Assembly (NCBI GenBank): GCA_963924565.1
Contig: OZ004611.1
Location: 17,980,001 to 18,044,000 of the forward strand
Reading direction: 5' to 3'
DNA length: 64,000 nucleotides
DNA from: Ascidiella aspersa
Lineage: Eukaryota
Under the pieces are notes generated by a model. The model was not told the DNA's origin. It did not search any database and worked only from the letters and a program-made list of their open reading frames with translations. The position numbers were made by a program, and so were the translations under genes. This document shows positions 1-64,000 of this stretch, piece by piece. The first letter of the stretch is position 1. Each line of letters opens with the position of its first letter.

Positions 1-61
1 TTTAACAAATTTTTTAAAAACAAGGTTAAAAAAGTGGCCAAAACAAGGTTGAGAACCACTG
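1..61. mobile_element. Right end of a hAT-type MITE (truncated by window edge)
   Basis: GGTTGAGAACCACTG at 47-61 is the reverse complement of a CAGTGGTTCTCAACC terminus. Confidence 0.55.
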
Positions 62-69
62 GACTATAG

Positions 70-477
70 CAGTGGCGTAGCCAAACGAAAATTTTGTGGA
101 GGGGGGCAAAAAGTTTAAACTTTTTTTGTTTAGATTTTGCCATTGTATGAACTGCAGTATCGAACACAAATAAAAATGCTATAGCAAACCGTTCTAAACA
201 GCAACTGGCTGAGTTATAAAGCAATACTCAATACCATTCAAAGAGCAAAAACAAAATGACTAAAAAGGAGTAAAACTACATTAATAAGTATAGCAACCGT
301 AATAATAACTATACATCGTTTGTGACGTAACATTGTATGGCAATTGAAGGTGTATGCCTATGATCGACTGTTGTGGTACTGCAAAGAAATACTAAATAAC
401 AAATGATTAAAAGTATAATATTTATCATTTTAGGGGGGGCATGGCACATGTGCCCCCTTCCACTGGCTACGCCAGTA
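70..477 (+). mobile_element. MITE with CAGTGGCGTAGCCA termini (copy 1)
   Basis: Left end CAGTGGCGTAGCCA, right end TGGCTACGCCAGT, subterminal G6-7C tracts; body aligns by eye with 4122-4485. Confidence 0.75.
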
Positions 478-986
478 ACTGAAACGTTTATTTTATCTAT
501 TTTTCGATGGAATGTTTGGTTTTTGGCACAATAATATCAAAAATTACTTAACACGTCTTACTTATCACTGCCACGCACAAACCAACCGTTTTGATCTGCA
601 GTAAGCTACTTTACAGTGCGTCCGTAAAGCGAAATTATCGTGGTCACATAACAACATGAGTTAGCAATCATAATAAATCCGTTGTACGGATTTACAACTG
701 TGGCTCGCGAGCCCCGTATAATTTTTATGTAGTGGGAAAACTATTAACTGCACATCACAACGCCAATTTGTTAAGTAAGGCACTTTGTAATAGTATATAA
801 TTAGCAAAGTATACGTTCGAGAAGGAAATACGGCTGTTGGGGTAAACAAAAAAATGTAACTTGTACCTTGCTTAGAATTTTAATGTGATATTTATGAAAA
901 TATAGTATAACTTTGGCGCCTCTGAAACGCCTTTAGTAAATCATTACCGCCCATGTTGACAAAAGTTACACATATACGTTGTACAG

Positions 987-1589
987 CAGGGGTCGACAAT
1001 CCGCGAAATCTACGGTCCGCGAATGTAATTTAACCGACCCGCAGCCTCTTTAACAAAGTTGACACGAGTCCATTTCTCATACTTTTTGACTATTTTAACT
1101 ACGTAAGTGCGAACAATTTTCGCGCTTTGCGTTAACGATCTTTATACATCAGGTTTCTTTACGTTATGAGGCTGTCATTTGAGCTAGATTAGCGCTTCTT
1201 GCGCTGTGGAAGACTGACTGCCAAGTGCCAAAGTGCTTCGCGTACAAACGGAAAACGTATTCATAAATATTGGACATACATTTTAAATTTTTATTTTCGA
1301 AATGTAATAAAAATTTGCAAGAAATGCCGGTATACCCCCCCAAAAAATCGCGCTGGCTTCGCTCGCCAGGTGCGCCGGACTTAAATACATTAACAAACGC
1401 TGAATTAGGTTAAACATTAAGCTTATCGCGTTTTCTCAAAGTGGTTTTATTTCACTTTTCAATATGAATAACGACGTGTGGACTCGAATTTTAAACCAAA
1501 CAAACGCCCTTTTTTCGCTTTGCGTCAACACACTTTACTCTACTGCCTCCGCTGGACCCGGCCCGCGGGACGTATGTTGCCCGCCCCTG
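987..1589. mobile_element. hAT-type MITE
   Basis: Termini CAGGGGTCGACAAT and GTTGCCCGCCCCTG, subterminal ggcccgcg motifs, degenerate 8-bp flanks (ttgtacag/tcatagag). Confidence 0.65.
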
Positions 1590-1614
1590 TCATAGAGTAT
1601 ACTTAAAGAGCATA

Positions 1615-2000
1615 ATTTTGTGTTAATCATCATTACTTAAAAATGGAGACTTTGAAACGCGCACGACAGTCACCATTATACCTCCTTTTAAGAAACTGCT
1701 TCAGTTAAACAAATGTCGATGTTACACCAACAGCGGATGTTAGCGCAGAGACCGAACAGCAAGGAACATACTGGGTATAACTCGACGTTTTTTAGCGAGA
1801 AAAAAAGAAAGAAGGTTTGGCTTAGCGTTGTCAATTGTCGAATACACACTTGCTAATCAGTCAACCTAAACCTAAACAAATAACGAAAGAGAAAAACTTC
1901 CAGCGTTTACGGTCGACCAAGCAAAAGACAAAAAACGGCGTTTTGCACTCGAATTTGGTTTCGCATTAGATTAAGACGCGTGACCCAATTACTTAAAACC
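1615..2000 (+). repeat. Diverged interspersed repeat, inverted relative to its copy at ~10090-10580
   Basis: Colinear shared blocks: cgcacgaca; tttttagcgagaaaaa..gaagg; tcgaatacacactt; ttaagacgc..tgacc. Confidence 0.65.
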
Positions 2001-2069
2001 ACGCCGCTTCGAACAGTTTGTTAAACCATGACAAAAACGAACAAAAAACGATAATATCACTTACAAAAA

Positions 2070-2226
2070 GGGGGTAAGAACTCCCGCCCCCTGGATACGC
2101 CACTGGGGCAATGGATAATGTATAATATTTTTAACATATTACACTTAAAAATAATACTAATAATCGCATTTTGAAATTCCAAGGGGGGGTGCCTCCCCTT
2201 GCCCCCCCCCCGTGCGGGCGCCCATG
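2070..2226. mobile_element. Two MITE end fragments
   Basis: CCCCTGGATACGCCACTG (to 2105) and GGGGGGGTGC...GCCCCCCCCCGTGCGGGCGCCCATG (to ~2226) are typical right termini of G-tract MITEs. Confidence 0.45.
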
Positions 2227-3015
2227 ATTGTAAGTATGCAAAGACATTACCAACGCATTCTAGGTTTATTTTTATGATTAACACTCTGAGTATATCTGTG
2301 CTTTAAATTCTGTAAATCTCGCAGCTCATAAAGTTAAGTGGGCCGGCCTTTAGGTGCTATTTATTCTTTCCGTTACTATTTTGTTGTTTAATTGTAACAA
2401 AAAATGTAAAATACTGTTCCGGCGTTCCACTATTGAAAACTTCTGTCAAGTGCTAAAGCTGCTTCAGGGGTACAAAAAGAAAACTTCACTTGGAATTCCG
2501 TTGTAGAACACTCTTAAAGCCAAGTCCTCATCAGCAAGACTTGTTTCTGTTATTTTTTGTAACTAAATTGAACGTTATCTTTTGTAAAAGAACCCCGGTG
2601 ACGCCATGCAATCTACTTTCAAGAAAAGGGACATGCATGATCAACTTTTCAAAAGAGCCGATTGGTTATACTTTAGTAGTTTAGTAGCGTTGCTTGATAA
2701 ACTTGTTTTGTAATACTGAAAAAAGACTACATTATTGTGTCTTATATAGTTACTATTCAAAAAGATTGCAATACAAATCTAGCAAAAAAAAATATCAAAA
2801 TTGATATTACGATAGTTCATGCACCTATACTATAGCGACTGAATACTGACATACAGAATTCTGCTTTTGCTACTACGGTTAGCAGATAACACGTTCAAGT
2901 AATCAGCACTTCGGGCGAATTAAATGGCGTCCGTGATGTGAAATACATGTTGGCGCAATAACGTTTTCCTTTTTTAATTTTAAACCCTGCATTTTATAAT
3001 ATGGCAAATTAAAGA

Positions 3016-3210
3016 TCTAACATTGATACAGCGTATGTTGATTTTTCTAAGGTAGTTATATGTTCCCAGGCGCCAAACTTCTACACACCACCAATCTTGG
3101 CATTCAGTTGAGTCCCAAATAAAGTGATGTTTCATTTGATATGGAAATCGATAACGCTATTTTACAAGGTATGGATATATACGGCATAACCAATAAAGAT
3201 GTATTAACAG
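3016..3210 (+). pseudogene. Possible decayed non-LTR (CR1/L2-like) reverse transcriptase fragment
   Basis: SNIDTAYVDFSK at 3016-3051 resembles VDxxYLDFSKAFD; FDMEIDNAILQGMDIYGITNK further on resembles FDTVxHxILLxKLxxYGI. Interrupted and contains stops. Confidence 0.3.
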
Positions 3211-3648
3211 TGACCATCTGGCACTGCCGCAGCTTTCTTTAACCTACTGAGAAATTACTTCTAACATCTGGTATCGTTTAGTTATTTGTTTGGATTCGAC
3301 GCAAACAAAACTTATTAGTTGGACTAAACATCTTATAAAAAAAATGGAATTTTCAACACATGAGTCATGCAAATAAAAACACTAAACTGTGTCCTAAAGC
3401 AAATTGCAAAATTGTTACACCGATATAGAATGTCTGTCTTCCGCCGGTTTATAGTATTCATGCAGTATCGTATTTATTTATTTATTTTAACATCAGTATG
3501 TACACGAATAACATCTTAAAACAAAAAATACTGCAGCAAAAATTGTTTTGAGACTAACAGCCAAATACATGAATATCTTTTTCTTAATGTTTGGAAACCT
3601 TTAAAATTTAACCATGCGGTGATTGTTAATACTTTGGAGAAATATAAT

Positions 3649-3786
3649 TTAGCATGTTACAAGTTCCATGCGCATTGAACCGTGATCAAATACACTGGCG
3701 ATGTAAAGACGAAAGTATCTCGCTGTGATCGGCTCCGGGAATAAGTTGATTCTGTAAGTTGTTCTGTCGCTGTTGCCTCGAAATAC
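3649..3786 (-). CDS. Collagen-discoidin gene, exon 5 (C-terminal part of F5/8C, stop)
   Basis: ttttctttcgccag|VFRGNSDRTTYRINLFPEPITARYFRLYIASVFDHGSMRMELVTC*; ends in the terminal Cys typical of the domain. Confidence 0.9.
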   Translation of the reverse strand, partial: VFRGNSDRTTYRINLFPEPITARYFRLYIASVFDHGSMRMELVTC

Positions 3787-6626
3787 CTGGCGAAAGAAAA
3801 TTACATTTGAACTATGGATGCGTTACTGCTCAACAGCAAACCGCTCATCTATACGAAAAATAACTGTAATCAACTGTTATAAATATGGAAAAAAGATGAC
3901 ACATGGATCGAGTTTTTATGTCGGTAAAAATATTTATAAACCAATAAAAAAGTGTTGTGCGTCATGGCAACAAAATATTGACACAAGAAGGGCACACAGT
4001 CTACTGCCCTGAAAGATATTTGTATTCATATTACACGGTGGGCCAATATCTGAATGAACCTTGGCCTACTCGCTAAACGCAGGGAAATTCCAGAAACTTA
4101 GTTTGATTCTGAAGCTCACCCCAGTGGCATAACCAGCCGAAACTTTTTGGGGGGGGGGGCAAAGAGTTTGAACTAATGTGTTTAGCTTTGTCATTATATT
4201 AACTTACATAACGAAAACAAATAACAATGCTTGCAAACCGTTTCGAGCAGCAACTGACGTAGTGGTAACGCAATACTCAAAAACCATTTAAAGAGCAAAA
4301 ACTGTCTAAAAGTAGTAAAACTACATTATTGTATAGCAAACGTAATATTAATGACATCGTTTGTGACGTAACAGTGCATGACAATTAAGGGTGTGGCATG
4401 CCTGTGATCGACTGTTGTGATACCGCTCATAAATTCCCAAAAAACAAACTATTAATAGAAAAAAAATTATAGTTTTTTGGGGATGGGCTCGACCAAACTT
4501 TTAACACATGAGAATCTTAACACCTACGGGAGTTGCGACGCTATACACTGAAGCAATAACAAATTAAGCGACAACAAGGCAAACGAAATTAGTGCTTTAA
4601 TTCCTGGTAGAATTGCAGTTAGGTAAATAAAAATTACTATATTTTCGGGTCATAAAATTACTATATTTGTGTCGCGGACCTAAACCTTTAGCCCACCCGT
4701 GTCCAACTCAAACATGCCGGCGTGCAATTTTTATCTTATAACTTCTTTCCGTGCCAAAGTTTAGTAGGTATAATAAAAGCGCTTTTTAACAAGTAATAAA
4801 AACGTTTATTTGCTTATTTGCACATGAAAAACATTTCTTTATTTAATCAAGCAAACCACTCATATTTGACCAAATGCTTATATAGTCTAATTATGTGAAT
4901 GCTAGCCTGCAAAAGGAAATTTTAGGGACGGACGCAATTTTGTCTTCGACAATTTCACTTATCGACAGGACAAAAGTACGTCACCCCATGTCTTCATGAA
5001 ATAAGCAACTTAAAAAGTTACTGTATTCATTCTTTGCGACATACCACTTCAAAAGTTACCTTTATATAGTCCAAAAAAGTATGTCAGTTAAACAAGCAAA
5101 GAAAAAAGAAAACGTTTACACTAATATAATTATACAATCGTGCAATAATGATTCCCACACCTTGTTTTGGTTGTTTTGCTTTATGTAACGTAAACTGGTA
5201 GTTGTGTCGCCATATGCTATTCGGAAAGATGTCACCCAATGGTCGAAAAACTGTCTTCCTTGAGTAATGATGCCGGTGACTTTACGTGGGTTGGTCAAGT
5301 CTACCTGAATCCATTGATCGATCGAGCCTATTTTTTTAATTAGGCAAGTTATATAGATTTCCAAATGGAACATACACGAAACTTTTAGGTTGATTTCTGG
5401 TCTAAATCTACCAACATTCCATTATTTTCTCTTTTCAATATTAAAATATCTATATTTTTAAGTTTTTTTGTTTCCTTTTTACATATTAATTTTGCAAGGA
5501 ATTATTTTTTCGGTGTAAGGTTATCTATGATTAGAATGCACCAACGGATCAAAACAATGAATAGTTTTATATTTAAAGTATTGCTAAGGCTACAGTCATC
5601 GTAATAAAACTTAGGTAAGTATAGATGAAAACATTGCTTAACATCAGTTTAAGTTACTCCCTGTTCGTGTGCATTAAGGCAACAGATTGTCATACAAACG
5701 TTATTCGCAAAAATAGTGCAATAGGTTGAAGTACTTTTTTACTAGATAAGTGATGTTCATACTTGTATTATATTGGCTTGAGTAGTACAAACAAATAAAA
5801 CAGATTACCATTAACAGCCCCAGCGGCCCAAACACCATAATTGGTAGCGCTATTGGATGGATTATCGAGTCTTCCACGAAACGCTTCAAATCCCTGAGGC
5901 CTCGCCATAGTAGAAGATATCATATTCTTGTTTGGTAGTTTTCCGGTTTTAATTCCAACCGAACACTTATCTAAATTACAGTTACATTGGACTCAACTAC
6001 TTTACATCTTTACTTTAAAACATAGTCCACTTACCAGGATCTTGAGTAAATTCAAATAAGACTCTTTGCGCTTTTGTTTCTTCCAAAACAGCTGAAAGTA
6101 TAAACAAGAAAGCCTAACAAAAAAGTTACACCAGAAAATATTCAATATAAATTTAAAACTTAATAATTCTAACAGTAATTGTGCAGAACTTATTACTAGT
6201 TTTAAAACAGTTAGGATTTTACATAGGCTTAGTCCTTAGCATTGTTGGTTTGTTTTTTCTGCCGTTTAATCAACATTTGTTGAACAAAACAAGAATAACT
6301 AAAACTTCAAATCAAATTTTATTATTATAAAAATCACTTTAGTAAGCTGAATTCTGTTACTCTTTCGATTGTTTACCATTTATAATTGCAACGTCCTTTT
6401 CCAGTTTCTCAATCGGTTCTTCGTCACATTCGCATGTCCCAGTTGGTCCCATGTCACCCGGTGGGCCTGGAGGCCCCATCGGGCCCCTGTCGCCTGGTGA
6501 TCCCTTACCACCGCCCGACATCATTTTTTCGATAGTGAGATAGATGTTGTCGTCATCACATCTACTCAACGATATGCTCAACACAAAAATGCAGAGGAGC
6601 AGCATCAAAACTTGATTCGTAAACAT
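3649..6626 (-). CDS. Secreted short-collagen / coiled-coil / F5/8 type C (discoidin) domain protein, 5 coding exons, 257 aa (whole-gene span)
   Basis: Exons on the minus strand: 6626-6377, 6091-6035, 5970-5809, 5327-5161 and 3786-3649. Lengths 250+57+162+167+138 = 774 nt = 257 aa + stop. All introns are GT-AG with phases 1,1,1,0. The product has an N-terminal hydrophobic signal, GGK GSP GDR GPM GPP GPP GDM GPT GTC, and F5/8C motifs (GRLDN, WAA, QWIQVDL, VTGIITQGR, WVTSF, FRGNSD, ARYFRL, MRMELVTC). Confidence 0.9.
4122..4485 (+). mobile_element. Same MITE family (copy 2, 3'-truncated) in intron 4 of the collagen-discoidin gene
   Basis: Shares blocks with 70-430, e.g. gcaatactcaa, aagagcaaaa, gtaaaactacatta, acatcgtttgtgacgtaaca, tgatcgactgttgtg. 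Confidence 0.75.
5161..5327 (-). CDS. Collagen-discoidin gene, exon 4 (F5/8C core)
   Basis: aatag|...|gtgtgg; reads GSIDQWIQVDLTNPRKVTGIITQGRQFFDHWVTSFRIAYGDTTTSLRYIKQNNQNK. Confidence 0.9.
5809..5970 (-). CDS. Collagen-discoidin gene, exon 3 (N-terminal part of F5/8C)
   Basis: atttag|...|gtaatc; reads DKCSVGIKTGKLPNKNMISSTMARPQGFEAFRGRLDNPSNSATNYGVWAAGAVN. Confidence 0.88.
6035..6091 (-). CDS. Collagen-discoidin gene, exon 2 (neck)
   Basis: tactttcag|...|gtaagt; 57 nt; reads AVLEETKAQRVLFEFTQDP in frame with both neighbouring exons. Confidence 0.8.
6377..6626 (-). CDS. Collagen-discoidin gene, exon 1 (signal peptide, Gly-X-Y, CECD, start of neck)
   Basis: ATG at 6626; MFTNQVLMLLLCIFVLSISLSRC...IEKLEKDVAIIN; donor G|GTAAAC, phase 1. 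Confidence 0.9.
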
Positions 6627-6775
6627 TTTATGTTTGGGTAAAGGTATATTTTGTACACTATTCTAAAAAACATAGCAACGTTATAAATGAACATTTGATG
6701 CTTTAAGCACTCTTCGGACACTAAACTTCAAACTTATCTTATCCTACCTTTTGGGCAATTTAGTTAAAAACACGA

Positions 6776-6776
<1 letters not shown>

Positions 6777-6802
<26 letters not shown>
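6777..6802. repeat. (TA)n microsatellite
   Basis: About 13 TA units. Confidence 0.9.
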
Positions 6803-6809
<7 letters not shown>

Positions 6810-8817
6810 GTTTATTTTACATTTATTGTGGTGCAGCCTAACAACTTTTAATGGTGCATAAAATTTTATCTACAGAGACACATCGATCATGCTCACAGAT
6901 ATATCTACTGAATATATCCTCCACAACCTGTGGGGCATAGAAACTAAATATAAAATATTTTGTGATTTATTTTCATGCTGGCCGATTGTTGAAACCAATT
7001 TTAGTAGAATAGTCATGTCTAAAAAGGAAACTGTAATCTACGGAAATGACCACATGGGCGGATATAGAAATCACTAGATAAGCGGATAATCGAATTACTA
7101 ATTTATTTTTGAATCAACGCTGTTTAAACAGTAATATATTGTTTTAACGAAAACGTTTATTATTTGGTTAACCAATAAGTCAACAGAAAAAATAAAAATT
7201 TAAATTCCTGTTTGCACAATCCCCCCAAATTTTCCATCCGGCAACTAAAGTATATTCTTACGTATTTGGACATTATTCTGACTGGTTCAGATCATGTTCC
7301 GACTCAATGTGTAGTTTATTTGAACATGGCAAATATTGACCTGTTATTTATTGTTCTGTTTTATATAAGATGATATACAATTAAATGATGTGGAAAACAT
7401 GTAAATAAGAGAGGAAAAAATGTAATGAGCCAATGCGTAGTTGGTGAGAATCTACTCCTAGCTTGTCTTATTGTTGCGAAACAAAAGCGGATTGTTTGTT
7501 GAGATACGTGACAAAGAATGAGCGAATTTAGGCAATTTCAAAACGCTTTGTGTGCAACTGTAGGAAATTAACAAAAGCTCCTGCGCTCAAAAAGAACATT
7601 GAGAACGCGATACAGCTCAATATAATAGCAAACGTTTTTAAGAAACTGCCTTCAAATAAAAACATTTTTGATGTTAAAAAGTTTATATATAATTTGTTAT
7701 ATACGATAGTCATAGTGTATGCTCGACAATGGGAGTGTACAGTGGATATTATTGGCAACGTTTCCAAACAGAGACGTCTGTGTTCGTTGTACGAGGGCCA
7801 TAAACCATCGTTGAATGCGAGGCCTACAAAAGGCGGCCGTCCCTCGCAAGCTGAGCATAATGCGACAAGGTTGTTAACGCTTGCCTTTCATGATTCAGGA
7901 GGCATAGACATTTACATTCTTTACAATATTGCCGGACAAGTGGCTCTACGAGGCACATTGTGAACAATTCAGTGAATAGCAATAAAAAGGGCCCTTGTAA
8001 TAAGACAAAACGCTTTTATACGAATGCTTTTCTATACGCACTGTGGAGTGTACCCGGATGGAAACAGTTGAACAGTCAGTACAGTATTTAACGTTTCAGA
8101 AGCTGGTTTAAACAGTCAGTATGCACCTAACGGATCATCTGATATAAATGCCAAAAGTTATTTTGAATGTTAAAAAATAAGGGAATAATAGGGTTTTAAA
8201 AAGGTATTTCTGTCCTCCAAGATATAGCTACCGGATTACGACCATCACAAATCATAATATCGGCATTAACAAACATTCAAGGTAAGTTAAGTGTTTGCAT
8301 AATCTGTACTTGTGCGGGGTGTGTAACATTGCTTTCAGTTTCAGTTTATTTTACTAGTGTGGTCCTAAATAAATCAGGATTATGTTAGGGGGGCAGTTTT
8401 AGCAATTATTTTATAGAAAGAAGCTGCAGTTGTTGAAAAAACGAATTTGGGGCCGTGCCTATTGGTTTTTCAGTGCTTACGTTGAAGGTAGATGGAAAGG
8501 TGACGTTTAGGATGGATAGGAAGACTCAAGATTTTACAGAGATTCTCCAGCCAATAAAAAAAGTCGTAAAATTAGTCCAACAACATTATGTTATAGTTGG
8601 TTGAGATAAAAGCTCCAGTCGACTATTACTCTTTCACATCACAAATTTTTAAATAATTTGAAGTCATTTAAAAATTAATTCAGATCTGTGATACAAAACT
8701 TTCTGGTCTTTGCAAAACATATTTCCAAATATATATATTCGACTAGGTGAAATAGTCAAGCGAAAACTCGTTTAAGTAATTATAAAGGGGTCTGGACCGA
8801 GTACTTCGACGCAGTAA

Positions 8818-9313
8818 TAGGGACTTTCAGCACCCAAAATGAGGACATTTTTTGCCGGCAAGTAAAACGAAAGTAGAATTGTTTCATTTGGGTTTAATGA
8901 TGATTTATGCTGATTTTCGGGATGTTCGGTTGTTTTGGGATTCTCGGATTAGTTTTCCATAGGAAGTTTGGTGCTGGCCAACCAAGCGCTATTTGTTGCG
9001 AGCGCGTTTGTTTTGCTGTTGGCGGCTGCCGAAAGAGTTATAAGTGACGATTTAAAAAATCCTAAGTTAGGGCTGGTAGGGCAATTTGTTGGAAAACTTT
9101 TTTTAAACCAGCAATTCAGCATGTTACATGACTACAGTATTTTTTGGAAATAAATACAGCGTCTCGCCTAAAAGTCTTGTTGTAAGTATAAAAGCAACTA
9201 ACTCGAAATGTGAAAAAAGAGGACATTTGGACATTTTTGAGCGTCCTCGGAGGACAATTCAATTTTCTTTAAAAAAGAGGACAAATGCTCACAAAAGAGG
9301 ACATATGGTAGGC
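8818..9313. mobile_element. MITE with AGAGGACA subterminal repeats
   Basis: Right end has repeated aaaagaggaca and ends ...GGACATATGGTAGGCCA; it is the reverse complement of the 47023-47126 fragment (TAGGGCTACCATACGTCCTC). Left end degenerate. Confidence 0.6.
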
Positions 9314-10089
9314 CAACGAAGTAACCTTAATCAGACCAAAGTAACTAAGGTCCGCGAAAGTGTCCAGCCCGCCAAGCGAGCGAGCTAATCCACTGACATT
9401 TAATTTTAAATGAAACGTTTCTATATATTTTTCCCCGACTTGACGACGCGTCTGTGACGCTTTGCTAGCATTAATTTTTTTTGTTTTTTTTTAATTGTAA
9501 CGTGGTTTATATGCAGCTATACGCCGTAAAGCTAATGGACTCTACAATATGTTCTTAAAAAAGGACATTCACGCAAAAAATCCCAACAGAACAACAATTT
9601 ATTCAAGTTAATTTTTTATGACGTCACATTTAGACGTAACTTTATGTTGTCATCTCTTAAAAGCAGTGTTGTATCCAAAGAGTACCTTTTTTGATAATAA
9701 TGTCATTTTTTGTTGCTTTTGGGGGGTTCAACTCATGAAGCGGCAATTCGAAGAGGCAATGATTTTTAATGTAATTAGGGCAAGCGCAAAATGTTGGACA
9801 CTTGCGCACATTTCATAGTCTGTATACGTGAAAAAAAGTAATATTTTGTTATCAACCTTAAGCACCAATCGTTTCATGTAGCCACAGTTTTTGCAATGGT
9901 GTTTACTTCTAATGCCTTCAGTAGCCAATTTTTACTTCACCAAAATTTATAAATTTCTTTATATTCCAGTAACGTGTACGGACAAAAACTGCCCAAATTA
10001 GTTTGTTTCAAACTACTTGCGAAAAAACGGAAAGAAAGTGACAGCCAAAAAAGGTCTTTCGCGCAGTCGCAGCCCATTTGGGCACTTTA

Positions 10090-10580
10090 ACGTTTGATAT
10101 AAGTTGGTCACTTTGCGTCTTAAGCTTAATAATACGAAATCTAAATGAAACGCAAAACGATGTCTTTCTTTTCCTAATTGCACCTGGGTCAACGCAGACG
10201 CAGGAAACTTATTCCCCGTAGGCGCCTTTCTCTATTTTGTTCAGTTTGGCTAATCGGAAGTGTGTATTCGACAACTCAGCGTATACAATGGTTTATTCCG
10301 TACGCAGAAAGGATTTTTCAATGAAATAGGAGTTTTTGTAGACAGCATAAACAAAATTTACAAGACTAAATCAAGCCTTCTTCCCCTTTTCTCGCTAAAA
10401 ATGTCGATTTAGGCACAGTAAATGTTCTGGCTTTTATGTACTTGTGTGCGCTAATATCCGGTGTGGCCTCTTTAACTAAAGCAAATTCTCTTGGTCTAAC
10501 TTTGAGAAGAGTGGTCTAACTTTGAATGTCGTGCGTGTTTTGAGTCAATATTTTTATGAAATAATAGTTACCGCAAACTG
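10090..10580 (-). repeat. Second copy (reverse orientation) of the 1615-2000 repeat
   Basis: Reverse complement contains tcgacatttttagcgagaaaaagg, tcgaatacacacttcc and ttaagacgcaaagtgacc in the same order. Confidence 0.65.
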
Positions 10581-11360
10581 AGTACTGTTTCAACCGTTTA
10601 ACTCAGGCTGACTAACTTATAAACAGCAAAAGAGTTTTGGGGTAATATTCCAAAAAAAACGTATCCAACTGTTTACATTTGCGTAGAAATCGCATAGCTT
10701 TCTGTCAGGGGCGGATCTAGGGGGCACAAGTCATCATGGCTGGCTCCTCACATCTTTTGGCGCTTAATTTTTACGTAACATGGGACTGTGTGTTAGCTCA
10801 TTATGATAGATTTGATTCAATGGCGCCGTGTGTACCTTGGTATTCTATCTTAAAGGTTTGCGCACACCATCTATTCTACACAAATATATCTTTGTCGCGT
10901 TTTGCTTGAGATATTTAGTTCTGTAGTTCATAAACATAAGTTCCATGGTATAGCGGTTGTTTTTGGGCCAAAATGCTATTTCTGTCCAACTGTTTATTTT
11001 TCTAACAAAAGCCGAATCTCTATGGTGTCGTTTTATCCTTGGTCCACCTCTGTAAGAATGGCGCAAACTTGGTCCAGCTTGCGTTAAATGCTGTATCAAT
11101 TGTCTTATGATTGCTGATGATGTTTCATGCAACGTTTTTTAGGACCCGCTACACTTCACATTAACTTACCTTATTTACAACATTTCTATCTATGTGATTC
11201 GCGGGATAGCAAGATGAATGTTCTTTAATTAGCTAAGATGTATTGGCTCGCTTGGTCGTATGGCTCATAGTGCCTCCACATAACACAACCTGTGTTACAC
11301 CAGTCAAGGCAGCGTACAAAACGGCGAAATGCGATTCTAAATCTTATCATAAGGACAACA

Positions 11361-11769
11361 GGAGGCTTGATGTATTTTTGCACAATGTGCGTAAAATGTG
11401 CACGCGCAAATGTGCGTAGAGTTAGAATTAGAGTCTGAATGGTAAAAATTAGAATCAGAATGGTAAAGAATTAGAGTCACAATGGCAAAGAATTAGATTC
11501 AGAATGGTAAACTTATAAGATTTAGAATGACCGCTAGAGCTGGAGTTAAAGTAACTTTAACTTCAGCCCTACTGTAATTCTCAAGCTTCCTCTGACTCTA
11601 GCGCCAACTCTATTTAACTCTTGTATCTCTTACTTTTTTAACTCTTGTATATCAACTCTTTTCATACTAACTCTTCTAACACTAACCTAACTCTTCTAAC
11701 ACTCTTTTAATTTTAACTAATTCTGCGTGCACATTTTTGCGCGAATTGCACCAATAATGCTCGCATCCC
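11361..11769. mobile_element. Foldback (palindromic) element with internal degenerate tandem repeats
   Basis: Inverted ends (aaaatgtgcacgc / gcgtgcacatttt); ttagaatcagaatggtaaag-type repeats on the left and taactctt-type repeats on the right; central hairpin gagttaaagt-a-actttaactt. Confidence 0.65.
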
Positions 11770-11818
11770 AGTCTCCACAAGTTGACGAAATACGTAACAA
11801 TATTTACCCATACTAAAG

Positions 11819-12557
11819 CAGGGGTTCTTAAACTGGGGTCCATGGACCCTTGGGGGTATGTGAACTAGTTTTATGAAGGCCTAATAGAACTATTAGTGTG
11901 TATCTAAGCAATTAATTCTTTAAAGAAAGTAGTATAGTTAAAAATAAAACTTTTGCACTGGATATCCTTAGACTTCATTTCATTTCACATTTTTAGACCG
12001 AAAACAGCAAATTTATAAAGTCTATCGGTATTGTGACGTCTATTTGCAACACTGCTTTGACGTCTACAGAAAGACCATTTAACAACTTAAAATACATTTT
12101 GCGAATCTGAGGCAAAATTACTTAAAAAGAAATGATATTGGTCAAAAATGACATTGCAATGTCATTGCCCGAGGTTCTGACTTTAATGTTGAAAGCATTA
12201 AAATGTGATTTTGTTTCTTCTTAAAATCATTGCCATGTTTTTTGTAGGGTTCCTGCCTGTTACGAAGTAATAGTTTAATACCATGCGACCATTTTTGTTA
12301 TTATAGATAAACGTTAGTTATGAAATAATGTTATCAGCATCTTTAGCAGATATCGAAGTTATTTCTTATGTCACTAATACGAAGTGTATAAAGCTGAAAT
12401 GCACATTGCGAAGTAAATTTCCTTGCCATTCTACAATATATATGATTTAGAGATATTTTTGTTAGCAAAATTTGATATTAGATGAATTAAAAATATTTTT
12501 TAGTAAGTTCTTTGCGACCATTTCTGAAGATTCACGCCCCCAGTTTAAAAACACCTG
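11819..12557. mobile_element. hAT-type MITE (possibly composite)
   Basis: Termini CAGGGGTTCTTAAACTGGGG and CCCCAGTTTAAAAACACCTG; the flanking 8-mers do not match. Confidence 0.55.
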
Positions 12558-13233
12558 GTGAAGACCATTTCTTAAATGCCGGTCTTCGAACCATTTCTAC
12601 CAGTAAATAAAAAAGCTAATATTCGTTTGTGCAGTTGGCAAACTATGTTTTTGCCAACTTTAACTTAGTAAATTTGCGTGAGTTTTGTTGCTATTTTAGT
12701 ATGCTAAGTTCGCTTTGAGATATAGTTCAGTAAACAAGCGTCGTGAGGAGTTTACAGGATTCTAGCTTTTAATTAAATTCGCTTATATCCAATGACACAA
12801 CTTGCAGTATAATGTATGTTTATGCATCGTGGTTACTGCTACAAGATTGCAAAACACAGTGAATTTTCTTTGTTATATGTTTTCCAAAACTTATTCTTGT
12901 ATTTATCTGTTTTTATACTTCAAAGTGTACAGAAAATCGTAAAAGTTTACAGAAAGCGTGATTGTTGTATTACTGTAAACTAAAGTAATAATTTTTAAAA
13001 TTTAGCAAATTTCTAATTTGGCCGCCTCACCGGATATAGTTGCCTTAATTGAAATGATTTTTGTATGTTTACCGGTCCATAAATGTCACAAGTTTTCCAA
13101 CCACTGGCTTAAGACGGGTCAAAAAAAATCATAAACTAAAATCATAAACCAATCATCGTTGCCTCTCTTATAAACACTTATGTTTCACTTGTTGCTAAAG
13201 TTTGAGTTTTGGTTGTTTCTTGGCTTGCCCCTT

Positions 13234-13450
13234 TTCCCCATAGCTTAGTCGGTCGAACAAACGTCCCAGCATGTCGAGGTCACGAGATCGAACCTCACGG
13301 TAGGCTATAGATTTTCTACGCGAATTTGATCGTACGAAAATCATTGTTTGATTAATTGATTTAATTAGGCACTTTAAAGCCTTTCGGTGTATTATGATAG
13401 GGAGGTTCTTGTTATGTATGGTCAAATAGATGGCTTCTTAAAGGCTATAT
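13234..13450 (+). mobile_element. tRNA-derived SINE-like element (degenerate tRNA head)
   Basis: A-box TAGCTTAGTCGG at 13241 and B-box-like GAGATCGAACC at ~13284, at tRNA spacing. No intact cloverleaf. 3' extent is approximate. Confidence 0.5.
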
Positions 13451-14058
13451 CATACTTAGTAGACATATGTGTATAAATGATAACACACAGTAATACCTAT
13501 AATGATAGAATATCTAACGCGCACCTATTTGTATAGTACTATGGTCCCAATTAAATAATTAAGCCAAGTACGCGATGGTATCGTCGCCGGAATAATACAT
13601 AAAATCGTCAGAATAAGCCCTAAACCTGTCGTAACAAGGCATAATCTCTTTGGACTAGAACCTAATTGTACTAAGCAACGCCTTATTTAAACTTTAGGGA
13701 GTGGTATGGGACATTTGGGGGCACGGGTCTGGCATGGCATTGACCAGTTTGTTATCGACGTTTAGACACCCTAATTTGAACGGCGCCGTTGGGACGTCGC
13801 TACCGGACCTTTTTGGGAGATTAGGGGTGCGCAATGGTTGGGGCTGGAATTTGGGTAAGAGTGTTTTTACTTGTTTAAGGAATTTGTTCATGGAGTTAAT
13901 GTTCTTTAGGCCTGAATCTGGACGATTATATTTTATTTCAATGGGTTTATACATCATTTCGACTATTAGGCATATTAAGCTCTTATTCTTAACTGTGTTT
14001 TGTTATTATGTCGATGTTGTTCTAACGTTGTTTTTGTTTGTAGTCTGTATCATTAGTA

Positions 14059-15374
14059 CAAGGGTGCCCAACCTTTTAGCTGTTGACGGCCGCATTGACA
14101 GTCTTTATTTATCTCACGGCCGCCAGTACAATTTTTTTACAGATGACGTCAGAAAAAGTCATAATGTGGCGTCATACAACAAATAATTAATAAACATACT
14201 TGTTGTTGAACGATCCCATGCAAAATATAGAACTGATAGTCTAATCGCGCGAAGCGCAAAAAAATCGTTTATTGGGATTTGAAATGTGATACGTGACGCA
14301 GCTGAGCGGCTGATCGTTGAAACGGCGCGCATGCACTTACAAGGTGGCATCATTTGGTTGACCTGGGGCACCGGGCATACTGTTTGTGGTTTATGTTTTT
14401 AACGAAATACAGACTTTTTGTGTCTGGCTCTTTAATCTCAAATGTATGTATTTTCACTCCATTTTCCTAACAGTTTAAGAATCACTTACAAAATCTTATT
14501 CGGTTAAACAAGACTTTCTATAATTATCGCTCAACCTATCCCGCAGTTTTGCCTTAATTCCACTCACAATTCGCACAACACATGCCAGCTCAGCCCTTAA
14601 TTATCATCAATTCCTATTTTATCTTTATGTGACATCACAATTTACATTATTACACATCTTCTATACTGAATTCTTTTTGCATCAATCAATGAATGATATT
14701 TTCAACTTATTTTAACGCAGATTGATCTAATTAACTGCACTCCCTAAAGTCGTAAACATTTCTAATCTGCATTTTGCATATAAACCATTAACGCAGTGGT
14801 CGGCAAACCTTTTTGTCGCGGCCTAAAGTACTCTTTTCAGAGCTCTTAAAGGCCCACTACGAAAAAACACTACGAAAACTTTATTCAGAATATTTGTGTA
14901 TAAGGTGAAGGCCCTGAAGGGTTGTGCGACGCCTCGATGGCTAGTCATACCACAATGTAAAACATGTATGAAACTAAGAATATACGCGCGAAGCGCTAAA
15001 AAATTTGCGTTTACATAGAGTTAAAGTTGCAAAAAAATAGTTCGACAGGTAGGCTGCTCAGGATCACATTTTGCACGTGGGTCTGAACCACGCTGAGACA
15101 ATTTAAAAATTCTAAGCCATATATACTTTTAAAACAAATGAAATGCAAATGAATGTACGGCTAAATGCAATGAATGTATGGCTATCACGCGCCCCACGAC
15201 TCAATGATAACACTAAAATATTCGAAGTAACTCGCGGCCCACTAAAAAGGCACTGCGGCCCACATTTGGGCCGCGGCCCACAGTTTGCCGACCACTGCAT
15301 TAACGCACGGGCACAGCCGCACGTGTTAACGGCCGCACAATTATTCGTCGACGGCCGCAGGTTCGATACCGTTG
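14059..15374. mobile_element. Older hAT-type MITE (outer element of a nest)
   Basis: Perfect 8-bp TSD CATTAGTA (14051-14058 and 15375-15382); imperfect TIRs CAAGGGTGCCCAACC / GGTTCGATACCGTTG; subterminal acggccgc repeats at both ends. Confidence 0.8.
14794..15297. mobile_element. Young hAT-type MITE nested in 14059-15374
   Basis: Perfect 15-bp TIR CAGTGGTCGGCAAAC / GTTTGCCGACCACTG; perfect 8-bp TSD CATTAACG (14786-14793 and 15298-15305). Confidence 0.9.
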
Positions 15375-16189
15375 CATTAGTATCTCACAATAATAATATG
15401 CTTTTAATAGACCACAATAAATTCGGTTGTACTGTCAGTATTACAATAATATTTTATTTGGGTTTTAAGAAGTTTCGGCAAATTTGGCAATATTTGACGT
15501 TGGTTGATCATTCACCAAGATATTAAATATTTAAAAACAAGTTGACACATTTTAACAGCATTATGTGTTTCTATAATATTCAATATTTAGTATCTTGGAA
15601 TCGTGTTTTAAATATAAATTCAAAGTTTATCGTTGATTAACTTGTACAACGCCTAATATTTTAGCCGCATGATGTCACTATAGGACAAAAATGTCTTCGA
15701 TGCGTATTGTGTGGTGTAGCATCGGTGCAAATGCCGACAAAAAAACCCAGTTCAAATAACTTAATCAAGTGTTATAGCTTGTATGCAGTTGTGTTTACGT
15801 AATTATTATACCATGGGTAGTAAAATTTAAGGCTAAAAGTGTTACTAAATTTAAAGGTCAACACAGAAACTTGCAAATGTTTTCCATGTGCTTTAAATTA
15901 CAAGCGACAGGCATTCACCACTGACATTCGAATGTTGGTATAGCTAGGGTATTTCGCTAGTATTAAATGATTTTTTAGTATACTTAAAGATTATTTTTCA
16001 TGATATTGTAAGTTATTAAAATTAATTAAAAATACCAAAACTTTTAGTTGTGAAAGATGAGCTGCTAATCAGCGAAAGCCACCAAAGGAAATTTAAGTTG
16101 TTAAATAGCCGTTATATACAAAACACTAAAAGTTACTTCAACTAACAGCAATTTATGCTCAACGTATTTTTTCAATCTGCCCTTACCAA

Positions 16190-19100
16190 GTGAGAACACG
16201 TGGCGGGTTGTTAAATTTGGGTAGCCGTTGGAGACCGTGGCGCACAACAGGCAGCAAACCAATTACACAAGGTGTAACTCCCAATCAAACAAGAGCCGAA
16301 TTTCGCGCTTCGTCGCTTGACAAAGCATTCGCACAAAGAACCCCAAATTGCCCGGGAGAAGTAGCAACGCTTGACAGGCCCCGTTTTGTTTCGGCGTCCA
16401 ATTAATTTCCACGTTCGATCGCCAGACCCCGCCAGGTGTGCCTCGGGCTAATTACGTGAAAGTGTTTGATGCTGGGGCTAAATAACTTTCTTTTTTTCGC
16501 GGCGCGGATGTCGCCTTCACTTCAGACACGTCGTTGCCGAGTTGTTGAGCAACAGCATTTTTGTATATTAAAGCTGTTCATAGAAACACAAGTGTTATAA
16601 AATTCACACACAATATACCATTGCAATCTAAATGCAAAATCACTTTGTATTACAAAGATTAGCAAGACATCTCATAGGTTCTTTCTAGTTGGTAAACATA
16701 TCAGTAAACGTCATACATTGTTGGTAAAAAAGTTCATATATTTTTAATTGGTTGTAGTACATTTTTCAGTAAGCGACCCTAAGCACATTGCATAAACCTT
16801 TCTTGCGAAATATTTAGACCCTTTCTTACTGTCTGTTGGTGATAAACAAAATTAAAAAAATTAAACCAAACTTTTTCTCATTTTTTCGCCAAAAATTCTA
16901 TTTTGATAAAAGAATGAATTACACATTTGCAATTTCCCCCAAAACACAACTATCGCGATAGCATAGATGTTTAGAGCACGTCAGGTAGCAATACGTATTA
17001 TCATACCAATTTACCGTTTGAAGGTTTAAGCGTAACTTACTTTTTTATTATCGAAACGAAATTCGGAGTCGCACATGTAAAAATCTCTGAAGAGAAACCT
17101 ACAAATATTGCGGTTGCGTCGCAAGGAGGGCTAGCCACACACGGAGCACAGCAGCAAGCCAACGGAGTTAGTACGGCGCCACACTTATTGGAACCGTGCT
17201 GCGACATGAATGGGGGTCTTGCACCGAGTTCGCTCGCCAGGAAATTTCTTTAAACAGCGATTTAGTGCAACTTTTTCGGTAGTTAACTCTTTCGTTCCGG
17301 CTGTCGCCTCTGCGACGCCTGTCGCGTTCAAGTGGATTCACTTTTAATTGGTGAAGCTCGGTTGTAGAGGTCGTGCGTTTTTATAAGCGATAACAACTTT
17401 TCAAACTACGTATTGCGATTCTGTGTCTTCCTTGTAATAACATATTTTTGGTAATTTTAAAATTAGAGTCTATTTTCCAAAAAAATAATTCGTTTACTTT
17501 TACTCTGGTTATGTGGCTTGTTGTGATCGACCTATTTGTAAGTATGCTTTTGATACTAAATTTGAGACCCACTATGGTATTAGTATTAGGGTCTTAAAGT
17601 ATGATAAAAGTCTCGTCCCAAATAATTAATATGTAAAAGCTTAAAGGTAGGTATTGTTGCTACGTGCATAAAAAAATACTTTTAAACATGGTAAAAGTTT
17701 AGTTACAACCGGCAAAATTGCAATTTAATAGAACCCTACAGATTCATATCTCATTGCGTAAAAAATGTGGGGGGGGGGAGTGTGGAGAGGGCGATAAAAT
17801 TTTCTTCACAAAACCCGAAAAATTCAATCGCTCACCTCGCAGCAAACCAAACAAGACGGAGGACGATTGTTTGTCCAGCGGAACCTTTTATCGCCTCGAT
17901 GTGTTCGCGCCAGGAAATAAATATTATCGCATTGCTGGCGAACAAATGTAGTTACTATAAAACCCGGCGCCTACCAAGCCGCTAGACGCCCGCAAGAACG
18001 ACGGGGTGTTCGGTCGATTTCAGTTGCTTGGGGCGACCGTAGCCTATGCGGTTGCACATCTTGTAGAATTTTCTGCGAACTTTCGCTGACATATCGCTTT
18101 AATAAAATACAACGTTACCAACCTGAAGCTGCTTATATATATTTTTTTCGTTTGTTATTCCGTGAATGTGGCTAACACCGTGAATACACAACATCTGGTT
18201 AGTAACGAAAGGTAACGACTGCCATTGTTGTATCATAACTATTCCAAAAAATAGATTTGATAATTACTTTCATTTGCTTTTGTAGATTAATATGTGAGAC
18301 TAATGTTACTCGCGTTGTACTGGATTCAACAAAAAACGTTTGCAATTATTTTAGCTGAAATTTGCGTTCGCAGAACAGCCATAACCAATATACCGTGTGA
18401 CTAAAGCAAAATAGGTCGAGGATTGGGATTCGGTATTCTCAACTGCAGACATAACGTCTCGGGGCGTGTTTTCGTGTCAACGCAAGCCACAAGGCTGGCT
18501 CGGATTTTCAAACTGTGAATAACCCACGGTCTATAATATATTAAGACACTTCCTTCTTTTCTCGCCTTTTCCTCTTTCGGGGCCATGTTAATTTTCCACT
18601 GCAGTTAGTTATCGAATAAGAGAAGGGGCAGGGCTGGACAGGGTTCCCCTTAATTTTGTTACGTCACGGGCCGACGCGCCTGGGTGCCCGCGAGCATCGT
18701 ACAGCGGAAATAAGGTCGGCCGGGCGAAGCGTGCTCCCCCACGTTTGACAAGTGGATGCGAACGGAGCATGACGAGGCAACTGTGACGTCACCATAACCT
18801 TTCCCAGCAAAAGAGAAAACTATTTGATTTCTTTTTTTTTCATTTAGGGCCAATCTGGTTTGTGATTATATTAAAACTACTAGCTTGGGCACTGGATGTC
18901 TTTATTGCATTAAATTTTCTTTGCTAAATCAAGTTTGCCGAACTGAATAAAATGCAGCGTGAAAACACAGTAATGACCGACCGAACGGTAAACACCGAAA
19001 AACTTATTTTTATGAATTATCTTTCATCTAAACCGCTCAAAACTGCACTAAATGACTTAAGCAATCGCAATAAAGAAATTCATATATTTTATTGTAATGT

Positions 19101-22100
19101 AAAGATGGTGGAACAGCTATTTTCCTATTCCGCCAATTTTTCAGAAAAACTGGTCTTTCCTTTTGCGATTTTTTAAGCCAAAACAAAACAGTGTTATAAC
19201 AAGAAAGTTTCACCGAGTTGAATTCTGTTACAATATATCGTTTCTCACATGTAACATTTTTTATATTATCCTAAATGCACATGCCATTAATTATGTGGTT
19301 TATCGGGTGTTCTTTTGCTTTCAGTCATGGCTGAATCTTATAGGCGATGAACGGTGCGCATCAATTTTTCAAAGTTCGCATTGAATAGTAGCACAAAAGA
19401 CTGAAAGACTTATTGAAACAAAGTCTATTACATTGGAACATGTCCGGTACAATGTAGGCCGGAGCCTTTTGCTAGCGAGTCTCATTGATTTTGTTATGAA
19501 TGCGAGTCTGGCCATTATAAGTCCTTTCATCGGTTTTGTTATATACACTGCTACGCCTTGTTACCAAGGGTCGGGAGCGCCTTTTATCAAGGCGCTAAAC
19601 AGAAAATGACAATTGGCCGCGGGAAAAGAATAACGTATTATTGGTGTGTACAATTGAACACAACCGCTGTATGCTTTTTGTACTCCTTTCCATTCAATGA
19701 TTCTTCTGCCAATGCATTTACTTTTTCCATTTGGTTTTTGACGCTAGCCAAGTAAGATAGGTAGCTATTGCTGTGCCATTTCGTTTTAGGTTGTTAATGC
19801 TGAACGCATCGCAAAACAGAAAAAAAGGGAAACAGATATGGTGTGTTAACAATAGCAAAAGGTATGTTTAAGTCGAACGTAGAAATAAGCGTGTGCCGTA
19901 AAAGCAATTTTACTGTTCGCAGTACAGCTGCTGTCACTTGCTAAGGCGGGAGACACTAACTGTCTAAATTTGTAGCAGGACAGGTCTTGGCCTTTATTGT
20001 ACAAAAAACAACGTCACATAGGAGATAGAAATCAAAACTTTGCGGTCTGGATAATTGGATTTGTGTTATGACTGGCAGAGTGCAGGCACGGACAGGTCCG
20101 GCCAGGCCCACTTTTAGGTGCGCATGAAACCCACACAGGCTATGAGGGCCCATTTGAGCATGATACTATTTCTACAACGGTTTTTACATTTCTCGCAATT
20201 ATTTCTGAAATGTTGTCAGGGAAAATCACGGCATGTTACTATTTAATGTCTTGTCCAGTTGTCGCACTAAAATTAGAATAAGGACTGTAATTCACTTGCA
20301 GGAGTTAATGTGTTACGTCATACCCTTGTAACAAGTATAGTAACAATAAAATATTTGTCGTTCGGTATTACAATATAAGGTTGTGCGAGTTAAAGCACTT
20401 AAATGCTGCCTTTCGAAAGGTATGTGTAAACAAAAACAATAAATAAACATATATAGGATAAAATTGGTTACTTTACAGCAATTACCAAAAACGTATATAC
20501 CGCAATTTAAAAAAAATAAATAAGCCCATGTTGAAGTATACTGAAATATTTTTTTAGAAGAATATATATCTCCGCTTTCCAGGAGCATCGTCTTTCGTCC
20601 TGTGTTTGTTTTCCTAACAAGGCTAGCGATGGCAGATGCCGGTTCCTGATTGGCTAGCATGCGCGTGGGGTCGTTGGTTGCCGGTCGCGCATGGCCAGAT
20701 ACAAAAACAGAGAAGGCGAAAAAACAATTTTTTGTTTCCGCGGCCCCGCACGTTGGGAAAATATTGTCTTTGGGGGTTGCAGACGTGACTGTGACAACAA
20801 TTCTTTGTTGGAATAAAATTCATATATTCTTTCAGCGAGATACGTCGTGACCCTGAGGGCAACACTTAATATCGAAGCAGTTGTTGTAATTCATTCAAAC
20901 TGTTTAGTGGGTGTATTGAGGGTGCGTGTTATAAAGTAGTACAAACAGTCTCGTTTAAATTTATCCCTGGGTTGATTTTTTCAACACCGCTACCTTTTGT
21001 TGATTTACCAGTTCCGTTTCACTTTTTTAAATGTTTAAGTTAACTAGGGAGAACTTGGGGATGTCAAAAAGGCGGAAGGGTAATTATGCCGGGCTTTACT
21101 ACTTAAATACACAAAATTGCTATAATAAGCAAACAATGAAAAAAATGCTATATAAGCCGTATGTTATAAGTAAAGTTCGTTTTAGAAAAGTTACACTTTA
21201 GCCTAATTGACAGCAAACTTTCCACTGTATTTTGTCCGCCGACTTGGCGACTGTTTGAAATCGGATCCCAAATTTGGGACAAAAAGATTCGTACACCTTT
21301 AATCAGCAACAAGCCTAATGGAAGCGAAAACTTTCCCACCGAAGTTAAAACAAGTTGCCCGCAGCTTCCATCCAGACCCGGTGCCTTTTGAAACGATATG
21401 GAAGAACTATCAGATTACTCTAGCGACATAAAAAGCTTTTCTTGTTTTCGTGACTGCCGAAAGGGCTCGTATTGATTTACCCACGTAAATCGTTGCCTGA
21501 GATAGAACGACATTTTGTGGCAAAAACATTTCTTCTCGCGAATTACTCTTTGTATTAAAAAAAATAAATAAAATAAAATTGTATAAAAAATATTGGACGT
21601 TGGTAAAAGTTGGCGACGAGTCCTGGGTTTCGAAATGCAATTTAGTTGCAGAACACATTGGTTTTGTGCTAATGGGCTAAAAGACGTGACAAATGTAGAA
21701 GGCTAATAATAGGTGTGTAAGAATTTTGCTCTTCATCAATTCGCCAAGTTAAATTTTTCGAAATAATCGTTTAAATATCCGGATGCCTTGTAAGATACAA
21801 CACAAATGATTTCCTAATTGCAGTGAAACATTCCCAAGCCATCAACAAGGCGCAACAAGAAACGACGTAAAGATTGAGCGTGTTCGGTGAAATGGGCCCC
21901 CCTTTGTGATGGAACAAAGGCGCTAGGCCCGAAAGCTGCCGGGAGCATATTTGAAGACAAACACACACTCCTGGCACACCTACAATACACGGGATCAATA
22001 GCAGTGAGAGCGGTAGCAGGGCCAGCTCAACACAATGCGCGAAAGTTAAGACGCAGGATTCAAAGGCCTCTGGTAACCTGAACTGGCAAACAAGAAAAGT

Positions 22101-25100
22101 CGTGATTAACAGCGACAAGAGTCCGCCGTTCCGATGCCGACTCTAACAAAAAGAACGTTTGACGCCGTTATTGACACCACACAGTCGGAAACAAAGACGG
22201 GAATCGCGTTAGTTGCAAAAATACACTGGCCAGCGGCGTAAAGTGAGACCCAATTCGGGACTCTGCGTTTGCCCACAACGTCTGTTCATCTGCTGCTCAA
22301 ATTCCGGTCGCTGAAAGGATGTCCGATTTCTCTTCTCTCATCATAGGCTTTAGCTCGTTACAAATTTATCGAAAATCCATCGGAACTCGTTTCTGCGATT
22401 ATTCATTTACTGTAAGTTGTGGAAAATAAGTTAGTTGGCCTTGAACACTATGAGGGTCAATATAATTTAGCCTGAAATGTCTCCCATTTAAAGACTTTTT
22501 AATTCATCAGGGATGTACAAAGAAAAGTTTTTTCAAGCTAGGTAAACTCCCCCAAACCTAGTTGACGTCTTAAATTTGTTTACTGTTCCCTTCTTCTTGC
22601 AAAAAGTGTTTACACGTGCCATGAACAGAGAGTTGAATGGAAATGCGTCGCGCGACTAAGTCATACTTTATTAATTATTAATTTTAAATAGGAAGTCATG
22701 AACAATGTAACACTTATCTCTCACGAAGTATAACATTTTAAAACACATATATCTCGTACAAATCGACAAATGTAGTGAAGACTTGTTAACATTTGAAAAC
22801 AAGTGGAGTTCATCGTTTTACGTTTTGTTAAGTCAGCAATATTGAGAAATGCATTTAGGCCAAAATTAACAATAAAAACGCTTGTCTTGCAATACCACAG
22901 TTTAAAATAAAAATATACATAAAAAAATATCAGAAGGCATCCTTATATGCTGTTGATTGTTTAACTACTCGATTTGCAATATTCGTGTGTTGTGTATTCT
23001 TACTCACAATTTGACCTTCCGTCAATCCATTAGTTTTAGCTCATCCCTATCATCCTAAAAAGGTAATTTAAGTTTCTTAGGGAGTAAGTTTTAGTACTAT
23101 GGTATAAGGCTGTCTATAGGTGGTCTTTTGAAAGCCAAATAGTGGTAATATACTTCCTCCACTATAGTTTTTGTTTTCTATTTTTTTTGAAAGCTTTATA
23201 ATTAGATACTTTTGGGTTTACCCAATGAATGTTTTTTTTTTTGGTTAGGAACATTTAGAGATGACATAACAAAATTACGTAAACAGTTATGAAACAAGAT
23301 GTTATAGCAGTTTTGATCCATTTTGAGGTTCAGTAAGAGGAATAAAAGTTCATTTATCTGGTTTAAGTTGTCAAATTGTTATTTTAAAGTGACGTTAAAC
23401 AGTTAATAAATTAAAAGATGATAAGCATAAACCATTAGCTTGAATGACGAATGTATTTCTATGGTTAAGGTGGCATAAATTCACTAAGCATGGCACCTTA
23501 CATACCAAATTTCTAATTGACACAAACTTATATTTGAAGTCTCTTTTTGTTAAAATATCGCTGATAAATTTCTAACAGTATGGTACACAGAAATTATATT
23601 TATATTTTGAGCAAACCATACATAGGAGCCGTTTCAATTAAGAGGGGGGTTGCTGTGACCGAGCGGGGTATTTAAAATCGCATCGTTGGTGGTTTTGGCG
23701 GTTGCTGATATCCCGCCCAAAAAACAAGCCCAAATTAATAGTACAAAGCACGTGCGCTGTAACTCATACAACTTCCAGTGAAGATTTATAGAAACTACAG
23801 CTTCTCGCATTGTGCTCCAGTGGCGCTTTTCCAACGGATCAGTTCAGAGTACACCTGGTCACGTATGCGCGACTCGCAGGTGATATCGGTCCCCGCCAGC
23901 ACAACCCGCCGGCACCCAGCCGAGTTCTTCAGTCCACAAACAAGGGAGAGGGCGCATTGTAAATGCCTACCCCGCAAAAACCCACCCCTTGACCCTATTG
24001 TCCGAGGCTGAAATAGCGTGTGAACAAGTAAGCATGTTTGTGATTGCTTGGTAATGCTTTCGCTACGAATCCAGGGGTGCTTCTCTCAGGAGAGCTGTAA
24101 TCGCTTTGCAGGCAGCTTTGTCACGCTGCCTCCTGACGTTGCTTTTGGCTCGGCATGACGTCAGTTGTTGCGTGATTTCGTTAAACTGAGGAAACGTTAC
24201 TCCGCGAAAATATTATACCCGCATGAAATTACATTGCCCTCTCGGCGTCTCAACCATACCTTACAACGTACAAAATCCTAATACTAAATCCGTCATGTGT
24301 GAGCATATAAAGACAGGCGGCATGATATTTTTCACTGATCACATATTAAAATCTGCAAAGTTATTGTAATTGCTTTCAAACACTGCGAAAATTGAAAAAA
24401 AGTTCATGGACACACCTTGTTCCTCGTTAAAATTTCAAACGAGTCGTATACGTGGTGCTAACTTTAAAACAGAGAAAACACCGAAAGCAATTACGAATAA
24501 CGGTTTTCCATATCAAAAGAGCTGCTGTAAAACGTATACCGTTACTTTTTCAGACATATGAGAACTGGTAACGCGTCGAGACAACTTCGTATCAAAGGTG
24601 GCTGGAATTGCCGCGACAAGAAGTATACAGCGCCTAAATGAGCCCCTGGTTGCCAATTCCATCTTTGACCTAACCGAGGCCTACACCCGAAAACAATGAT
24701 CTAAGGTGGCGGTTCACTACTTAGTGCCCACATCATGGAGTCGCGGTTTTGTCGCGAAATCGGAGAAGACTGGTCGTATGAGAAACCGGAGTATTTCCTC
24801 AATTAAAATGGATTAAAGAGAGGCGCCACCGTACAATCCACATTCGGTCATGTCGGGACTGTAACAGTCGGTAAGTGGCCTTTCTTCGACGGCGGCTTAT
24901 TAAAATATTACGCGTTTCGGATTTCGGCCCTTGTCGGAAACGGATATTTTGTATTCGCGAATTAACGAATTTGTCTCGAGCAACGAAATGCTAATTGTTC
25001 ATAATAAACATGACAGTAAAGGGTCTTTAAATACGTATTAAAAATGCCAAACTCAATTTGATGTCTAAAATAATCTTTGTTACAAATTCACTATTTTACT

Positions 25101-28100
25101 TTGAACAACTACAACACCCTTATTATAACACTCGTGGACGTCAAAGAAACAATATAAAAACTACTCATTTTTTTTATATTTACAAATATCTGCCTACGAA
25201 AATCAAGCATTGAATTGTCATAGTTATTCAATCAGCACTTCAAGCCTTTAAAGAAGTCAATCGTAATTTAACCACATGTGCTCTTAATATAATGGAATCG
25301 AATCACATTGCCAGTTGCAATTAAAGGGTTAAAAGGTGAATTTTAAGAAAGTCCCAGTTAACACACTTGAAATGGAAACAGGAGCGCTCTCGACCGGATT
25401 GAGGGATGTGGATCAATCAAACGAAGTGACATTAGCGGATTTCTGAACGATACGACCTATGGTTTACGCGGGCGTTTTGATTGATTGATTCATTCTGTTT
25501 TAAGTCGTTACAGAATGAATAGGCTATTTTTTTATTGTGTTTTTTTATTTTTCACATCTAACTTTAAATTGCATATCAAATGCACTTGATGCTATGTTTG
25601 TTTAAGTTTTATGCCGAAATAAAGCTATTTATAGACTATAGGTGCTTTTTACGTGTTTCACAATCAGCTTTTCATGAAGCCTTTAAAGCGAATTTTAACA
25701 TCATAAAAATGCGACAGATTGTTAAGCAGTTGTCTATCGAACTTTTTCGTGTACGAACTTTGTATCGCGGCCAATTTTATGCAATGACAGAATGTTTCGT
25801 ACCTTATGATTCCCGATTTAAAGCAAGGTAATCGCATTTCGACAAATGTTTCGTTACCCGAGCGAAGCAATGCACATAGGAAGACGCAGCGCGCAAATCG
25901 CCGCAGTATGCCGAGCGATTGTCGATCGAGACAGCAAGCCGAAAACGGGCGTCTTGCGCTAATGCGATTGTAAAAGTCAGTCGTTCCCACGAGCAGGCTG
26001 AGACAATGGATGTCGGGAATTCCCCGAATGCGCGCACTGCTGGACGCTGCCGCTGCCGGGGTAAGGGCGGAAAGAGCGGTAAAAAATTGGGCCCGGGCGC
26101 CGCTGACCCTAATTTTGCTCCACGAGCGTGGTTGTAAAAACGTCCAAAGCAGCAGCGGGTCGTCCGTGCGAACGTGGAGTCGCAGTGCCTGGGCGGGGCA
26201 ACTTCTTGCCAATTTCCCTTACATCGATTCCTTTAACGCTTTGCCGTTTCGCATTGTGACGTCGCTTCCTCGGGGCCCAGTTCACCTACATTAGTTGGAG
26301 TCTATGACCACTGTCCTGCGATTTTGTACCACACTGAAGCGACAGCGCATTATGCTATCAATAATAAATGTCATATTTGAACGAAAGTTAATTTATGCGA
26401 ACTGAATTTCTTTCCTTTGTGCAGTTCATTAACTAATTCTTAAAAAAAAACGGAAATTCGTTTACATGTGTAGGCATATAGGAATAAACAAGTTCGCTTC
26501 TTGGGCAGTTTTTAATCACTGTTTTGATAGAATTATGTGTCCAGACTCTAGCGGTCGGGCCATATAAGCTGTCCCGTTAACGTCCTATAAGCATCGTTCA
26601 TTCATCTATCCGTCAATGAAAGTTTTTACTACGAGGCCGGTGCTGAGAGTCAATACACAACGGCCGAACAAAGGCCAGCGAGTTTCCCGGCGTGTTAAAA
26701 ACGTAGCCCATCAAAAGGGCATATAGATATGAGCGTAGCACACACAAACACCAATCGCACAAAGGCCATTACAATTTCTAAGGGCCCTTGGCTACACATC
26801 GTTCAACAAAGTGGGGCTTCGACGGAGTGTGTGGCCACTATAACTTTGTAAGAGCCGGTAAGCCACAATAGGAATGAAACATCGCTGTTATTGTGACCCT
26901 GGCCACCCGCCGCTATCACAATGGTCGCAGTCTTCCGATGAAGTAGCGGGGCGATTTTATTAAGACATTTTGTCGCATCTTTCGTATTGTTACTTTTGGA
27001 TCGCTTTGGTGTCAGGGAGGGGGCGAGAAGAGGATATTTATTGCGCGTTTTCTCCATTGATCGGCGCATTAAAACAAACACTTCAGCGCTTGGACACAAT
27101 GCACTGGACAAGGCAATTTCGCGTATTTGGCGCCGTTAGCATTGAAACCTAATTTGCCGTAAATCGTTCAAGTTGTCATTCGGCGTTAAATCAACTTTCA
27201 CGATTCACGCCCGCAACGCGACAATGATAGCTCGTGAACGCGAGTTATATGACTTTTATCGATTTAAAAAAGGCCTATGCTGTATTAGCGATTGCGTCTC
27301 AAAGAATACAACATAAAATTATTATGCTGTATATATAACAAGTTGGATAACGCTCTATGCAATAATACCGTCAATAGTAGCTGTCGTTAAAACGGGAGGA
27401 TAAAATAACGGCTAAAGCTTTTCGATTGTTAAATTACGAAAACCTAAACAACCGTCGTTATTCTCTGATGAATATTCGGTTTGGTTTGAAAAGACGTACC
27501 ACCAACGGAAACTGTGTTAATTAAAACTATATCTATTCGAAAGGGTGTAAGCTATGCCTGTGTAGACGTGACAGGACTCAAGTTATTGGACGCGGGCGTA
27601 TGAGTTATGCTGACGGGTTATGATAAGACGCTTGCGAATGTCGGTTTTCGGTGGCAGCGCTTCTCTGTTATTTTTGCGCGGCGTCGGTAGCGAAAATATC
27701 GGCTGGAGTCTTTCAAACATCGCGTGCGGATTTAGCCAAGTCGCCTGCGGGACGGGATTGGACTTGTCCTGGCCTTTGCCAGCAACAGGCCGACCTTATA
27801 ACTTTACTCTGGTTTCTTTTATGTGCCGTGTATGGTCTGGCGACCGACGTTGTGCTATATACTGAATCGCTGCGTGCCTTCAGAGCCGCACCGACCATGT
27901 AAGCCTGCGCATAGCCTACCATTTAACGCGAACAACTCATCCAACACACGAATGCACTCGCGTACACATATACATAACCCCACGTACCCACACAAACGTC
28001 CAAACATGTTAAAACTATAGGATATTTGGATTATGTGAAAGTAATTGGTATTGAATTTAACGATGGATTTTGTTGCGTGGGACAGCAAGCTTGACATTGA

Positions 28101-31100
28101 TCTGGTCATGGCGCACTTTTACGATAGTCTAAACTGTAAATCCTCCTTGAAGCGCATGTTCCATAGCTCGAGTGTGATTTTGTAGGAAAAGTTTTAATAA
28201 CTATTTAGGTATCATCATGTTTGGCGTATTCCTTATTATATTAGGCATACAAATCTTCCCTTGGTCATTTGTTTGACGTTAAATGCGCGCATCGAGTATC
28301 GTAAGCTGCTAACTTTAAATCCACATGTTTGTGATTTCAGAAACGTGTGTCTTTCGAGCCGACGAAAACGACTCTGCCAAAGTCAAGTCGACGGCGTCAT
28401 CGGTTGTTGTCGTTGTTGGAAAAACAAGCAAACAGACGCTGGACAAACCCTACCGTCCTCCAAACAACAACAGGTTGCCTACCGTCCGACTAAATACCCA
28501 CTCATCCCCGCCGCGAATTGTGTCATTGACAATGCGATTGTTAGCCAACTGGATTTGGGGGGCGTTTGCGACGCGGCGAAAACACACCGTGGCGTGCAAA
28601 AAAGCAGGTAGGGACGAGCTAAAAGCAAACGAAACGCATAAGTAAACTTACGCGCGTACCTGTTCGCCGCTGAAGGTGCTGTCTTATCTGCTGGTTACGA
28701 GGGTAAGCTGGATCGCGGTTCGCACGTGGTGATAGCGAGACAATGGAGGTCTGCTGCTGCTGCTCCAAATCGCAAACGGCGACTTGTCCGTACGACTTGG
28801 GCGCTGTTATCTACTGGACGTTTTGCGCATTTTTTCAGTTGTTTGTTTGCGAATTTCTCGTGTCGTCACTACCTAGAATGCAATGATCACTTAAACTGCT
28901 ATGGTAAAATTCGCATTCGGGTGAATTTTGTTTATTTTTTCAATCGTATATTGCGCGACACCATAAGTGTTTAATTAGAATAAATCTAAACCATAAAATA
29001 GTCTACGCATACAGACTCAAAAATAGAGTAGAAACGTTGCACTTTCTCTTGAGTTTCGTAAAACTTGTGTGTGCCTAATAAACAAAACACCACTTTAATG
29101 ATGAAAATAACGGCCCAAATAGACGTAAAAAGCGACATGCTTTATTGTTTAAACGTTCGCACTGATGATGGCATGAGCATTTGCCGAAACGTTTGAACAA
29201 TAAAGCATGTCGCTTTTTATGTCTATTTGGGCCGTTATTTTCACCATTAAACTTATGAACAGATCCGTATATAGTGTTCCAAAACACCACTATTTATAAA
29301 AAAACAAATACATTTTACCGTTTGCAAGAACTTGTTTAAATATTATGAAACAATGGTATTCATAGCATTGTATGAAAATCTAAAGCAAGTTGATATGATA
29401 TCCCCATCCGATTTTTTTGAAAACTCGCCGATCCCCCAAAAAAATTTCTCGAAACCAAATTTGGGTCAAAACGACCACGTGAACGGCGAACGTTTAAAAG
29501 CCATGCTTCACACCAACGAGAATATGGCGACGAAGCGTGGTAAGAACAACTTTTCTATGGCAACTTTCCTTTTAGGAGAAATCGCCTCGCTTTTCGGAGT
29601 CGCTGACTTGCCGCCGCAATCATGGGAAAAACAATCGATAGAGTCAACTGTTATTCAAAGTCAGTCGTTTTAGCCTGACGCGAACGAATAAACTGTGCGC
29701 CTTGTCGAGAAGGCGGACACTCTTATCCTTGGCGCTGCAGTCCACACAAACGGATAATGTGACCAAAAGACGTCGACAAACCCTAGAATTTATATTATAT
29801 ATAAATGCAGTGTTCAGACATTTTATCCACTTTGCTTACCGACACTGAAAGGTCTGGCTTTCGCTTGCGAAAAGCCACGACTTCTGAATGTATACTTTAT
29901 TCCATGAAATAATATTTTTGCTGATAAATCACCGTTAAGATGCCGGCACACTTGGTTTATTTTTCCACTACAACATTCGTCCCAGTGACATTCTCACAAC
30001 AACGCAAAGAAACTTCCCGACCCCTTAACAACGTTCATGCTGCAATTCACCCGTGAGCCGTTTTCCAATTTGCGATTCGCCTCAAGATTTTCGCGCGTAA
30101 CCTAAAAATAAACCCTATTACTCGCTGGCTGGAGGCAGCAGGCGCGTCCACGGGGTTGTTCTTGTTTTTATTTATATATACAATGCCAATGCCACTCGTT
30201 TCCTTCCATTTTAAATGAAATATGCGGGCAATCGCACGCAACACAAGCATACTTTATTTGATTTCTGACGGCGTATATGCCCCCCCTAAAACAGCAGTGC
30301 CCCGTTGCAATGGCAAAGTCATTTACCAACATACATCTATATATTACCTGTTTATATTCGTGTGACTTTGATGAATTTTCAAAAAAAATTGCCAGCAAGA
30401 CGTAATTTTTGCGTATCTAAATGTCAAATTAGTAGTTAGCAATTTTGAAACTAACGAAATCTTTAGTGTAAAATTAGATTGTAAAATCAAGTCTTTTCAC
30501 AAGTTTTTTCTTTTAAAAATATTTTAGTGTATGCGTATAGTTCGATGATCGACCGCAAATTTTATACGACCGTACGAATTTCATTGTGAGCCGCAAAAAG
30601 CTGCCATTAGGAGCAACGGCAGTGACACGACATCTAACTCGCGACCCATGTCCAAAACAAAAACAAACCCCATAGGGCACCGACCCAGCACCCATAAAGT
30701 GCACCCACGTTGACTGACAAGCCATGACCGCTGCCTCTAGCAACGGCACGCCAACCGGAAGGGGAAAGTTTTCTGACTTTGAATTTGGACAAAAATTTGG
30801 TAAAGATAAAAATGTATGAAAACGATTTAAGTGCATCTTGTATGAGGCTTTTAATACGCTGCAATAATGGATGCGATGGCTTTGTCCCGACTTGTCCGAC
30901 GTGCGTGACGCACAAACTTTAATTACGAAAAAAAAAACAGTCGATTTTTGCCTGTTTCTTGTTTTATTTGGGAGGTGTAAACTACTAGCGATTCTATAGA
31001 ATTTAATTTGCTGTGCAGAAATCCAACGACTAAAAGAAAACAAAAAATTACGCAGAAATTTATATATAAAAACACTTCACTGAATGTCTGCTGAATATAA

Positions 31101-31510
31101 TCCTTTAACTCTTAAATTGTAGAATCGAATGTTTTGATATAAAATGAGTGCCATGGTTTTTTGGTATGTTCCAAATTGCTATTACCGATACGTTTTGTTT
31201 AGCTGATAAATTACACCCGACTCTATTGAGTTACAGAATTCAAATTTTTACTGTTTTTCAAGTTGTATCTAGGTAAGGTTAGAATGCGGAATCGAAAACA
31301 ATCATATCTGAAATTTATCGCATCGCGCCCCTTATCGTCACGAATCTTCCTGAACGGGGGTTGGCTCCATAGTGGGCTGTGTTTAGATGGTGCCTGCACG
31401 CTACGGCGAAAACGGCGTGTCCGTACGGCCGAGGGGAAAAAAGGCGAGCAGCCGTTTCGGCGCGACGAGATAGGCCGCTGGGAAGAGAAAGGCAGAACTC
31501 GCTGCTGACA
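16190..31510. promoter_or_regulatory. Upstream array of ~19 GC/CpG-rich noncoding islands: putative SoxB1 cis-regulatory modules
   Basis: No credible exons. 200-500 bp CpG-rich blocks containing Sox, GATA, AP-2, ETS, E-box and Su(H) motifs alternate with AT-rich spacers. Confidence 0.55.
29094..29251. repeat. Near-perfect inverted repeat: 64-bp arms, 30-nt spacer
   Basis: 29094-29157 matches the reverse complement of 29188-29251 with 3 mismatches, all transitions. Confidence 0.9.
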
Positions 31511-31550
31511 TAAAGGTGAATTCAGTTGGCTTGGATATCATTCAGTTGTT
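31200..31550 (+). promoter_or_regulatory. Putative SoxB1 proximal and core promoter
   Basis: CATAAA at 31509-31514 lies ~30 bp upstream of Inr-like TCATTC/TCAGTT at 31538-31547. GATA cores at 31204, 31315, 31331, 31468 and 31534; AP-2-like GCCGAGGGG at 31428; GC-rich block at 31320-31510. Confidence 0.5.
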
Positions 31551-32044
31551 TCCTATTGTGAGCCCAGGCCATTCAGAGTATTGTATAAGTTCGCATTGTT
31601 AAAACTGGCGCACATTGAAAGTTATGATCGCCGCGACTGATTGTCGAGAGTGTTTGTATGTCTCTGTTCAATTTCAGCTTTTCGAGTCCACTTAAGCAAT
31701 ATGTGCGATGAATGCGCCGCGACAATTAGCGATTTTGTTTAAGAGCCTTTCAGGTTTACCAAATCGTGTTGATTTTGCGACTAAAATCTATAGGAAGGCA
31801 TATTTCAGTTTTCTTTGATGTTAGACAGCAATCTTAAACTAACTTGAAATCTATAATTTGTTCTTGTAGATCTTAGTTTGAAACCATTTAAAAATATTGT
31901 TGCTACAGTATTTTAAATTCGATGTCAGCGTTGTTGCCTATTATTTATAAATAGCGAGAGCATCAGTCAGTGTAAAATAAAAAAATCGAAAGACTAACGA
32001 TTGCAAATATGTTTTACCGGACTTCTAGAACGATTTAAATTTCA

Positions 32045-32068
32045 AATTTTTTCTTTATTCATTTTCAG
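32045..32068 (+). other. 3' splice or SL trans-splice acceptor in the SoxB1 5' leader
   Basis: Polypyrimidine tract ttttttctttattcattttcAG|G, 155 nt upstream of the ATG. Confidence 0.6.
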
Positions 32069-32223
32069 GTTCTGGAAACCTTTTTTGCTTCAAATCATTT
32101 CAAAATCCTTATAAATCGCAGCGCGATTACCCGTTGAGAAAATCTTTACCCGAAACGAGCACATTTGTCGTCAAGATTGAAGTCTACGCTCGTCACCCCT
32201 TCGCCGAAAATAATCCCTTCAAA

Positions 32224-32520
32224 ATGTTGGCAGTCGATTCGGCGCAAGCCAGTTGGATGCCGGTGCCCTACCCTCCGACCGGCATGGTCCCAAGCAACCA
32301 CCATCTTCCCCCGCCCCCAATGGCATCAACTGGAATGCCAGCCGACGTGAAACCGTACCTCAGTGATTCGATGTCGATCGGCGGACAAATGACGCACATT
32401 TCCCCGCCTGTTTCCCACCATCCGCAGGCCCACGCGCAAAATCACCAGAACAGCTCCAATGCGGCCGCAGCCAAGGCAGCGCAAGAGCAACGCGTCAAAC
32501 GACCAATGAATGCTTTCATG
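32224..32520 (+). CDS. SoxB1: SoxB1 coding exon 1
   Basis: First ATG (aaaATGt) after the acceptor at 32068; 99 codons ending PMNAFM|GTAAGT. Confidence 0.9.
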
Positions 32521-34875
32521 GTAAGTTACTACCACTACTGAGTACTAAACTTTCTAGCTAAATCGTCTAAAAATCTAAAATAGGACCCCACTAGCATATC
32601 GTCTTTGAAAATCACTGGTTAAAAGCGAATAATAATGAATTAATTGTAACGCCGAAACTGTGTTTTGTTGGGTATAGGCAGTTGCGACAGATATTTTATT
32701 GGTCATTGTACAAACGCCACAGGGATCGCATTTACAAAGCGGCCGCAATAAAACCTTGTCGATCGACAGTTGATATTTCGTCTTTGACGTAATTCCAAGG
32801 TCGTTAAAGCGACTTACGGCTGGTCCCGAGTACTGACTCCCGCAAATTGTCAACTATGGGAATTTTGCCTCTAGGTGTGGAAATATTGATTCTTTGCAGT
32901 GGTTTTAGCGTTAAATTGCGTTAAAAGCATTTAAAGGTCCTTCAGATACGCTTGTGTTGTTTAAATATATTTCTGGATTAAAATTGCAAGTTAACATAAG
33001 AAAATTATCGAATGGTCATATCAAACCTAATTCGAGAAAAACCCTTTTTTATTTCTTCGATCTTGTATCGAAGTTTATAAGCTCCCATAGAAAAATGCTC
33101 GGTTCTATAGTCCAAACGAATGTCCCGCCAGGCTACAAAAATCCTTCAACTGGTCATATTTGACGAGCGATGACAGGCACCCTATAGCGTGACTTGCACT
33201 CGTTTCGTCCCTCCATTTAAGCTTCGTTTTCTTCAATACTGCTGTGCCGTTAGGCGGGCAAAACAAATGACAGAAAAATGCCTAAATATTATGCTGGTAA
33301 ATTACTGGTATTATAAATGTTAGTTAAAAAACAATAAAATCCTGAATGTGTTAGTGAAAAAACTACAAACGTGATTCGCGCGAAGCGAATTTTGTGTATT
33401 GGCGTCTGGACCGCCATTTTGTCTGTCCTTTTTGCGGCAAGATGGCGCCCTAGCGGTAGGGATTAGACTTAATTTAATTTTGCCAACTCTAGAATAATTA
33501 CAAGCGGCACTTGAAGTTTCTGCCGCCGATTAAAAAGTGCCTAAATAAAATCGCGCAGGTGTAATTTCGCCTTTGTTCTCCCAGTGCGGAAGTGTCCAGA
33601 CAGGTAGTTACGGCACATAGACTGAATAAAGCGTAACAATAGACTGGCTGCAGCCCCCCGAATTGTCTTTAATTTGTTACACTATTGTCCGTCTTCTCGC
33701 TACTAGTTTTAAGTGAACAGATAAGGTTGCAACTTATTTTGTAGAATAGAACAATGCCTAGAAGGCGTATACACCGAAGGTAGTATTTAGCGGCGTTCAA
33801 CCAATTTTTAGAAAAAATAATGCGCTAATTAAGTACGTGGTGGTTTGCAATTCACGAAAGCGGCTATTTATTGTGTTATTTTTTTCTTTAATAGTTTGCA
33901 TATGAATCAGGAAATTGCATTAACAATTTTATTATTTATTAGGTTTGGTCACGTGGACAGAGACGCAAGATGGCACAAGAAAACCCCAAAATGCACAACT
34001 CTGAGATTTCCAAGCGTCTCGGCGCCGAGTGGAAAACACTTTCGGACACAGACAAGCGCCCGTTCATCGACGAAGCCAAGCGTCTCCGCGCCCTGCACAT
34101 GAAGGAGCACCCCGACTACAAGTACCGACCCAGACGAAAGACAAAGCCAATCCTCAAGAAGGACAAGTTCCAGATGGGCGGCAGCGGCATGATGCCGTCC
34201 AATGTTCTTCCCGGTGGACCGAACCGTAACCCCAACCCGATCGATTACTCACAACTCTCGCATAGCTACTACGGGCACCAGGTTTCGCCGCAAGATCAGA
34301 TGAGTTCCTATGCCAGCGCTTCACCACACGGCTTCCCAAGTCACCCGGGTATAGGAAACGGCGCCGCCGCCTCACAAAGATACGAGCCTATGTCGATGTA
34401 CTACCCGGCGTACAGCGGAGCCGCTACAGCTTTGCCGAGTATGAGTTCCCTGACCGCTCAACACAACGGCTACCCACCACAGGCCGCTTACTCGGTGGGT
34501 TCGCCCGCTTACAGCCTTCCCCAGCCCCACACTCCGACCAACTCGATCCACAGCATCGCTGGCTCCCATCACAGCAGCAGCGGGGTCCACTCACCCGCCA
34601 ACACAAGCCCGGGGGCTTCGTCGGTCACGTCAGCACCCCCGTCGTCCGGTGGAAGCCCTATTCACCAACCGGGGCTCTCTATGCTGCCCGGCCACGCGCA
34701 AATTAACCAGATGTACCTGCAGATGAGCAGCGAGAGTCAAAGTAACCCACCCGCTAACGATCCAGAATCTCCCGGGATGTCGAGGGTGAACAGCATGCAG
34801 CCGTCCCCACACTACCAGGCTGTGTCGTCAGTTGGCCAGGTGCCAATGAATATGCACGTGCCTCACAACATGTAA
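32224..34875 (+). CDS. SoxB1: SoxB1 (Sox1/2/3) HMG-box transcription factor, 2 coding exons, 409 aa (whole-gene span)
   Basis: Exons 32224-32520 and 33943-34875 join to give [10 protein letters not shown]|[31 protein letters not shown]...[21 protein letters not shown], the group B HMG box and B-homology tail. The long Ser/Pro/Tyr-rich C-terminus with INQMYL and terminal PHNM resembles the B1 motifs (MISMYLP, PLSHM). Confidence 0.95.
33943..34875 (+). CDS. SoxB1: SoxB1 coding exon 2
   Basis: ttatttattag|GTT TGG TCA (VWS); open to TAA at 34873-34875. Confidence 0.95.
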
Positions 34876-36190
34876 ATTGGCTCCAGACTACACATCGAAA
34901 CCCTAGAAGAGCGCCGTTCCCCGAGGTTGTATTCGCACAGGACACGGAGGGATATAAACACTAGCAGCAGCAGTAGCTCTGCGGCAGCCTCGCTTTTTCT
35001 TTGGTTAGCGAACCACCAACTGTGACCCGCTCCCTCGCTCTCTCTTTATATAATCCAATGTAAATAGGAGGCAAAGTTATTAAAGTCGGGCTCAGCAGTG
35101 CTGGCTCAAAGAATCGACACATTCCAGCTTTTTGTACATAAGCCACTGTCGCATATCACGTCCTCACAAAGCAGATCGTTATTGCAGCCTGCTTGATGCA
35201 TTTCGTTTTATCAATCAGCCTTCATGGCTCTTAACTTTTCGATGACACCTACGATATAATTATCGATATTGTTTCGTTCATGGTTCGTATTTATTGCTTG
35301 TTCTTTTATTGCTTTTACCAGTAACACATCGGAATTGCATATCTATCTTCAAGCCACACTGTCCCACTATTTCCTCTATATAACAGTAGCACCGATATAT
35401 TGCAAACGGTCTGATTTTCGAAATAGGTTTGCCTATGTAGTGACGAATTCTGCCGTTGTTATTAGTCTCTGCATATAATACACATTGTCGCATGATCAAG
35501 AATTGTATTAAATTCAAGTGTCTGATCATTTACGCTTCATTTAAATTTAGATTTCCAATAATATATAAGTGGAACCAGAATGTTCTAGCTAAATTTGTTC
35601 ATTATTCACTTTGATTATTATTATTCTCAAAAAAGAATTTTATGTTTTTAAACTGTAATACAAAGATACTCCAACTGCTTCAACGATAAAAACTAAAAAT
35701 GCCAAATTAAATGCTTCAAGATTTCGTTAATTTTTCGAATTTACGTATTTATTTCTCGCTCACTGTAGCACATTTTTGAAACTCCCATCCCATTTATTTC
35801 ATTTTGTGATTCAAACGTACTCTGTTTTTTGCCGTTTTCTATTTTATTGTGTCACCATCATTTGTGACATTGCTAACCGTAACAGAGCGCTTTTCGTATC
35901 ATGGCGATTTTTGGCTTTCGGATAGTTATTTCGTATGCCCTGGTTGGCACGAATTTGACTTGATGATACGAATCAGACATCCAAATTCTGTTTTTGTTAT
36001 TTACGCACGGATTTTTTTTTGAGCTTTTGCAAAAACAAACCATGTTTTTTACGTGGGTGAGTTTCTTCTAAATATTGCTTTAATAATATCCCACACTTTT
36101 ACACGATACCGATTTTCTGTTGTTGTTTTTGTGCTGTTTTATTTGCTGTCGAACAGCGGTAGTCGATTATGGTAGTGCTGAAATAAAAAT
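34876..36190 (+). other. Probable SoxB1 3' UTR ending near AATAAA at 36182-36187
   Basis: U-rich sequence after the stop codon. The first AATAAA I could find is at 36182; ATTAAA variants occur earlier. Confidence 0.5.
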
Positions 36191-39100
36191 CTCCTACAAA
36201 CAGACCAACAAGAATGTTTTTTGTGACAACATTAAACAGCAATTGTTCTCATGCAAGTACAGACATTTTATAAGTTTATCATTAAAATATTATGAAGAAA
36301 AGCATTGATTGTGACAAAGAGAATAGATTGTTTTCAGTTCATTCGGTGTCAAGAAGAGAAAAATACAGCAAAATATATTTCAACATCGACAAGAATAATA
36401 TTTTTTTAAATAACCTAATTAACACGTACTACCGAAAATACGAGCATTCATTTCCACGACACAACTTTTGGGTCATGAAAAAACATCATTTCAGCTTTCT
36501 TGCGTCGTCTGTTGTGTTGGTAACGGGGGCCTCGGGTTTGCTTATTTAAGGCGTTGCCCTTTAGAAAGCAATCTGACCGTAACCATCGTGCGCCCGCTGC
36601 ATAGGGAAAAGGGTTTAACCGAGAGGAAATCATAAATTATTTCTAGGGTCTTACTTATTTTATTTCTGTACCACTTTGCCTTGAAAGTCACGCAAAATTC
36701 ATGTATAGACTTTCTTTATCTACCATTTGAACAAATACTGTAAGAGAGCTGTCGATGTCAATGTTCTTGCATGGCACATAAAAAAAAAAATTTCACGGCA
36801 ATTTTGCCAATATATGCGCCTTGGTGGTCGTACACAAGAGAGGCGCGGACTTATTAGCTCGCGACATGCGACAAACCTTGTAATCCGCTTGTAATCTCGG
36901 CCAAACAAAAAATATTTCTGCGGACCAAAAGCTTATGCTTGGCAACTTGGCCGAAAAATCGATAGACGTAGACAGCACCCAATCAAATCTTTTGTCCGTT
37001 GTAAAGCCACAATAGAAGCGCCTTGGCCAATTTATTTTATGACAATGGCTTAATCTTACCCCGGGAGCTGCAGTACCTTCCCAGGGTGCAGTTGGGTTCC
37101 TAAATAGGATTTCAGACAATAAGGCAGGAGAATGTGTATTTGAGTGTCGTTGATGGGATTGCAAGAAGGATTCCCCTGGCAAAAAACAAGGTGATTAAAT
37201 TGCTTTAGATTTGAAAAAGCCCGATTTCATTGATTATACCACGTACGTCGAGGTTTCGGGTAACATTTCGGTTAAATTAAATTTTGGTTTGTGTTGTAGA
37301 TAGCCATGTATTTAGTGGAAAAAAACTTTATAATCCAATCCAAGAAGAAACCTATTTTGTGTTATTTTTGTTGCAGCGTAGGTATAACAAGCGTGTTTGA
37401 CTTGTATTCTTACATTGTGCAAAGCTTAACTTTTCGATATTCAGAGGCACTGATTATCACAGCAGCACCGGGAAGTTTGAGCTAAGAGGGCTTGATATTA
37501 CGATCGCACGAGCTTGGAACGACCAAGCCAGTACTCAGAGCGCATTTGAGTGGATGTAAGTGCATGCTATAGCTTGGCGGTTTAGCGATTTTTAGATTTC
37601 CATACGGTGCCCGACACTGGCTTCGTGTGCCTATGCGCGGGCTTTGTGCTACTTACCCGATCTTAACATCTTCGCTCTGGAAAACGCAGTGCTCGGCCAC
37701 TTTCCGATACGCTTTTCCCCCTGGAGGGTGGGGGTGGGCTCGTCGGCGAATCGGAAAAGTGGCTCTTCGACTTGTTTTTTCGTCTCATCTCGACAGGCGG
37801 CAAGTGGCGCTAAGCGAATTAGTAGTGGTCACAACATTTAACGAACATCACCTTCGAGCGAATGAACTAGTAAAATTAAATCGGTTTAACAAACGAATTT
37901 TACCTATAATTAACCTACTACTATATTTCACTTTTAAAACATGATACAATTGTTAAGTTAATTTCTTTTTGGCACACCGAGCACTTTATTAAATTAACTT
38001 TTGGAAATTTAGACGATACATTTCTTACCTTACCGAAAAAAGGTGTGTGTTTTAATATGATTTCTTAATAGATACAACCTCAAGGAAAATCGTAAGGTCA
38101 ATAATAATTTATTCTCAAAGCAGCGTGTATAAAAACGCTGAAGATAGCATTTTATTTCTACCCATGCACTCGCTCCCCAGAGGGTGATTAAGTGTGGTGT
38201 ATTTGTTTCTCTCCCACAGTTGCATTCGTAGATATTTCTCTACGCTGATGTGTTTACGCTCATTGAATTTCCGGGGCGTGGGATCAACGAGCGGTGTGTG
38301 TGTAACGAGGCGTGACCACGTTAATCATGTGCCACATCAGAATACCAACCAAGAAAATGCAGCAACAAACCCTTCGTTGATGTGGAGTGGCGAAAGTCTT
38401 AAAGAATATTAAATATGGGTACCATTTCTTGCAATCATATTCATATGTAACAAGTTGTTTATACCACGACGTGACTCTAAAACGTCCGTAAAATAGTTTA
38501 TTGTTTGATTCTCCCACAGACGATTGTTTTATGTTTTACATAAAAAAACAAGTTTTCTCTATTAAACCATAGTTTTCGCCATAGCCGAGAAACCATTTTT
38601 CTAGATATTCAAATCATATCACAATATGTACATTAAAATATCGAAAATAGTTAAATAAATAAAATATGTAAAGCAGCAATTTATTTTTGCTTTGCAAATG
38701 AACTGTTTCCGTGACAATCACATCGTATAGGTTTTAAAATATGAAGGAGTTTAAACTATATTATATCCAAGATTATTCTGCCATGTACATTATACAGTTG
38801 CGACAAAAATTTGTATGGCAAATTCGTTCATTATATGGACCGAAAATTTACATTCATGAAATATCTTGGTTTTCAAACATCTTGGAGGGTTGCTAAGTTT
38901 ATATCGTTTTATTTGCTTCGTTTCGCTAAACGACGAAGGCTAAACTTTAAGGTATCCAACACCGATACAATTTTCACGCGATATGACAAGAAAAACGTTT
39001 CACACGGTAAACTCTAGTCGACCGAGGTTTAGTCATGCGCGACGATATCCATGCGTCATAAAATGGCCGCGTGTGACAATCAGACTTGATAACTAGTTTG

Positions 39101-42100
39101 GGGGATTCACTTGGGTAAAGACAGCGGTGGGACCGGTGTGGGTTTCCCATGGGGTTAAAATGCAATGAGCACAAGTGGGCCCAAGCCCGGTGAGAAACGG
39201 GGTCGCGTTTCACCCCACTGAATGTCTTGACGACGAGTTTTAACTTTTGGGTTAATATAATAGTTTTTCAACAGACATCGATGAGGTACCTAAACGGGAG
39301 TAATAGGGGTAGGGGTGGGAAGTGTCTTCCGGCAAATAAATTCTGTTTTTTTTACTCCAAAGTACTACCTCATTTTACTCCAAAATACGACCAAGACCTG
39401 CGAAATCACTTGTGTTTACCAAAATTTATCAGGTGTCTATAGGTAAGATTTTTAATAAGGAAAAAGGGGTTAATAAATTGGCAACATAATATTGAAATGG
39501 TTGGCATATGAGCAGAAATGGAAATCGTTGTTACAAGTATGGGTGTGAATAAACATTGAGAGTGTCTCGGTTCGTTACCCTTGGTACCGCCCTTTCCTCG
39601 GGAAGTGCTTCATAAAATCGTCCAAAAAGTACATTCTCACTTTTAATGTGTCGTAACAAGAGTGCTGGGATGGGGATAATGACTGGGGCGCCTCGGGGGC
39701 CTTTTTGCAGGGGCGTATCGACCCCACTTAAGTCCCAGTGACGTGTAACCACTGGCCGGGGTAAAAATAAGTTGCTCGCGTGTAGTGCCCCCCCTGGTCA
39801 TGCCCGGTTTCGCGTCGTAGCGACATTTGTGTCGCAGTAAAAGTGCTCTAAAAGCAAACCTTCTGCAAGTAACCTTTCTGCACTTCGCACGATGTTTCGG
39901 CTGGAAATGCGAACCCAGTGATGCAAGGCAGCGCGGTCAACATAAGTTTCCGTCTTCCGCTGTTGCTTTCCCGACAACCGCCAACGATATACAGCTAAAG
40001 AATATTAAAGCAAACGCCACAGCTAAAAAATATTAAAGCAAATATTGGAAGCCATATATAAGAGAAACGTTTACTTCTTACCAAAACAAGTACAAAAACA
40101 AGCACATACATAATAATCTAAGTTAGTAGCTGTATTAAAGAAAAAAATTAGGGTTTAAATTTATTTTAAATCATTCAACATACAAATAAATATATAATAC
40201 TTGTTTACCGTAGCTAAAAGACCTAAAGGTAGACGCTGCTATAAGATTTTTATATGGCAAAATTGCTTTTACATACCGTTCTTTATAAGGTCGCGATAAT
40301 TGGTTCTCTAAAAAAATGTCCAATCTAATTTAATTTTCATAATAACTGATAGTGATAGGAATACAGTAAAATAAAATAATATCCTTATCACGATATGTCA
40401 TGGTATTACAACAGTAACAGTAAAACAAACTTCAATCAACGATAGTAAAATTCAAACAGCTGTGTGGGCGTATTAGGGTACACGCGTTGTCGTCCCACCA
40501 CCACCCCCTTGGGTAATTTGATACCACACAACTTCGACCATCCAGAAAGCCTCAGCTCCTGTACAAAACCCAAGGTCATCGTTTCGAAAGCGAATCTCTG
40601 AGCATACGTCATGACTCTTTGTATCCCTGTCGCGTGTCTCTTCTTAGGCGCATTAGAGGGGATAATGACTGCGAAATGACTATCGAGGAATTAAAGAAGA
40701 CAATGGGTAGCCGCAAAAAACGGCATTCTGTGAAAGAACTTTTTTTTTATGTTTCCTGGATTTATGTACCCAGGAAATCATATCAACAATTTTGTAAATT
40801 TGCACACAACTACAAAAATGATCGAACTTGAAAAAGGCTTTCCTGTTTCATAAACAACATAGCGAGGCCGCTGATTAAAGAGAGGTGCAAATCAAATCAG
40901 AAAAAACCCGGGGCTGATAATATGTGGGTTTCATAGCGAATTAAAAAAAATTAAAGTAAATTTGGTGTCTATATGGAAAAAAGTGTTCCACGGAACTCGA
41001 ATGGAAATAACGCAGAGGCGAAGATTGACGGGTTCCCGTAGAAAAGATGGAAGGCAGGGCTGTGATCACTCGAGCGTGACGATTCGAGGGATGGGAGGAA
41101 ATGCGTTGCAATTGGAGCGAAGAGCGCGTAAGAAAAACACACAACTTCTCGATTCGGTAAACATATAATGAAGATTGGGTGACTCGGGCGGCGTGAAATC
41201 GTTAAAGGAATAGTAATACTTCAGTCCATTTCATTTCACATTCTGTGCTTTCAGAAAAAAAAACAGCTGCGAACAACAAACTGTATTTGCATCAACATTT
41301 CGAAAACTTAACAGCCAATATTATTAGGCAGCCTTTTTATTGCACAATACATTTCCCATGAACCAAAATATCACGAAACGCTGAGATGGCAAGCAATTGC
41401 TCCCCAAGGGACGTTCGCGCAAAAAAGAGCTTTCTCTCCCAGCAGGGGTCGAATCCAGCGCAAAACGCGACGAACGCAACGGCATGTAGCAGGCAATTGA
41501 GACAACACACTTTATTGCATCTCTCTTCCTGCAAAATGACTAAACTTGGCGAATAACTGTTCGATTTAAACTGCCAACCACCCTTTGGAGATATACCAGT
41601 CACCCACCCCAAGTTAGGACAGTGCAGAAATGTTACAAAAAATATGATAGAAAAGCAAAGCACAGTTGATGTGGAATTAATTGATAACGAGATCTGCATA
41701 GCTTTGAGTTTTGCAACGAAATAGAATATTATTTGAAGAAAAGAAGAAAGTGCGAACAATATAAAAAAATATGCGCTTTTAGTGTCTATTTGTCATACAA
41801 ATTCAGGCGACACGGTCGTACTGACATATTTGAATGTTTAGTGTGTTTTAAAGTGACTCGGAAACGGCAAGAATACAAACCACATTGAAACATACCACAC
41901 ACATATATGTGGGTGAAGTAAAACAAAACCACCGTTTAATTGCCTCCAACAGAAAGTCATTTAAATGAATCGCCAGTAATTTAATATTGCTGGTAGACGA
42001 CACATCAGAAACCAATATGCCAACGAACACTTTAACCTATTGGCTTTGTTATAGCAAGCGTGTGTCATCGTATGATTCAAACCATTTCTAATGTCATTCG

Positions 42101-44158
42101 AGTTGATTTTGGTTCTTATTTTAATTGATAGTGCTGACAAGGGTTTACAATGGGCGAAATATGAAATGTGGTACTTCCATACGCTATCTAGCAAATTCTG
42201 AAAAAACAAGCGAATCGGAAACGATTATGAGGTATCATACTTACGTAATGACAAAAACCCACAAAATATCGAGTTATTTCCGAAAGGATACCAATCCAAA
42301 AAATATTTTTAAAATTCAAATAAGAAGACTATTGGCAATTAAAAAAAGTTAACACGGTACCTGTATTCTCACGAGTCACACTGAAACCTAATACAGACCC
42401 AATATCGTCACATTGCAACGAATAAAATCGCATTGCATTCACATTATTCACCATTGGAGGAAAATGGTTGCAAGGGAACCATATAAAGACAGCGTGACTT
42501 TAAAGTCTAAACAAACCCGGGGGGTCAGACAGACAAGCACCCAACCCTATAACGTCCCACACACTGGGTGATATTCTCCTTATGTGCTCAAGTGGTCGTG
42601 CCCAACTGTTCCTATAACCACGACACATACTCGCGTGCTTAAAATGGAAACGCCAGAAAACATTAAACTTCAGTTTACTTTTCATATGGTCGATTATGTA
42701 AAAGCTCGACAAATACACAAAAATGTAAAGCAACCAAGTCTACTAATTTTTTTAAATATAGTCCATAATTTTCTTTATTTAATTAATGCAACACTTAGTA
42801 GGACAATAAAAACAAAATCGGTCTAAGATAAATTCCATCTTAATATTTTAAACAAGTTTACTAATTTTGTTACAATTCGCAAAAAAACTCCCAGCGACTT
42901 TTTTGTTGCCATTCAAAAGGGTTAAGTGTGGCCAGCAGTCTGCCACGCTTTCCCGTCGCTGCTGTTGACACATAAACGTATCAAGTTTCTCCCGTTATCA
43001 CTGCACCATGTTCATCAGGTGTGTGGGAAAATTCTACAGATCGCTTCGCAGAGTATTGTGATCCAACTCGATTTTTGCCGCAGATACCATCGCATTCCGC
43101 GAATGGCCCGTGTTGATTTTGTTAGAGAAATTTAATTGGTTTAAGAATAATTTTCTTCTCTAAAAATGATGAGATAAATATATTTGCCTATCGATTATAA
43201 GTTTTTGTCGGAAGAACCTACAACACATAATTCGTTAAAATATACATCAGGTTGGCTCTCAAAAGAAAAGTGTAAGATAACTAAAGTAAGTGGTGAGCAT
43301 TTGAATATATACATATAAGTATAATTGGGTTGGTAATTTGATGATAAGAAAACATAAACCGGGAAACCAATATAATTGTGCATGCACACACGGGTTTACC
43401 CAAAAGTGTAAATTATAAAATCGCAACCAGACCAAGTTTTCTCTTTTAAAAGAATACGGTGTTTCATTTCTTTGTAGCGGCGTTAAACGCAGCTTGTCTT
43501 TGTCCATGTTATTATTGGATGCATTTTATTTATTTATTTTAGATTTTTAATATTTTAATATTCTTTAATATTTATTTGTAGGGATAAACTGATGACCCAT
43601 TTATTTATATGGCAAAATGCATATTCATAAAAACACTTTTAAACCTTGTTGACTGATTTTTGTTCCAAGCAGTGCGCTTCTCAAGCTATGAGAATCTGTA
43701 TTGGCATGATTATTTTAATTTGTGTTCATATGTGTTTAAGGAATATTACCCATTTCAGAACTTGTGTCACAATTTATGCGGACGACGAGGTCCAACTTGA
43801 ATAAATAACCCATGTTTTGAGTAGAAACAAAAGAGCAATATATTTGGATAGTTGGATGAATAGATCTTTGTTCAGCTGACGATTAAAACAATCCACAAAT
43901 GCCGGGCGTGGAGGTCTTTTAGCAGAATTAGCGACGTGATCTCGGTAGTAAAGTACGTGTTTCGCTTAGGCGATATAACAGTGCTCGTAAAGCGCAGCGG
44001 TAAACCCTTTGAAGTCACAAATGAGTGATTTCCTTTGGCGATAAACGTTACGATCGACTGTTTTATTGGCGACCGTACTAGACATGGGAATTCTGCATTC
44101 CTGGTCGTAAAAAGCAACAGACGATGCATGTTCAACGACACTGATGGATAATGTAAAC

Positions 44159-45178
44159 CAGTGGTTTTTAACCTGTGGTACACGTACCACTAGCCTATAG
44201 CAGTGAACGAAGCTTTTCTTGGTGTCATTCTACATTTGTCATAATATTTCAGGGAGTGGAACTGTTGTTTCTGGTTAAGGTTTAGTTCCTTTTCAGAATC
44301 CGGTTAAGTTCTAGCTTCGGTTCGGAGCAATTTAAAAGTTCCGTTCAAGCTCCGGCTCGACCTACCTTGTTAAACAACCGGTTCAGAAAGTTCCATAAAA
44401 GTAACTGGCGTTAAACCAAAACTGTAGGTCAAAAAAGTAAAAATATAATTATAACTTGCTTAATCTATGTTCAATTAAGTATTAAACAAACAATCAGCCC
44501 AGTTCTCTGAACAATAAACGAGCAACGTTTATTTGAATAAACATGTTTTTTATTATTTTTCATGCTGCTACAGCGCATATTACATTTTTTCATTGACAGG
44601 ACATATATGGTTTATCTACTTTTTTAAAGTTATCTCTTGTAAAGACATTTTATTACTTTTTTATCACAAATATTCCATAACTGACTATGGAATGATAAAA
44701 ATCAAGTCAAGGAATCAAAGTTAAGTTGTCCAGAGATTTTTTTTATATATTTATCGCCAAACCGGCTCGTTGAAATCTCACTGTTCAGGTTAGGTTACCC
44801 CAAGCTGTTCATAAAGATCCGGTTCGGTTTTGGTTCCACTTCCTGTATTAAATCGATCTTTGTAAGCCAGAACGAAATTTTCTTTCTTAAAAGTATCTGA
44901 CTCCAACTGAAGAGTGAAAAACAAACGACTCTGGTTGCACAACAATTGATAAAGATCGAACGAAGTACGAAACTTAAAAAATCGAAAATCAACTTGTTTT
45001 TATGTTCCTTAATAAATATTGTTTACTCCTAAATGCAACAACGGTTTCTTATTCAAATAGATACTGTTTCTATTTGTTGAGTAAATATATGTATGATGAA
45101 ACCATAGTAAAATACGCAGTGAAAGTAGTGACAAATAAAAGTCACGTGGTTCTAGCGACAAAAAGTTGGGAACCACTG
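44159..45178. mobile_element. hAT-type MITE with a nested second element (~44250-44845)
   Basis: Termini CAGTGGTTTTTAACCT and AGTTGGGAACCACTG; TSD ATGTAAAC/ATTTAAAC (7/8). The inner element is bounded by CAGGGAGTGGAAC / GTTCCACTTCCTG and carries (c)cggtt(c) repeats. Confidence 0.75.
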
Positions 45179-46683
45179 ATTTAAACCATTCAGGCACCAT
45201 TCCTTAATGTTATATTTTACATGCAAAAGAGAGTTTCCTAGAAAATGAAAATAACTGTTCATTGACATAGGATAGTCTGTAAGATTTAGTTCGTAGGCCT
45301 TAGGATGTCGCAGAATTAGTTGTGGAATTTTTCCCAAAAATGTACGACACCAGAATAACACATAGCATTAATATTTATTAGGTTCGCGTGCTATCGAAGT
45401 GTCGATTTTATGTGCCTACGCTTCGTATCTAATGTACCGACCTACAATTAGTCGAAATGAGGTTTTATCCTGTGTTTGTCGGGCGTAGCAAATTGCCAAC
45501 CGGGTGCCCAGTTGCCCGTGCCAATCGTAACGGACAACAACGATTTGCCATAAATGTTTAATAGCATTTAGATCGGAGCTTAAAATTACTGTTTCATGAA
45601 TTACTATAATGGTCGGTCTGCATGGATATGTGTCGTGTGCCGTATCGTATAGGTACTTAAAAAGCCGATATTCTAGCGGCGTCTTAATTTTATTTTATGT
45701 AAGTGCATGGTAACCAAAATTTTACTACTTTATTCTGTATGGTGTAAATAAAGTTGTTGTATGAAAAAAAAAATAAAGTTTGTTTAGTTTCTCTATTTAA
45801 GCAATATATTTGATTGCACAGTTGGAAAATAATACACGTTGATCTACAGGCCATTAACATTGTAAGTAATCATGAAAGCAAGTGTTTTTATTAGCAATAC
45901 TCTAGGTTGTACTTACCCTTCATAACAAGTTACTTTCGTTAAACCAACTGAAAAAATGCCACGGTCAATGACGTTGGCCGTACAATCTCGCTCCGGATAA
46001 CCTTCCCTTTGCCACACGAAGGTTTCCAGGATGCGACAGCCGACAGGGCATAAGGCGGAAACAGAGTGTGGCGCTTTGATCCGCGATAAATATTAATAAA
46101 GGGATTTCCCGTTTCCAAGTGAAATGCAATTAGTAGTTGTTCATTTGAAATAGCGAGGCGGCGTACATCTTTATTCTTCGCTCCTTAGCCACGTTTAGTC
46201 GCAATTGCAACAATCATAAGATTAGCTGCTGGCTTGACCGGTGCCATTTAGCAAGCCTCATTACATATTTATCAGACCTCGAACAGCGCTGTTTTTATCT
46301 GCCTCTGACCGAAGAGAATTTGATACAAGCGGAGTTTCAAATACTAGATGGTCTGCTATTATCAAGTTGATTGGTCAAGTGGTCACGCAAGTTTGATTCA
46401 ACGGAAAAGAAGGTTGCTGATCATTTTCCCCGAATAAATAGTTATAAACAGTGTAAAAATCATTCGATTTGTCTCCTTTTTCTAATATTAATTTTACCCT
46501 TACAAGTTACACTACTTTTAAATAACTTTTTTTAATTTTTTGAGTAAAAAGAAGATAATTTTGTTTCAATGTTAGCAGTTAATCAAAATTTGCTGTAAAA
46601 TCAAAAATTTTAAGTATTCAAAGCAAGTGGCTTATTATATGTTGTATGCTGAATATCCCAAGATACACGAATCCATTATATAG

Positions 46684-46706
46684 TTTTTTTTTTTTTTTTT
46701 TTTTTT
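46684..46706. repeat. Poly(T) tract
   Basis: About 23 consecutive T. Confidence 0.85.
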
Positions 46707-47022
46707 ACGTTGCGATTAAGTCGCTTAAATTGTGACGTATTGTGGGCAGTATTTCTGACCAAGAGTGCGATTTTTAGAATCTCTTCCCAGCTATATATGA
46801 CCGAAATAAAACGGTCGAATCATGTTTTCCAACCGTTATGCTGGCGTGAGCGTGTCGACGTAAATGGGCGAGATACTATGCCTGACGTAATGTGAAATAT
46901 GTGCGCAACTACCTCTGATATAGATCCAAAAATACGGACAAACTAACAACACCAAAACACCAAAACTAAGGAAAAAGTGGAAAATATGACAGATTGTAAA
47001 AATTATTACATTTGTATAAAAG

Positions 47023-47130
47023 TAGGGCTACCATACGTCCTCATTTAAGAGGCCTTGTATTCTTTTAAAAGAAAAATGAATGGTTTTCCCCAGAACACTG
47101 AAAACACCCAAATGTCCTCCTTTTATATTG
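47023..47130. mobile_element. Terminal fragment of the same GAGGACA MITE family
   Basis: About 100 bp colinear with the reverse complement of 9214-9313. Confidence 0.6.
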
Positions 47131-50100
47131 CCCTTTTTGCTTATCTTTTTAAAATTATTTTATTTTCATGTGACGTTTCAGTATGATAGATCTATATTTA
47201 AGTCAACTAATTTTTCAGCGATAAAATGAGTTGTAATCATTTTGTTGTCAATGATTCATTTTTTTTTAATAAAATGTAAACAATATACACATTTAATCCA
47301 CGTGGTTTGTCTTTGTTTTCGTGCTGCGATTTGATCACGTTCTTTGCTAAACCTTTATAAATGGCGATTTCTAAAAGTACGCAAAAATCACGTTATACTG
47401 CTCAAATGGTTTGGTGATGGATCGCTTTTGGCGGTTGTATAATTTGCGCATAGTCTCCATGGAGATGCAAAAGGTCGGGAAACTGGCCGCAAACATGTTT
47501 TTAGAAGAGTAGATACAATATTCTGAATTTTCGTACTGCACTACACCAAAGCATGACATACTATACAAGTTAAGCGTTCATTAAGCAGGTGGCTGTAGAG
47601 GTTCACCCCGATACTCTATTGTACCTTCTAAGAGCTACTTGATTATTTACGCGGAATGTAACAATTTGTGTTTTATCTTGTAAAAAAACGAATCAAACGT
47701 CGTTCTGTTTTCGGAGGTAATGATAAAGGAACAAATCGTCAATGTCTTTAGGTGTGATAGTTCGAACGTAATTCGTCAGCTCACAGAAGAAGCACATTTT
47801 CAACTTGCCTACAGAAATAGGGATTTTGTCGGACATGGAGTTGGCATCCTGCATGACGAACGCGGATGGTTCGAGGTGCGAACGTATCCCGTATTTACCC
47901 GGGAATTAGGCGCACGCCGCATCACGTTCTTTCTCGTAAAGTATAAACAAGGAAAGCTAACGGGGAGTGGAGGTACGGATCGGAGAGTCAGTCGATGTCT
48001 TGCCAAAAAAATCCTAAGCGAAGAGAACCCAGCCCAGGCCAAATATTGATTCGGAATTAATAGATGTGACAGATTTGAAATGCGAGCTGGCGGGACGGCG
48101 ATATATCAAAGCGCCCAGCGTCGGGCGCCGTCGGCCAAGGCAAATAAGACAAACACACATCGGCACGAGAAGGTGCAGCCGCGAAACGTCGTTGGCGATA
48201 GTATTTGCCAGGCATCGGCGTTTGACCGGCTCAATACACACCTTGGCGTATTGCGACGTCTTTTTTTCCCGCTGGGGTTGGCCTTTGGGTGCGCTTCTGC
48301 TGACGTCAATGGTTGCAGTTTGCGACAGATCCGCGGAGCCTTTTGAAGGTGACGCCGACTGTTGACACAAACTTGTTCCATTCTTTCGTCGCCAAGCAAA
48401 AACGCATAAGTCCATTGACGCGCGCTGAATATGTCAACTATTTAAATGTTCATTTTCGTTTTACAACGTTTTTGGTGATATAATTGAGTATCTGGCGCGA
48501 AATTTATTTTGGAAGACAACTATTTTTCATACATTATGTGGGGCAATAAATCATTAAAACAGCTCATATTTATAAAAAAATAGTTTGATTCAAGTTCAGC
48601 TTGAGCAGAAAAATTGCCAACGACGATTTCAATGTTTGTTCAAGATAAACATTATAAAACGGTTTATGGAAGTTCATTTGCTTTAGATCGCCGTGTCTTA
48701 TATCGAAAAAAATGTATATGAGAGTCGATAAAAATAGACTGACAAAAATACCAGAGTAAGTTCGATTGGTTTTAAAGAGCTTTCTGGACTTGTGCCATTT
48801 GAAATTATTTAAATGAACCCTTTGCTCAGCATTCCATTCACAACGACCGTCGCTCTGATGAAGTCTAACGTTGAGCGAGTTAATCTCGAAAAAATAAAGC
48901 AAACAGTAAATTCCGGTCACCATGTTGAAGAAGAGAAAGTCAATTAATTGGCAACCGGATGATGTTGGTGCGACGTAATTGGTTTGCGCTAAGGCAGCAA
49001 GCAGATGTTTGCCCTCTCAGTTTGACGAGTAATCGTACAAACACTCGACTTCAAACGAAGCGAAACCGAGATTCGGAGATGTCCATATTGACTAGAGAGT
49101 GGGTGAGAGTGGTACCTAAATGTGTATGTGTGCTTGTATGAACCCTATAAAAGATGTTTGGCGAAGGTCAAAATGAGCTTTTAGCTGTTTTTCATTTAGA
49201 TTTTATACACCTGGGAATAGGAGCCAATGCTATATTAAACTACTGTATTTACCCAATAAAACCATTTTGACATTATTATGTAGTTCTTCTGTTTATATAC
49301 ATAACCCTTGATTATCACGCACAAGTGGTAAAGAATGTCACATATAGGCGATCTTCACTTTTGCTTTATAACTACGTTTACACTTGTATTAATGGGTTTG
49401 AAAATGTCTTGTTAAGGTTTTATGGGTATTTTTGTCATATGAAGAATTGCCCATAGTCCTGCTTTGTTTTAATAAAAAATAAGGTTTTTACATAACAAGA
49501 CAGACTTTTAAAGTAACCCTTACACGATTTACGTTGACGCTCTGTCTTTCTGTTGGTGCAATTATTTGCGTGTCGAAAAGTGTCGAAATTATGAGATTTG
49601 GTCGCATATAAATTGTTGACAAGCAAACATCCACTTGGCTCCCGGCGCACTTCTAACCTTACCAACCAGCCACCAATCACACTCTGCTCCAACACAGCAC
49701 CACTTCACTTCGCCACCATCAGGAAGGTCGCGACGGGTTGGCTGTTGTCAATGATTAACCAAAGAGTATGTAGGTAGGCTGGGTCGCGCGCGATCAATTT
49801 AACAGTCGTGGCGGGCGCGGGACGATCAAAAAAACGAGCGATAGCTCATTAAAATCCCGCCCCTGCGACAGGCCGGAGCGCGAGGTTTGCTTTGCCTGGG
49901 CGAAAGATCTGCACGCGCAGGCTTCGTCGCCATTTGAGCACACACTCTGTTGGATTCTGGTTGTTGGCCAAAGGTGTGTTAAAGGATTGACCGTTCTCAA
50001 TTTTGCCCGAAATTGTTGCTGTTCGCCATGCTGGATCGATTTGATCTTATAAATGAAACACTATTTATTAAAGAAATGTTTTCTTAAGACTGCTTTGTTT

Positions 50101-53100
50101 ATAAGTGAAACCGCAACATTCATTCGGCAGCTTGACCGATTTATTTACTACATTTTCCTATGTTAGAGCTCCATTGCTGTGAGAGCACATTTTGACTAAC
50201 CACATAGTGAGAGGTGGGCAGTGTGGAAGTTAACTAGTTTAGAAATATGACAGATTTTTTGTTGTCTACATCAAACACAAACAAGCATTCATTTAATTTT
50301 TCTATCCACTTTGTAGTGGGTTTAAAGAGCTGACCGCTTGTTTTAGTTTCTGCAATTTGTAGTTTAGACAACCATTTCTGTTTAACCAATAGCCTTTAAC
50401 CGGTGTATTAAAACATAAACGCATATCACTGAAAGGATTCAATTACCAACTTGGAAACTGTCTCATTATGTAACCGCCTTTAAAATGTTTTTAAACTTTT
50501 ACCTTCGCGAATTCCATCATTCTCAACTCAACAGCTGGCAGCCTAAATCGGGTTTCGTGACTTTACACCGCAATAGGGTTTTCGAATTACCGGGTTGTGA
50601 AGTTTAAAAGATCGCGTGTGAAACGATGAAAATAGGAAGTATTCACATACAACAGAAAATCCTTTGCAAGTCGTAATTGTGAGATTGAATATTTTAAAAC
50701 TCGAAATTGGTATTACGTTTTTTTCTTACTAAGTAAAGTGTAACATTTTTCTTGAAATGTTTTTCTGGTGGGCTAAACAGTTACAAAACATTTATGATAA
50801 CTGCATTTTCTAAAAAAATCCCTATGGTGCAAAAACAGGTTTTGTGGCGGGTAAAATTGAAAATGCAATAAAAACCTCACTGAACAAGTTTTTGTGCGAT
50901 TATATCTGACAGATAAACTACTTCACCGGGTGGAATAACATCGGTACTCTAAATGTCATTGCGTGAACAACAGATTTCTAAGTCTTATTTAGTTTACGAT
51001 GGTACACTTGAAGCATAAACCTTGCGGAAACTAGGCGTTGGTAGCTTTGCCTGTTTTCCCTTCTTTAAGCGCAGAGCAAATCCCGAGCCCAAATAACTTG
51101 AAAGCGCCAAGGCGGTCGTCGCCTGTGCCGGTAATGATGTATAAGCCGCAGGACCCCCCGCACTCGCTGGCTGCCATATTTATCGCGAGGCGCGCTGTTT
51201 TCTAGCTGTGCTTACGGGCGCATCCAAGTTAGCGCAAGACAATGCGCACCCGCCGAGCAGACGAAGACCACACAATTTTGTGCGGCCCCGTTTCTGTTGA
51301 TAACTGGCGCTTTACAGTTATTGAAACACGATTGGCGATTTTTGAAAAGACCTTATTAAACTTTTAAAAAGTATTTATAAATTGTTCCTGTTTCCGTCCC
51401 CAATTTGGCTAATTTATTTATCAAAAATGGTTGGGCCAATTTTGTGACCATTAAAATATTCAAGGCATACGTTTTGCTGTGCATCTTTGCAATTGTCAGT
51501 ATGGGTATAGTTAGTGAATGTATCTTACATTTTTTTGCGCTTAAAGCGAATGCAAACCTAACGATTTCAGCGAACGACCAGCAATATTTCATTTAAAGAA
51601 TAGATGGACATTGTTATTGCAGGTCACAATACAGACGAATTGTTTGGCCGCCTACCAGAGTTGTCTTACGTAAATTTCACTGCCTGTAAATAAAACAAAC
51701 AATTTTCAAACTTTAGAAAAGTATCTGGCCTATTTTTGAAATATGCTTAAGGAATTGAATTAAATTTACATATCATTAAAATATTAAAATGTTGGTTTCT
51801 ATTATTAAATATATATATTTCGTCCTAAATGAATAAAAACAAGATATTATAAATAGTTTATGTATCAGTTACAAAAGCGTAAAAATACCATTTTAATTGG
51901 TGTAAAAACACTAACATCAAAATAACGTTTTAAAGATGGCATACATAAAACAACTGTTAAAAAAGATATATTTTAACTGTCCCATGGCATTAAAAAATAA
52001 GCCATGCATCTCTGTGGTGGAAATTCACGTTCGTCCTCTATCTTTTGTCCTGCAGCCATCAAAGTCTACTGACAGCCTGGGAAGCGAATTCCCGTGCAAT
52101 GACACACCACACAAGGACATAGAGCATAGTTGAAAAGGATCCATAGAAAGTCAAAACAAGGCCCTCTTCACAGAAGCCGGGCCTTTTATTCATCGGATCG
52201 GGTAAAAAAGCGTAGCGAGCCAGTTAAATCTGGTCGCTTTGTTAAAGCTTTTCAATGCGATCCCCCACACCACCACTACATACTATACTGTGCTACTCCG
52301 ATGTTAGAAAGATCCCTTTGTGCCACGCGACTGTCCCATTGATGCAGCATCACACACAAAAAGCTGGTGCTCCTTGTACGACGGAGGCGTGCTGGAATAA
52401 TGGAATACAGACAATGCGGAGAGGGCCCTCGCAAGCCGACTGTGTTACGAGGCAATGGTAAACTGTAGGCGGCTGCTGGTCAGAAACAATGCCTTTGAGG
52501 CGTCACACACTTTCCAGGAAGCATTGAATCACCTTTTATTCTGTCGCAGCAAGTGATATCGATTTGAGCGTTCAGTAAGCAGCAGCACCGACAGAAACAA
52601 ATTAAGGTAGAAAAAGCAGATTTTCAAGGACTCGGGAGTAATCATAGATCTGCTTAGTTTGATATTTTGTTAGGTTTGATAAGTCAAAAGTGTAATTACC
52701 AAAGAAGACGACGAAATTAAAGCGTATCTTTTTTCAAGGCAGAACGCAAGATACTTTTACCAAAAATGTATTTTGCTTTTCTACAAATTCAAGTATATTC
52801 GAAGAAATATTTTCTAAGCTGATATTGAACTTATGATACATAGCAATTGATATTTTTTTCAAATAACACCGATTTTGCTTTATTTAAGTTTTTGTTTCAA
52901 AATAATATAATAAACAAAATGGTGTATCTTCAATTTGATATACAAATATGTGCGATAAAATACTTGATATGGTTTGAAGCGTTACCATTACAGTAGCACG
53001 GAAAACAACAAATCAATCCCATAGTTTTGCACTAAACAAGATTTGTAGAATTTGTTAACGTATAGAATAGATATAGTTTTTATTGCGTACATTTGGCCGG

Positions 53101-54129
53101 TTAAATTTATTGGTTTTATTGCTTGTACTGAATAATAAAATCAACATAAGATAATACCAAACGATTCGTAGCCACACAAAGGTAGGCCTATATAGGATAC
53201 AGCGAAGTTTTTTTTAAAAGTTTGTTACGATATGTGAAAAATCGCAGTTGTAAAATGGCGCAATTAACGTTCGAAATTGCACAGGAGAACCAATGGCTAG
53301 TTGCGGCTCTTTACCGCCAAATGCGTTTAGTGGCTATCAGAAAGACGAATAAAATGGCCATAAGCGTTGAAATCGTGCGTAGTTGATGGATGTGACAGTA
53401 CAAACAGTAGAATGAAGCTAAAAGCGATATTGATGGAATCAATTTTCCGAGTGCAAACTGAGTGAAATCGCTTGTCGATTTTTACCTTTTTACCAAAGGT
53501 TTGGGCTTACAAAGGGCTTGTTTACATAATTTATTTTGACCTTTCGCAATTTTTAATTGCCGCCTTTTGGTATAACATCAACATATATGGTAACACAGTT
53601 TACTCACTATCAGGTGTTTATAATTTATTACTTTTAAATTTTAACACAGTATTTATATCATAAAAAATATGAAGAGAATCGAAGTTCGACGTATAAAAAG
53701 AAACAGCTGGGCAAACAAATCATTCTGTGTAAGTAAACTTTGTCCCTTTGTTAAAAAGTCCCCTACAGCAGCAGTGGTTTTTCTTACAACGTGAATAAAA
53801 AAACTTTGTCGGAAATATTGCCTTAAAAAAATATTTTTCTTGAATAGACACTAAGTTTTAAAAATAATTTTTATTTTATTCACAATAGACTCAACGTTAA
53901 TCGTCTGGAAATAAGATGTGATTGTCTGATTTATGTTTTTTACGGTTTGGGCATCCCGTAATACAAATTTAATTTCAGCGTTCAGATAAACCACAACAGC
54001 GTTTTTTATGTTGATTTTGTTAAAACTTTTAGAACAACATATATATTGACATTATTAAATCTTTACCCAACCTAAACGCGTCTACCAGGAGATATCCAGT
54101 GATTTTTTAAAACAAAACACACTATCTCC

Positions 54130-54367
54130 TAGGGCTCGCGTTTTAAAACATTTTTGCTCAAGGCTCACTTGATATAAGTAATCGAAACTAGCCCCCTATC
54201 TTAAATTAATATGTTGATAAACACAAATCTTTTACTAAATTTACTGTTAGGTTTAAAGTCGGCCAAGGTTTTCAGATCATCATAAAATGCGCAAAGGCAG
54301 TGAAAAAAGGCGCTTAAAACTGGCAGGCTGCTAGACTTTCTCGCACACACCAGTTAAAGAAGCCCTG
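54130..54367. mobile_element. Decayed hAT-MITE relic
   Basis: Right end tcgcacacaccagttaaagaagccctg resembles the CCAGTTTxAGAAxCCCTG terminus; left end degenerate. Confidence 0.3.
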
Positions 54368-55319
54368 CTATGCTATGCTATAGAGAGTTTGCGCCGCCTT
54401 CATAAGAGCTAATTAAAAGCATCAGGGACACTTGATCAAACACCGGACGCCAGAAAATCCAAATTTGTTACTACGGTGATAAACTGGTACGACTTGATTG
54501 TAAGCGATGACTCAACTTGGTCTGTGCAAAACGCTTTAACTATTGTGATATGTTATAACTTATAAATAAATATCGTGATCACGAGAATTTCGTTTGGTTT
54601 TACTCATATTTTCTTTCTTAACGATAGTAACATAATGTGCAGCACATTTTTTATTCTTTTTTGTTCCAAGCACAAAATCCGCATATATTACCAAAAAAGC
54701 ATATACGGAATCTGTTAAATACGTTAAATAAAACTATATAAAAAAAACAATTCGTTACGCATAATTGAATATTATAATTGCAAAGTTAAAATTCAAAGCA
54801 CGCGGGAAAATACTGTCTGTGGTCCCAGGAAGCAATGCGGTTTGACTGAGCAATGCGTTAATCACAGCGTAATCATCGTTGGAATCGTTTAAAATCACGT
54901 TTTACAAAGACTGTAGTTTCCAACATATGAAACGCAGTAGGCAAAATGTGGTAAACAAAAGCAAAAAAAACAGAGGTTAAACTCATTCGAAATAACTGAA
55001 AGGCTTCTTTTTTCAATTTGTCAACCAAGCTTTTGATAAGTATTTAAATAGGGCACCTTACCTACCACTCGTTATAATCCCCAAGTAGATCAAAAAAGAA
55101 CGCTGCTGGACTTTACCGTATCAATAAATCAGAAATCACAAACATAATATTCAACCCATGGAAAAAATATTCAATGAAACTGTTTTGAGAATACAAGGGT
55201 TTTATAACTGAACAAACCAACGGTAATAGTTAAAAAGAGATAGTATTAAATTTAATTACGTTTGATTTGGCAATATTTTACTAAACAATACTCGGGAGTC
55301 TAGACTCTGCTCTAATTGC

Positions 55320-55370
55320 TTATTCTTTCTTTGGTTTGGGACCGGCGTTTGCATTCCAATAGTAGAGGAT
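55320..55370 (-). CDS. MPDU1: MPDU1 last coding exon
   Basis: tatttacag|ATC CTC TAC TAT TGG ... AAA GAA TAA; 51 nt. Confidence 0.88.
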   Translation of the reverse strand: MLYYWNANAGPKPKKE

Positions 55371-55835
55371 CTGTAAATAGTTTATTTCATTCATTTTAGA
55401 AAAGAAAACACACACACACACAAACAACAACAAAAAACATAACCAAATTTTTATAATGCTATCAAAATAAGTTGTCCTATAATAGACACTTTTTCAAGAT
55501 CTAATGATTTAAATAAGAAAAAGTTTTTGCTTGTTAACTACTTAAATAATGTATCTCTACAATATAATGAAAATATGAGCAGGGAATAACTTCATTACGC
55601 TCAAAAATATAAATTCAGGACAAAACGGTAGAACTTTGTAAGCAACCCTTACTTGAAAAAGAATCGTCCCATTAGCAATTGTTGAAACCACGTAGTTGGC
55701 GATAACCAAGGAGTCTCCGGTCTCTTGAATCGAGGTAAAAATACGGGCCATGGAGCCCAGGAATAAAAGAGATACGGTAATGACTGAGAGCTGGCCCGTG
55801 TGACCGTTTTTGTAATTGTCCAACGCTTGGATTAA
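55320..55835 (-). CDS. MPDU1: MPDU1 (mannose-P-dolichol utilization defect 1, PQ-loop family), last two coding exons; 5' exons not found in the window
   Basis: Exon 55835-55653 reads LIQALDNYKNGHTGQLSVITVSLLFLGSMARIFTSIQETGDSLVIANYVVSTIANGTILFQ; exon 55370-55320 reads ILYYWNANAGPKPKKE*. Together they match the MPDU1 C-terminus (NGHTGQLS...GSLARIFTSIQETGD...YWN) with a di-lysine-like tail. Splice sites are canonical and phase 0. Confidence 0.93.
55653..55835 (-). CDS. MPDU1: MPDU1 penultimate exon
   Basis: ttttcag|TTA ATC CAA ... TTT CAA|gtaagg; 183 nt. Confidence 0.92.
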
Positions 55836-58800
55836 CTGAAAATAAAACAGCAGAATTTAATCGAAAGGCTCCCATAAGGCGTTATATACGAGAAACAATG
55901 TTTTAATTAAGCTTTTTTTGTGACTGATATCAACCTTTTTAAACAAGTAAATGTGACAGCATTCAGGAAATATTTGAACATCATGTAAATGTTGATTCGC
56001 ATTTTGATTTTTTTCTCACTAAAAGGCTTACTGCGGTATTTGGCACTATCGCAAATCTTTATTGCTTGGTACATTAGTTGATAAATTTACCGTTGAAATC
56101 CTAACGATAACGAAGTATAATTATGTAATCAACGTTTGTCTCCACCTAAAATTATACCGTTCACATGGCCGACACTTTACTTGAGATGACCCGATTAATC
56201 AAGTCAACGCAGACCTAAATGACAGCGTCACATAAGGATATTGGTTTAAAACAGGTGCAAAGTGTCGTAAAAAATGCTAGCAAGATGGTTTGCCTTAAAG
56301 TGCGTGCTACACCTTGAAAATTTCGTCATTGCAGCAGTACATGGGTGTCAGGCAACGACGCGAATAGTCAGGACCAATACTCGATGGAAAATTCCGCGCT
56401 AGTAGGTTACCCATCTTCTTGCGGCCTTCGTGCTGTTGCTTTGCCTTCTCAAGTCAAGTGTGCTGTGACCGTGGGGCGCGGCCCGATTATGTTTTTATTA
56501 ATATTCATTGGCCGGAAATTCGATCCGCGATCTAGCGAGCGGCACCGAACCCGATCAAGCAGAACTGGCAACCGGGAGACGCCGTGGGTTACGTCACGAC
56601 TAGTTTTGAATTTCACAAAAAAATTAAAAAAAATCATCTTAACGAAACATGGCAGAATGTTGTTTTTAAAGGAAATATTGATGTATAACATAATGAAAAA
56701 CAGATTCCAAAAAGTGAAAAAAGTAAATAGTATTGGAAGTTATTTGGGAGTAACGGCCAGCCTAATTCTACAACTCTTTATGCGTTGAAGGTTACTTAAA
56801 TACAGCGGCAAATCGTTATGGGCAACCTCGCCGAAGGAAAAAGCGTGTACAAGTGTGCGACAACCCTCGAACTATGCTTTCGAAGATGTCAAGAGCCGTC
56901 GCCGGGGCAAGCTCCGTTGGCATTCGAGGGTCGAAAGATTGCCGCCTGAAACTTGACAGCGCAAGTGACGTCACTCAGCACGTGTTTCGTCTTAGGTTAC
57001 GACGTGCTTGGGCGCGCTAAAAACCAGCGAGGCGAAACGCAAGCGGTGTGACGAGCGGCATACTTTATAGGGGAGGTCGTTATACGGGGGTTGGCAACTT
57101 GGCACAAACCTCGGCGCTTTCGACGTCACAGCAGAGAAAACTGAACAAAAAAAAATTCGCACAGTTTTCAGAAAAAAATGTTTTATACGAACATCGTAAA
57201 TAATTACTATGTTAATACGTAGAAAAGTTGTTGGCTTTTCATTTGTATGTAAAGTAATTACACGACGTATTTATAAGCGTTACTATAATTAACTGTGATA
57301 CTTTTCCGAATAAAATTATGGTAGGTTGATTGACCCTTGGCCTTCCAAAATTTTCATTTTCACTTTTCAGGTACGACGGCATTTCTAGGAGAATTTTGTT
57401 GGAGATGGGAGAAAATTTACCTTCAACATTAGGTCAATAGGCTCTGAAAGCATGATACCACGCAGCGAATAAAATAAGTCGAAATGCACTCGAACAAAGA
57501 AAGGTAGTTTAGTGGCGCCGCTGGCCCTTCGTAATCGCATTACGGCATCGGCGCCACACAAGACGCGCCCGGAAGAGCCCAGGGGCACCGGAGTTTTGCT
57601 TAGCCCGAGATAAGCCAACCCGCGTGCTAAGGGGCCGCGACGTCGGATCTTTCTGTCTATCTATAAAGGCGACCTGTTGTTTTTGGGAAGCCGCGATATT
57701 AAAGCGAGATTATAGGCGAGGCCGACGTGGGAAAGCAAGGGAAACATGGGTTGTTTGAAAAATTCGGTCTTAATAAAGGTGTTGGCACGCGGGTTTTTCG
57801 TATTGAATTTCTTCTAAACGGCGCGTGCTATCGGTTTTTGTAAATAACAACCCAAAAACAACGCATATCTTTATAAGTGAATCTAATCCTTTCGTTTTTG
57901 CAAAACCTTATAGTACAATGTAGGCAGTTTAAATGTCTTTAGAGAGAATATTTTTTCGGAAAAGCATATAACACAAATATTTGTGCTGTACAAGCCAAAA
58001 CAAAATGTGTCGCGATATCATATCGGCACCATATATGCATATAGAAGCTTTCTTTTAACATCTTTTAAGCAAACTAGCAAAAGAAAATAACTCGACTACA
58101 TCACAAGCTAGTGACATAACAGTTTACATAACGTCGCGAGGCCCAGGGGTTGCGGGAGGGGGTTACAAGAGGGACTGTCGTGCGCAAATAAAGGCGTTTT
58201 GGCCGAGGGCTGGGATAAAAGAGCAAGAGAGAAAATAAAAGCGGAGTCAATCCATTATGATAAAAGGTAAGTAAACAACGTCACGCGGCATATCATCACC
58301 ATCACAGGCGTTCAGCGGCGGTGTGAAACACAAGGCCCACTTATTTGTGGCGCTGTTGTTTCAAGCCATGAGGATTTATCGCCGGTCGTAGGGGGCGAGA
58401 TGAGGTTTGTCCAAAAAACGAGGGATTTTATCACCGTCATCTTATAGGTAGGACAGGCCGTTGGGTTCAGTCAACGCAAGGGCTCGACCACGTAAGTACC
58501 CTGGCGCCAAGGCCGGAAAAAGAAGTCTGATGAAATTAAAAAAAAAAGAATAAATGTGCCCCTGAAAACATCCTACAATAATTTGATTTACAACAACGGA
58601 CAATGTCGGACAGACCATTACACACGAACTGAAAAAATTCAATCAAATAGGCAATAAACACCCTTCGTTTGTCTAAACCCATGTGCTTAGATGCGGAAAA
58701 CAAAGTTTGTGCGTTAAAAAAAAAAAACACCAAACTAAAGCGTATTCGTGTAAAAGTACATTTTAATATTTCTTCCTAACATTGTAGACTTCAAACGTAC

Positions 58801-60073
58801 GTACAATACAGCAGGCGAGCAGGTGTTTTTTATAAGGATTGCTGTTGGTGGGTAAGAAAATTCTGTGGCCGGAAATTGAGCCTTTATAAACAACAGGTGC
58901 AATGGCCGGTTTAGTTTAAAACTCAATGCAGATTTATAGCAAGAGTTTGATTTTATAGCAAAAGGTTGTCAAGTAACTTTGCCCGGCCATACTATTTTAT
59001 TTGCAGATTATTTTGTTATGCAAATTAGATGGACTATGAATGTTTTTAGACAAGCATTAAAATGTTTTGTTAATATTGCATTTATGCGCTTCAGTCAAAG
59101 CTTGTTTAGGTTTTCTCTAAAAGTCATGGCACCTCAACTGGAAGAAACCGCAAATGGTGCCAATATGCGTCAAATATCGGGTAGCCCCATAAGAAAATAG
59201 AAGTCAAATCACTAACGGTGGTAACGTAATGGCAAGTTTTGGGGTAGAGTCGTTGATAAGTCCGGGGCACGCTATCCCGCAAGTCCGCGTGCCGATGGCC
59301 GGCAATGATATGTTTGGCGCGTGAGAATTCCGCGCCGCTGCTATTAACTTGCAATCCGAGGGATCAACCTAAAACACAGGGCCAGCCTTCTAATGGGTTA
59401 TTACCAGCACAGCGCAGTTTTGAGCAAATTGCACGCAGCCGAGCTTGTATTGCGACCTTTCGTTAAGGCCATCATTAAATATTTCGGGGCATTTCTGTAT
59501 TTAGGCGAGTTTTTACTTGTTACGCCAGACTAGTTTGGACTTGAAAATCAGGCGATAGTTATCCAATTTTCAAGTGAAGTTGCCCGAATCGTGTAGGAAG
59601 TGGCACTTATTAACGTTGTGCAATTTTTTATGGTAGCTCTTGCATAAGCAGTGCAAGAAGTGGTACTTAGTTTAGAATAATGATGCTTCTGTATATTACT
59701 ATAACTTGAAACTTTTTCAACCCAAAACGATTTTGTTGGGAAACAATTTTGACCACAGCTGTTAAACATATACTTTTAACGACTGTTTTATTTTAGCAGA
59801 AAGGTTAAAGCTTATAGGATGTGTTCCAGGTTCAACACGACTGAACAATTTCCAGTAGACCGGATTTAGGTCGTGTGATAAATGCTTTTATTAGCAATAT
59901 GGTTACGACAGGTCGCGGTAGATTTTGAGGCCATTGTAGTCAAGCGGATGACTTGAGGGTCGAACTTAAGAGAAAAAAATTAAGTTGCGAATTTCCGTTT
60001 TTAGATAGCCCTTTGCAGGTAGTGGTGATTCATTATTGTAAACATCGAAACAAACATACTACTGTCGCTTCAG

Positions 60074-60137
60074 TATAAACTACTATTGACACGAACACTT
60101 GTTTTCATAATATAAACTAGTATTGACACGAACACTT
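60074..60137. repeat. 27-bp local direct duplication (period 37)
   Basis: tataaacta(c/g)tattgacacgaacactt at 60074 and 60111. Confidence 0.85.
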
Positions 60138-60659
60138 TACATTTTGGGAAACTGTATTTCTTGTTAAAAATGCATTTTTAAGAGGAATTATCAATTACAT
60201 TATCAACTTTTTAAACGTTGTTCATAACTCGTGGGCCTTGCTTTTTTCTAAAACGTCATTACAGCTTCAATTTTTAACAGTTGAGGTATATTAGGTGAAG
60301 GTGGGTTTAACGAGCGTAAATAAAAAGTGGTAGAGCCACGCGAAGTTTTCTTAGAAAGGCGTTCTAAATTGTATAAAAATATAAATAAAAAACAAGCTTT
60401 TACAACCTCACTTTTAAAAAAGGATAGGTAAATAGCAATTAACGTCAAAAAACACAAATTACTACATAATTGGCTTTTAAAGTAGTGCAAAAGTTTTAGA
60501 AAGTTCGATTAAAAAAAAAACTATTCCGAGAAAAAACAAATTTTCGTTTACTATTGAAAACAGCTGGTCTTCAAACATTTTTCCGGTCAAACTTTGGCCC
60601 AACATCTCAACACTCGACCAGATCGTTTGAGTTTGTGTCACTCAAGAAACCCCGTTTGA

Positions 60660-61120
60660 CGCATACATGCCAGAGAAATGGGTTTCGTACAGTAGAGTAG
60701 AGCAGTCATACACGATACACGGCCAATTAGCTTCAGCGGTGGCAGTGCGACTGACACGTGCAGAGAAGCCATGCATTGAAGACCAATCGGCCACGGCAGA
60801 TAATGTTACATGGGGCTGGGGGGACAACAAAAGCCCCCGCCCACCACCAGGCGGCTGGGCAAAAATTGAAAAAGCAATCGGGCGTGACCGAAAATAAAAC
60901 CAAAGAAGAAAAAAGGGACAATGGCGGCATGGGATCTACGCGAGGGTGGCTTTGAATGGGGACACGAGTGGGCGCAATATGACGCGCGCAGGGGGGCGGA
61001 AGGGCGGGGGAGGGGCTCGGTGAACAAGCGGCGCGCAAGGCATGACGTCACGCACGGGCGGAGTTGAAAGAGCGGACTTTTTTGCGACACAGCGCCGAAG
61101 CGCATTCACTCAGCACAAAG
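60660..61120. promoter_or_regulatory. GC-box/CRE/CCAAT promoter-like island inside the MPDU1 intron
   Basis: GGGCGG at 60994, 61002 and 61056; TGACGTCA at 61043; CCAAT at ~60723 and ~60783. Confidence 0.45.
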
Positions 61121-64000
61121 CGTTAAAAGCAACATATCCCCATTTAATGCAGTGATAAAAAAAATTTGGCTTTACATGTTGAGGTTGTTTTAATGTACAT
61201 CAACACCTTTTTCAAACACAGGAGCAAGCGTACTAATGTCGGAGACCCCACACGCCGCAAAAATTGCTACATCAATAAGTTAACGCTTGTTCTTTTAGTA
61301 TTTGATATTTACGCTATGTGTAAAATCAGTACCAAGTTAGAGTTTGTTATTTAAGTATTTGCTAGTTTCCTTTCATTATTTTGGACAAGTATGCATGAGT
61401 GTACGATACTCGTGGAGAGTAGAAGTCTTTAAAAAATAAAATAAGGAAGGAAAAAACGTTGCATTTCAATTAGAACTATAGATAGATAGATAACAATTCC
61501 TCGATTTTCATATTAGACAAATTTTAGCGCAACCCTAAAAAGCATTGTTTTTTTCATTTGTTGAATTACCACCATAGCAGGACCGTAAATAAAGTTCACA
61601 AAAGATGAATGCTGTACGTTCGAGAGTCGCAGATTTGCAACCGTTCCATTATTTGGTTATAGTTGTGATAAAATTTAAAAGTGAAAATTAAAACAACGAA
61701 ATATCACGGTCTGTGACCCGTTAACTCACCATTCAAAAAGGGTGTGTTTAAAGAGCAGTTTTCGCAAAACCAGTAAAAAAATCTCATTACAAAATATTTA
61801 AAGTTGTGAAAACTTTCTATCTTGTAAAATCAAAAGAGTAACAAAAGAAAAAGGGCCCATCTTCGAGAACATGGAATTTTGGCGACATTAAACGTATTCG
61901 CGTAAAAAATCTATGTGGTGATCCGCTTATCATTAAATACGCGAAGCTCGGCAAAACGTAAACATTTTCAGTTCCAGCAGGAACGAAGGAAAAGGGAAAT
62001 TGCGCTGTCAAAAGTGTGTTAGTCTTGTAAGCAGGGCGTTGAAGCCGACCTACAGCACATGCGTAAGGAGCCACTTAAAACGGTTTAGTCGCTACTTCAG
62101 TGAAGGAGGGTTTAGCCTCCAGCTATGTACGCCAATTATATGTTTTCAGTTTTTGCGAAGGGTACGATCCTATGGTTTAACGGCCAATGCGTGGCGTTTA
62201 CAAATTTATGGAGATGTATTGGGGCAATAAATAATATCGTCGCGCTGTTTGTTTTTTACGATGGACAACTTTAAATCGATATGCAACGTGTAGAGAGCGT
62301 TTGCTAACATTTATAAAATAGCATATTGGTAAAGATTATACGGAAATAAACTATATTATTTTTTGCCATCCGATGTTGCCTTTCTAAGTATGGCAGCAAC
62401 ATTTTCCCCAAACGCAATTTGTGATGGTGAAAATCACTGACAGTCGGGACAATTTATATTCATTTGCACAAATACTGAACGAGACTATTATGCAATTTTT
62501 AAACGTTTGTAGATGATTCATTGCTAGTTAAATAAAGTCTTGTCTTAAAAAGGTTATCCTAAAATTAAAAATATAAATATACGCATAGCAAACAGTGTAA
62601 TGGGAAATATCATGACACCCAATCATTTCGTGGATATTTTGATTGCCTAAATTTGTGCTGAAACAGTTCGAATATCAAAATAGTTTTTACAACTAAACCT
62701 GTTCGATAAAAAACGTCAGCCTCGATGCGCCCACCGAAGCATTAAGATTTAGAAATAAACAAAAGCGAGCAGAGCCATTGTGACTGTGCCATTGAAAACA
62801 TCAAAAAACTAGAGGATGTCGCGTGCCCAGTGCATAGCGGGAATATTTTTGCGGCGGAGAAAAACTTCCTGTGGACCCGCGGGGTAGACCCGAGGATCCG
62901 TGAGAAGCCTGGGAAAATTTGCAACCCCTACATTCACATAGTCCAGCGAGTGTGTGCGATCAAAATAGCGGCCATTGTGGAAAGAGTTGTTTGAAAACTC
63001 GGGAACAAAAAGGAGACGGGTTCGATTCCCGCACGTTGCCGTTAAAATTGAAGTCCACTTGCTTTTCGGGGTGATGTACTACTTGGTTCTATTCTTACGA
63101 TCGGGGACGAATTTCGGGACGATTACTCGGGTTAGGAAATTTGCACCACAAAATTGGAACCAAATAAAAATGGATGAAAGCACGACCATTGTCTTCGTGG
63201 TTTAGCTGAATCGCTGAAACGAGCTATCGCACGCAACATTGGAATTTCGGGTTGGTGTGGCTATCACTGGAAACCAGTGAAGAAAAACGGAAGCTTTGCA
63301 AGCAAGAACTGGTGAACTCAAAATACATTATTTTAACTGAAGGTAACCAATATACATTTCATAGACAAAAAGGAAATTGAAAGTATTTTTTAAGACAAAT
63401 ACGTCGACAAAATCGACATAATCTTTTTAAGACAACCTATTTGGCTTTGGTATTCATTTTAGGAAGAAAATTATGCATAAGGAAGAAAATTATGTATACA
63501 ATAGTAAGAAAACGCCGGGAAGTTTTGTTTGGGTGTGCAGGTTAGGCAACTTACTTCTGGCGTATTTTAAAATTACTAAACATATGGCATGTTGGGTGTT
63601 GGAATCCAAATATTTATTTTTGAAAATAATAAAAAAAGAAATAATACGGCAAAATAATGTTTATGACCTTAGAAAATCGCTATGGCTTAATCTTAACGAA
63701 ATTGTTTTTGTGTCGCTTTCTGCATTTTAAAATATTTTGATATATTATATAAAATGTATTAATATATATTTTTAATAAAATCACCCACTAAGCCAACAGA
63801 CTAAAATCGGGTTCAATGAAAAATGAAAGATTTATTTTATGTTGTTAAATAATGTTACACTTTTGTCATGAAAAGCACCAATAATCCTAATATTGCATCT
63901 ATATATACCCGAATTCTTCTACAAAAAAATTTGCTGGCCAGTACTAACTGCTGAATTTCTGCTGTAGTTACAGAACTAGGCTAATTTTCGAAAAACCGTT

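What the first reader, a model, noticed from the sequence alone, without database searches (positions are those of the whole stretch)
32224..55835. SoxB1 and MPDU1 are tail-to-tail neighbours, the same pairing as mammalian SOX15-MPDU1
Seen: SoxB1 (+) and MPDU1 (-) converge with ~20 kb of gene-free DNA between them. Established knowledge, from memory: human MPDU1 lies immediately next to SOX15 in convergent orientation (CD68-MPDU1-SOX15-FXR2), and SOX15 is regarded as the divergent ortholog of fish group-B1 sox19. Inference: the linkage predates the vertebrate genome duplications and was kept by the Sox19/Sox15 paralogon. That would be independent synteny support for the B1 origin of SOX15 and would suggest a constraint holding the pair together.
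Basis: partly seen in the sequence, partly recalled or inferred. Interest (0 to 1): 0.8.

Follow-up and report, generated by a model that had tools for sequence, protein, structure and literature searches.

The report
Ancient SoxB1–MPDU1 gene pair in ascidians
In this sea-squirt genome the neural regulator gene SoxB1 and the housekeeping gene MPDU1 point at each other across 20 kb of gene-free DNA. Two other sea squirts and mammals (SOX15-MPDU1) have the same arrangement, so the pairing most likely predates the vertebrate genome duplications; it is a tidy new example of a known kind of conserved gene pair.

Summary
A two-exon SoxB1 gene (+, 32224-34875) and the last two exons of a seven-exon MPDU1 gene (-, 55320-55835) converge. 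The other five MPDU1 exons lie just past the window end. The stop codons are 20.4 kb apart, and I found no gene in between.

- Ciona intestinalis has the same tail-to-tail pair with a 19.9 kb gene-free spacer.
- Clavelina lepadiformis has it with a spacer of about 13.6 kb.
- Water buffalo reads EIF4A1-CD68-MPDU1(+) then SOX15(-)-FXR2, with MPDU1 and SOX15 0.8 kb apart.
- A 2021 paper reports sox15/sox19 next to mpdu1 in all jawed-vertebrate classes.

The genes outside the pair differ among the three ascidians. The linkage therefore most likely dates to the tunicate-vertebrate ancestor.

Limits:
- Amphioxus shows no Sox gene within 10 kb of MPDU1, and two unidentified tunicate-like assemblies show no MPDU1 within 10-18 kb of SoxB1.
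- The B1 origin of SOX15 is already established in the literature.
- A constraint on the pair is only suggested. In all three ascidians MPDU1's large intron 5 lacks the CpG depletion seen over its 5' exons, and there is one candidate conserved element in that intron.

Verdict: a new member of a known kind (an ancient regulator-plus-bystander microsyntenic pair). Interest is moderate.

The parts
32224..32520 (+). SoxB1 exon 1 (99 aa; N-terminal region plus the first 8 residues of the HMG box)
   Evidence: ATG at 32224 and GT donor at 32521. 71% identical to Phallusia SoxB1 residues 1-103. Aligns to Ciona SoxB1 exon 1.
32521..33942 (+). SoxB1 intron (1,422 bp, phase 0), inside the HMG box between ...NAFM and VWSR...
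   Evidence: GT...AG boundaries read directly. Ciona has its intron at the same position, as do two tunicate-like ENA assemblies.
33943..34875 (+). SoxB1 exon 2 (310 aa plus stop; the rest of the HMG box, group-B region and C-terminal domain)
   Evidence: Pfam HMG_box 1.2e-20 and SOXp. Best hits are Phallusia SoxB1 at 75% and Ciona SoxB1 at 61%, then Sox3/Sox2/SoxNeuro. SOX-2 is the best solved structure, E 4e-44.
34876..55319 (.). Convergent spacer, 20.4 kb, with no detectable gene
   Evidence: No Pfam domain in the ten longest ORFs. No Rfam family or tRNA. No tblastx match to the Ciona or Clavelina loci. CpG o/e is 1.15. The orthologous Ciona interval has no called gene.
55320..55370 (-). 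MPDU1 last coding exon (exon 7; ILYYWNANAGPKPKKE plus stop)
   Evidence: AG acceptor before 55370 and TAA at 55320-55322. tblastn with MPDU1 proteins.
55653..55835 (-). MPDU1 exon 6 (61 aa; second PQ-loop)
   Evidence: AG/GT boundaries. Pfam PQ-loop. 60-76% identical to proteins named MPDU1. 73% identical to Ciona MPDU1.
55836..64000 (-). MPDU1 intron 5, the part inside the window (the whole intron is 9.4 kb and runs to about 65244 in extended window coordinates)
   Evidence: Exon 5 lies at L006:1245-1430, that is 65245-65430. The same intron is 11.6 kb in Ciona and 7.1 kb in Clavelina. CpG o/e is 1.23, against 0.57 over the exons 5-1 region and 0.33-0.43 at 66-72 kb.
62908..62978 (.). Candidate conserved non-coding element within MPDU1 intron 5
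   Evidence: 73% identity over 71 bp to Clavelina MPDU1 intron 5, same orientation, E 3e-5. Single copy in this genome. A weak collinear match in the Ciona intron. 1 of 40 local shuffles reaches the same score, so this is a candidate only.

Best explanation
The window comes from a phlebobranch ascidian close to Phallusia. It carries the single SoxB1 gene of that genome and the 3' end of its single MPDU1 gene. MPDU1 is a PQ-loop protein of the ER dolichol-sugar pathway. The two genes are transcribed towards each other across a 20 kb gene-free spacer.

This tail-to-tail pair is inherited. It is present in three ascidian families from two orders, and in vertebrates as MPDU1-SOX15/sox19. It therefore most likely existed in the common ancestor of tunicates and vertebrates, before the two vertebrate genome duplications. 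Afterwards only one of the four SoxB1 ohnologs (SOX15/sox19) kept MPDU1 beside it, and SOX1/2/3 lost it.

Why the pair persists in ascidians is an inference, not something shown here. The pair may behave like a genomic regulatory block: SoxB1 is the developmental target gene, and MPDU1 is a bystander whose 3' half (the large intron 5 and the last two exons) lies inside the SoxB1 regulatory domain. A break between the two genes would then cut SoxB1 off from its control DNA.
For: Shown by tool results.
- Gene models and identities.
- Each gene has one locus in the genome.
- Ciona intestinalis: SoxB1 (+) and MPDU1 (-) are 19,915 bp apart on AP043567.1 with no called gene between. The two fetched flanks overlap by 85 bp.
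- Clavelina lepadiformis: 6.4 kb of the SoxB1 3' flank equals the MPDU1 3' flank on the opposite strand, which gives a spacer of about 13.6 kb.
- Water buffalo: EIF4A1(+), CD68(+), MPDU1(+), SOX15(-), FXR2(-), with a 0.8 kb gap between MPDU1 and SOX15.
- Literature: sox15/sox19 is adjacent to mpdu1 in mammals, reptiles, amphibians, teleosts, non-teleost fishes and elasmobranchs, and sox1/2/3/15 are 2R ohnologs (PMC8244163).

Pointing to a constraint.
- The genes outside the pair differ. Upstream of MPDU1 lies an ENTH/ANTH gene in Ciona, a ZIP gene in Clavelina and a sulfotransferase array here. The outer flanks share no coding similarity.
- The spacer stays gene-free and large, at 14-20 kb.
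- MPDU1 intron 5 is 7-12 kb in all three ascidians.
- In all three, CpG o/e is about 1.0-1.4 from the SoxB1 desert through MPDU1 exons 7 and 6 and intron 5, then falls to 0.3-0.66 only over MPDU1 exons 5-1.
- In amphioxus the whole MPDU1 unit, including its 21 kb intron, is CpG-depleted. Ciona gene-body methylation normally covers introns too (PMC3827831).
- One collinear candidate conserved element lies in intron 5.

General framework. Ancient regulator-plus-bystander pairs are common, and after 2R they are mostly kept in a single copy while the regulator is kept in several (PMC3514665, PMC7530604). The SOX1/2/3/15 and MPDU1 pattern fits this.
Against: - Amphioxus (B. belcheri) has no Sox HMG box within 10 kb downstream of MPDU1 or inside its introns.
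- Two unidentified tunicate-like assemblies have no MPDU1 within 10 kb, and in one case 17.8 kb, of SoxB1.
- Contigs from another tunicate-like organism have no Sox gene within 9 kb of the MPDU1 3' end.
- The other vertebrate neighbours are not linked here. LAMP-like exons lie on contig C4, and FXR domains were not detected at all.
- Apart from one short candidate, no non-coding sequence aligns between the three ascidians.
- In mammals the gap is only 0.8 kb and MPDU1 is compact. Any regulatory-block constraint seen in ascidians therefore cannot be the same thing there.
- CpG o/e is only a proxy for germline methylation. No methylation, chromatin or enhancer data were examined.
Confidence: 0.75

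Rival explanations
1. The linkage is ancestral but neutral. SoxB1 and MPDU1 have simply never been separated by a rearrangement, and nothing holds them together.
For: No alignable conserved non-coding DNA apart from one 71 bp candidate, and 1 of 40 shuffles reaches its score. In buffalo the gap is 0.8 kb, a very small target for breakpoints. Only one flank on each side was sampled per species. No functional data were examined.
Against: The genes immediately outside the pair differ in all three ascidians. The 14-20 kb spacer is a large target, yet it stayed intact and gene-free. The CpG domain boundary falls inside MPDU1 at the same place in three species. Published surveys find almost no deep conservation of pairs under randomised gene order (PMC3514665).
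Confidence: 0.3
2. The ascidian and vertebrate adjacencies arose independently, so the match is a coincidence. The pairing would then say nothing about the pre-duplication genome.
For: No Sox gene within 10 kb of amphioxus MPDU1. No MPDU1 near SoxB1 in two other tunicate-like assemblies. None of the other vertebrate neighbours (EIF4A1, CD68, FXR2) is linked in the ascidian. Needlefish mpdu1b has no Sox gene within 10 kb.
Against: With roughly 15,000 genes (my estimate from Ciona-like gene counts), the chance that a named gene is the immediate neighbour is about 1e-4 per side, and the orientation also matches. The negative results only cover 10-18 kb, which is less than the 14-20 kb spacing seen in ascidians. 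The pair is stable across three ascidian families and all jawed-vertebrate classes.
Confidence: 0.07
3. The two genes are not true neighbours because an unannotated gene or long non-coding RNA lies in the 20 kb spacer.
For: A single-copy, GC-richer island at about 47.7-48.9 kb carries 100-130 aa ORFs on both strands. One Clavelina annotation places a 128 aa unnamed model in the spacer. Only 5.9 kb was tested with RNA reads, without a positive control.
Against: No Pfam domain. No tblastx conservation with Ciona or Clavelina. No Rfam family or tRNA. No laid RNA-seq read on 45500-51400. No called gene in the Ciona interval or in the RefSeq-type Clavelina flank.
Confidence: 0.08

Closest known systems
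Vertebrate MPDU1-SOX15 (sox19) adjacency in the EIF4A1-CD68-MPDU1-SOX15-FXR2 block
   Same: The same two orthologous genes are immediate neighbours in the same tail-to-tail orientation (buffalo; all jawed-vertebrate classes per PMC8244163).
   Different: The spacer is 0.8 kb in buffalo against 14-20 kb in ascidians. MPDU1 is compact in vertebrates (3-5 kb) but spans 10-15 kb with one large intron in ascidians. The other block members (EIF4A1, CD68, FXR2) are not linked in the ascidian. The vertebrate partner is the divergent ohnolog SOX15 rather than a canonical B1 gene.
Ancient genomic regulatory blocks and conserved ancestral microsyntenic pairs (Irimia et al. 2012, PMC3514665; Touceda-Suarez et al. 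2020, PMC7530604)
   Same: A developmental transcription factor sits beside an unrelated housekeeping bystander gene that has a long intron. After the two vertebrate duplications the linkage is kept in one copy, while the regulator survives in four copies.
   Different: Those surveys required conservation in four or more major lineages. Here only tunicates and vertebrates are shown. No enhancer has been demonstrated inside the bystander. Their supplementary pair lists were not available to me, so I cannot tell whether this pair is already listed.
Ciona Ci-SoxB1 / Phallusia SoxB1
   Same: 61-75% identity over exon 2. The intron sits at the same place inside the HMG box. Lysine 57 of the HMG box is kept. 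Ci-SoxB1 can replace Sox2 in mouse ES cells (PMC5007870).
   Different: It is simply the ortholog in another ascidian, and nothing unusual was seen in the protein.

Membership tests
Sox group B1 | Sox-type HMG box | tested here: met
   Pfam HMG_box at E 1.2e-20 on exon 2. SOX-2 is the best solved structure at 151 bits, against 96 bits for the next group.
Sox group B1 | Similarity to B1 proteins beyond the HMG box, rather than to B2 | tested here: met
   Among the best 120 of 3,718 hits, every named protein but one is SoxB1, Sox1, Sox2, Sox3 or SoxNeuro (the exception is labelled SOX-5-like). None is Sox14, Sox21 or SoxB2. Alignments to vertebrate Sox3/Sox2 cover 55-67% of the 310 aa exon, while the HMG box is about 23% of it.
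Sox group B1 | A distinct B2 paralog exists in the same genome | tested here: met
   Contig C4 at about 16,152,320-16,152,929 encodes a second group-B HMG box followed by ...RRKPKSLIKPKDRFAFP, with an intron at another position. The window gene has ...[13 protein letters not shown]. Reading these tails as B2-type and B1-type rests on my memory of the families. The atlas look-up was not discriminating.
Sox group B1 | Placement in a phylogeny that includes Sox14/21 and Sox15/19 references | not tested
MPDU1 (PQ-loop, SLC66 family) | PQ-loop repeat, with best relatives being MPDU1 rather than other PQ-loop proteins | tested here: met
   Pfam PQ-loop. The top full-length representatives are named MPDU1 in fish, cattle, turtle, shark and amphioxus. 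Ciona and Clavelina MPDU1 match all seven exons.
MPDU1 (PQ-loop, SLC66 family) | Single complete gene in the genome | tested here: met
   Whole-genome search finds only the C5 locus, plus one chance-level hit at E 1.6. Seven coding exons were recovered.
Ancient conserved microsyntenic pair / genomic regulatory block | Adjacency of the same two orthologs in distantly related lineages | tested here: met
   This genome, Ciona and Clavelina, water buffalo, and all jawed-vertebrate classes (PMC8244163).
Ancient conserved microsyntenic pair / genomic regulatory block | Conservation in four or more major animal lineages (the criterion of Irimia et al. 2012) | tested here: inconclusive
   In amphioxus there is no Sox gene within 10 kb of MPDU1. 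Other phyla could not be reached because look-ups were exhausted.
Ancient conserved microsyntenic pair / genomic regulatory block | Bystander gene with unusually long intron(s) | tested here: met
   Intron 5 is 9.4 kb here, 11.6 kb in Ciona, 7.1 kb in Clavelina and 21 kb in amphioxus.
Ancient conserved microsyntenic pair / genomic regulatory block | Enhancers of the developmental gene located within or beyond the bystander | not testable with these tools
   Only indirect hints are available: a shared CpG o/e boundary inside MPDU1 and one candidate conserved element.

The most novel reading that the evidence does not exclude
SoxB1-MPDU1 is an ancient chordate regulatory block. In ascidians the unmethylated SoxB1 control domain reaches across the convergent spacer into the 3' half of MPDU1, so that MPDU1 is a gene split between two chromatin domains. 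After the vertebrate duplications SOX1/2/3 lost the bystander and became desert-embedded genes. SOX15 kept the bystander but lost the regulatory desert, which would help explain its functional drift.
Probability: 0.3. Interest if true: 0.55.

Novelty: new member of a known kind. Interest (0 to 1): 0.4.

Why it matters
It gives an outgroup anchor for the history of the SoxB1 genes. The neighbour that SOX15/sox19 has today was already the neighbour of the single pre-duplication SoxB1 gene. SOX15 therefore sits at the locus that kept the ancestral neighbour, even though its protein diverged most.

It also offers a compact, testable case for how a developmental regulator and a housekeeping gene stay linked in the fast-rearranging ascidian genomes. 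The spacer is only 14-20 kb and there is one large intron, which suits reporter assays in Ciona or Phallusia.

It does not change the accepted view that SOX15 derives from group B1.

Tried and rejected
Rules followed. Spliced models were searched exon by exon, by reference. I never joined exons into one query, so no search or fold of the whole SoxB1 or MPDU1 protein of this genome was made. No human contig was fetched. The mammalian check used water buffalo. Read laying was given 5,901 letters.

Steps that led nowhere.
- SoxB1 look-ups in Ciona and Clavelina with 10 kb flanks showed no neighbour. This was resolved only after full-length tunicate MPDU1 proteins were found with a profile of MPDU1 fragments.
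- The exon-6 searches returned no full-length tunicate MPDU1.
- ENA contigs carrying a tunicate-like MPDU1 exon had no Sox gene within 9 kb.
- Two ENA tunicate-like SoxB1 loci, one extended by a walking step to 17.8 kb, had no MPDU1.
- Amphioxus MPDU1 had no Sox gene within 10 kb.
- The cattle isoform was not on record.
- Needlefish mpdu1b had no Sox gene within 10 kb.
- 79 metagenome contigs with SoxB-like genes held no MPDU1.
- FXR domains (PF12235, PF18336) were not detected in this genome, and the searches had no working control. LAMP-like exons lie on another contig.
- No paper linking SoxB1 and MPDU1 outside vertebrates was found. The supplementary tables of the two microsynteny papers are not held.
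- The atlas look-ups did not separate B1 from B2.
- RNA-seq laid no reads on 45500-51400. With no control stretch possible, this is not evidence of silence.
- I first took the 71 bp match in intron 5 for a tRNA-derived repeat. It is single copy in this genome, so that idea was dropped.

Full report
**What is in the window**

The window is contig C5:17,980,001-18,044,000 of a 308.6 Mb, 75-contig assembly.

The + strand carries a two-exon Sox gene.
- Exon 1 is 32224-32520 and ends ...[10 protein letters not shown], followed by GTAAGT.
- Exon 2 starts after an AG at 33943 with [21 protein letters not shown] and runs to the stop at 34875.
- The phase-0 intron therefore splits the HMG box.
- Pfam finds HMG_box (E 1.2e-20) and SOXp on exon 2.
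- Exon 2 is 75% identical to Phallusia mammillata SoxB1, 63% to the Ciona savignyi protein, 61% to Ciona intestinalis SoxB1 and 60% to the Clavelina lepadiformis protein.
- Exon 1 matches Phallusia SoxB1 from its first residue.

The genome is therefore a phlebobranch ascidian near Phallusia. The runs that hold the sequence are coded as 'organism A'.

**B1 or B2**

- Where the best 120 hits carry names, all but one are SoxB1, Sox1, Sox2, Sox3 or SoxNeuro (the exception is labelled SOX-5-like). None is Sox14, Sox21 or SoxB2.
- Alignments to vertebrate Sox3/Sox2 extend over 55-67% of the exon, well beyond the HMG box.
- SOX-2 is by far the best solved structure.
- The genome has one further group-B gene, on contig C4. 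It has a different HMG intron position and a ...RRKPK...DRFAFP tail, while the window gene has ...[13 protein letters not shown].
- I read these tails as B2-type and B1-type from memory of the families.
- No tree with B2 references was built.
- Ci-SoxB1, the Ciona ortholog, is functionally B1: it rescues Sox2-null mouse ES cells (PMC5007870).

**MPDU1**

- On the - strand, 55835-55653 is an exon of 61 aa with AG/GT boundaries.
- 55370-55320 is the last coding exon.
- Exon 6 hits PQ-loop.
- An exhaustive phmmer search returns 676 relatives. The named full-length ones are MPDU1 from fish, cattle, horse, turtle, shark, krill, tardigrade and amphioxus.
- The first five coding exons are not in the window. 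They lie 1.2-3.9 kb past its end, after a 9.4 kb intron.
- All seven exons match Ciona and Clavelina MPDU1.
- MPDU1 has a single locus in the genome.

**The spacer**

The stop codons are 20,444 bp apart (34876-55319).
- There are no N runs.
- No Pfam domain is found in the ten longest ORFs.
- No Rfam family or tRNA is found.
- There is no translated similarity to the orthologous Ciona or Clavelina regions.
- One 210 bp interspersed repeat lies at 43479-43689.
- A GC-richer island at 47.5-49.8 kb is single copy.
- No RNA-seq reads from the one available run were laid on 45500-51400. No control stretch could be tested, so this is weak evidence.

Upstream of SoxB1 the nearest gene is a collagen-like plus discoidin-domain gene at about 5.1-6.6 kb on the - strand. 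SoxB1 therefore sits in a desert of about 48 kb.

**Is the pairing shared?**

A profile built from MPDU1 fragments retrieved the full-length Ciona intestinalis and Clavelina lepadiformis MPDU1 proteins.

*Ciona.*
- SoxB1 occupies AP043567.1:1,982,422-1,984,938 (+).
- MPDU1 occupies 2,004,854-2,019,979 (-).
- The genes are tail to tail and 19,915 bp apart.
- The two fetched flanks overlap by 85 bp, and neither carries a called gene.

*Clavelina.*
- The two genes were fetched from different assemblies.
- 6.4 kb of the SoxB1 3' flank matches the MPDU1 3' flank at 98.9% on the opposite strand.
- This places the gene ends about 13.6 kb apart, again tail to tail.
- One of the two annotations has an unnamed 128 aa model in that spacer. 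It has no counterpart in the other species.

These species belong to Ascidiidae-like, Cionidae and Clavelinidae, in two orders.

**The vertebrate side**

- In water buffalo the order is EIF4A1(+), CD68(+), MPDU1(+), SOX15(-), FXR2(-). MPDU1 and SOX15 are 0.8 kb apart and convergent.
- PMC8244163 reports sox15/sox19 next to mpdu1 in mammals, squamates, turtles, caecilians, frogs, teleosts, sturgeon, ropefish and elasmobranchs.
- The same paper treats sox1/2/3/15 as the four products of the two vertebrate duplications.
- The B1 origin of SOX15 is thus already accepted. The ascidian data add the pre-duplication state.

**Chance?**

- With about 15,000 genes (my estimate), a named gene is the neighbour on a given side about once in 15,000. 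Allowing both sides and both vertebrate neighbours gives roughly 3e-4, and the orientation also matches.
- Published randomisations find about 0.015 deeply conserved pairs per genome, against hundreds observed (PMC3514665).
- I therefore rate independent origin at well under 10%.

**Negative or open results**

- B. belcheri MPDU1 has no Sox HMG box within its introns or within 10 kb downstream.
- Two unidentified ENA assemblies whose SoxB1 has the tunicate intron position have no MPDU1 within 10 kb, and in one case 17.8 kb.
- These distances are shorter than the ascidian spacers, so they do not refute the linkage.
- FXR domains were not detectable in this genome, and LAMP-like exons lie on another contig.
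- Only the pair, not the wider vertebrate block, is shared.

**Is anything holding the pair together?**

Several observations point to a constraint, but none proves one.
1. The genes outside the pair differ. Upstream of MPDU1 lies an ENTH/ANTH gene in Ciona, a ZIP transporter in Clavelina and a sulfotransferase array here. The outer flanks share no translated similarity.
2. The spacer stays large and gene-free.
3. MPDU1 intron 5 is 7-12 kb in all three ascidians.
4. A compositional boundary lies inside MPDU1 in all three species.
   - CpG observed/expected is about 1.0-1.4 across the SoxB1 deserts, MPDU1 exons 7 and 6, and intron 5.
   - It drops to 0.3-0.66 only over MPDU1 exons 5-1.
   - In Ciona, gene-body methylation normally covers exons and introns of stably expressed genes and ends sharply at the ends of the transcription unit (PMC3827831).
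   - In amphioxus the whole MPDU1 unit, including its 21 kb intron, is CpG-depleted.
   - My inference is that the 3' half of ascidian MPDU1 lies in the unmethylated SoxB1 domain.
5. One 71 bp element in intron 5 (62908-62978) matches the Clavelina intron at 73% in the same orientation.
   - It is single copy here and has a weak collinear Ciona match.
   - It contains a CCATTGT motif.
   - One of 40 local shuffles reaches its score, so it is only a candidate.

**Fit to what is known**

- The pattern fits the published model of ancient regulatory blocks: a developmental gene plus a bystander gene with long introns.
- It also fits their fate after the vertebrate duplications, where the linkage is kept once and the regulator is kept several times (PMC3514665, PMC7530604).
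- In mammals the 0.8 kb gap and the compact MPDU1 show that the ascidian-style architecture is not retained there.

**Verdict**

- The inference that the linkage predates the vertebrate duplications is supported back to the tunicate-vertebrate ancestor.
- Deeper ancestry and the regulatory constraint remain open.
- This is a new member of a known kind, of moderate interest.

Noticed in passing
window 1-64000 and L006 (extended coordinates 64001-74000); L001+L017 (Ciona); L018 (Clavelina); L013 (amphioxus): CpG observed/expected stays at 0.9-1.4 over the whole window, including MPDU1 exons 7 and 6 and intron 5. It falls to 0.33-0.43 at 66-72 kb, over MPDU1 exons 5-1 and a few kb upstream. Ciona and Clavelina show the same boundary inside MPDU1. 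In amphioxus the whole MPDU1 gene is CpG-depleted.
   Followed up: partly
window 62908-62978: A single-copy 71 bp element in MPDU1 intron 5 matches the Clavelina intron at 73%, with a weak collinear match in Ciona. It contains CCATTGT and TGGGAA motifs. It is a candidate conserved non-coding element.
   Followed up: partly
window 32521-33942; L001, L014, L015: The SoxB1 intron sits inside the HMG box, between NAFM and VWSR. The position is shared by Ciona and two tunicate-like assemblies. Buffalo SOX15 has its whole HMG box in one open frame, so the tunicate SoxB1 intron lies at a different position from any intron in SOX15. PMC8244163 places the gain of the sox15 intron in bony fishes.
   Followed up: partly
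G000 contig C4:16,152,320-16,152,929 (L025): A second group-B Sox gene has a B2-like tail and an HMG intron after ...HNSEISK, a different position from that in SoxB1. A SoxC-like intronless gene lies at C4:16,493,913.
   Followed up: partly
window 5116-6626 (- strand): The nearest upstream gene has a signal peptide, a short collagen-like Gly-X-Y stretch and an F5/8 type C (discoidin) domain exon.
   Followed up: partly
window 43479-43689: A 210 bp interspersed repeat has at least 44 copies at 75-84% identity across the genome. Four copies are spaced about 11 kb apart at C5:20.456-20.490 Mb.
   Followed up: no
window 47500-49800: A single-copy, GC-richer island lies in the middle of the spacer, with 100-130 aa ORFs on both strands. 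It has no Pfam domain and no laid RNA reads. It may be regulatory DNA.
   Followed up: partly
L028 8107-8379; L007 892-1416 and 8266-8607 (C5:18.062-18.073 Mb): Repeated carbohydrate sulfotransferase (Sulfotransfer_2) exons lie about 14 kb beyond the MPDU1 5' end. They look like a tandem array.
   Followed up: partly
L013 (B. belcheri JALCYT010000035.1): The amphioxus MPDU1 model is 402 aa. About 190 extra N-terminal residues come from exons at 10001-11992, so it may be a fused gene model. The last MPDU1 exon is separated from the rest by a 21 kb intron.
   Followed up: no

Follow-up and report, generated by a model that had tools for sequence, protein, structure and literature searches.

The window, that is, the whole 64,000-nucleotide stretch of sea-squirt DNA analysed, carries SoxB1 on the forward strand and the last exons of MPDU1 on the reverse strand. 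SoxB1 was identified by its best match, SoxB1 of Phallusia (75%), by its match to Ciona SoxB1 (61%), and by an HMG box and a SOXp match. The two genes lie tail-to-tail with their stop codons 20.4 kb apart, and among 92 of the 96 picked window frames no other Pfam-supported gene was found between them. The frames scanned gave a single weak 7tm_6 match, under its cut-off. The main features are as follows, positions above 64,000 continuing the numbering of the window.

13661..63040, no strand: cluster of 33 GC-rich segments, of which 2 are SoxB1 exons; proposed span of the regulatory block
32224..34875, forward strand: SoxB1 (Sox1/2/3) coding region, exons 32,224-32,520 and 33,943-34,875; proposed target
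55320..55370, reverse strand: MPDU1 exon 7, coding part including the stop (gene model; RNA reads)
55653..55835, reverse strand: MPDU1 exon 6, second PQ-loop (protein matches, PQ-loop, RNA depth ~25)
55,836-65,247, reverse strand: MPDU1 intron 5, 9,412 bp, ending 1,247 bp beyond the window
65,248-65,391, reverse strand: MPDU1 exon 5 (gene model, tblastn, organism C alignment)
65,526-65,586; 67,041-67,173; 67,402-67,467; 67,861-67,948, reverse strand: MPDU1 coding exons 4-1 (gene model, tblastn)

The MPDU1 model comprises seven exons with GT-AG splice ends and a 241-aa open frame, and the best named matches of exon 6 are MPDU1 of Clavelina (80%) and of Ciona (75%). Intron 5 is 6.5 times as long as the next longest intron of the gene, the remaining ones measuring 393, 228, 1,454, 134 and 282 bp in the gene model (n=5). 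Its exact 9,412-base skip was recovered in 16 RNA reads with 12 starts, with CT..AC on the forward strand, and the junction of exons 6 and 7 was spanned by 24 RNA reads with loose ends, while introns 1-3 are supported by splice sites, the open frame and tblastn. An earlier, sequence-only reading of this DNA had seen no MPDU1 exon within 55,836-64,000, and tblastn with four ascidian MPDU1 proteins bore this out by placing the next exons at 65.2-67.9 kb. The 1,422-bp intron that it had mentioned is that of SoxB1 (32,521-33,942).

An objective island caller (200-bp windows, GC content of at least 50%) returned exactly the seven islands that the earlier reading had listed in intron 5. Their GC content is 0.49-0.57, compared with 0.34 in the spacers. 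The label of CpG island that had been given to them does not hold in the vertebrate sense, which asks for a CpG observed/expected ratio well above depleted surroundings: because this ratio is 1.04-1.43 in the islands versus 1.15 in the spacers, the islands stand out by GC content alone and the entire intron is CpG-undepleted. They belong to a cluster of ~50 kb (13.7-63.0 kb) that surrounds SoxB1 and ends inside MPDU1 intron 5, the next GC island after the last of the seven following only at 79.5 kb. GC-rich segments number 33 in this 49-kb cluster versus 33 in the remaining 205 kb examined.

The intron also differs from the upstream part of its own gene. The CpG observed/expected ratio is 0.22 over MPDU1 exons 1-3 and 1.23 in intron 5; the depletion begins at ~66 kb upward and is absent from intron 5, and ratios near 1 are common throughout the 254 kb examined. 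In Ciona, according to the available part of PMC3827831, stably expressed genes carry body methylation, which 94 of 103 regulatory genes lack. The present locus resembles this mosaic, as described there, in that a CpG-poor housekeeping body adjoins CpG-rich regulatory territory, but differs in that the boundary suggested by CpG counts would lie inside MPDU1, with the 3' half of the gene CpG-rich.

To each of the seven islands corresponds a block conserved in the related species organism C (none assigned to a strand).

56424..56625: block 1, the island first placed at 56,340-56,600; 21 substitutions, 3 gaps in 202 bp
56833..57083: block 2, with one TGACGTCA palindrome and one CACGTG; 15 substitutions, 0 gaps in 251 bp
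57425..57743: block 3, the best conserved (97%), with AP-2-like, GATA and Sox-like matches; 9 substitutions, 6 gaps in 319 bp
58045..58537: block 4, with AP-2-like, GATA and Fox-like matches; 24 substitutions, 3 gaps in 493 bp
59189..59484: block 5; 25 substitutions, 2 gaps in 296 bp
60601..61271: block 6, the longest, promoter-like in make-up, with GC boxes, CCAAT, TGACGTCA and Sox-like matches; 62 substitutions, 31 gaps in 671 bp
62726..63287: block 7, final island of the SoxB1-centred cluster, with Sox-like matches; 46 substitutions, 6 gaps in 562 bp

All seven blocks align collinearly to organism C at 90-97%, and the spacers do not. In organism C, blocks 1-4 lie on one contig and blocks 5-6 on another, and spacers are replaced by sequence of other length (207 versus 249; 341 versus 284). 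Measured against this one species, with 26 fourfold sites as the neutral yardstick and in blocks picked at an 80% likeness cut-off, a filter biased towards well-preserved stretches, the substitutions total 202 in 2,794 bp (7.2%) and range per block from 2.8 to 10.4%, each block being lower than a 15% rate (p <= 0.037); exon 6 differs at seven of its 26 fourfold sites (~27%). With 89 of 867 letters differing over the five listed MPDU1 exon pieces, conservation of the blocks is on a par with that of the MPDU1 coding exons. Islands and blocks overlap by 2,136 bp, compared with a mean of 843 and a maximum of 1,942 under random placement (100,000 trials), and blocks cover 89.5% of island bases versus 9.4% of other bases. 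Within the 13661..63040 cluster, the comparison of conservation covers intron 5. In a control stretch at 65-75 kb, the single-copy organism C pieces among the matches listed fell on exons 5, 3, 2 and 1, exon 4 was reached by a joint, and the other listed pieces were short repeat contigs; no non-exonic conserved block of comparable size was found there among these matches. Repeats are abundant in this 10 kb and most of it is CpG-depleted; it therefore does not provide a matched unmethylated control. Another candidate for comparison, organism B (run X4, share 0.12), was set aside and not counted as a second species, its short pieces being mostly 98-99% alike at a depth of ~5 and probably organism A DNA.

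A nested coding gene or known RNA gene was rejected as the content of the blocks: none of 58 open frames over them matches a Pfam family, gaps of 1-2 bases relative to organism C break the reading frame, Rfam at gathering score returned no match in the window plus the next 10 kb, and there was no further RNA joint. Likewise rejected was a dispersed repeat or transposon relic, the blocks being single copy in a genome search that skipped very common words. Over the intron region this search gave 22 other matches, all of 43-120 bp, with repeat matches located at ~60.75-60.87 kb (one, inside block 6), 63.9-64.05 kb and 64.7-64.9 kb. A search for similarity among the blocks and for internal repeats returned only short, chance-level pairs. 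When 20 motifs were compared with shuffled sequence, a clear excess was seen only for TGACGTCA (2 sites; 0 of 500 shuffles); AP-2-like and GATA motifs each reached p = 0.018, which was lost after allowing for 20 tests, and Sox-like sites in the blocks were not enriched over shuffles.

The genes found past MPDU1 are sulfotransferases and an LRR/IQ protein, and no rival developmental regulator was found up to 124 kb. SoxB2, suggested earlier as an alternative target nearby, drops out, since the SoxB2-like gene is on another contig (C4). Fmr1/Fxr shares the contig with MPDU1 at a distance of 5.5 Mb, outside the local block.

We used accession numbers as a proxy for gene neighbourhood in other animals. 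By this proxy, which carries no orientation, distance, intron size or intervening genes, SoxB1 and MPDU1 are 1-8 numbers apart in seven of the ten species having both on record: 1-4 apart in Clavelina, Ciona savignyi, Uloborus, Argiope, Larinioides and Tachypleus, and 6-8 apart in Tenebrio. The lineages so covered are ascidians, spiders, horseshoe crab and beetle; Styela, Phallusia, Anneissia, Strigamia, several beetles and bivalves have one of the genes on record and stand outside the count. In Limulus and C. intestinalis the same scaffold or chromosome length is given for both genes, and in Araneus they are on different scaffolds; in Ciona intestinalis, Clavelina and Argiope the two genes have widely separated RefSeq numbers. 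A conserved ancestral microsyntenic pair is defined by at most 4 intervening genes in at least 4 major lineages. Human MPDU1 is compact and is not known to have a long intron. As far as the available part of PMC8244163 goes, the SoxB1-derived sox15/19 adjoins mpdu1 in mammals, reptiles, amphibians, and bony and cartilaginous fish; of the four SoxB1 ohnologs of vertebrates it describes no more than one beside mpdu1, and in several reptiles sox15 is lost with mpdu1 still in place. SoxB1 and MPDU1 thus appear to be neighbours from spiders to vertebrates. The statement that the pair cannot be separated was too strong, because a single ohnolog of four is described as linked and sox15 was lost repeatedly while mpdu1 was retained. 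The vertebrate Mpdu1-Sox15/sox19-Fxr2 synteny is like the present pair in that a SoxB1-derived gene adjoins Mpdu1, and unlike it in the position of Fmr1/Fxr; in its available text, PMC8244163 treats Mpdu1 synteny solely as a vertebrate orthology marker, without a regulatory claim.

Taken together, these observations suggest that the seven blocks are likely enhancers of SoxB1 and that MPDU1 is the bystander of an old genomic regulatory block, a reading to which we assign a probability of about 0.7. Such a block is predicted to hold a developmental transcription factor beside a non-developmental gene, as SoxB1 and MPDU1 are; to have a long bystander intron, here 9,412 bp versus 134-1,454 bp; and to carry conserved non-coding regions in that intron, here the seven blocks. 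Irimia et al. 2012 add a fourth prediction to these three: the intronic elements should act as enhancers of the transcription factor gene, a role for which the seven blocks are candidates. The earlier proposal of Sox enhancers inside the MPDU1 intron is therefore supported, the enhancer role, the SoxB1 target and the cause of the linkage being what we infer from these features. The blocks would be open chromatin occupied by developmental factors and would reach the SoxB1 promoter by looping over 24-31 kb, and MPDU1 would be transcribed through them from its own promoter; the part of MPDU1 in intron 5 would be unmethylated and its 5' half gene-body methylated. A breakpoint between intron 5 and SoxB1 would cost SoxB1 some inputs, and a relocated MPDU1 would carry SoxB1 inputs away, so that the pair would tend to remain together. 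Candidate SoxB1 enhancers in the MPDU1 intron would in this way help explain the lasting neighbourhood of the two genes. The intronic islands may be redundant, because similar islands occur in the ~45 kb that flank SoxB1 outside the intron.

It is improbable, in our judgement, that the blocks act for MPDU1 itself, or for a nested non-coding transcript with block 6 as promoter, and that SoxB1 is a mere neighbour. The 2.8 kb of conserved DNA far exceeds that in the other MPDU1 introns (among the matches listed), and a like island pattern extends outside MPDU1 up to SoxB1, even though the blocks do lie within MPDU1, block 6 does combine GC boxes, CCAAT and TGACGTCA, and adult amphioxus enhancers in widely expressed gene bodies mostly go with those genes (PMC6292497, in the part available). 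For a nested transcript in particular, RNA depth in the intron was 0-2 versus ~25 on the exons, the intronic reads were nearly all from the MPDU1 strand with no cluster of starts or ends (both in one sample, 6% of the run), and Rfam gave no match. We also regard it as unlikely that the blocks, while belonging to the SoxB1 domain, are silencers, Polycomb-type or boundary/tethering elements, or a late ascidian addition unrelated to the old linkage. The outermost place that they occupy in both the island cluster and the CpG-rich domain would fit such roles, the sequence conservation is seen between two close species, and the vertebrate losses (PMC8244163, available part) indicate that the linkage can relax; yet seven separate blocks of 200-670 bp resemble the islands flanking SoxB1, and ascidian open regions near regulators were mostly enhancers when tested (bioRxiv 10.1101/371005, available part).

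That the islands are neutral, being old GC-rich repeats or mutational cold spots that align better than AT-rich spacers, is very improbable and already largely refuted. The coincidence of GC content with conservation (89.5% versus 9.4%) would also be expected from alignment bias, but the blocks are single copy and mutually dissimilar, the short repeats lie outside them in all but one case, and substitutions at 2.8-10.4% contrast with ~27% at fourfold sites.

The preferred reading, SoxB1 enhancers in a bystander intron, has close precedents. In Isl-Scaper and Otx-Ehbp1, as described in the available part of Irimia et al. 2012 (PMC3514665), a developmental transcription factor likewise lies beside an unrelated gene, one very long bystander intron bears short conserved non-coding blocks, and the pair is retained across distant phyla. 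Enhancer activity and contact were shown there for Isl and Otx, whereas the SoxB1-MPDU1 blocks are candidates from sequence, and MPDU1 differs as a bystander in being small, with 7 exons and a single long intron. The blocks also resemble the ascidian open-chromatin clusters of bioRxiv 10.1101/371005, whose available text describes open chromatin as GC-rich, conserved within the genus and clustered at regulatory genes, and reports 73% of 49 tested regions as enhancers or enhancer-promoters: both are short, GC-rich and conserved in close species, with at least 5 per 10 kb around a regulatory gene. Those clusters were defined by ATAC-seq, the present islands by base composition; Sox and bystanders have no mention in the available text, which notes that ascidian gene neighbours are often not retained. 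We did not find a SoxB1-MPDU1 block in print: 'mpdu' occurs 0 times in the available main text of PMC3514665, its supplement (where Sox blocks are listed) aside, and 'mpdu1' occurs in none of the supplement files of PMC4729200, PMC8851819 and PMC13012124, in which gene ids may be used instead. SoxB1-MPDU1 is best read as a further case of a known class, the genomic regulatory block with a bystander, with putative enhancers.

The finding points to a gene pair that includes a core neural regulator and is likely shared across bilaterians, and it offers seven small, exactly placed candidate enhancers, which ascidian reporters make testable by electroporation within a day. The CpG boundary within MPDU1 predicts a half-methylated housekeeping gene. 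More tentatively, the block may descend from the protostome-deuterostome ancestor, with enhancers of the pan-neural SoxB1 residing in MPDU1 introns for >550 million years, their sequence turned over and their address kept, and with an unmethylated SoxB1 domain overriding the gene-body methylation of the 3' half of MPDU1. If so, the ancestral bystander would have been retained in vertebrates by Sox15/19, the ohnolog that has diverged most. It becomes testable whether enhancers in bystander introns hold ancient pairs together, even in the scrambled gene order of ascidians, and whether same-intron enhancers of distant phyla may have a common function without a common sequence.

Searches with four ascidian MPDU1 proteins (tblastn) placed the coding exons of MPDU1 at 55.3, 55.7, 65.3, 65.5, 67.1, 67.4 and 67.9 kb, leaving the interval 55.84-65.24 kb free of them. 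Positions past 64,000 or below 1 extend the numbering of the window into the adjoining DNA. The resulting minus-strand model has seven exons, GT-AG borders at all introns and a 241-residue frame, with introns 1-6 measuring 393, 228, 1,454, 134, 9,412 and 282 bp. Intron 5 (55,836-65,247) is skipped exactly by 16 RNA reads with 12 starts (run X11), so the absence of a further upstream exon before the window end, claimed by the sequence-only reading, was borne out; a PQ-loop search put the first PQ-loop repeat 3 kb beyond that end. SoxB1 and MPDU1 lie tail-to-tail in this 309-Mb genome, with stop codons 20.4 kb apart, and the closest named proteins of both are ascidian (for MPDU1 exon 6, Clavelina at 80% and Ciona at 75%; for SoxB1, Phallusia SoxB1 at 75% and Ciona SoxB1 at 61%). 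Read by eye, a strong splice-acceptor-like site at 32,050-32,070 precedes the SoxB1 start codon by ~150 bp, which suggests that SoxB1 has a non-coding first exon or is trans-spliced.

A GC caller recovered in intron 5 the same seven islands described from the sequence, with none extra. Their GC content is 0.49-0.57 versus 0.34 in the spacers, and their CpG o/e (1.04-1.43) is no different from that of the spacers (1.15); they are therefore GC-rich patches in CpG-undepleted DNA, and the label 'CpG island' had to be dropped. Over 254 kb, 33 GC-rich segments fall within 13.7-63.0 kb (two being SoxB1 exons) versus 33 in the remaining 205 kb, several of which are exons. Beyond 63,040 the first such segment comes at 79.5 kb. 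A second, smaller cluster of seven GC-rich segments lies in CpG-rich DNA at -90 to -80 kb (flanking piece L026).

Contigs of a related species, organism C (run X8), were aligned to the locus at an 80% likeness filter. Seven collinear blocks of 202-671 bp were found on the seven islands, with substitutions of 2.8-10.4% (202 in 2,794 bp in total), which confirms that the islands are conserved in a second species. Blocks 1-4 share one contig of 2,541 bp and blocks 5-6 one of 2,536 bp; block contigs have a depth of 35-44, the same as exon contigs, and no organism C contig spanned from an exon to a block. The spacers between blocks differ in letters and length, and six other pieces of 25-49 bp were seen in joints. 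The blocks cover 89.5% of island bases versus 9.4% of the remainder, an overlap reached by none of 100,000 random placements. Run X4, labelled as another organism, probably holds DNA of Ascidiella aspersa itself at low depth, mostly 98-99% alike (on stretch L028).

That the blocks are neutral GC patches is very improbable. Conservation was seen in one species under a likeness filter, and the small neutral sample gave 7 of 26 fourfold sites of exon 6 differing; the exon 6 piece has 25 differences, 13 of the 20 listed being at third positions, and across the five listed MPDU1 exon pieces 89 of the 867 letters are changed. In a repeat-rich control at 65-75 kb that spans introns 1-4 plus 7 kb of upstream DNA and is not matched to intron 5, the longest organism C pieces listed at single-copy depth were exons, and the others listed were short contigs, mostly in bins at depths of hundreds to thousands. 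None of 58 open frames over the blocks matched Pfam at E 0.01, gaps of 1-2 bases are common in the alignment, no Rfam family was found in the blocks, and the seven share no similarity. The 22 other genomic matches (43-120 bp each) lie outside the blocks except for one in block 6.

It is quite unlikely that the blocks control MPDU1 itself or serve a nested RNA. Block 6 (60,601-61,271) does have a promoter-like make-up, with GC boxes, CCAAT and TGACGTCA; RNA depth in intron 5 is 0-2 versus ~25 in exon 6 (one sample, tissue unspecified). Beside this block, at 61.2-61.5 kb, RNA depth is ~2 on the MPDU1 strand and zero on the opposite strand. Among 20 motifs, TGACGTCA alone (blocks 2 and 6) was clearly above 500 shuffles; Sox-like sites in the blocks were not. 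Non-enhancer or late-added elements are also unlikely. The consulted part of one survey (bioRxiv 10.1101/371005) reports for Ciona and Phallusia that most conserved elements are not open in early embryos, that open chromatin is GC-rich, conserved within genus and clustered at regulators, and that 73% of 49 assayed regions were active.

CpG o/e is 0.22 in MPDU1 exons 1-3 and 0.42 across the 4.5 kb that precede the start codon, and climbs through intron 3 to 1.23 in intron 5. Ciona genes with stable expression carry body methylation, whereas methylation is absent from 94 of 103 regulatory genes (PMC3827831, in the part consulted). From base composition we infer that an unmethylated SoxB1 domain would include the 3' half of MPDU1; the pattern of MPDU1 alone is not specific, because a large part of the 254 kb likewise lacks CpG depletion. 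The depletion upstream of the start codon (67,949-72,400; L009:3949-8400) stops close to ~72,543, where a donor-like site was read by eye on the minus strand; this stretch is possibly a long 5' UTR intron, a trans-splicing outron or another gene; RNA signal there is drowned by repeats.

Flanking genes were sought by Pfam on picked frames, 144 of 198 on the right (64-154 kb; 74-124 kb complete, few beyond) and 131 of 152 on the left (-70 kb to 0), a scan that may overlook short exons. Sulfotransferase matches marked two exons on the right, at 85 and 100 kb, followed at 126-129 kb by exons with LRR and IQ matches. The left gave an F5/8 domain, GPS (adhesion GPCR), UIM, CLAMP, PACRG and, at -57 kb on the far side of SoxB1, ALS2CR8, a CARF-type factor.

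Features in the flanks of the pair
L011:892-1416 (84.9 kb) and L012:5795-6319 (99.8 kb), sulfotransferase exons of equal length and same profile range
5,119-5,421 and L018:6259-6636, minus strand, F5/8 type C (discoidin) exons (Pfam)
L019:374-5758 and 9554-9850 (-19.6 to -10.1 kb), GC-rich open frame of 1,795 codons with no Pfam match, upstream of the GPS motif

The sulfotransferase exons are likely a tandem duplication, and the long frame is probably the mucin-like stalk of the adhesion GPCR. The F5/8 type C gene, the closest found upstream of SoxB1, is accompanied by a weak collagen match at 6,360-6,662. SoxB2, suggested as an example of a next-door alternative target, was not found there: among the frames scanned the MPDU1 side gave the exons named, and the second SoxB gene sits on another contig, C4 (L029, near 16.15 Mb). 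That gene has an intron inside its HMG box, and its post-HMG motif marks it as SoxB2-like; a further Sox HMG box lies 340 kb from it on C4. Vertebrate Fxr2 flanks Sox15 (consulted part of PMC8244163), whereas here an Fmr1/Fxr-like gene (near 23.52 Mb) shares contig C5 with SoxB1 but lies 5.5 Mb from it.

Of the four vertebrate SoxB1 ohnologs, sox15/sox19 is the one that adjoins mpdu1 in groups ranging from cartilaginous fish to mammals, and it has been repeatedly lost or pseudogenised (PMC8244163, same part). In invertebrates, linkage was judged by closeness of accession numbers. Such numbers often track gene order, and those of SoxB1 and MPDU1 are 1-8 apart in seven of the ten species with both recorded.

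Accession pairs, SoxB1/MPDU1
Clavelina, CAK8671322/324
Ciona savignyi, H2Y6B8/B6
Uloborus, XP_054724890/889
Argiope, KAF8788930/934
Larinioides, CAL1289012/010
Tenebrio, CAH1369624/630
Tachypleus, XP_076323532/531

The SoxB1 partners checked have SoxB1-type HMG ends. In Ciona intestinalis, and in Limulus for one of the five SoxB1-like records found, the two genes agree in scaffold or chromosome length only; in Araneus they are on different scaffolds, MPDU1 being partial. Between the RefSeq numbers of the pair the gap is 165-1,430 in Argiope, Clavelina and C. intestinalis and 12 in Tenebrio; the GenBank numbers of Argiope and Clavelina are close, so a RefSeq gap carries little information.

The long intron, the conserved non-coding blocks, their position where the SoxB1 island cluster ends, the CpG boundary and the recurring neighbourhood are observed. 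We put at roughly 70% the reading, built on sequence evidence, that the blocks are SoxB1 enhancers and MPDU1 a bystander: the candidate enhancers would act across 24-31 kb, and their position inside MPDU1 would oppose breakage of the pair. Three of the four genomic regulatory block predictions in the consulted part of Irimia 2012 (PMC3514665) are seen at SoxB1-MPDU1. No paper describing a SoxB1-MPDU1 link in invertebrates came up in the literature searches; the Irimia 2012 supplement lists Sox blocks and may include the pair, and the string mpdu1 is absent from the supplements of the other synteny papers examined. The SoxB1-MPDU1 feature is real, and would be a new, or at least undescribed, instance of a genomic regulatory block.
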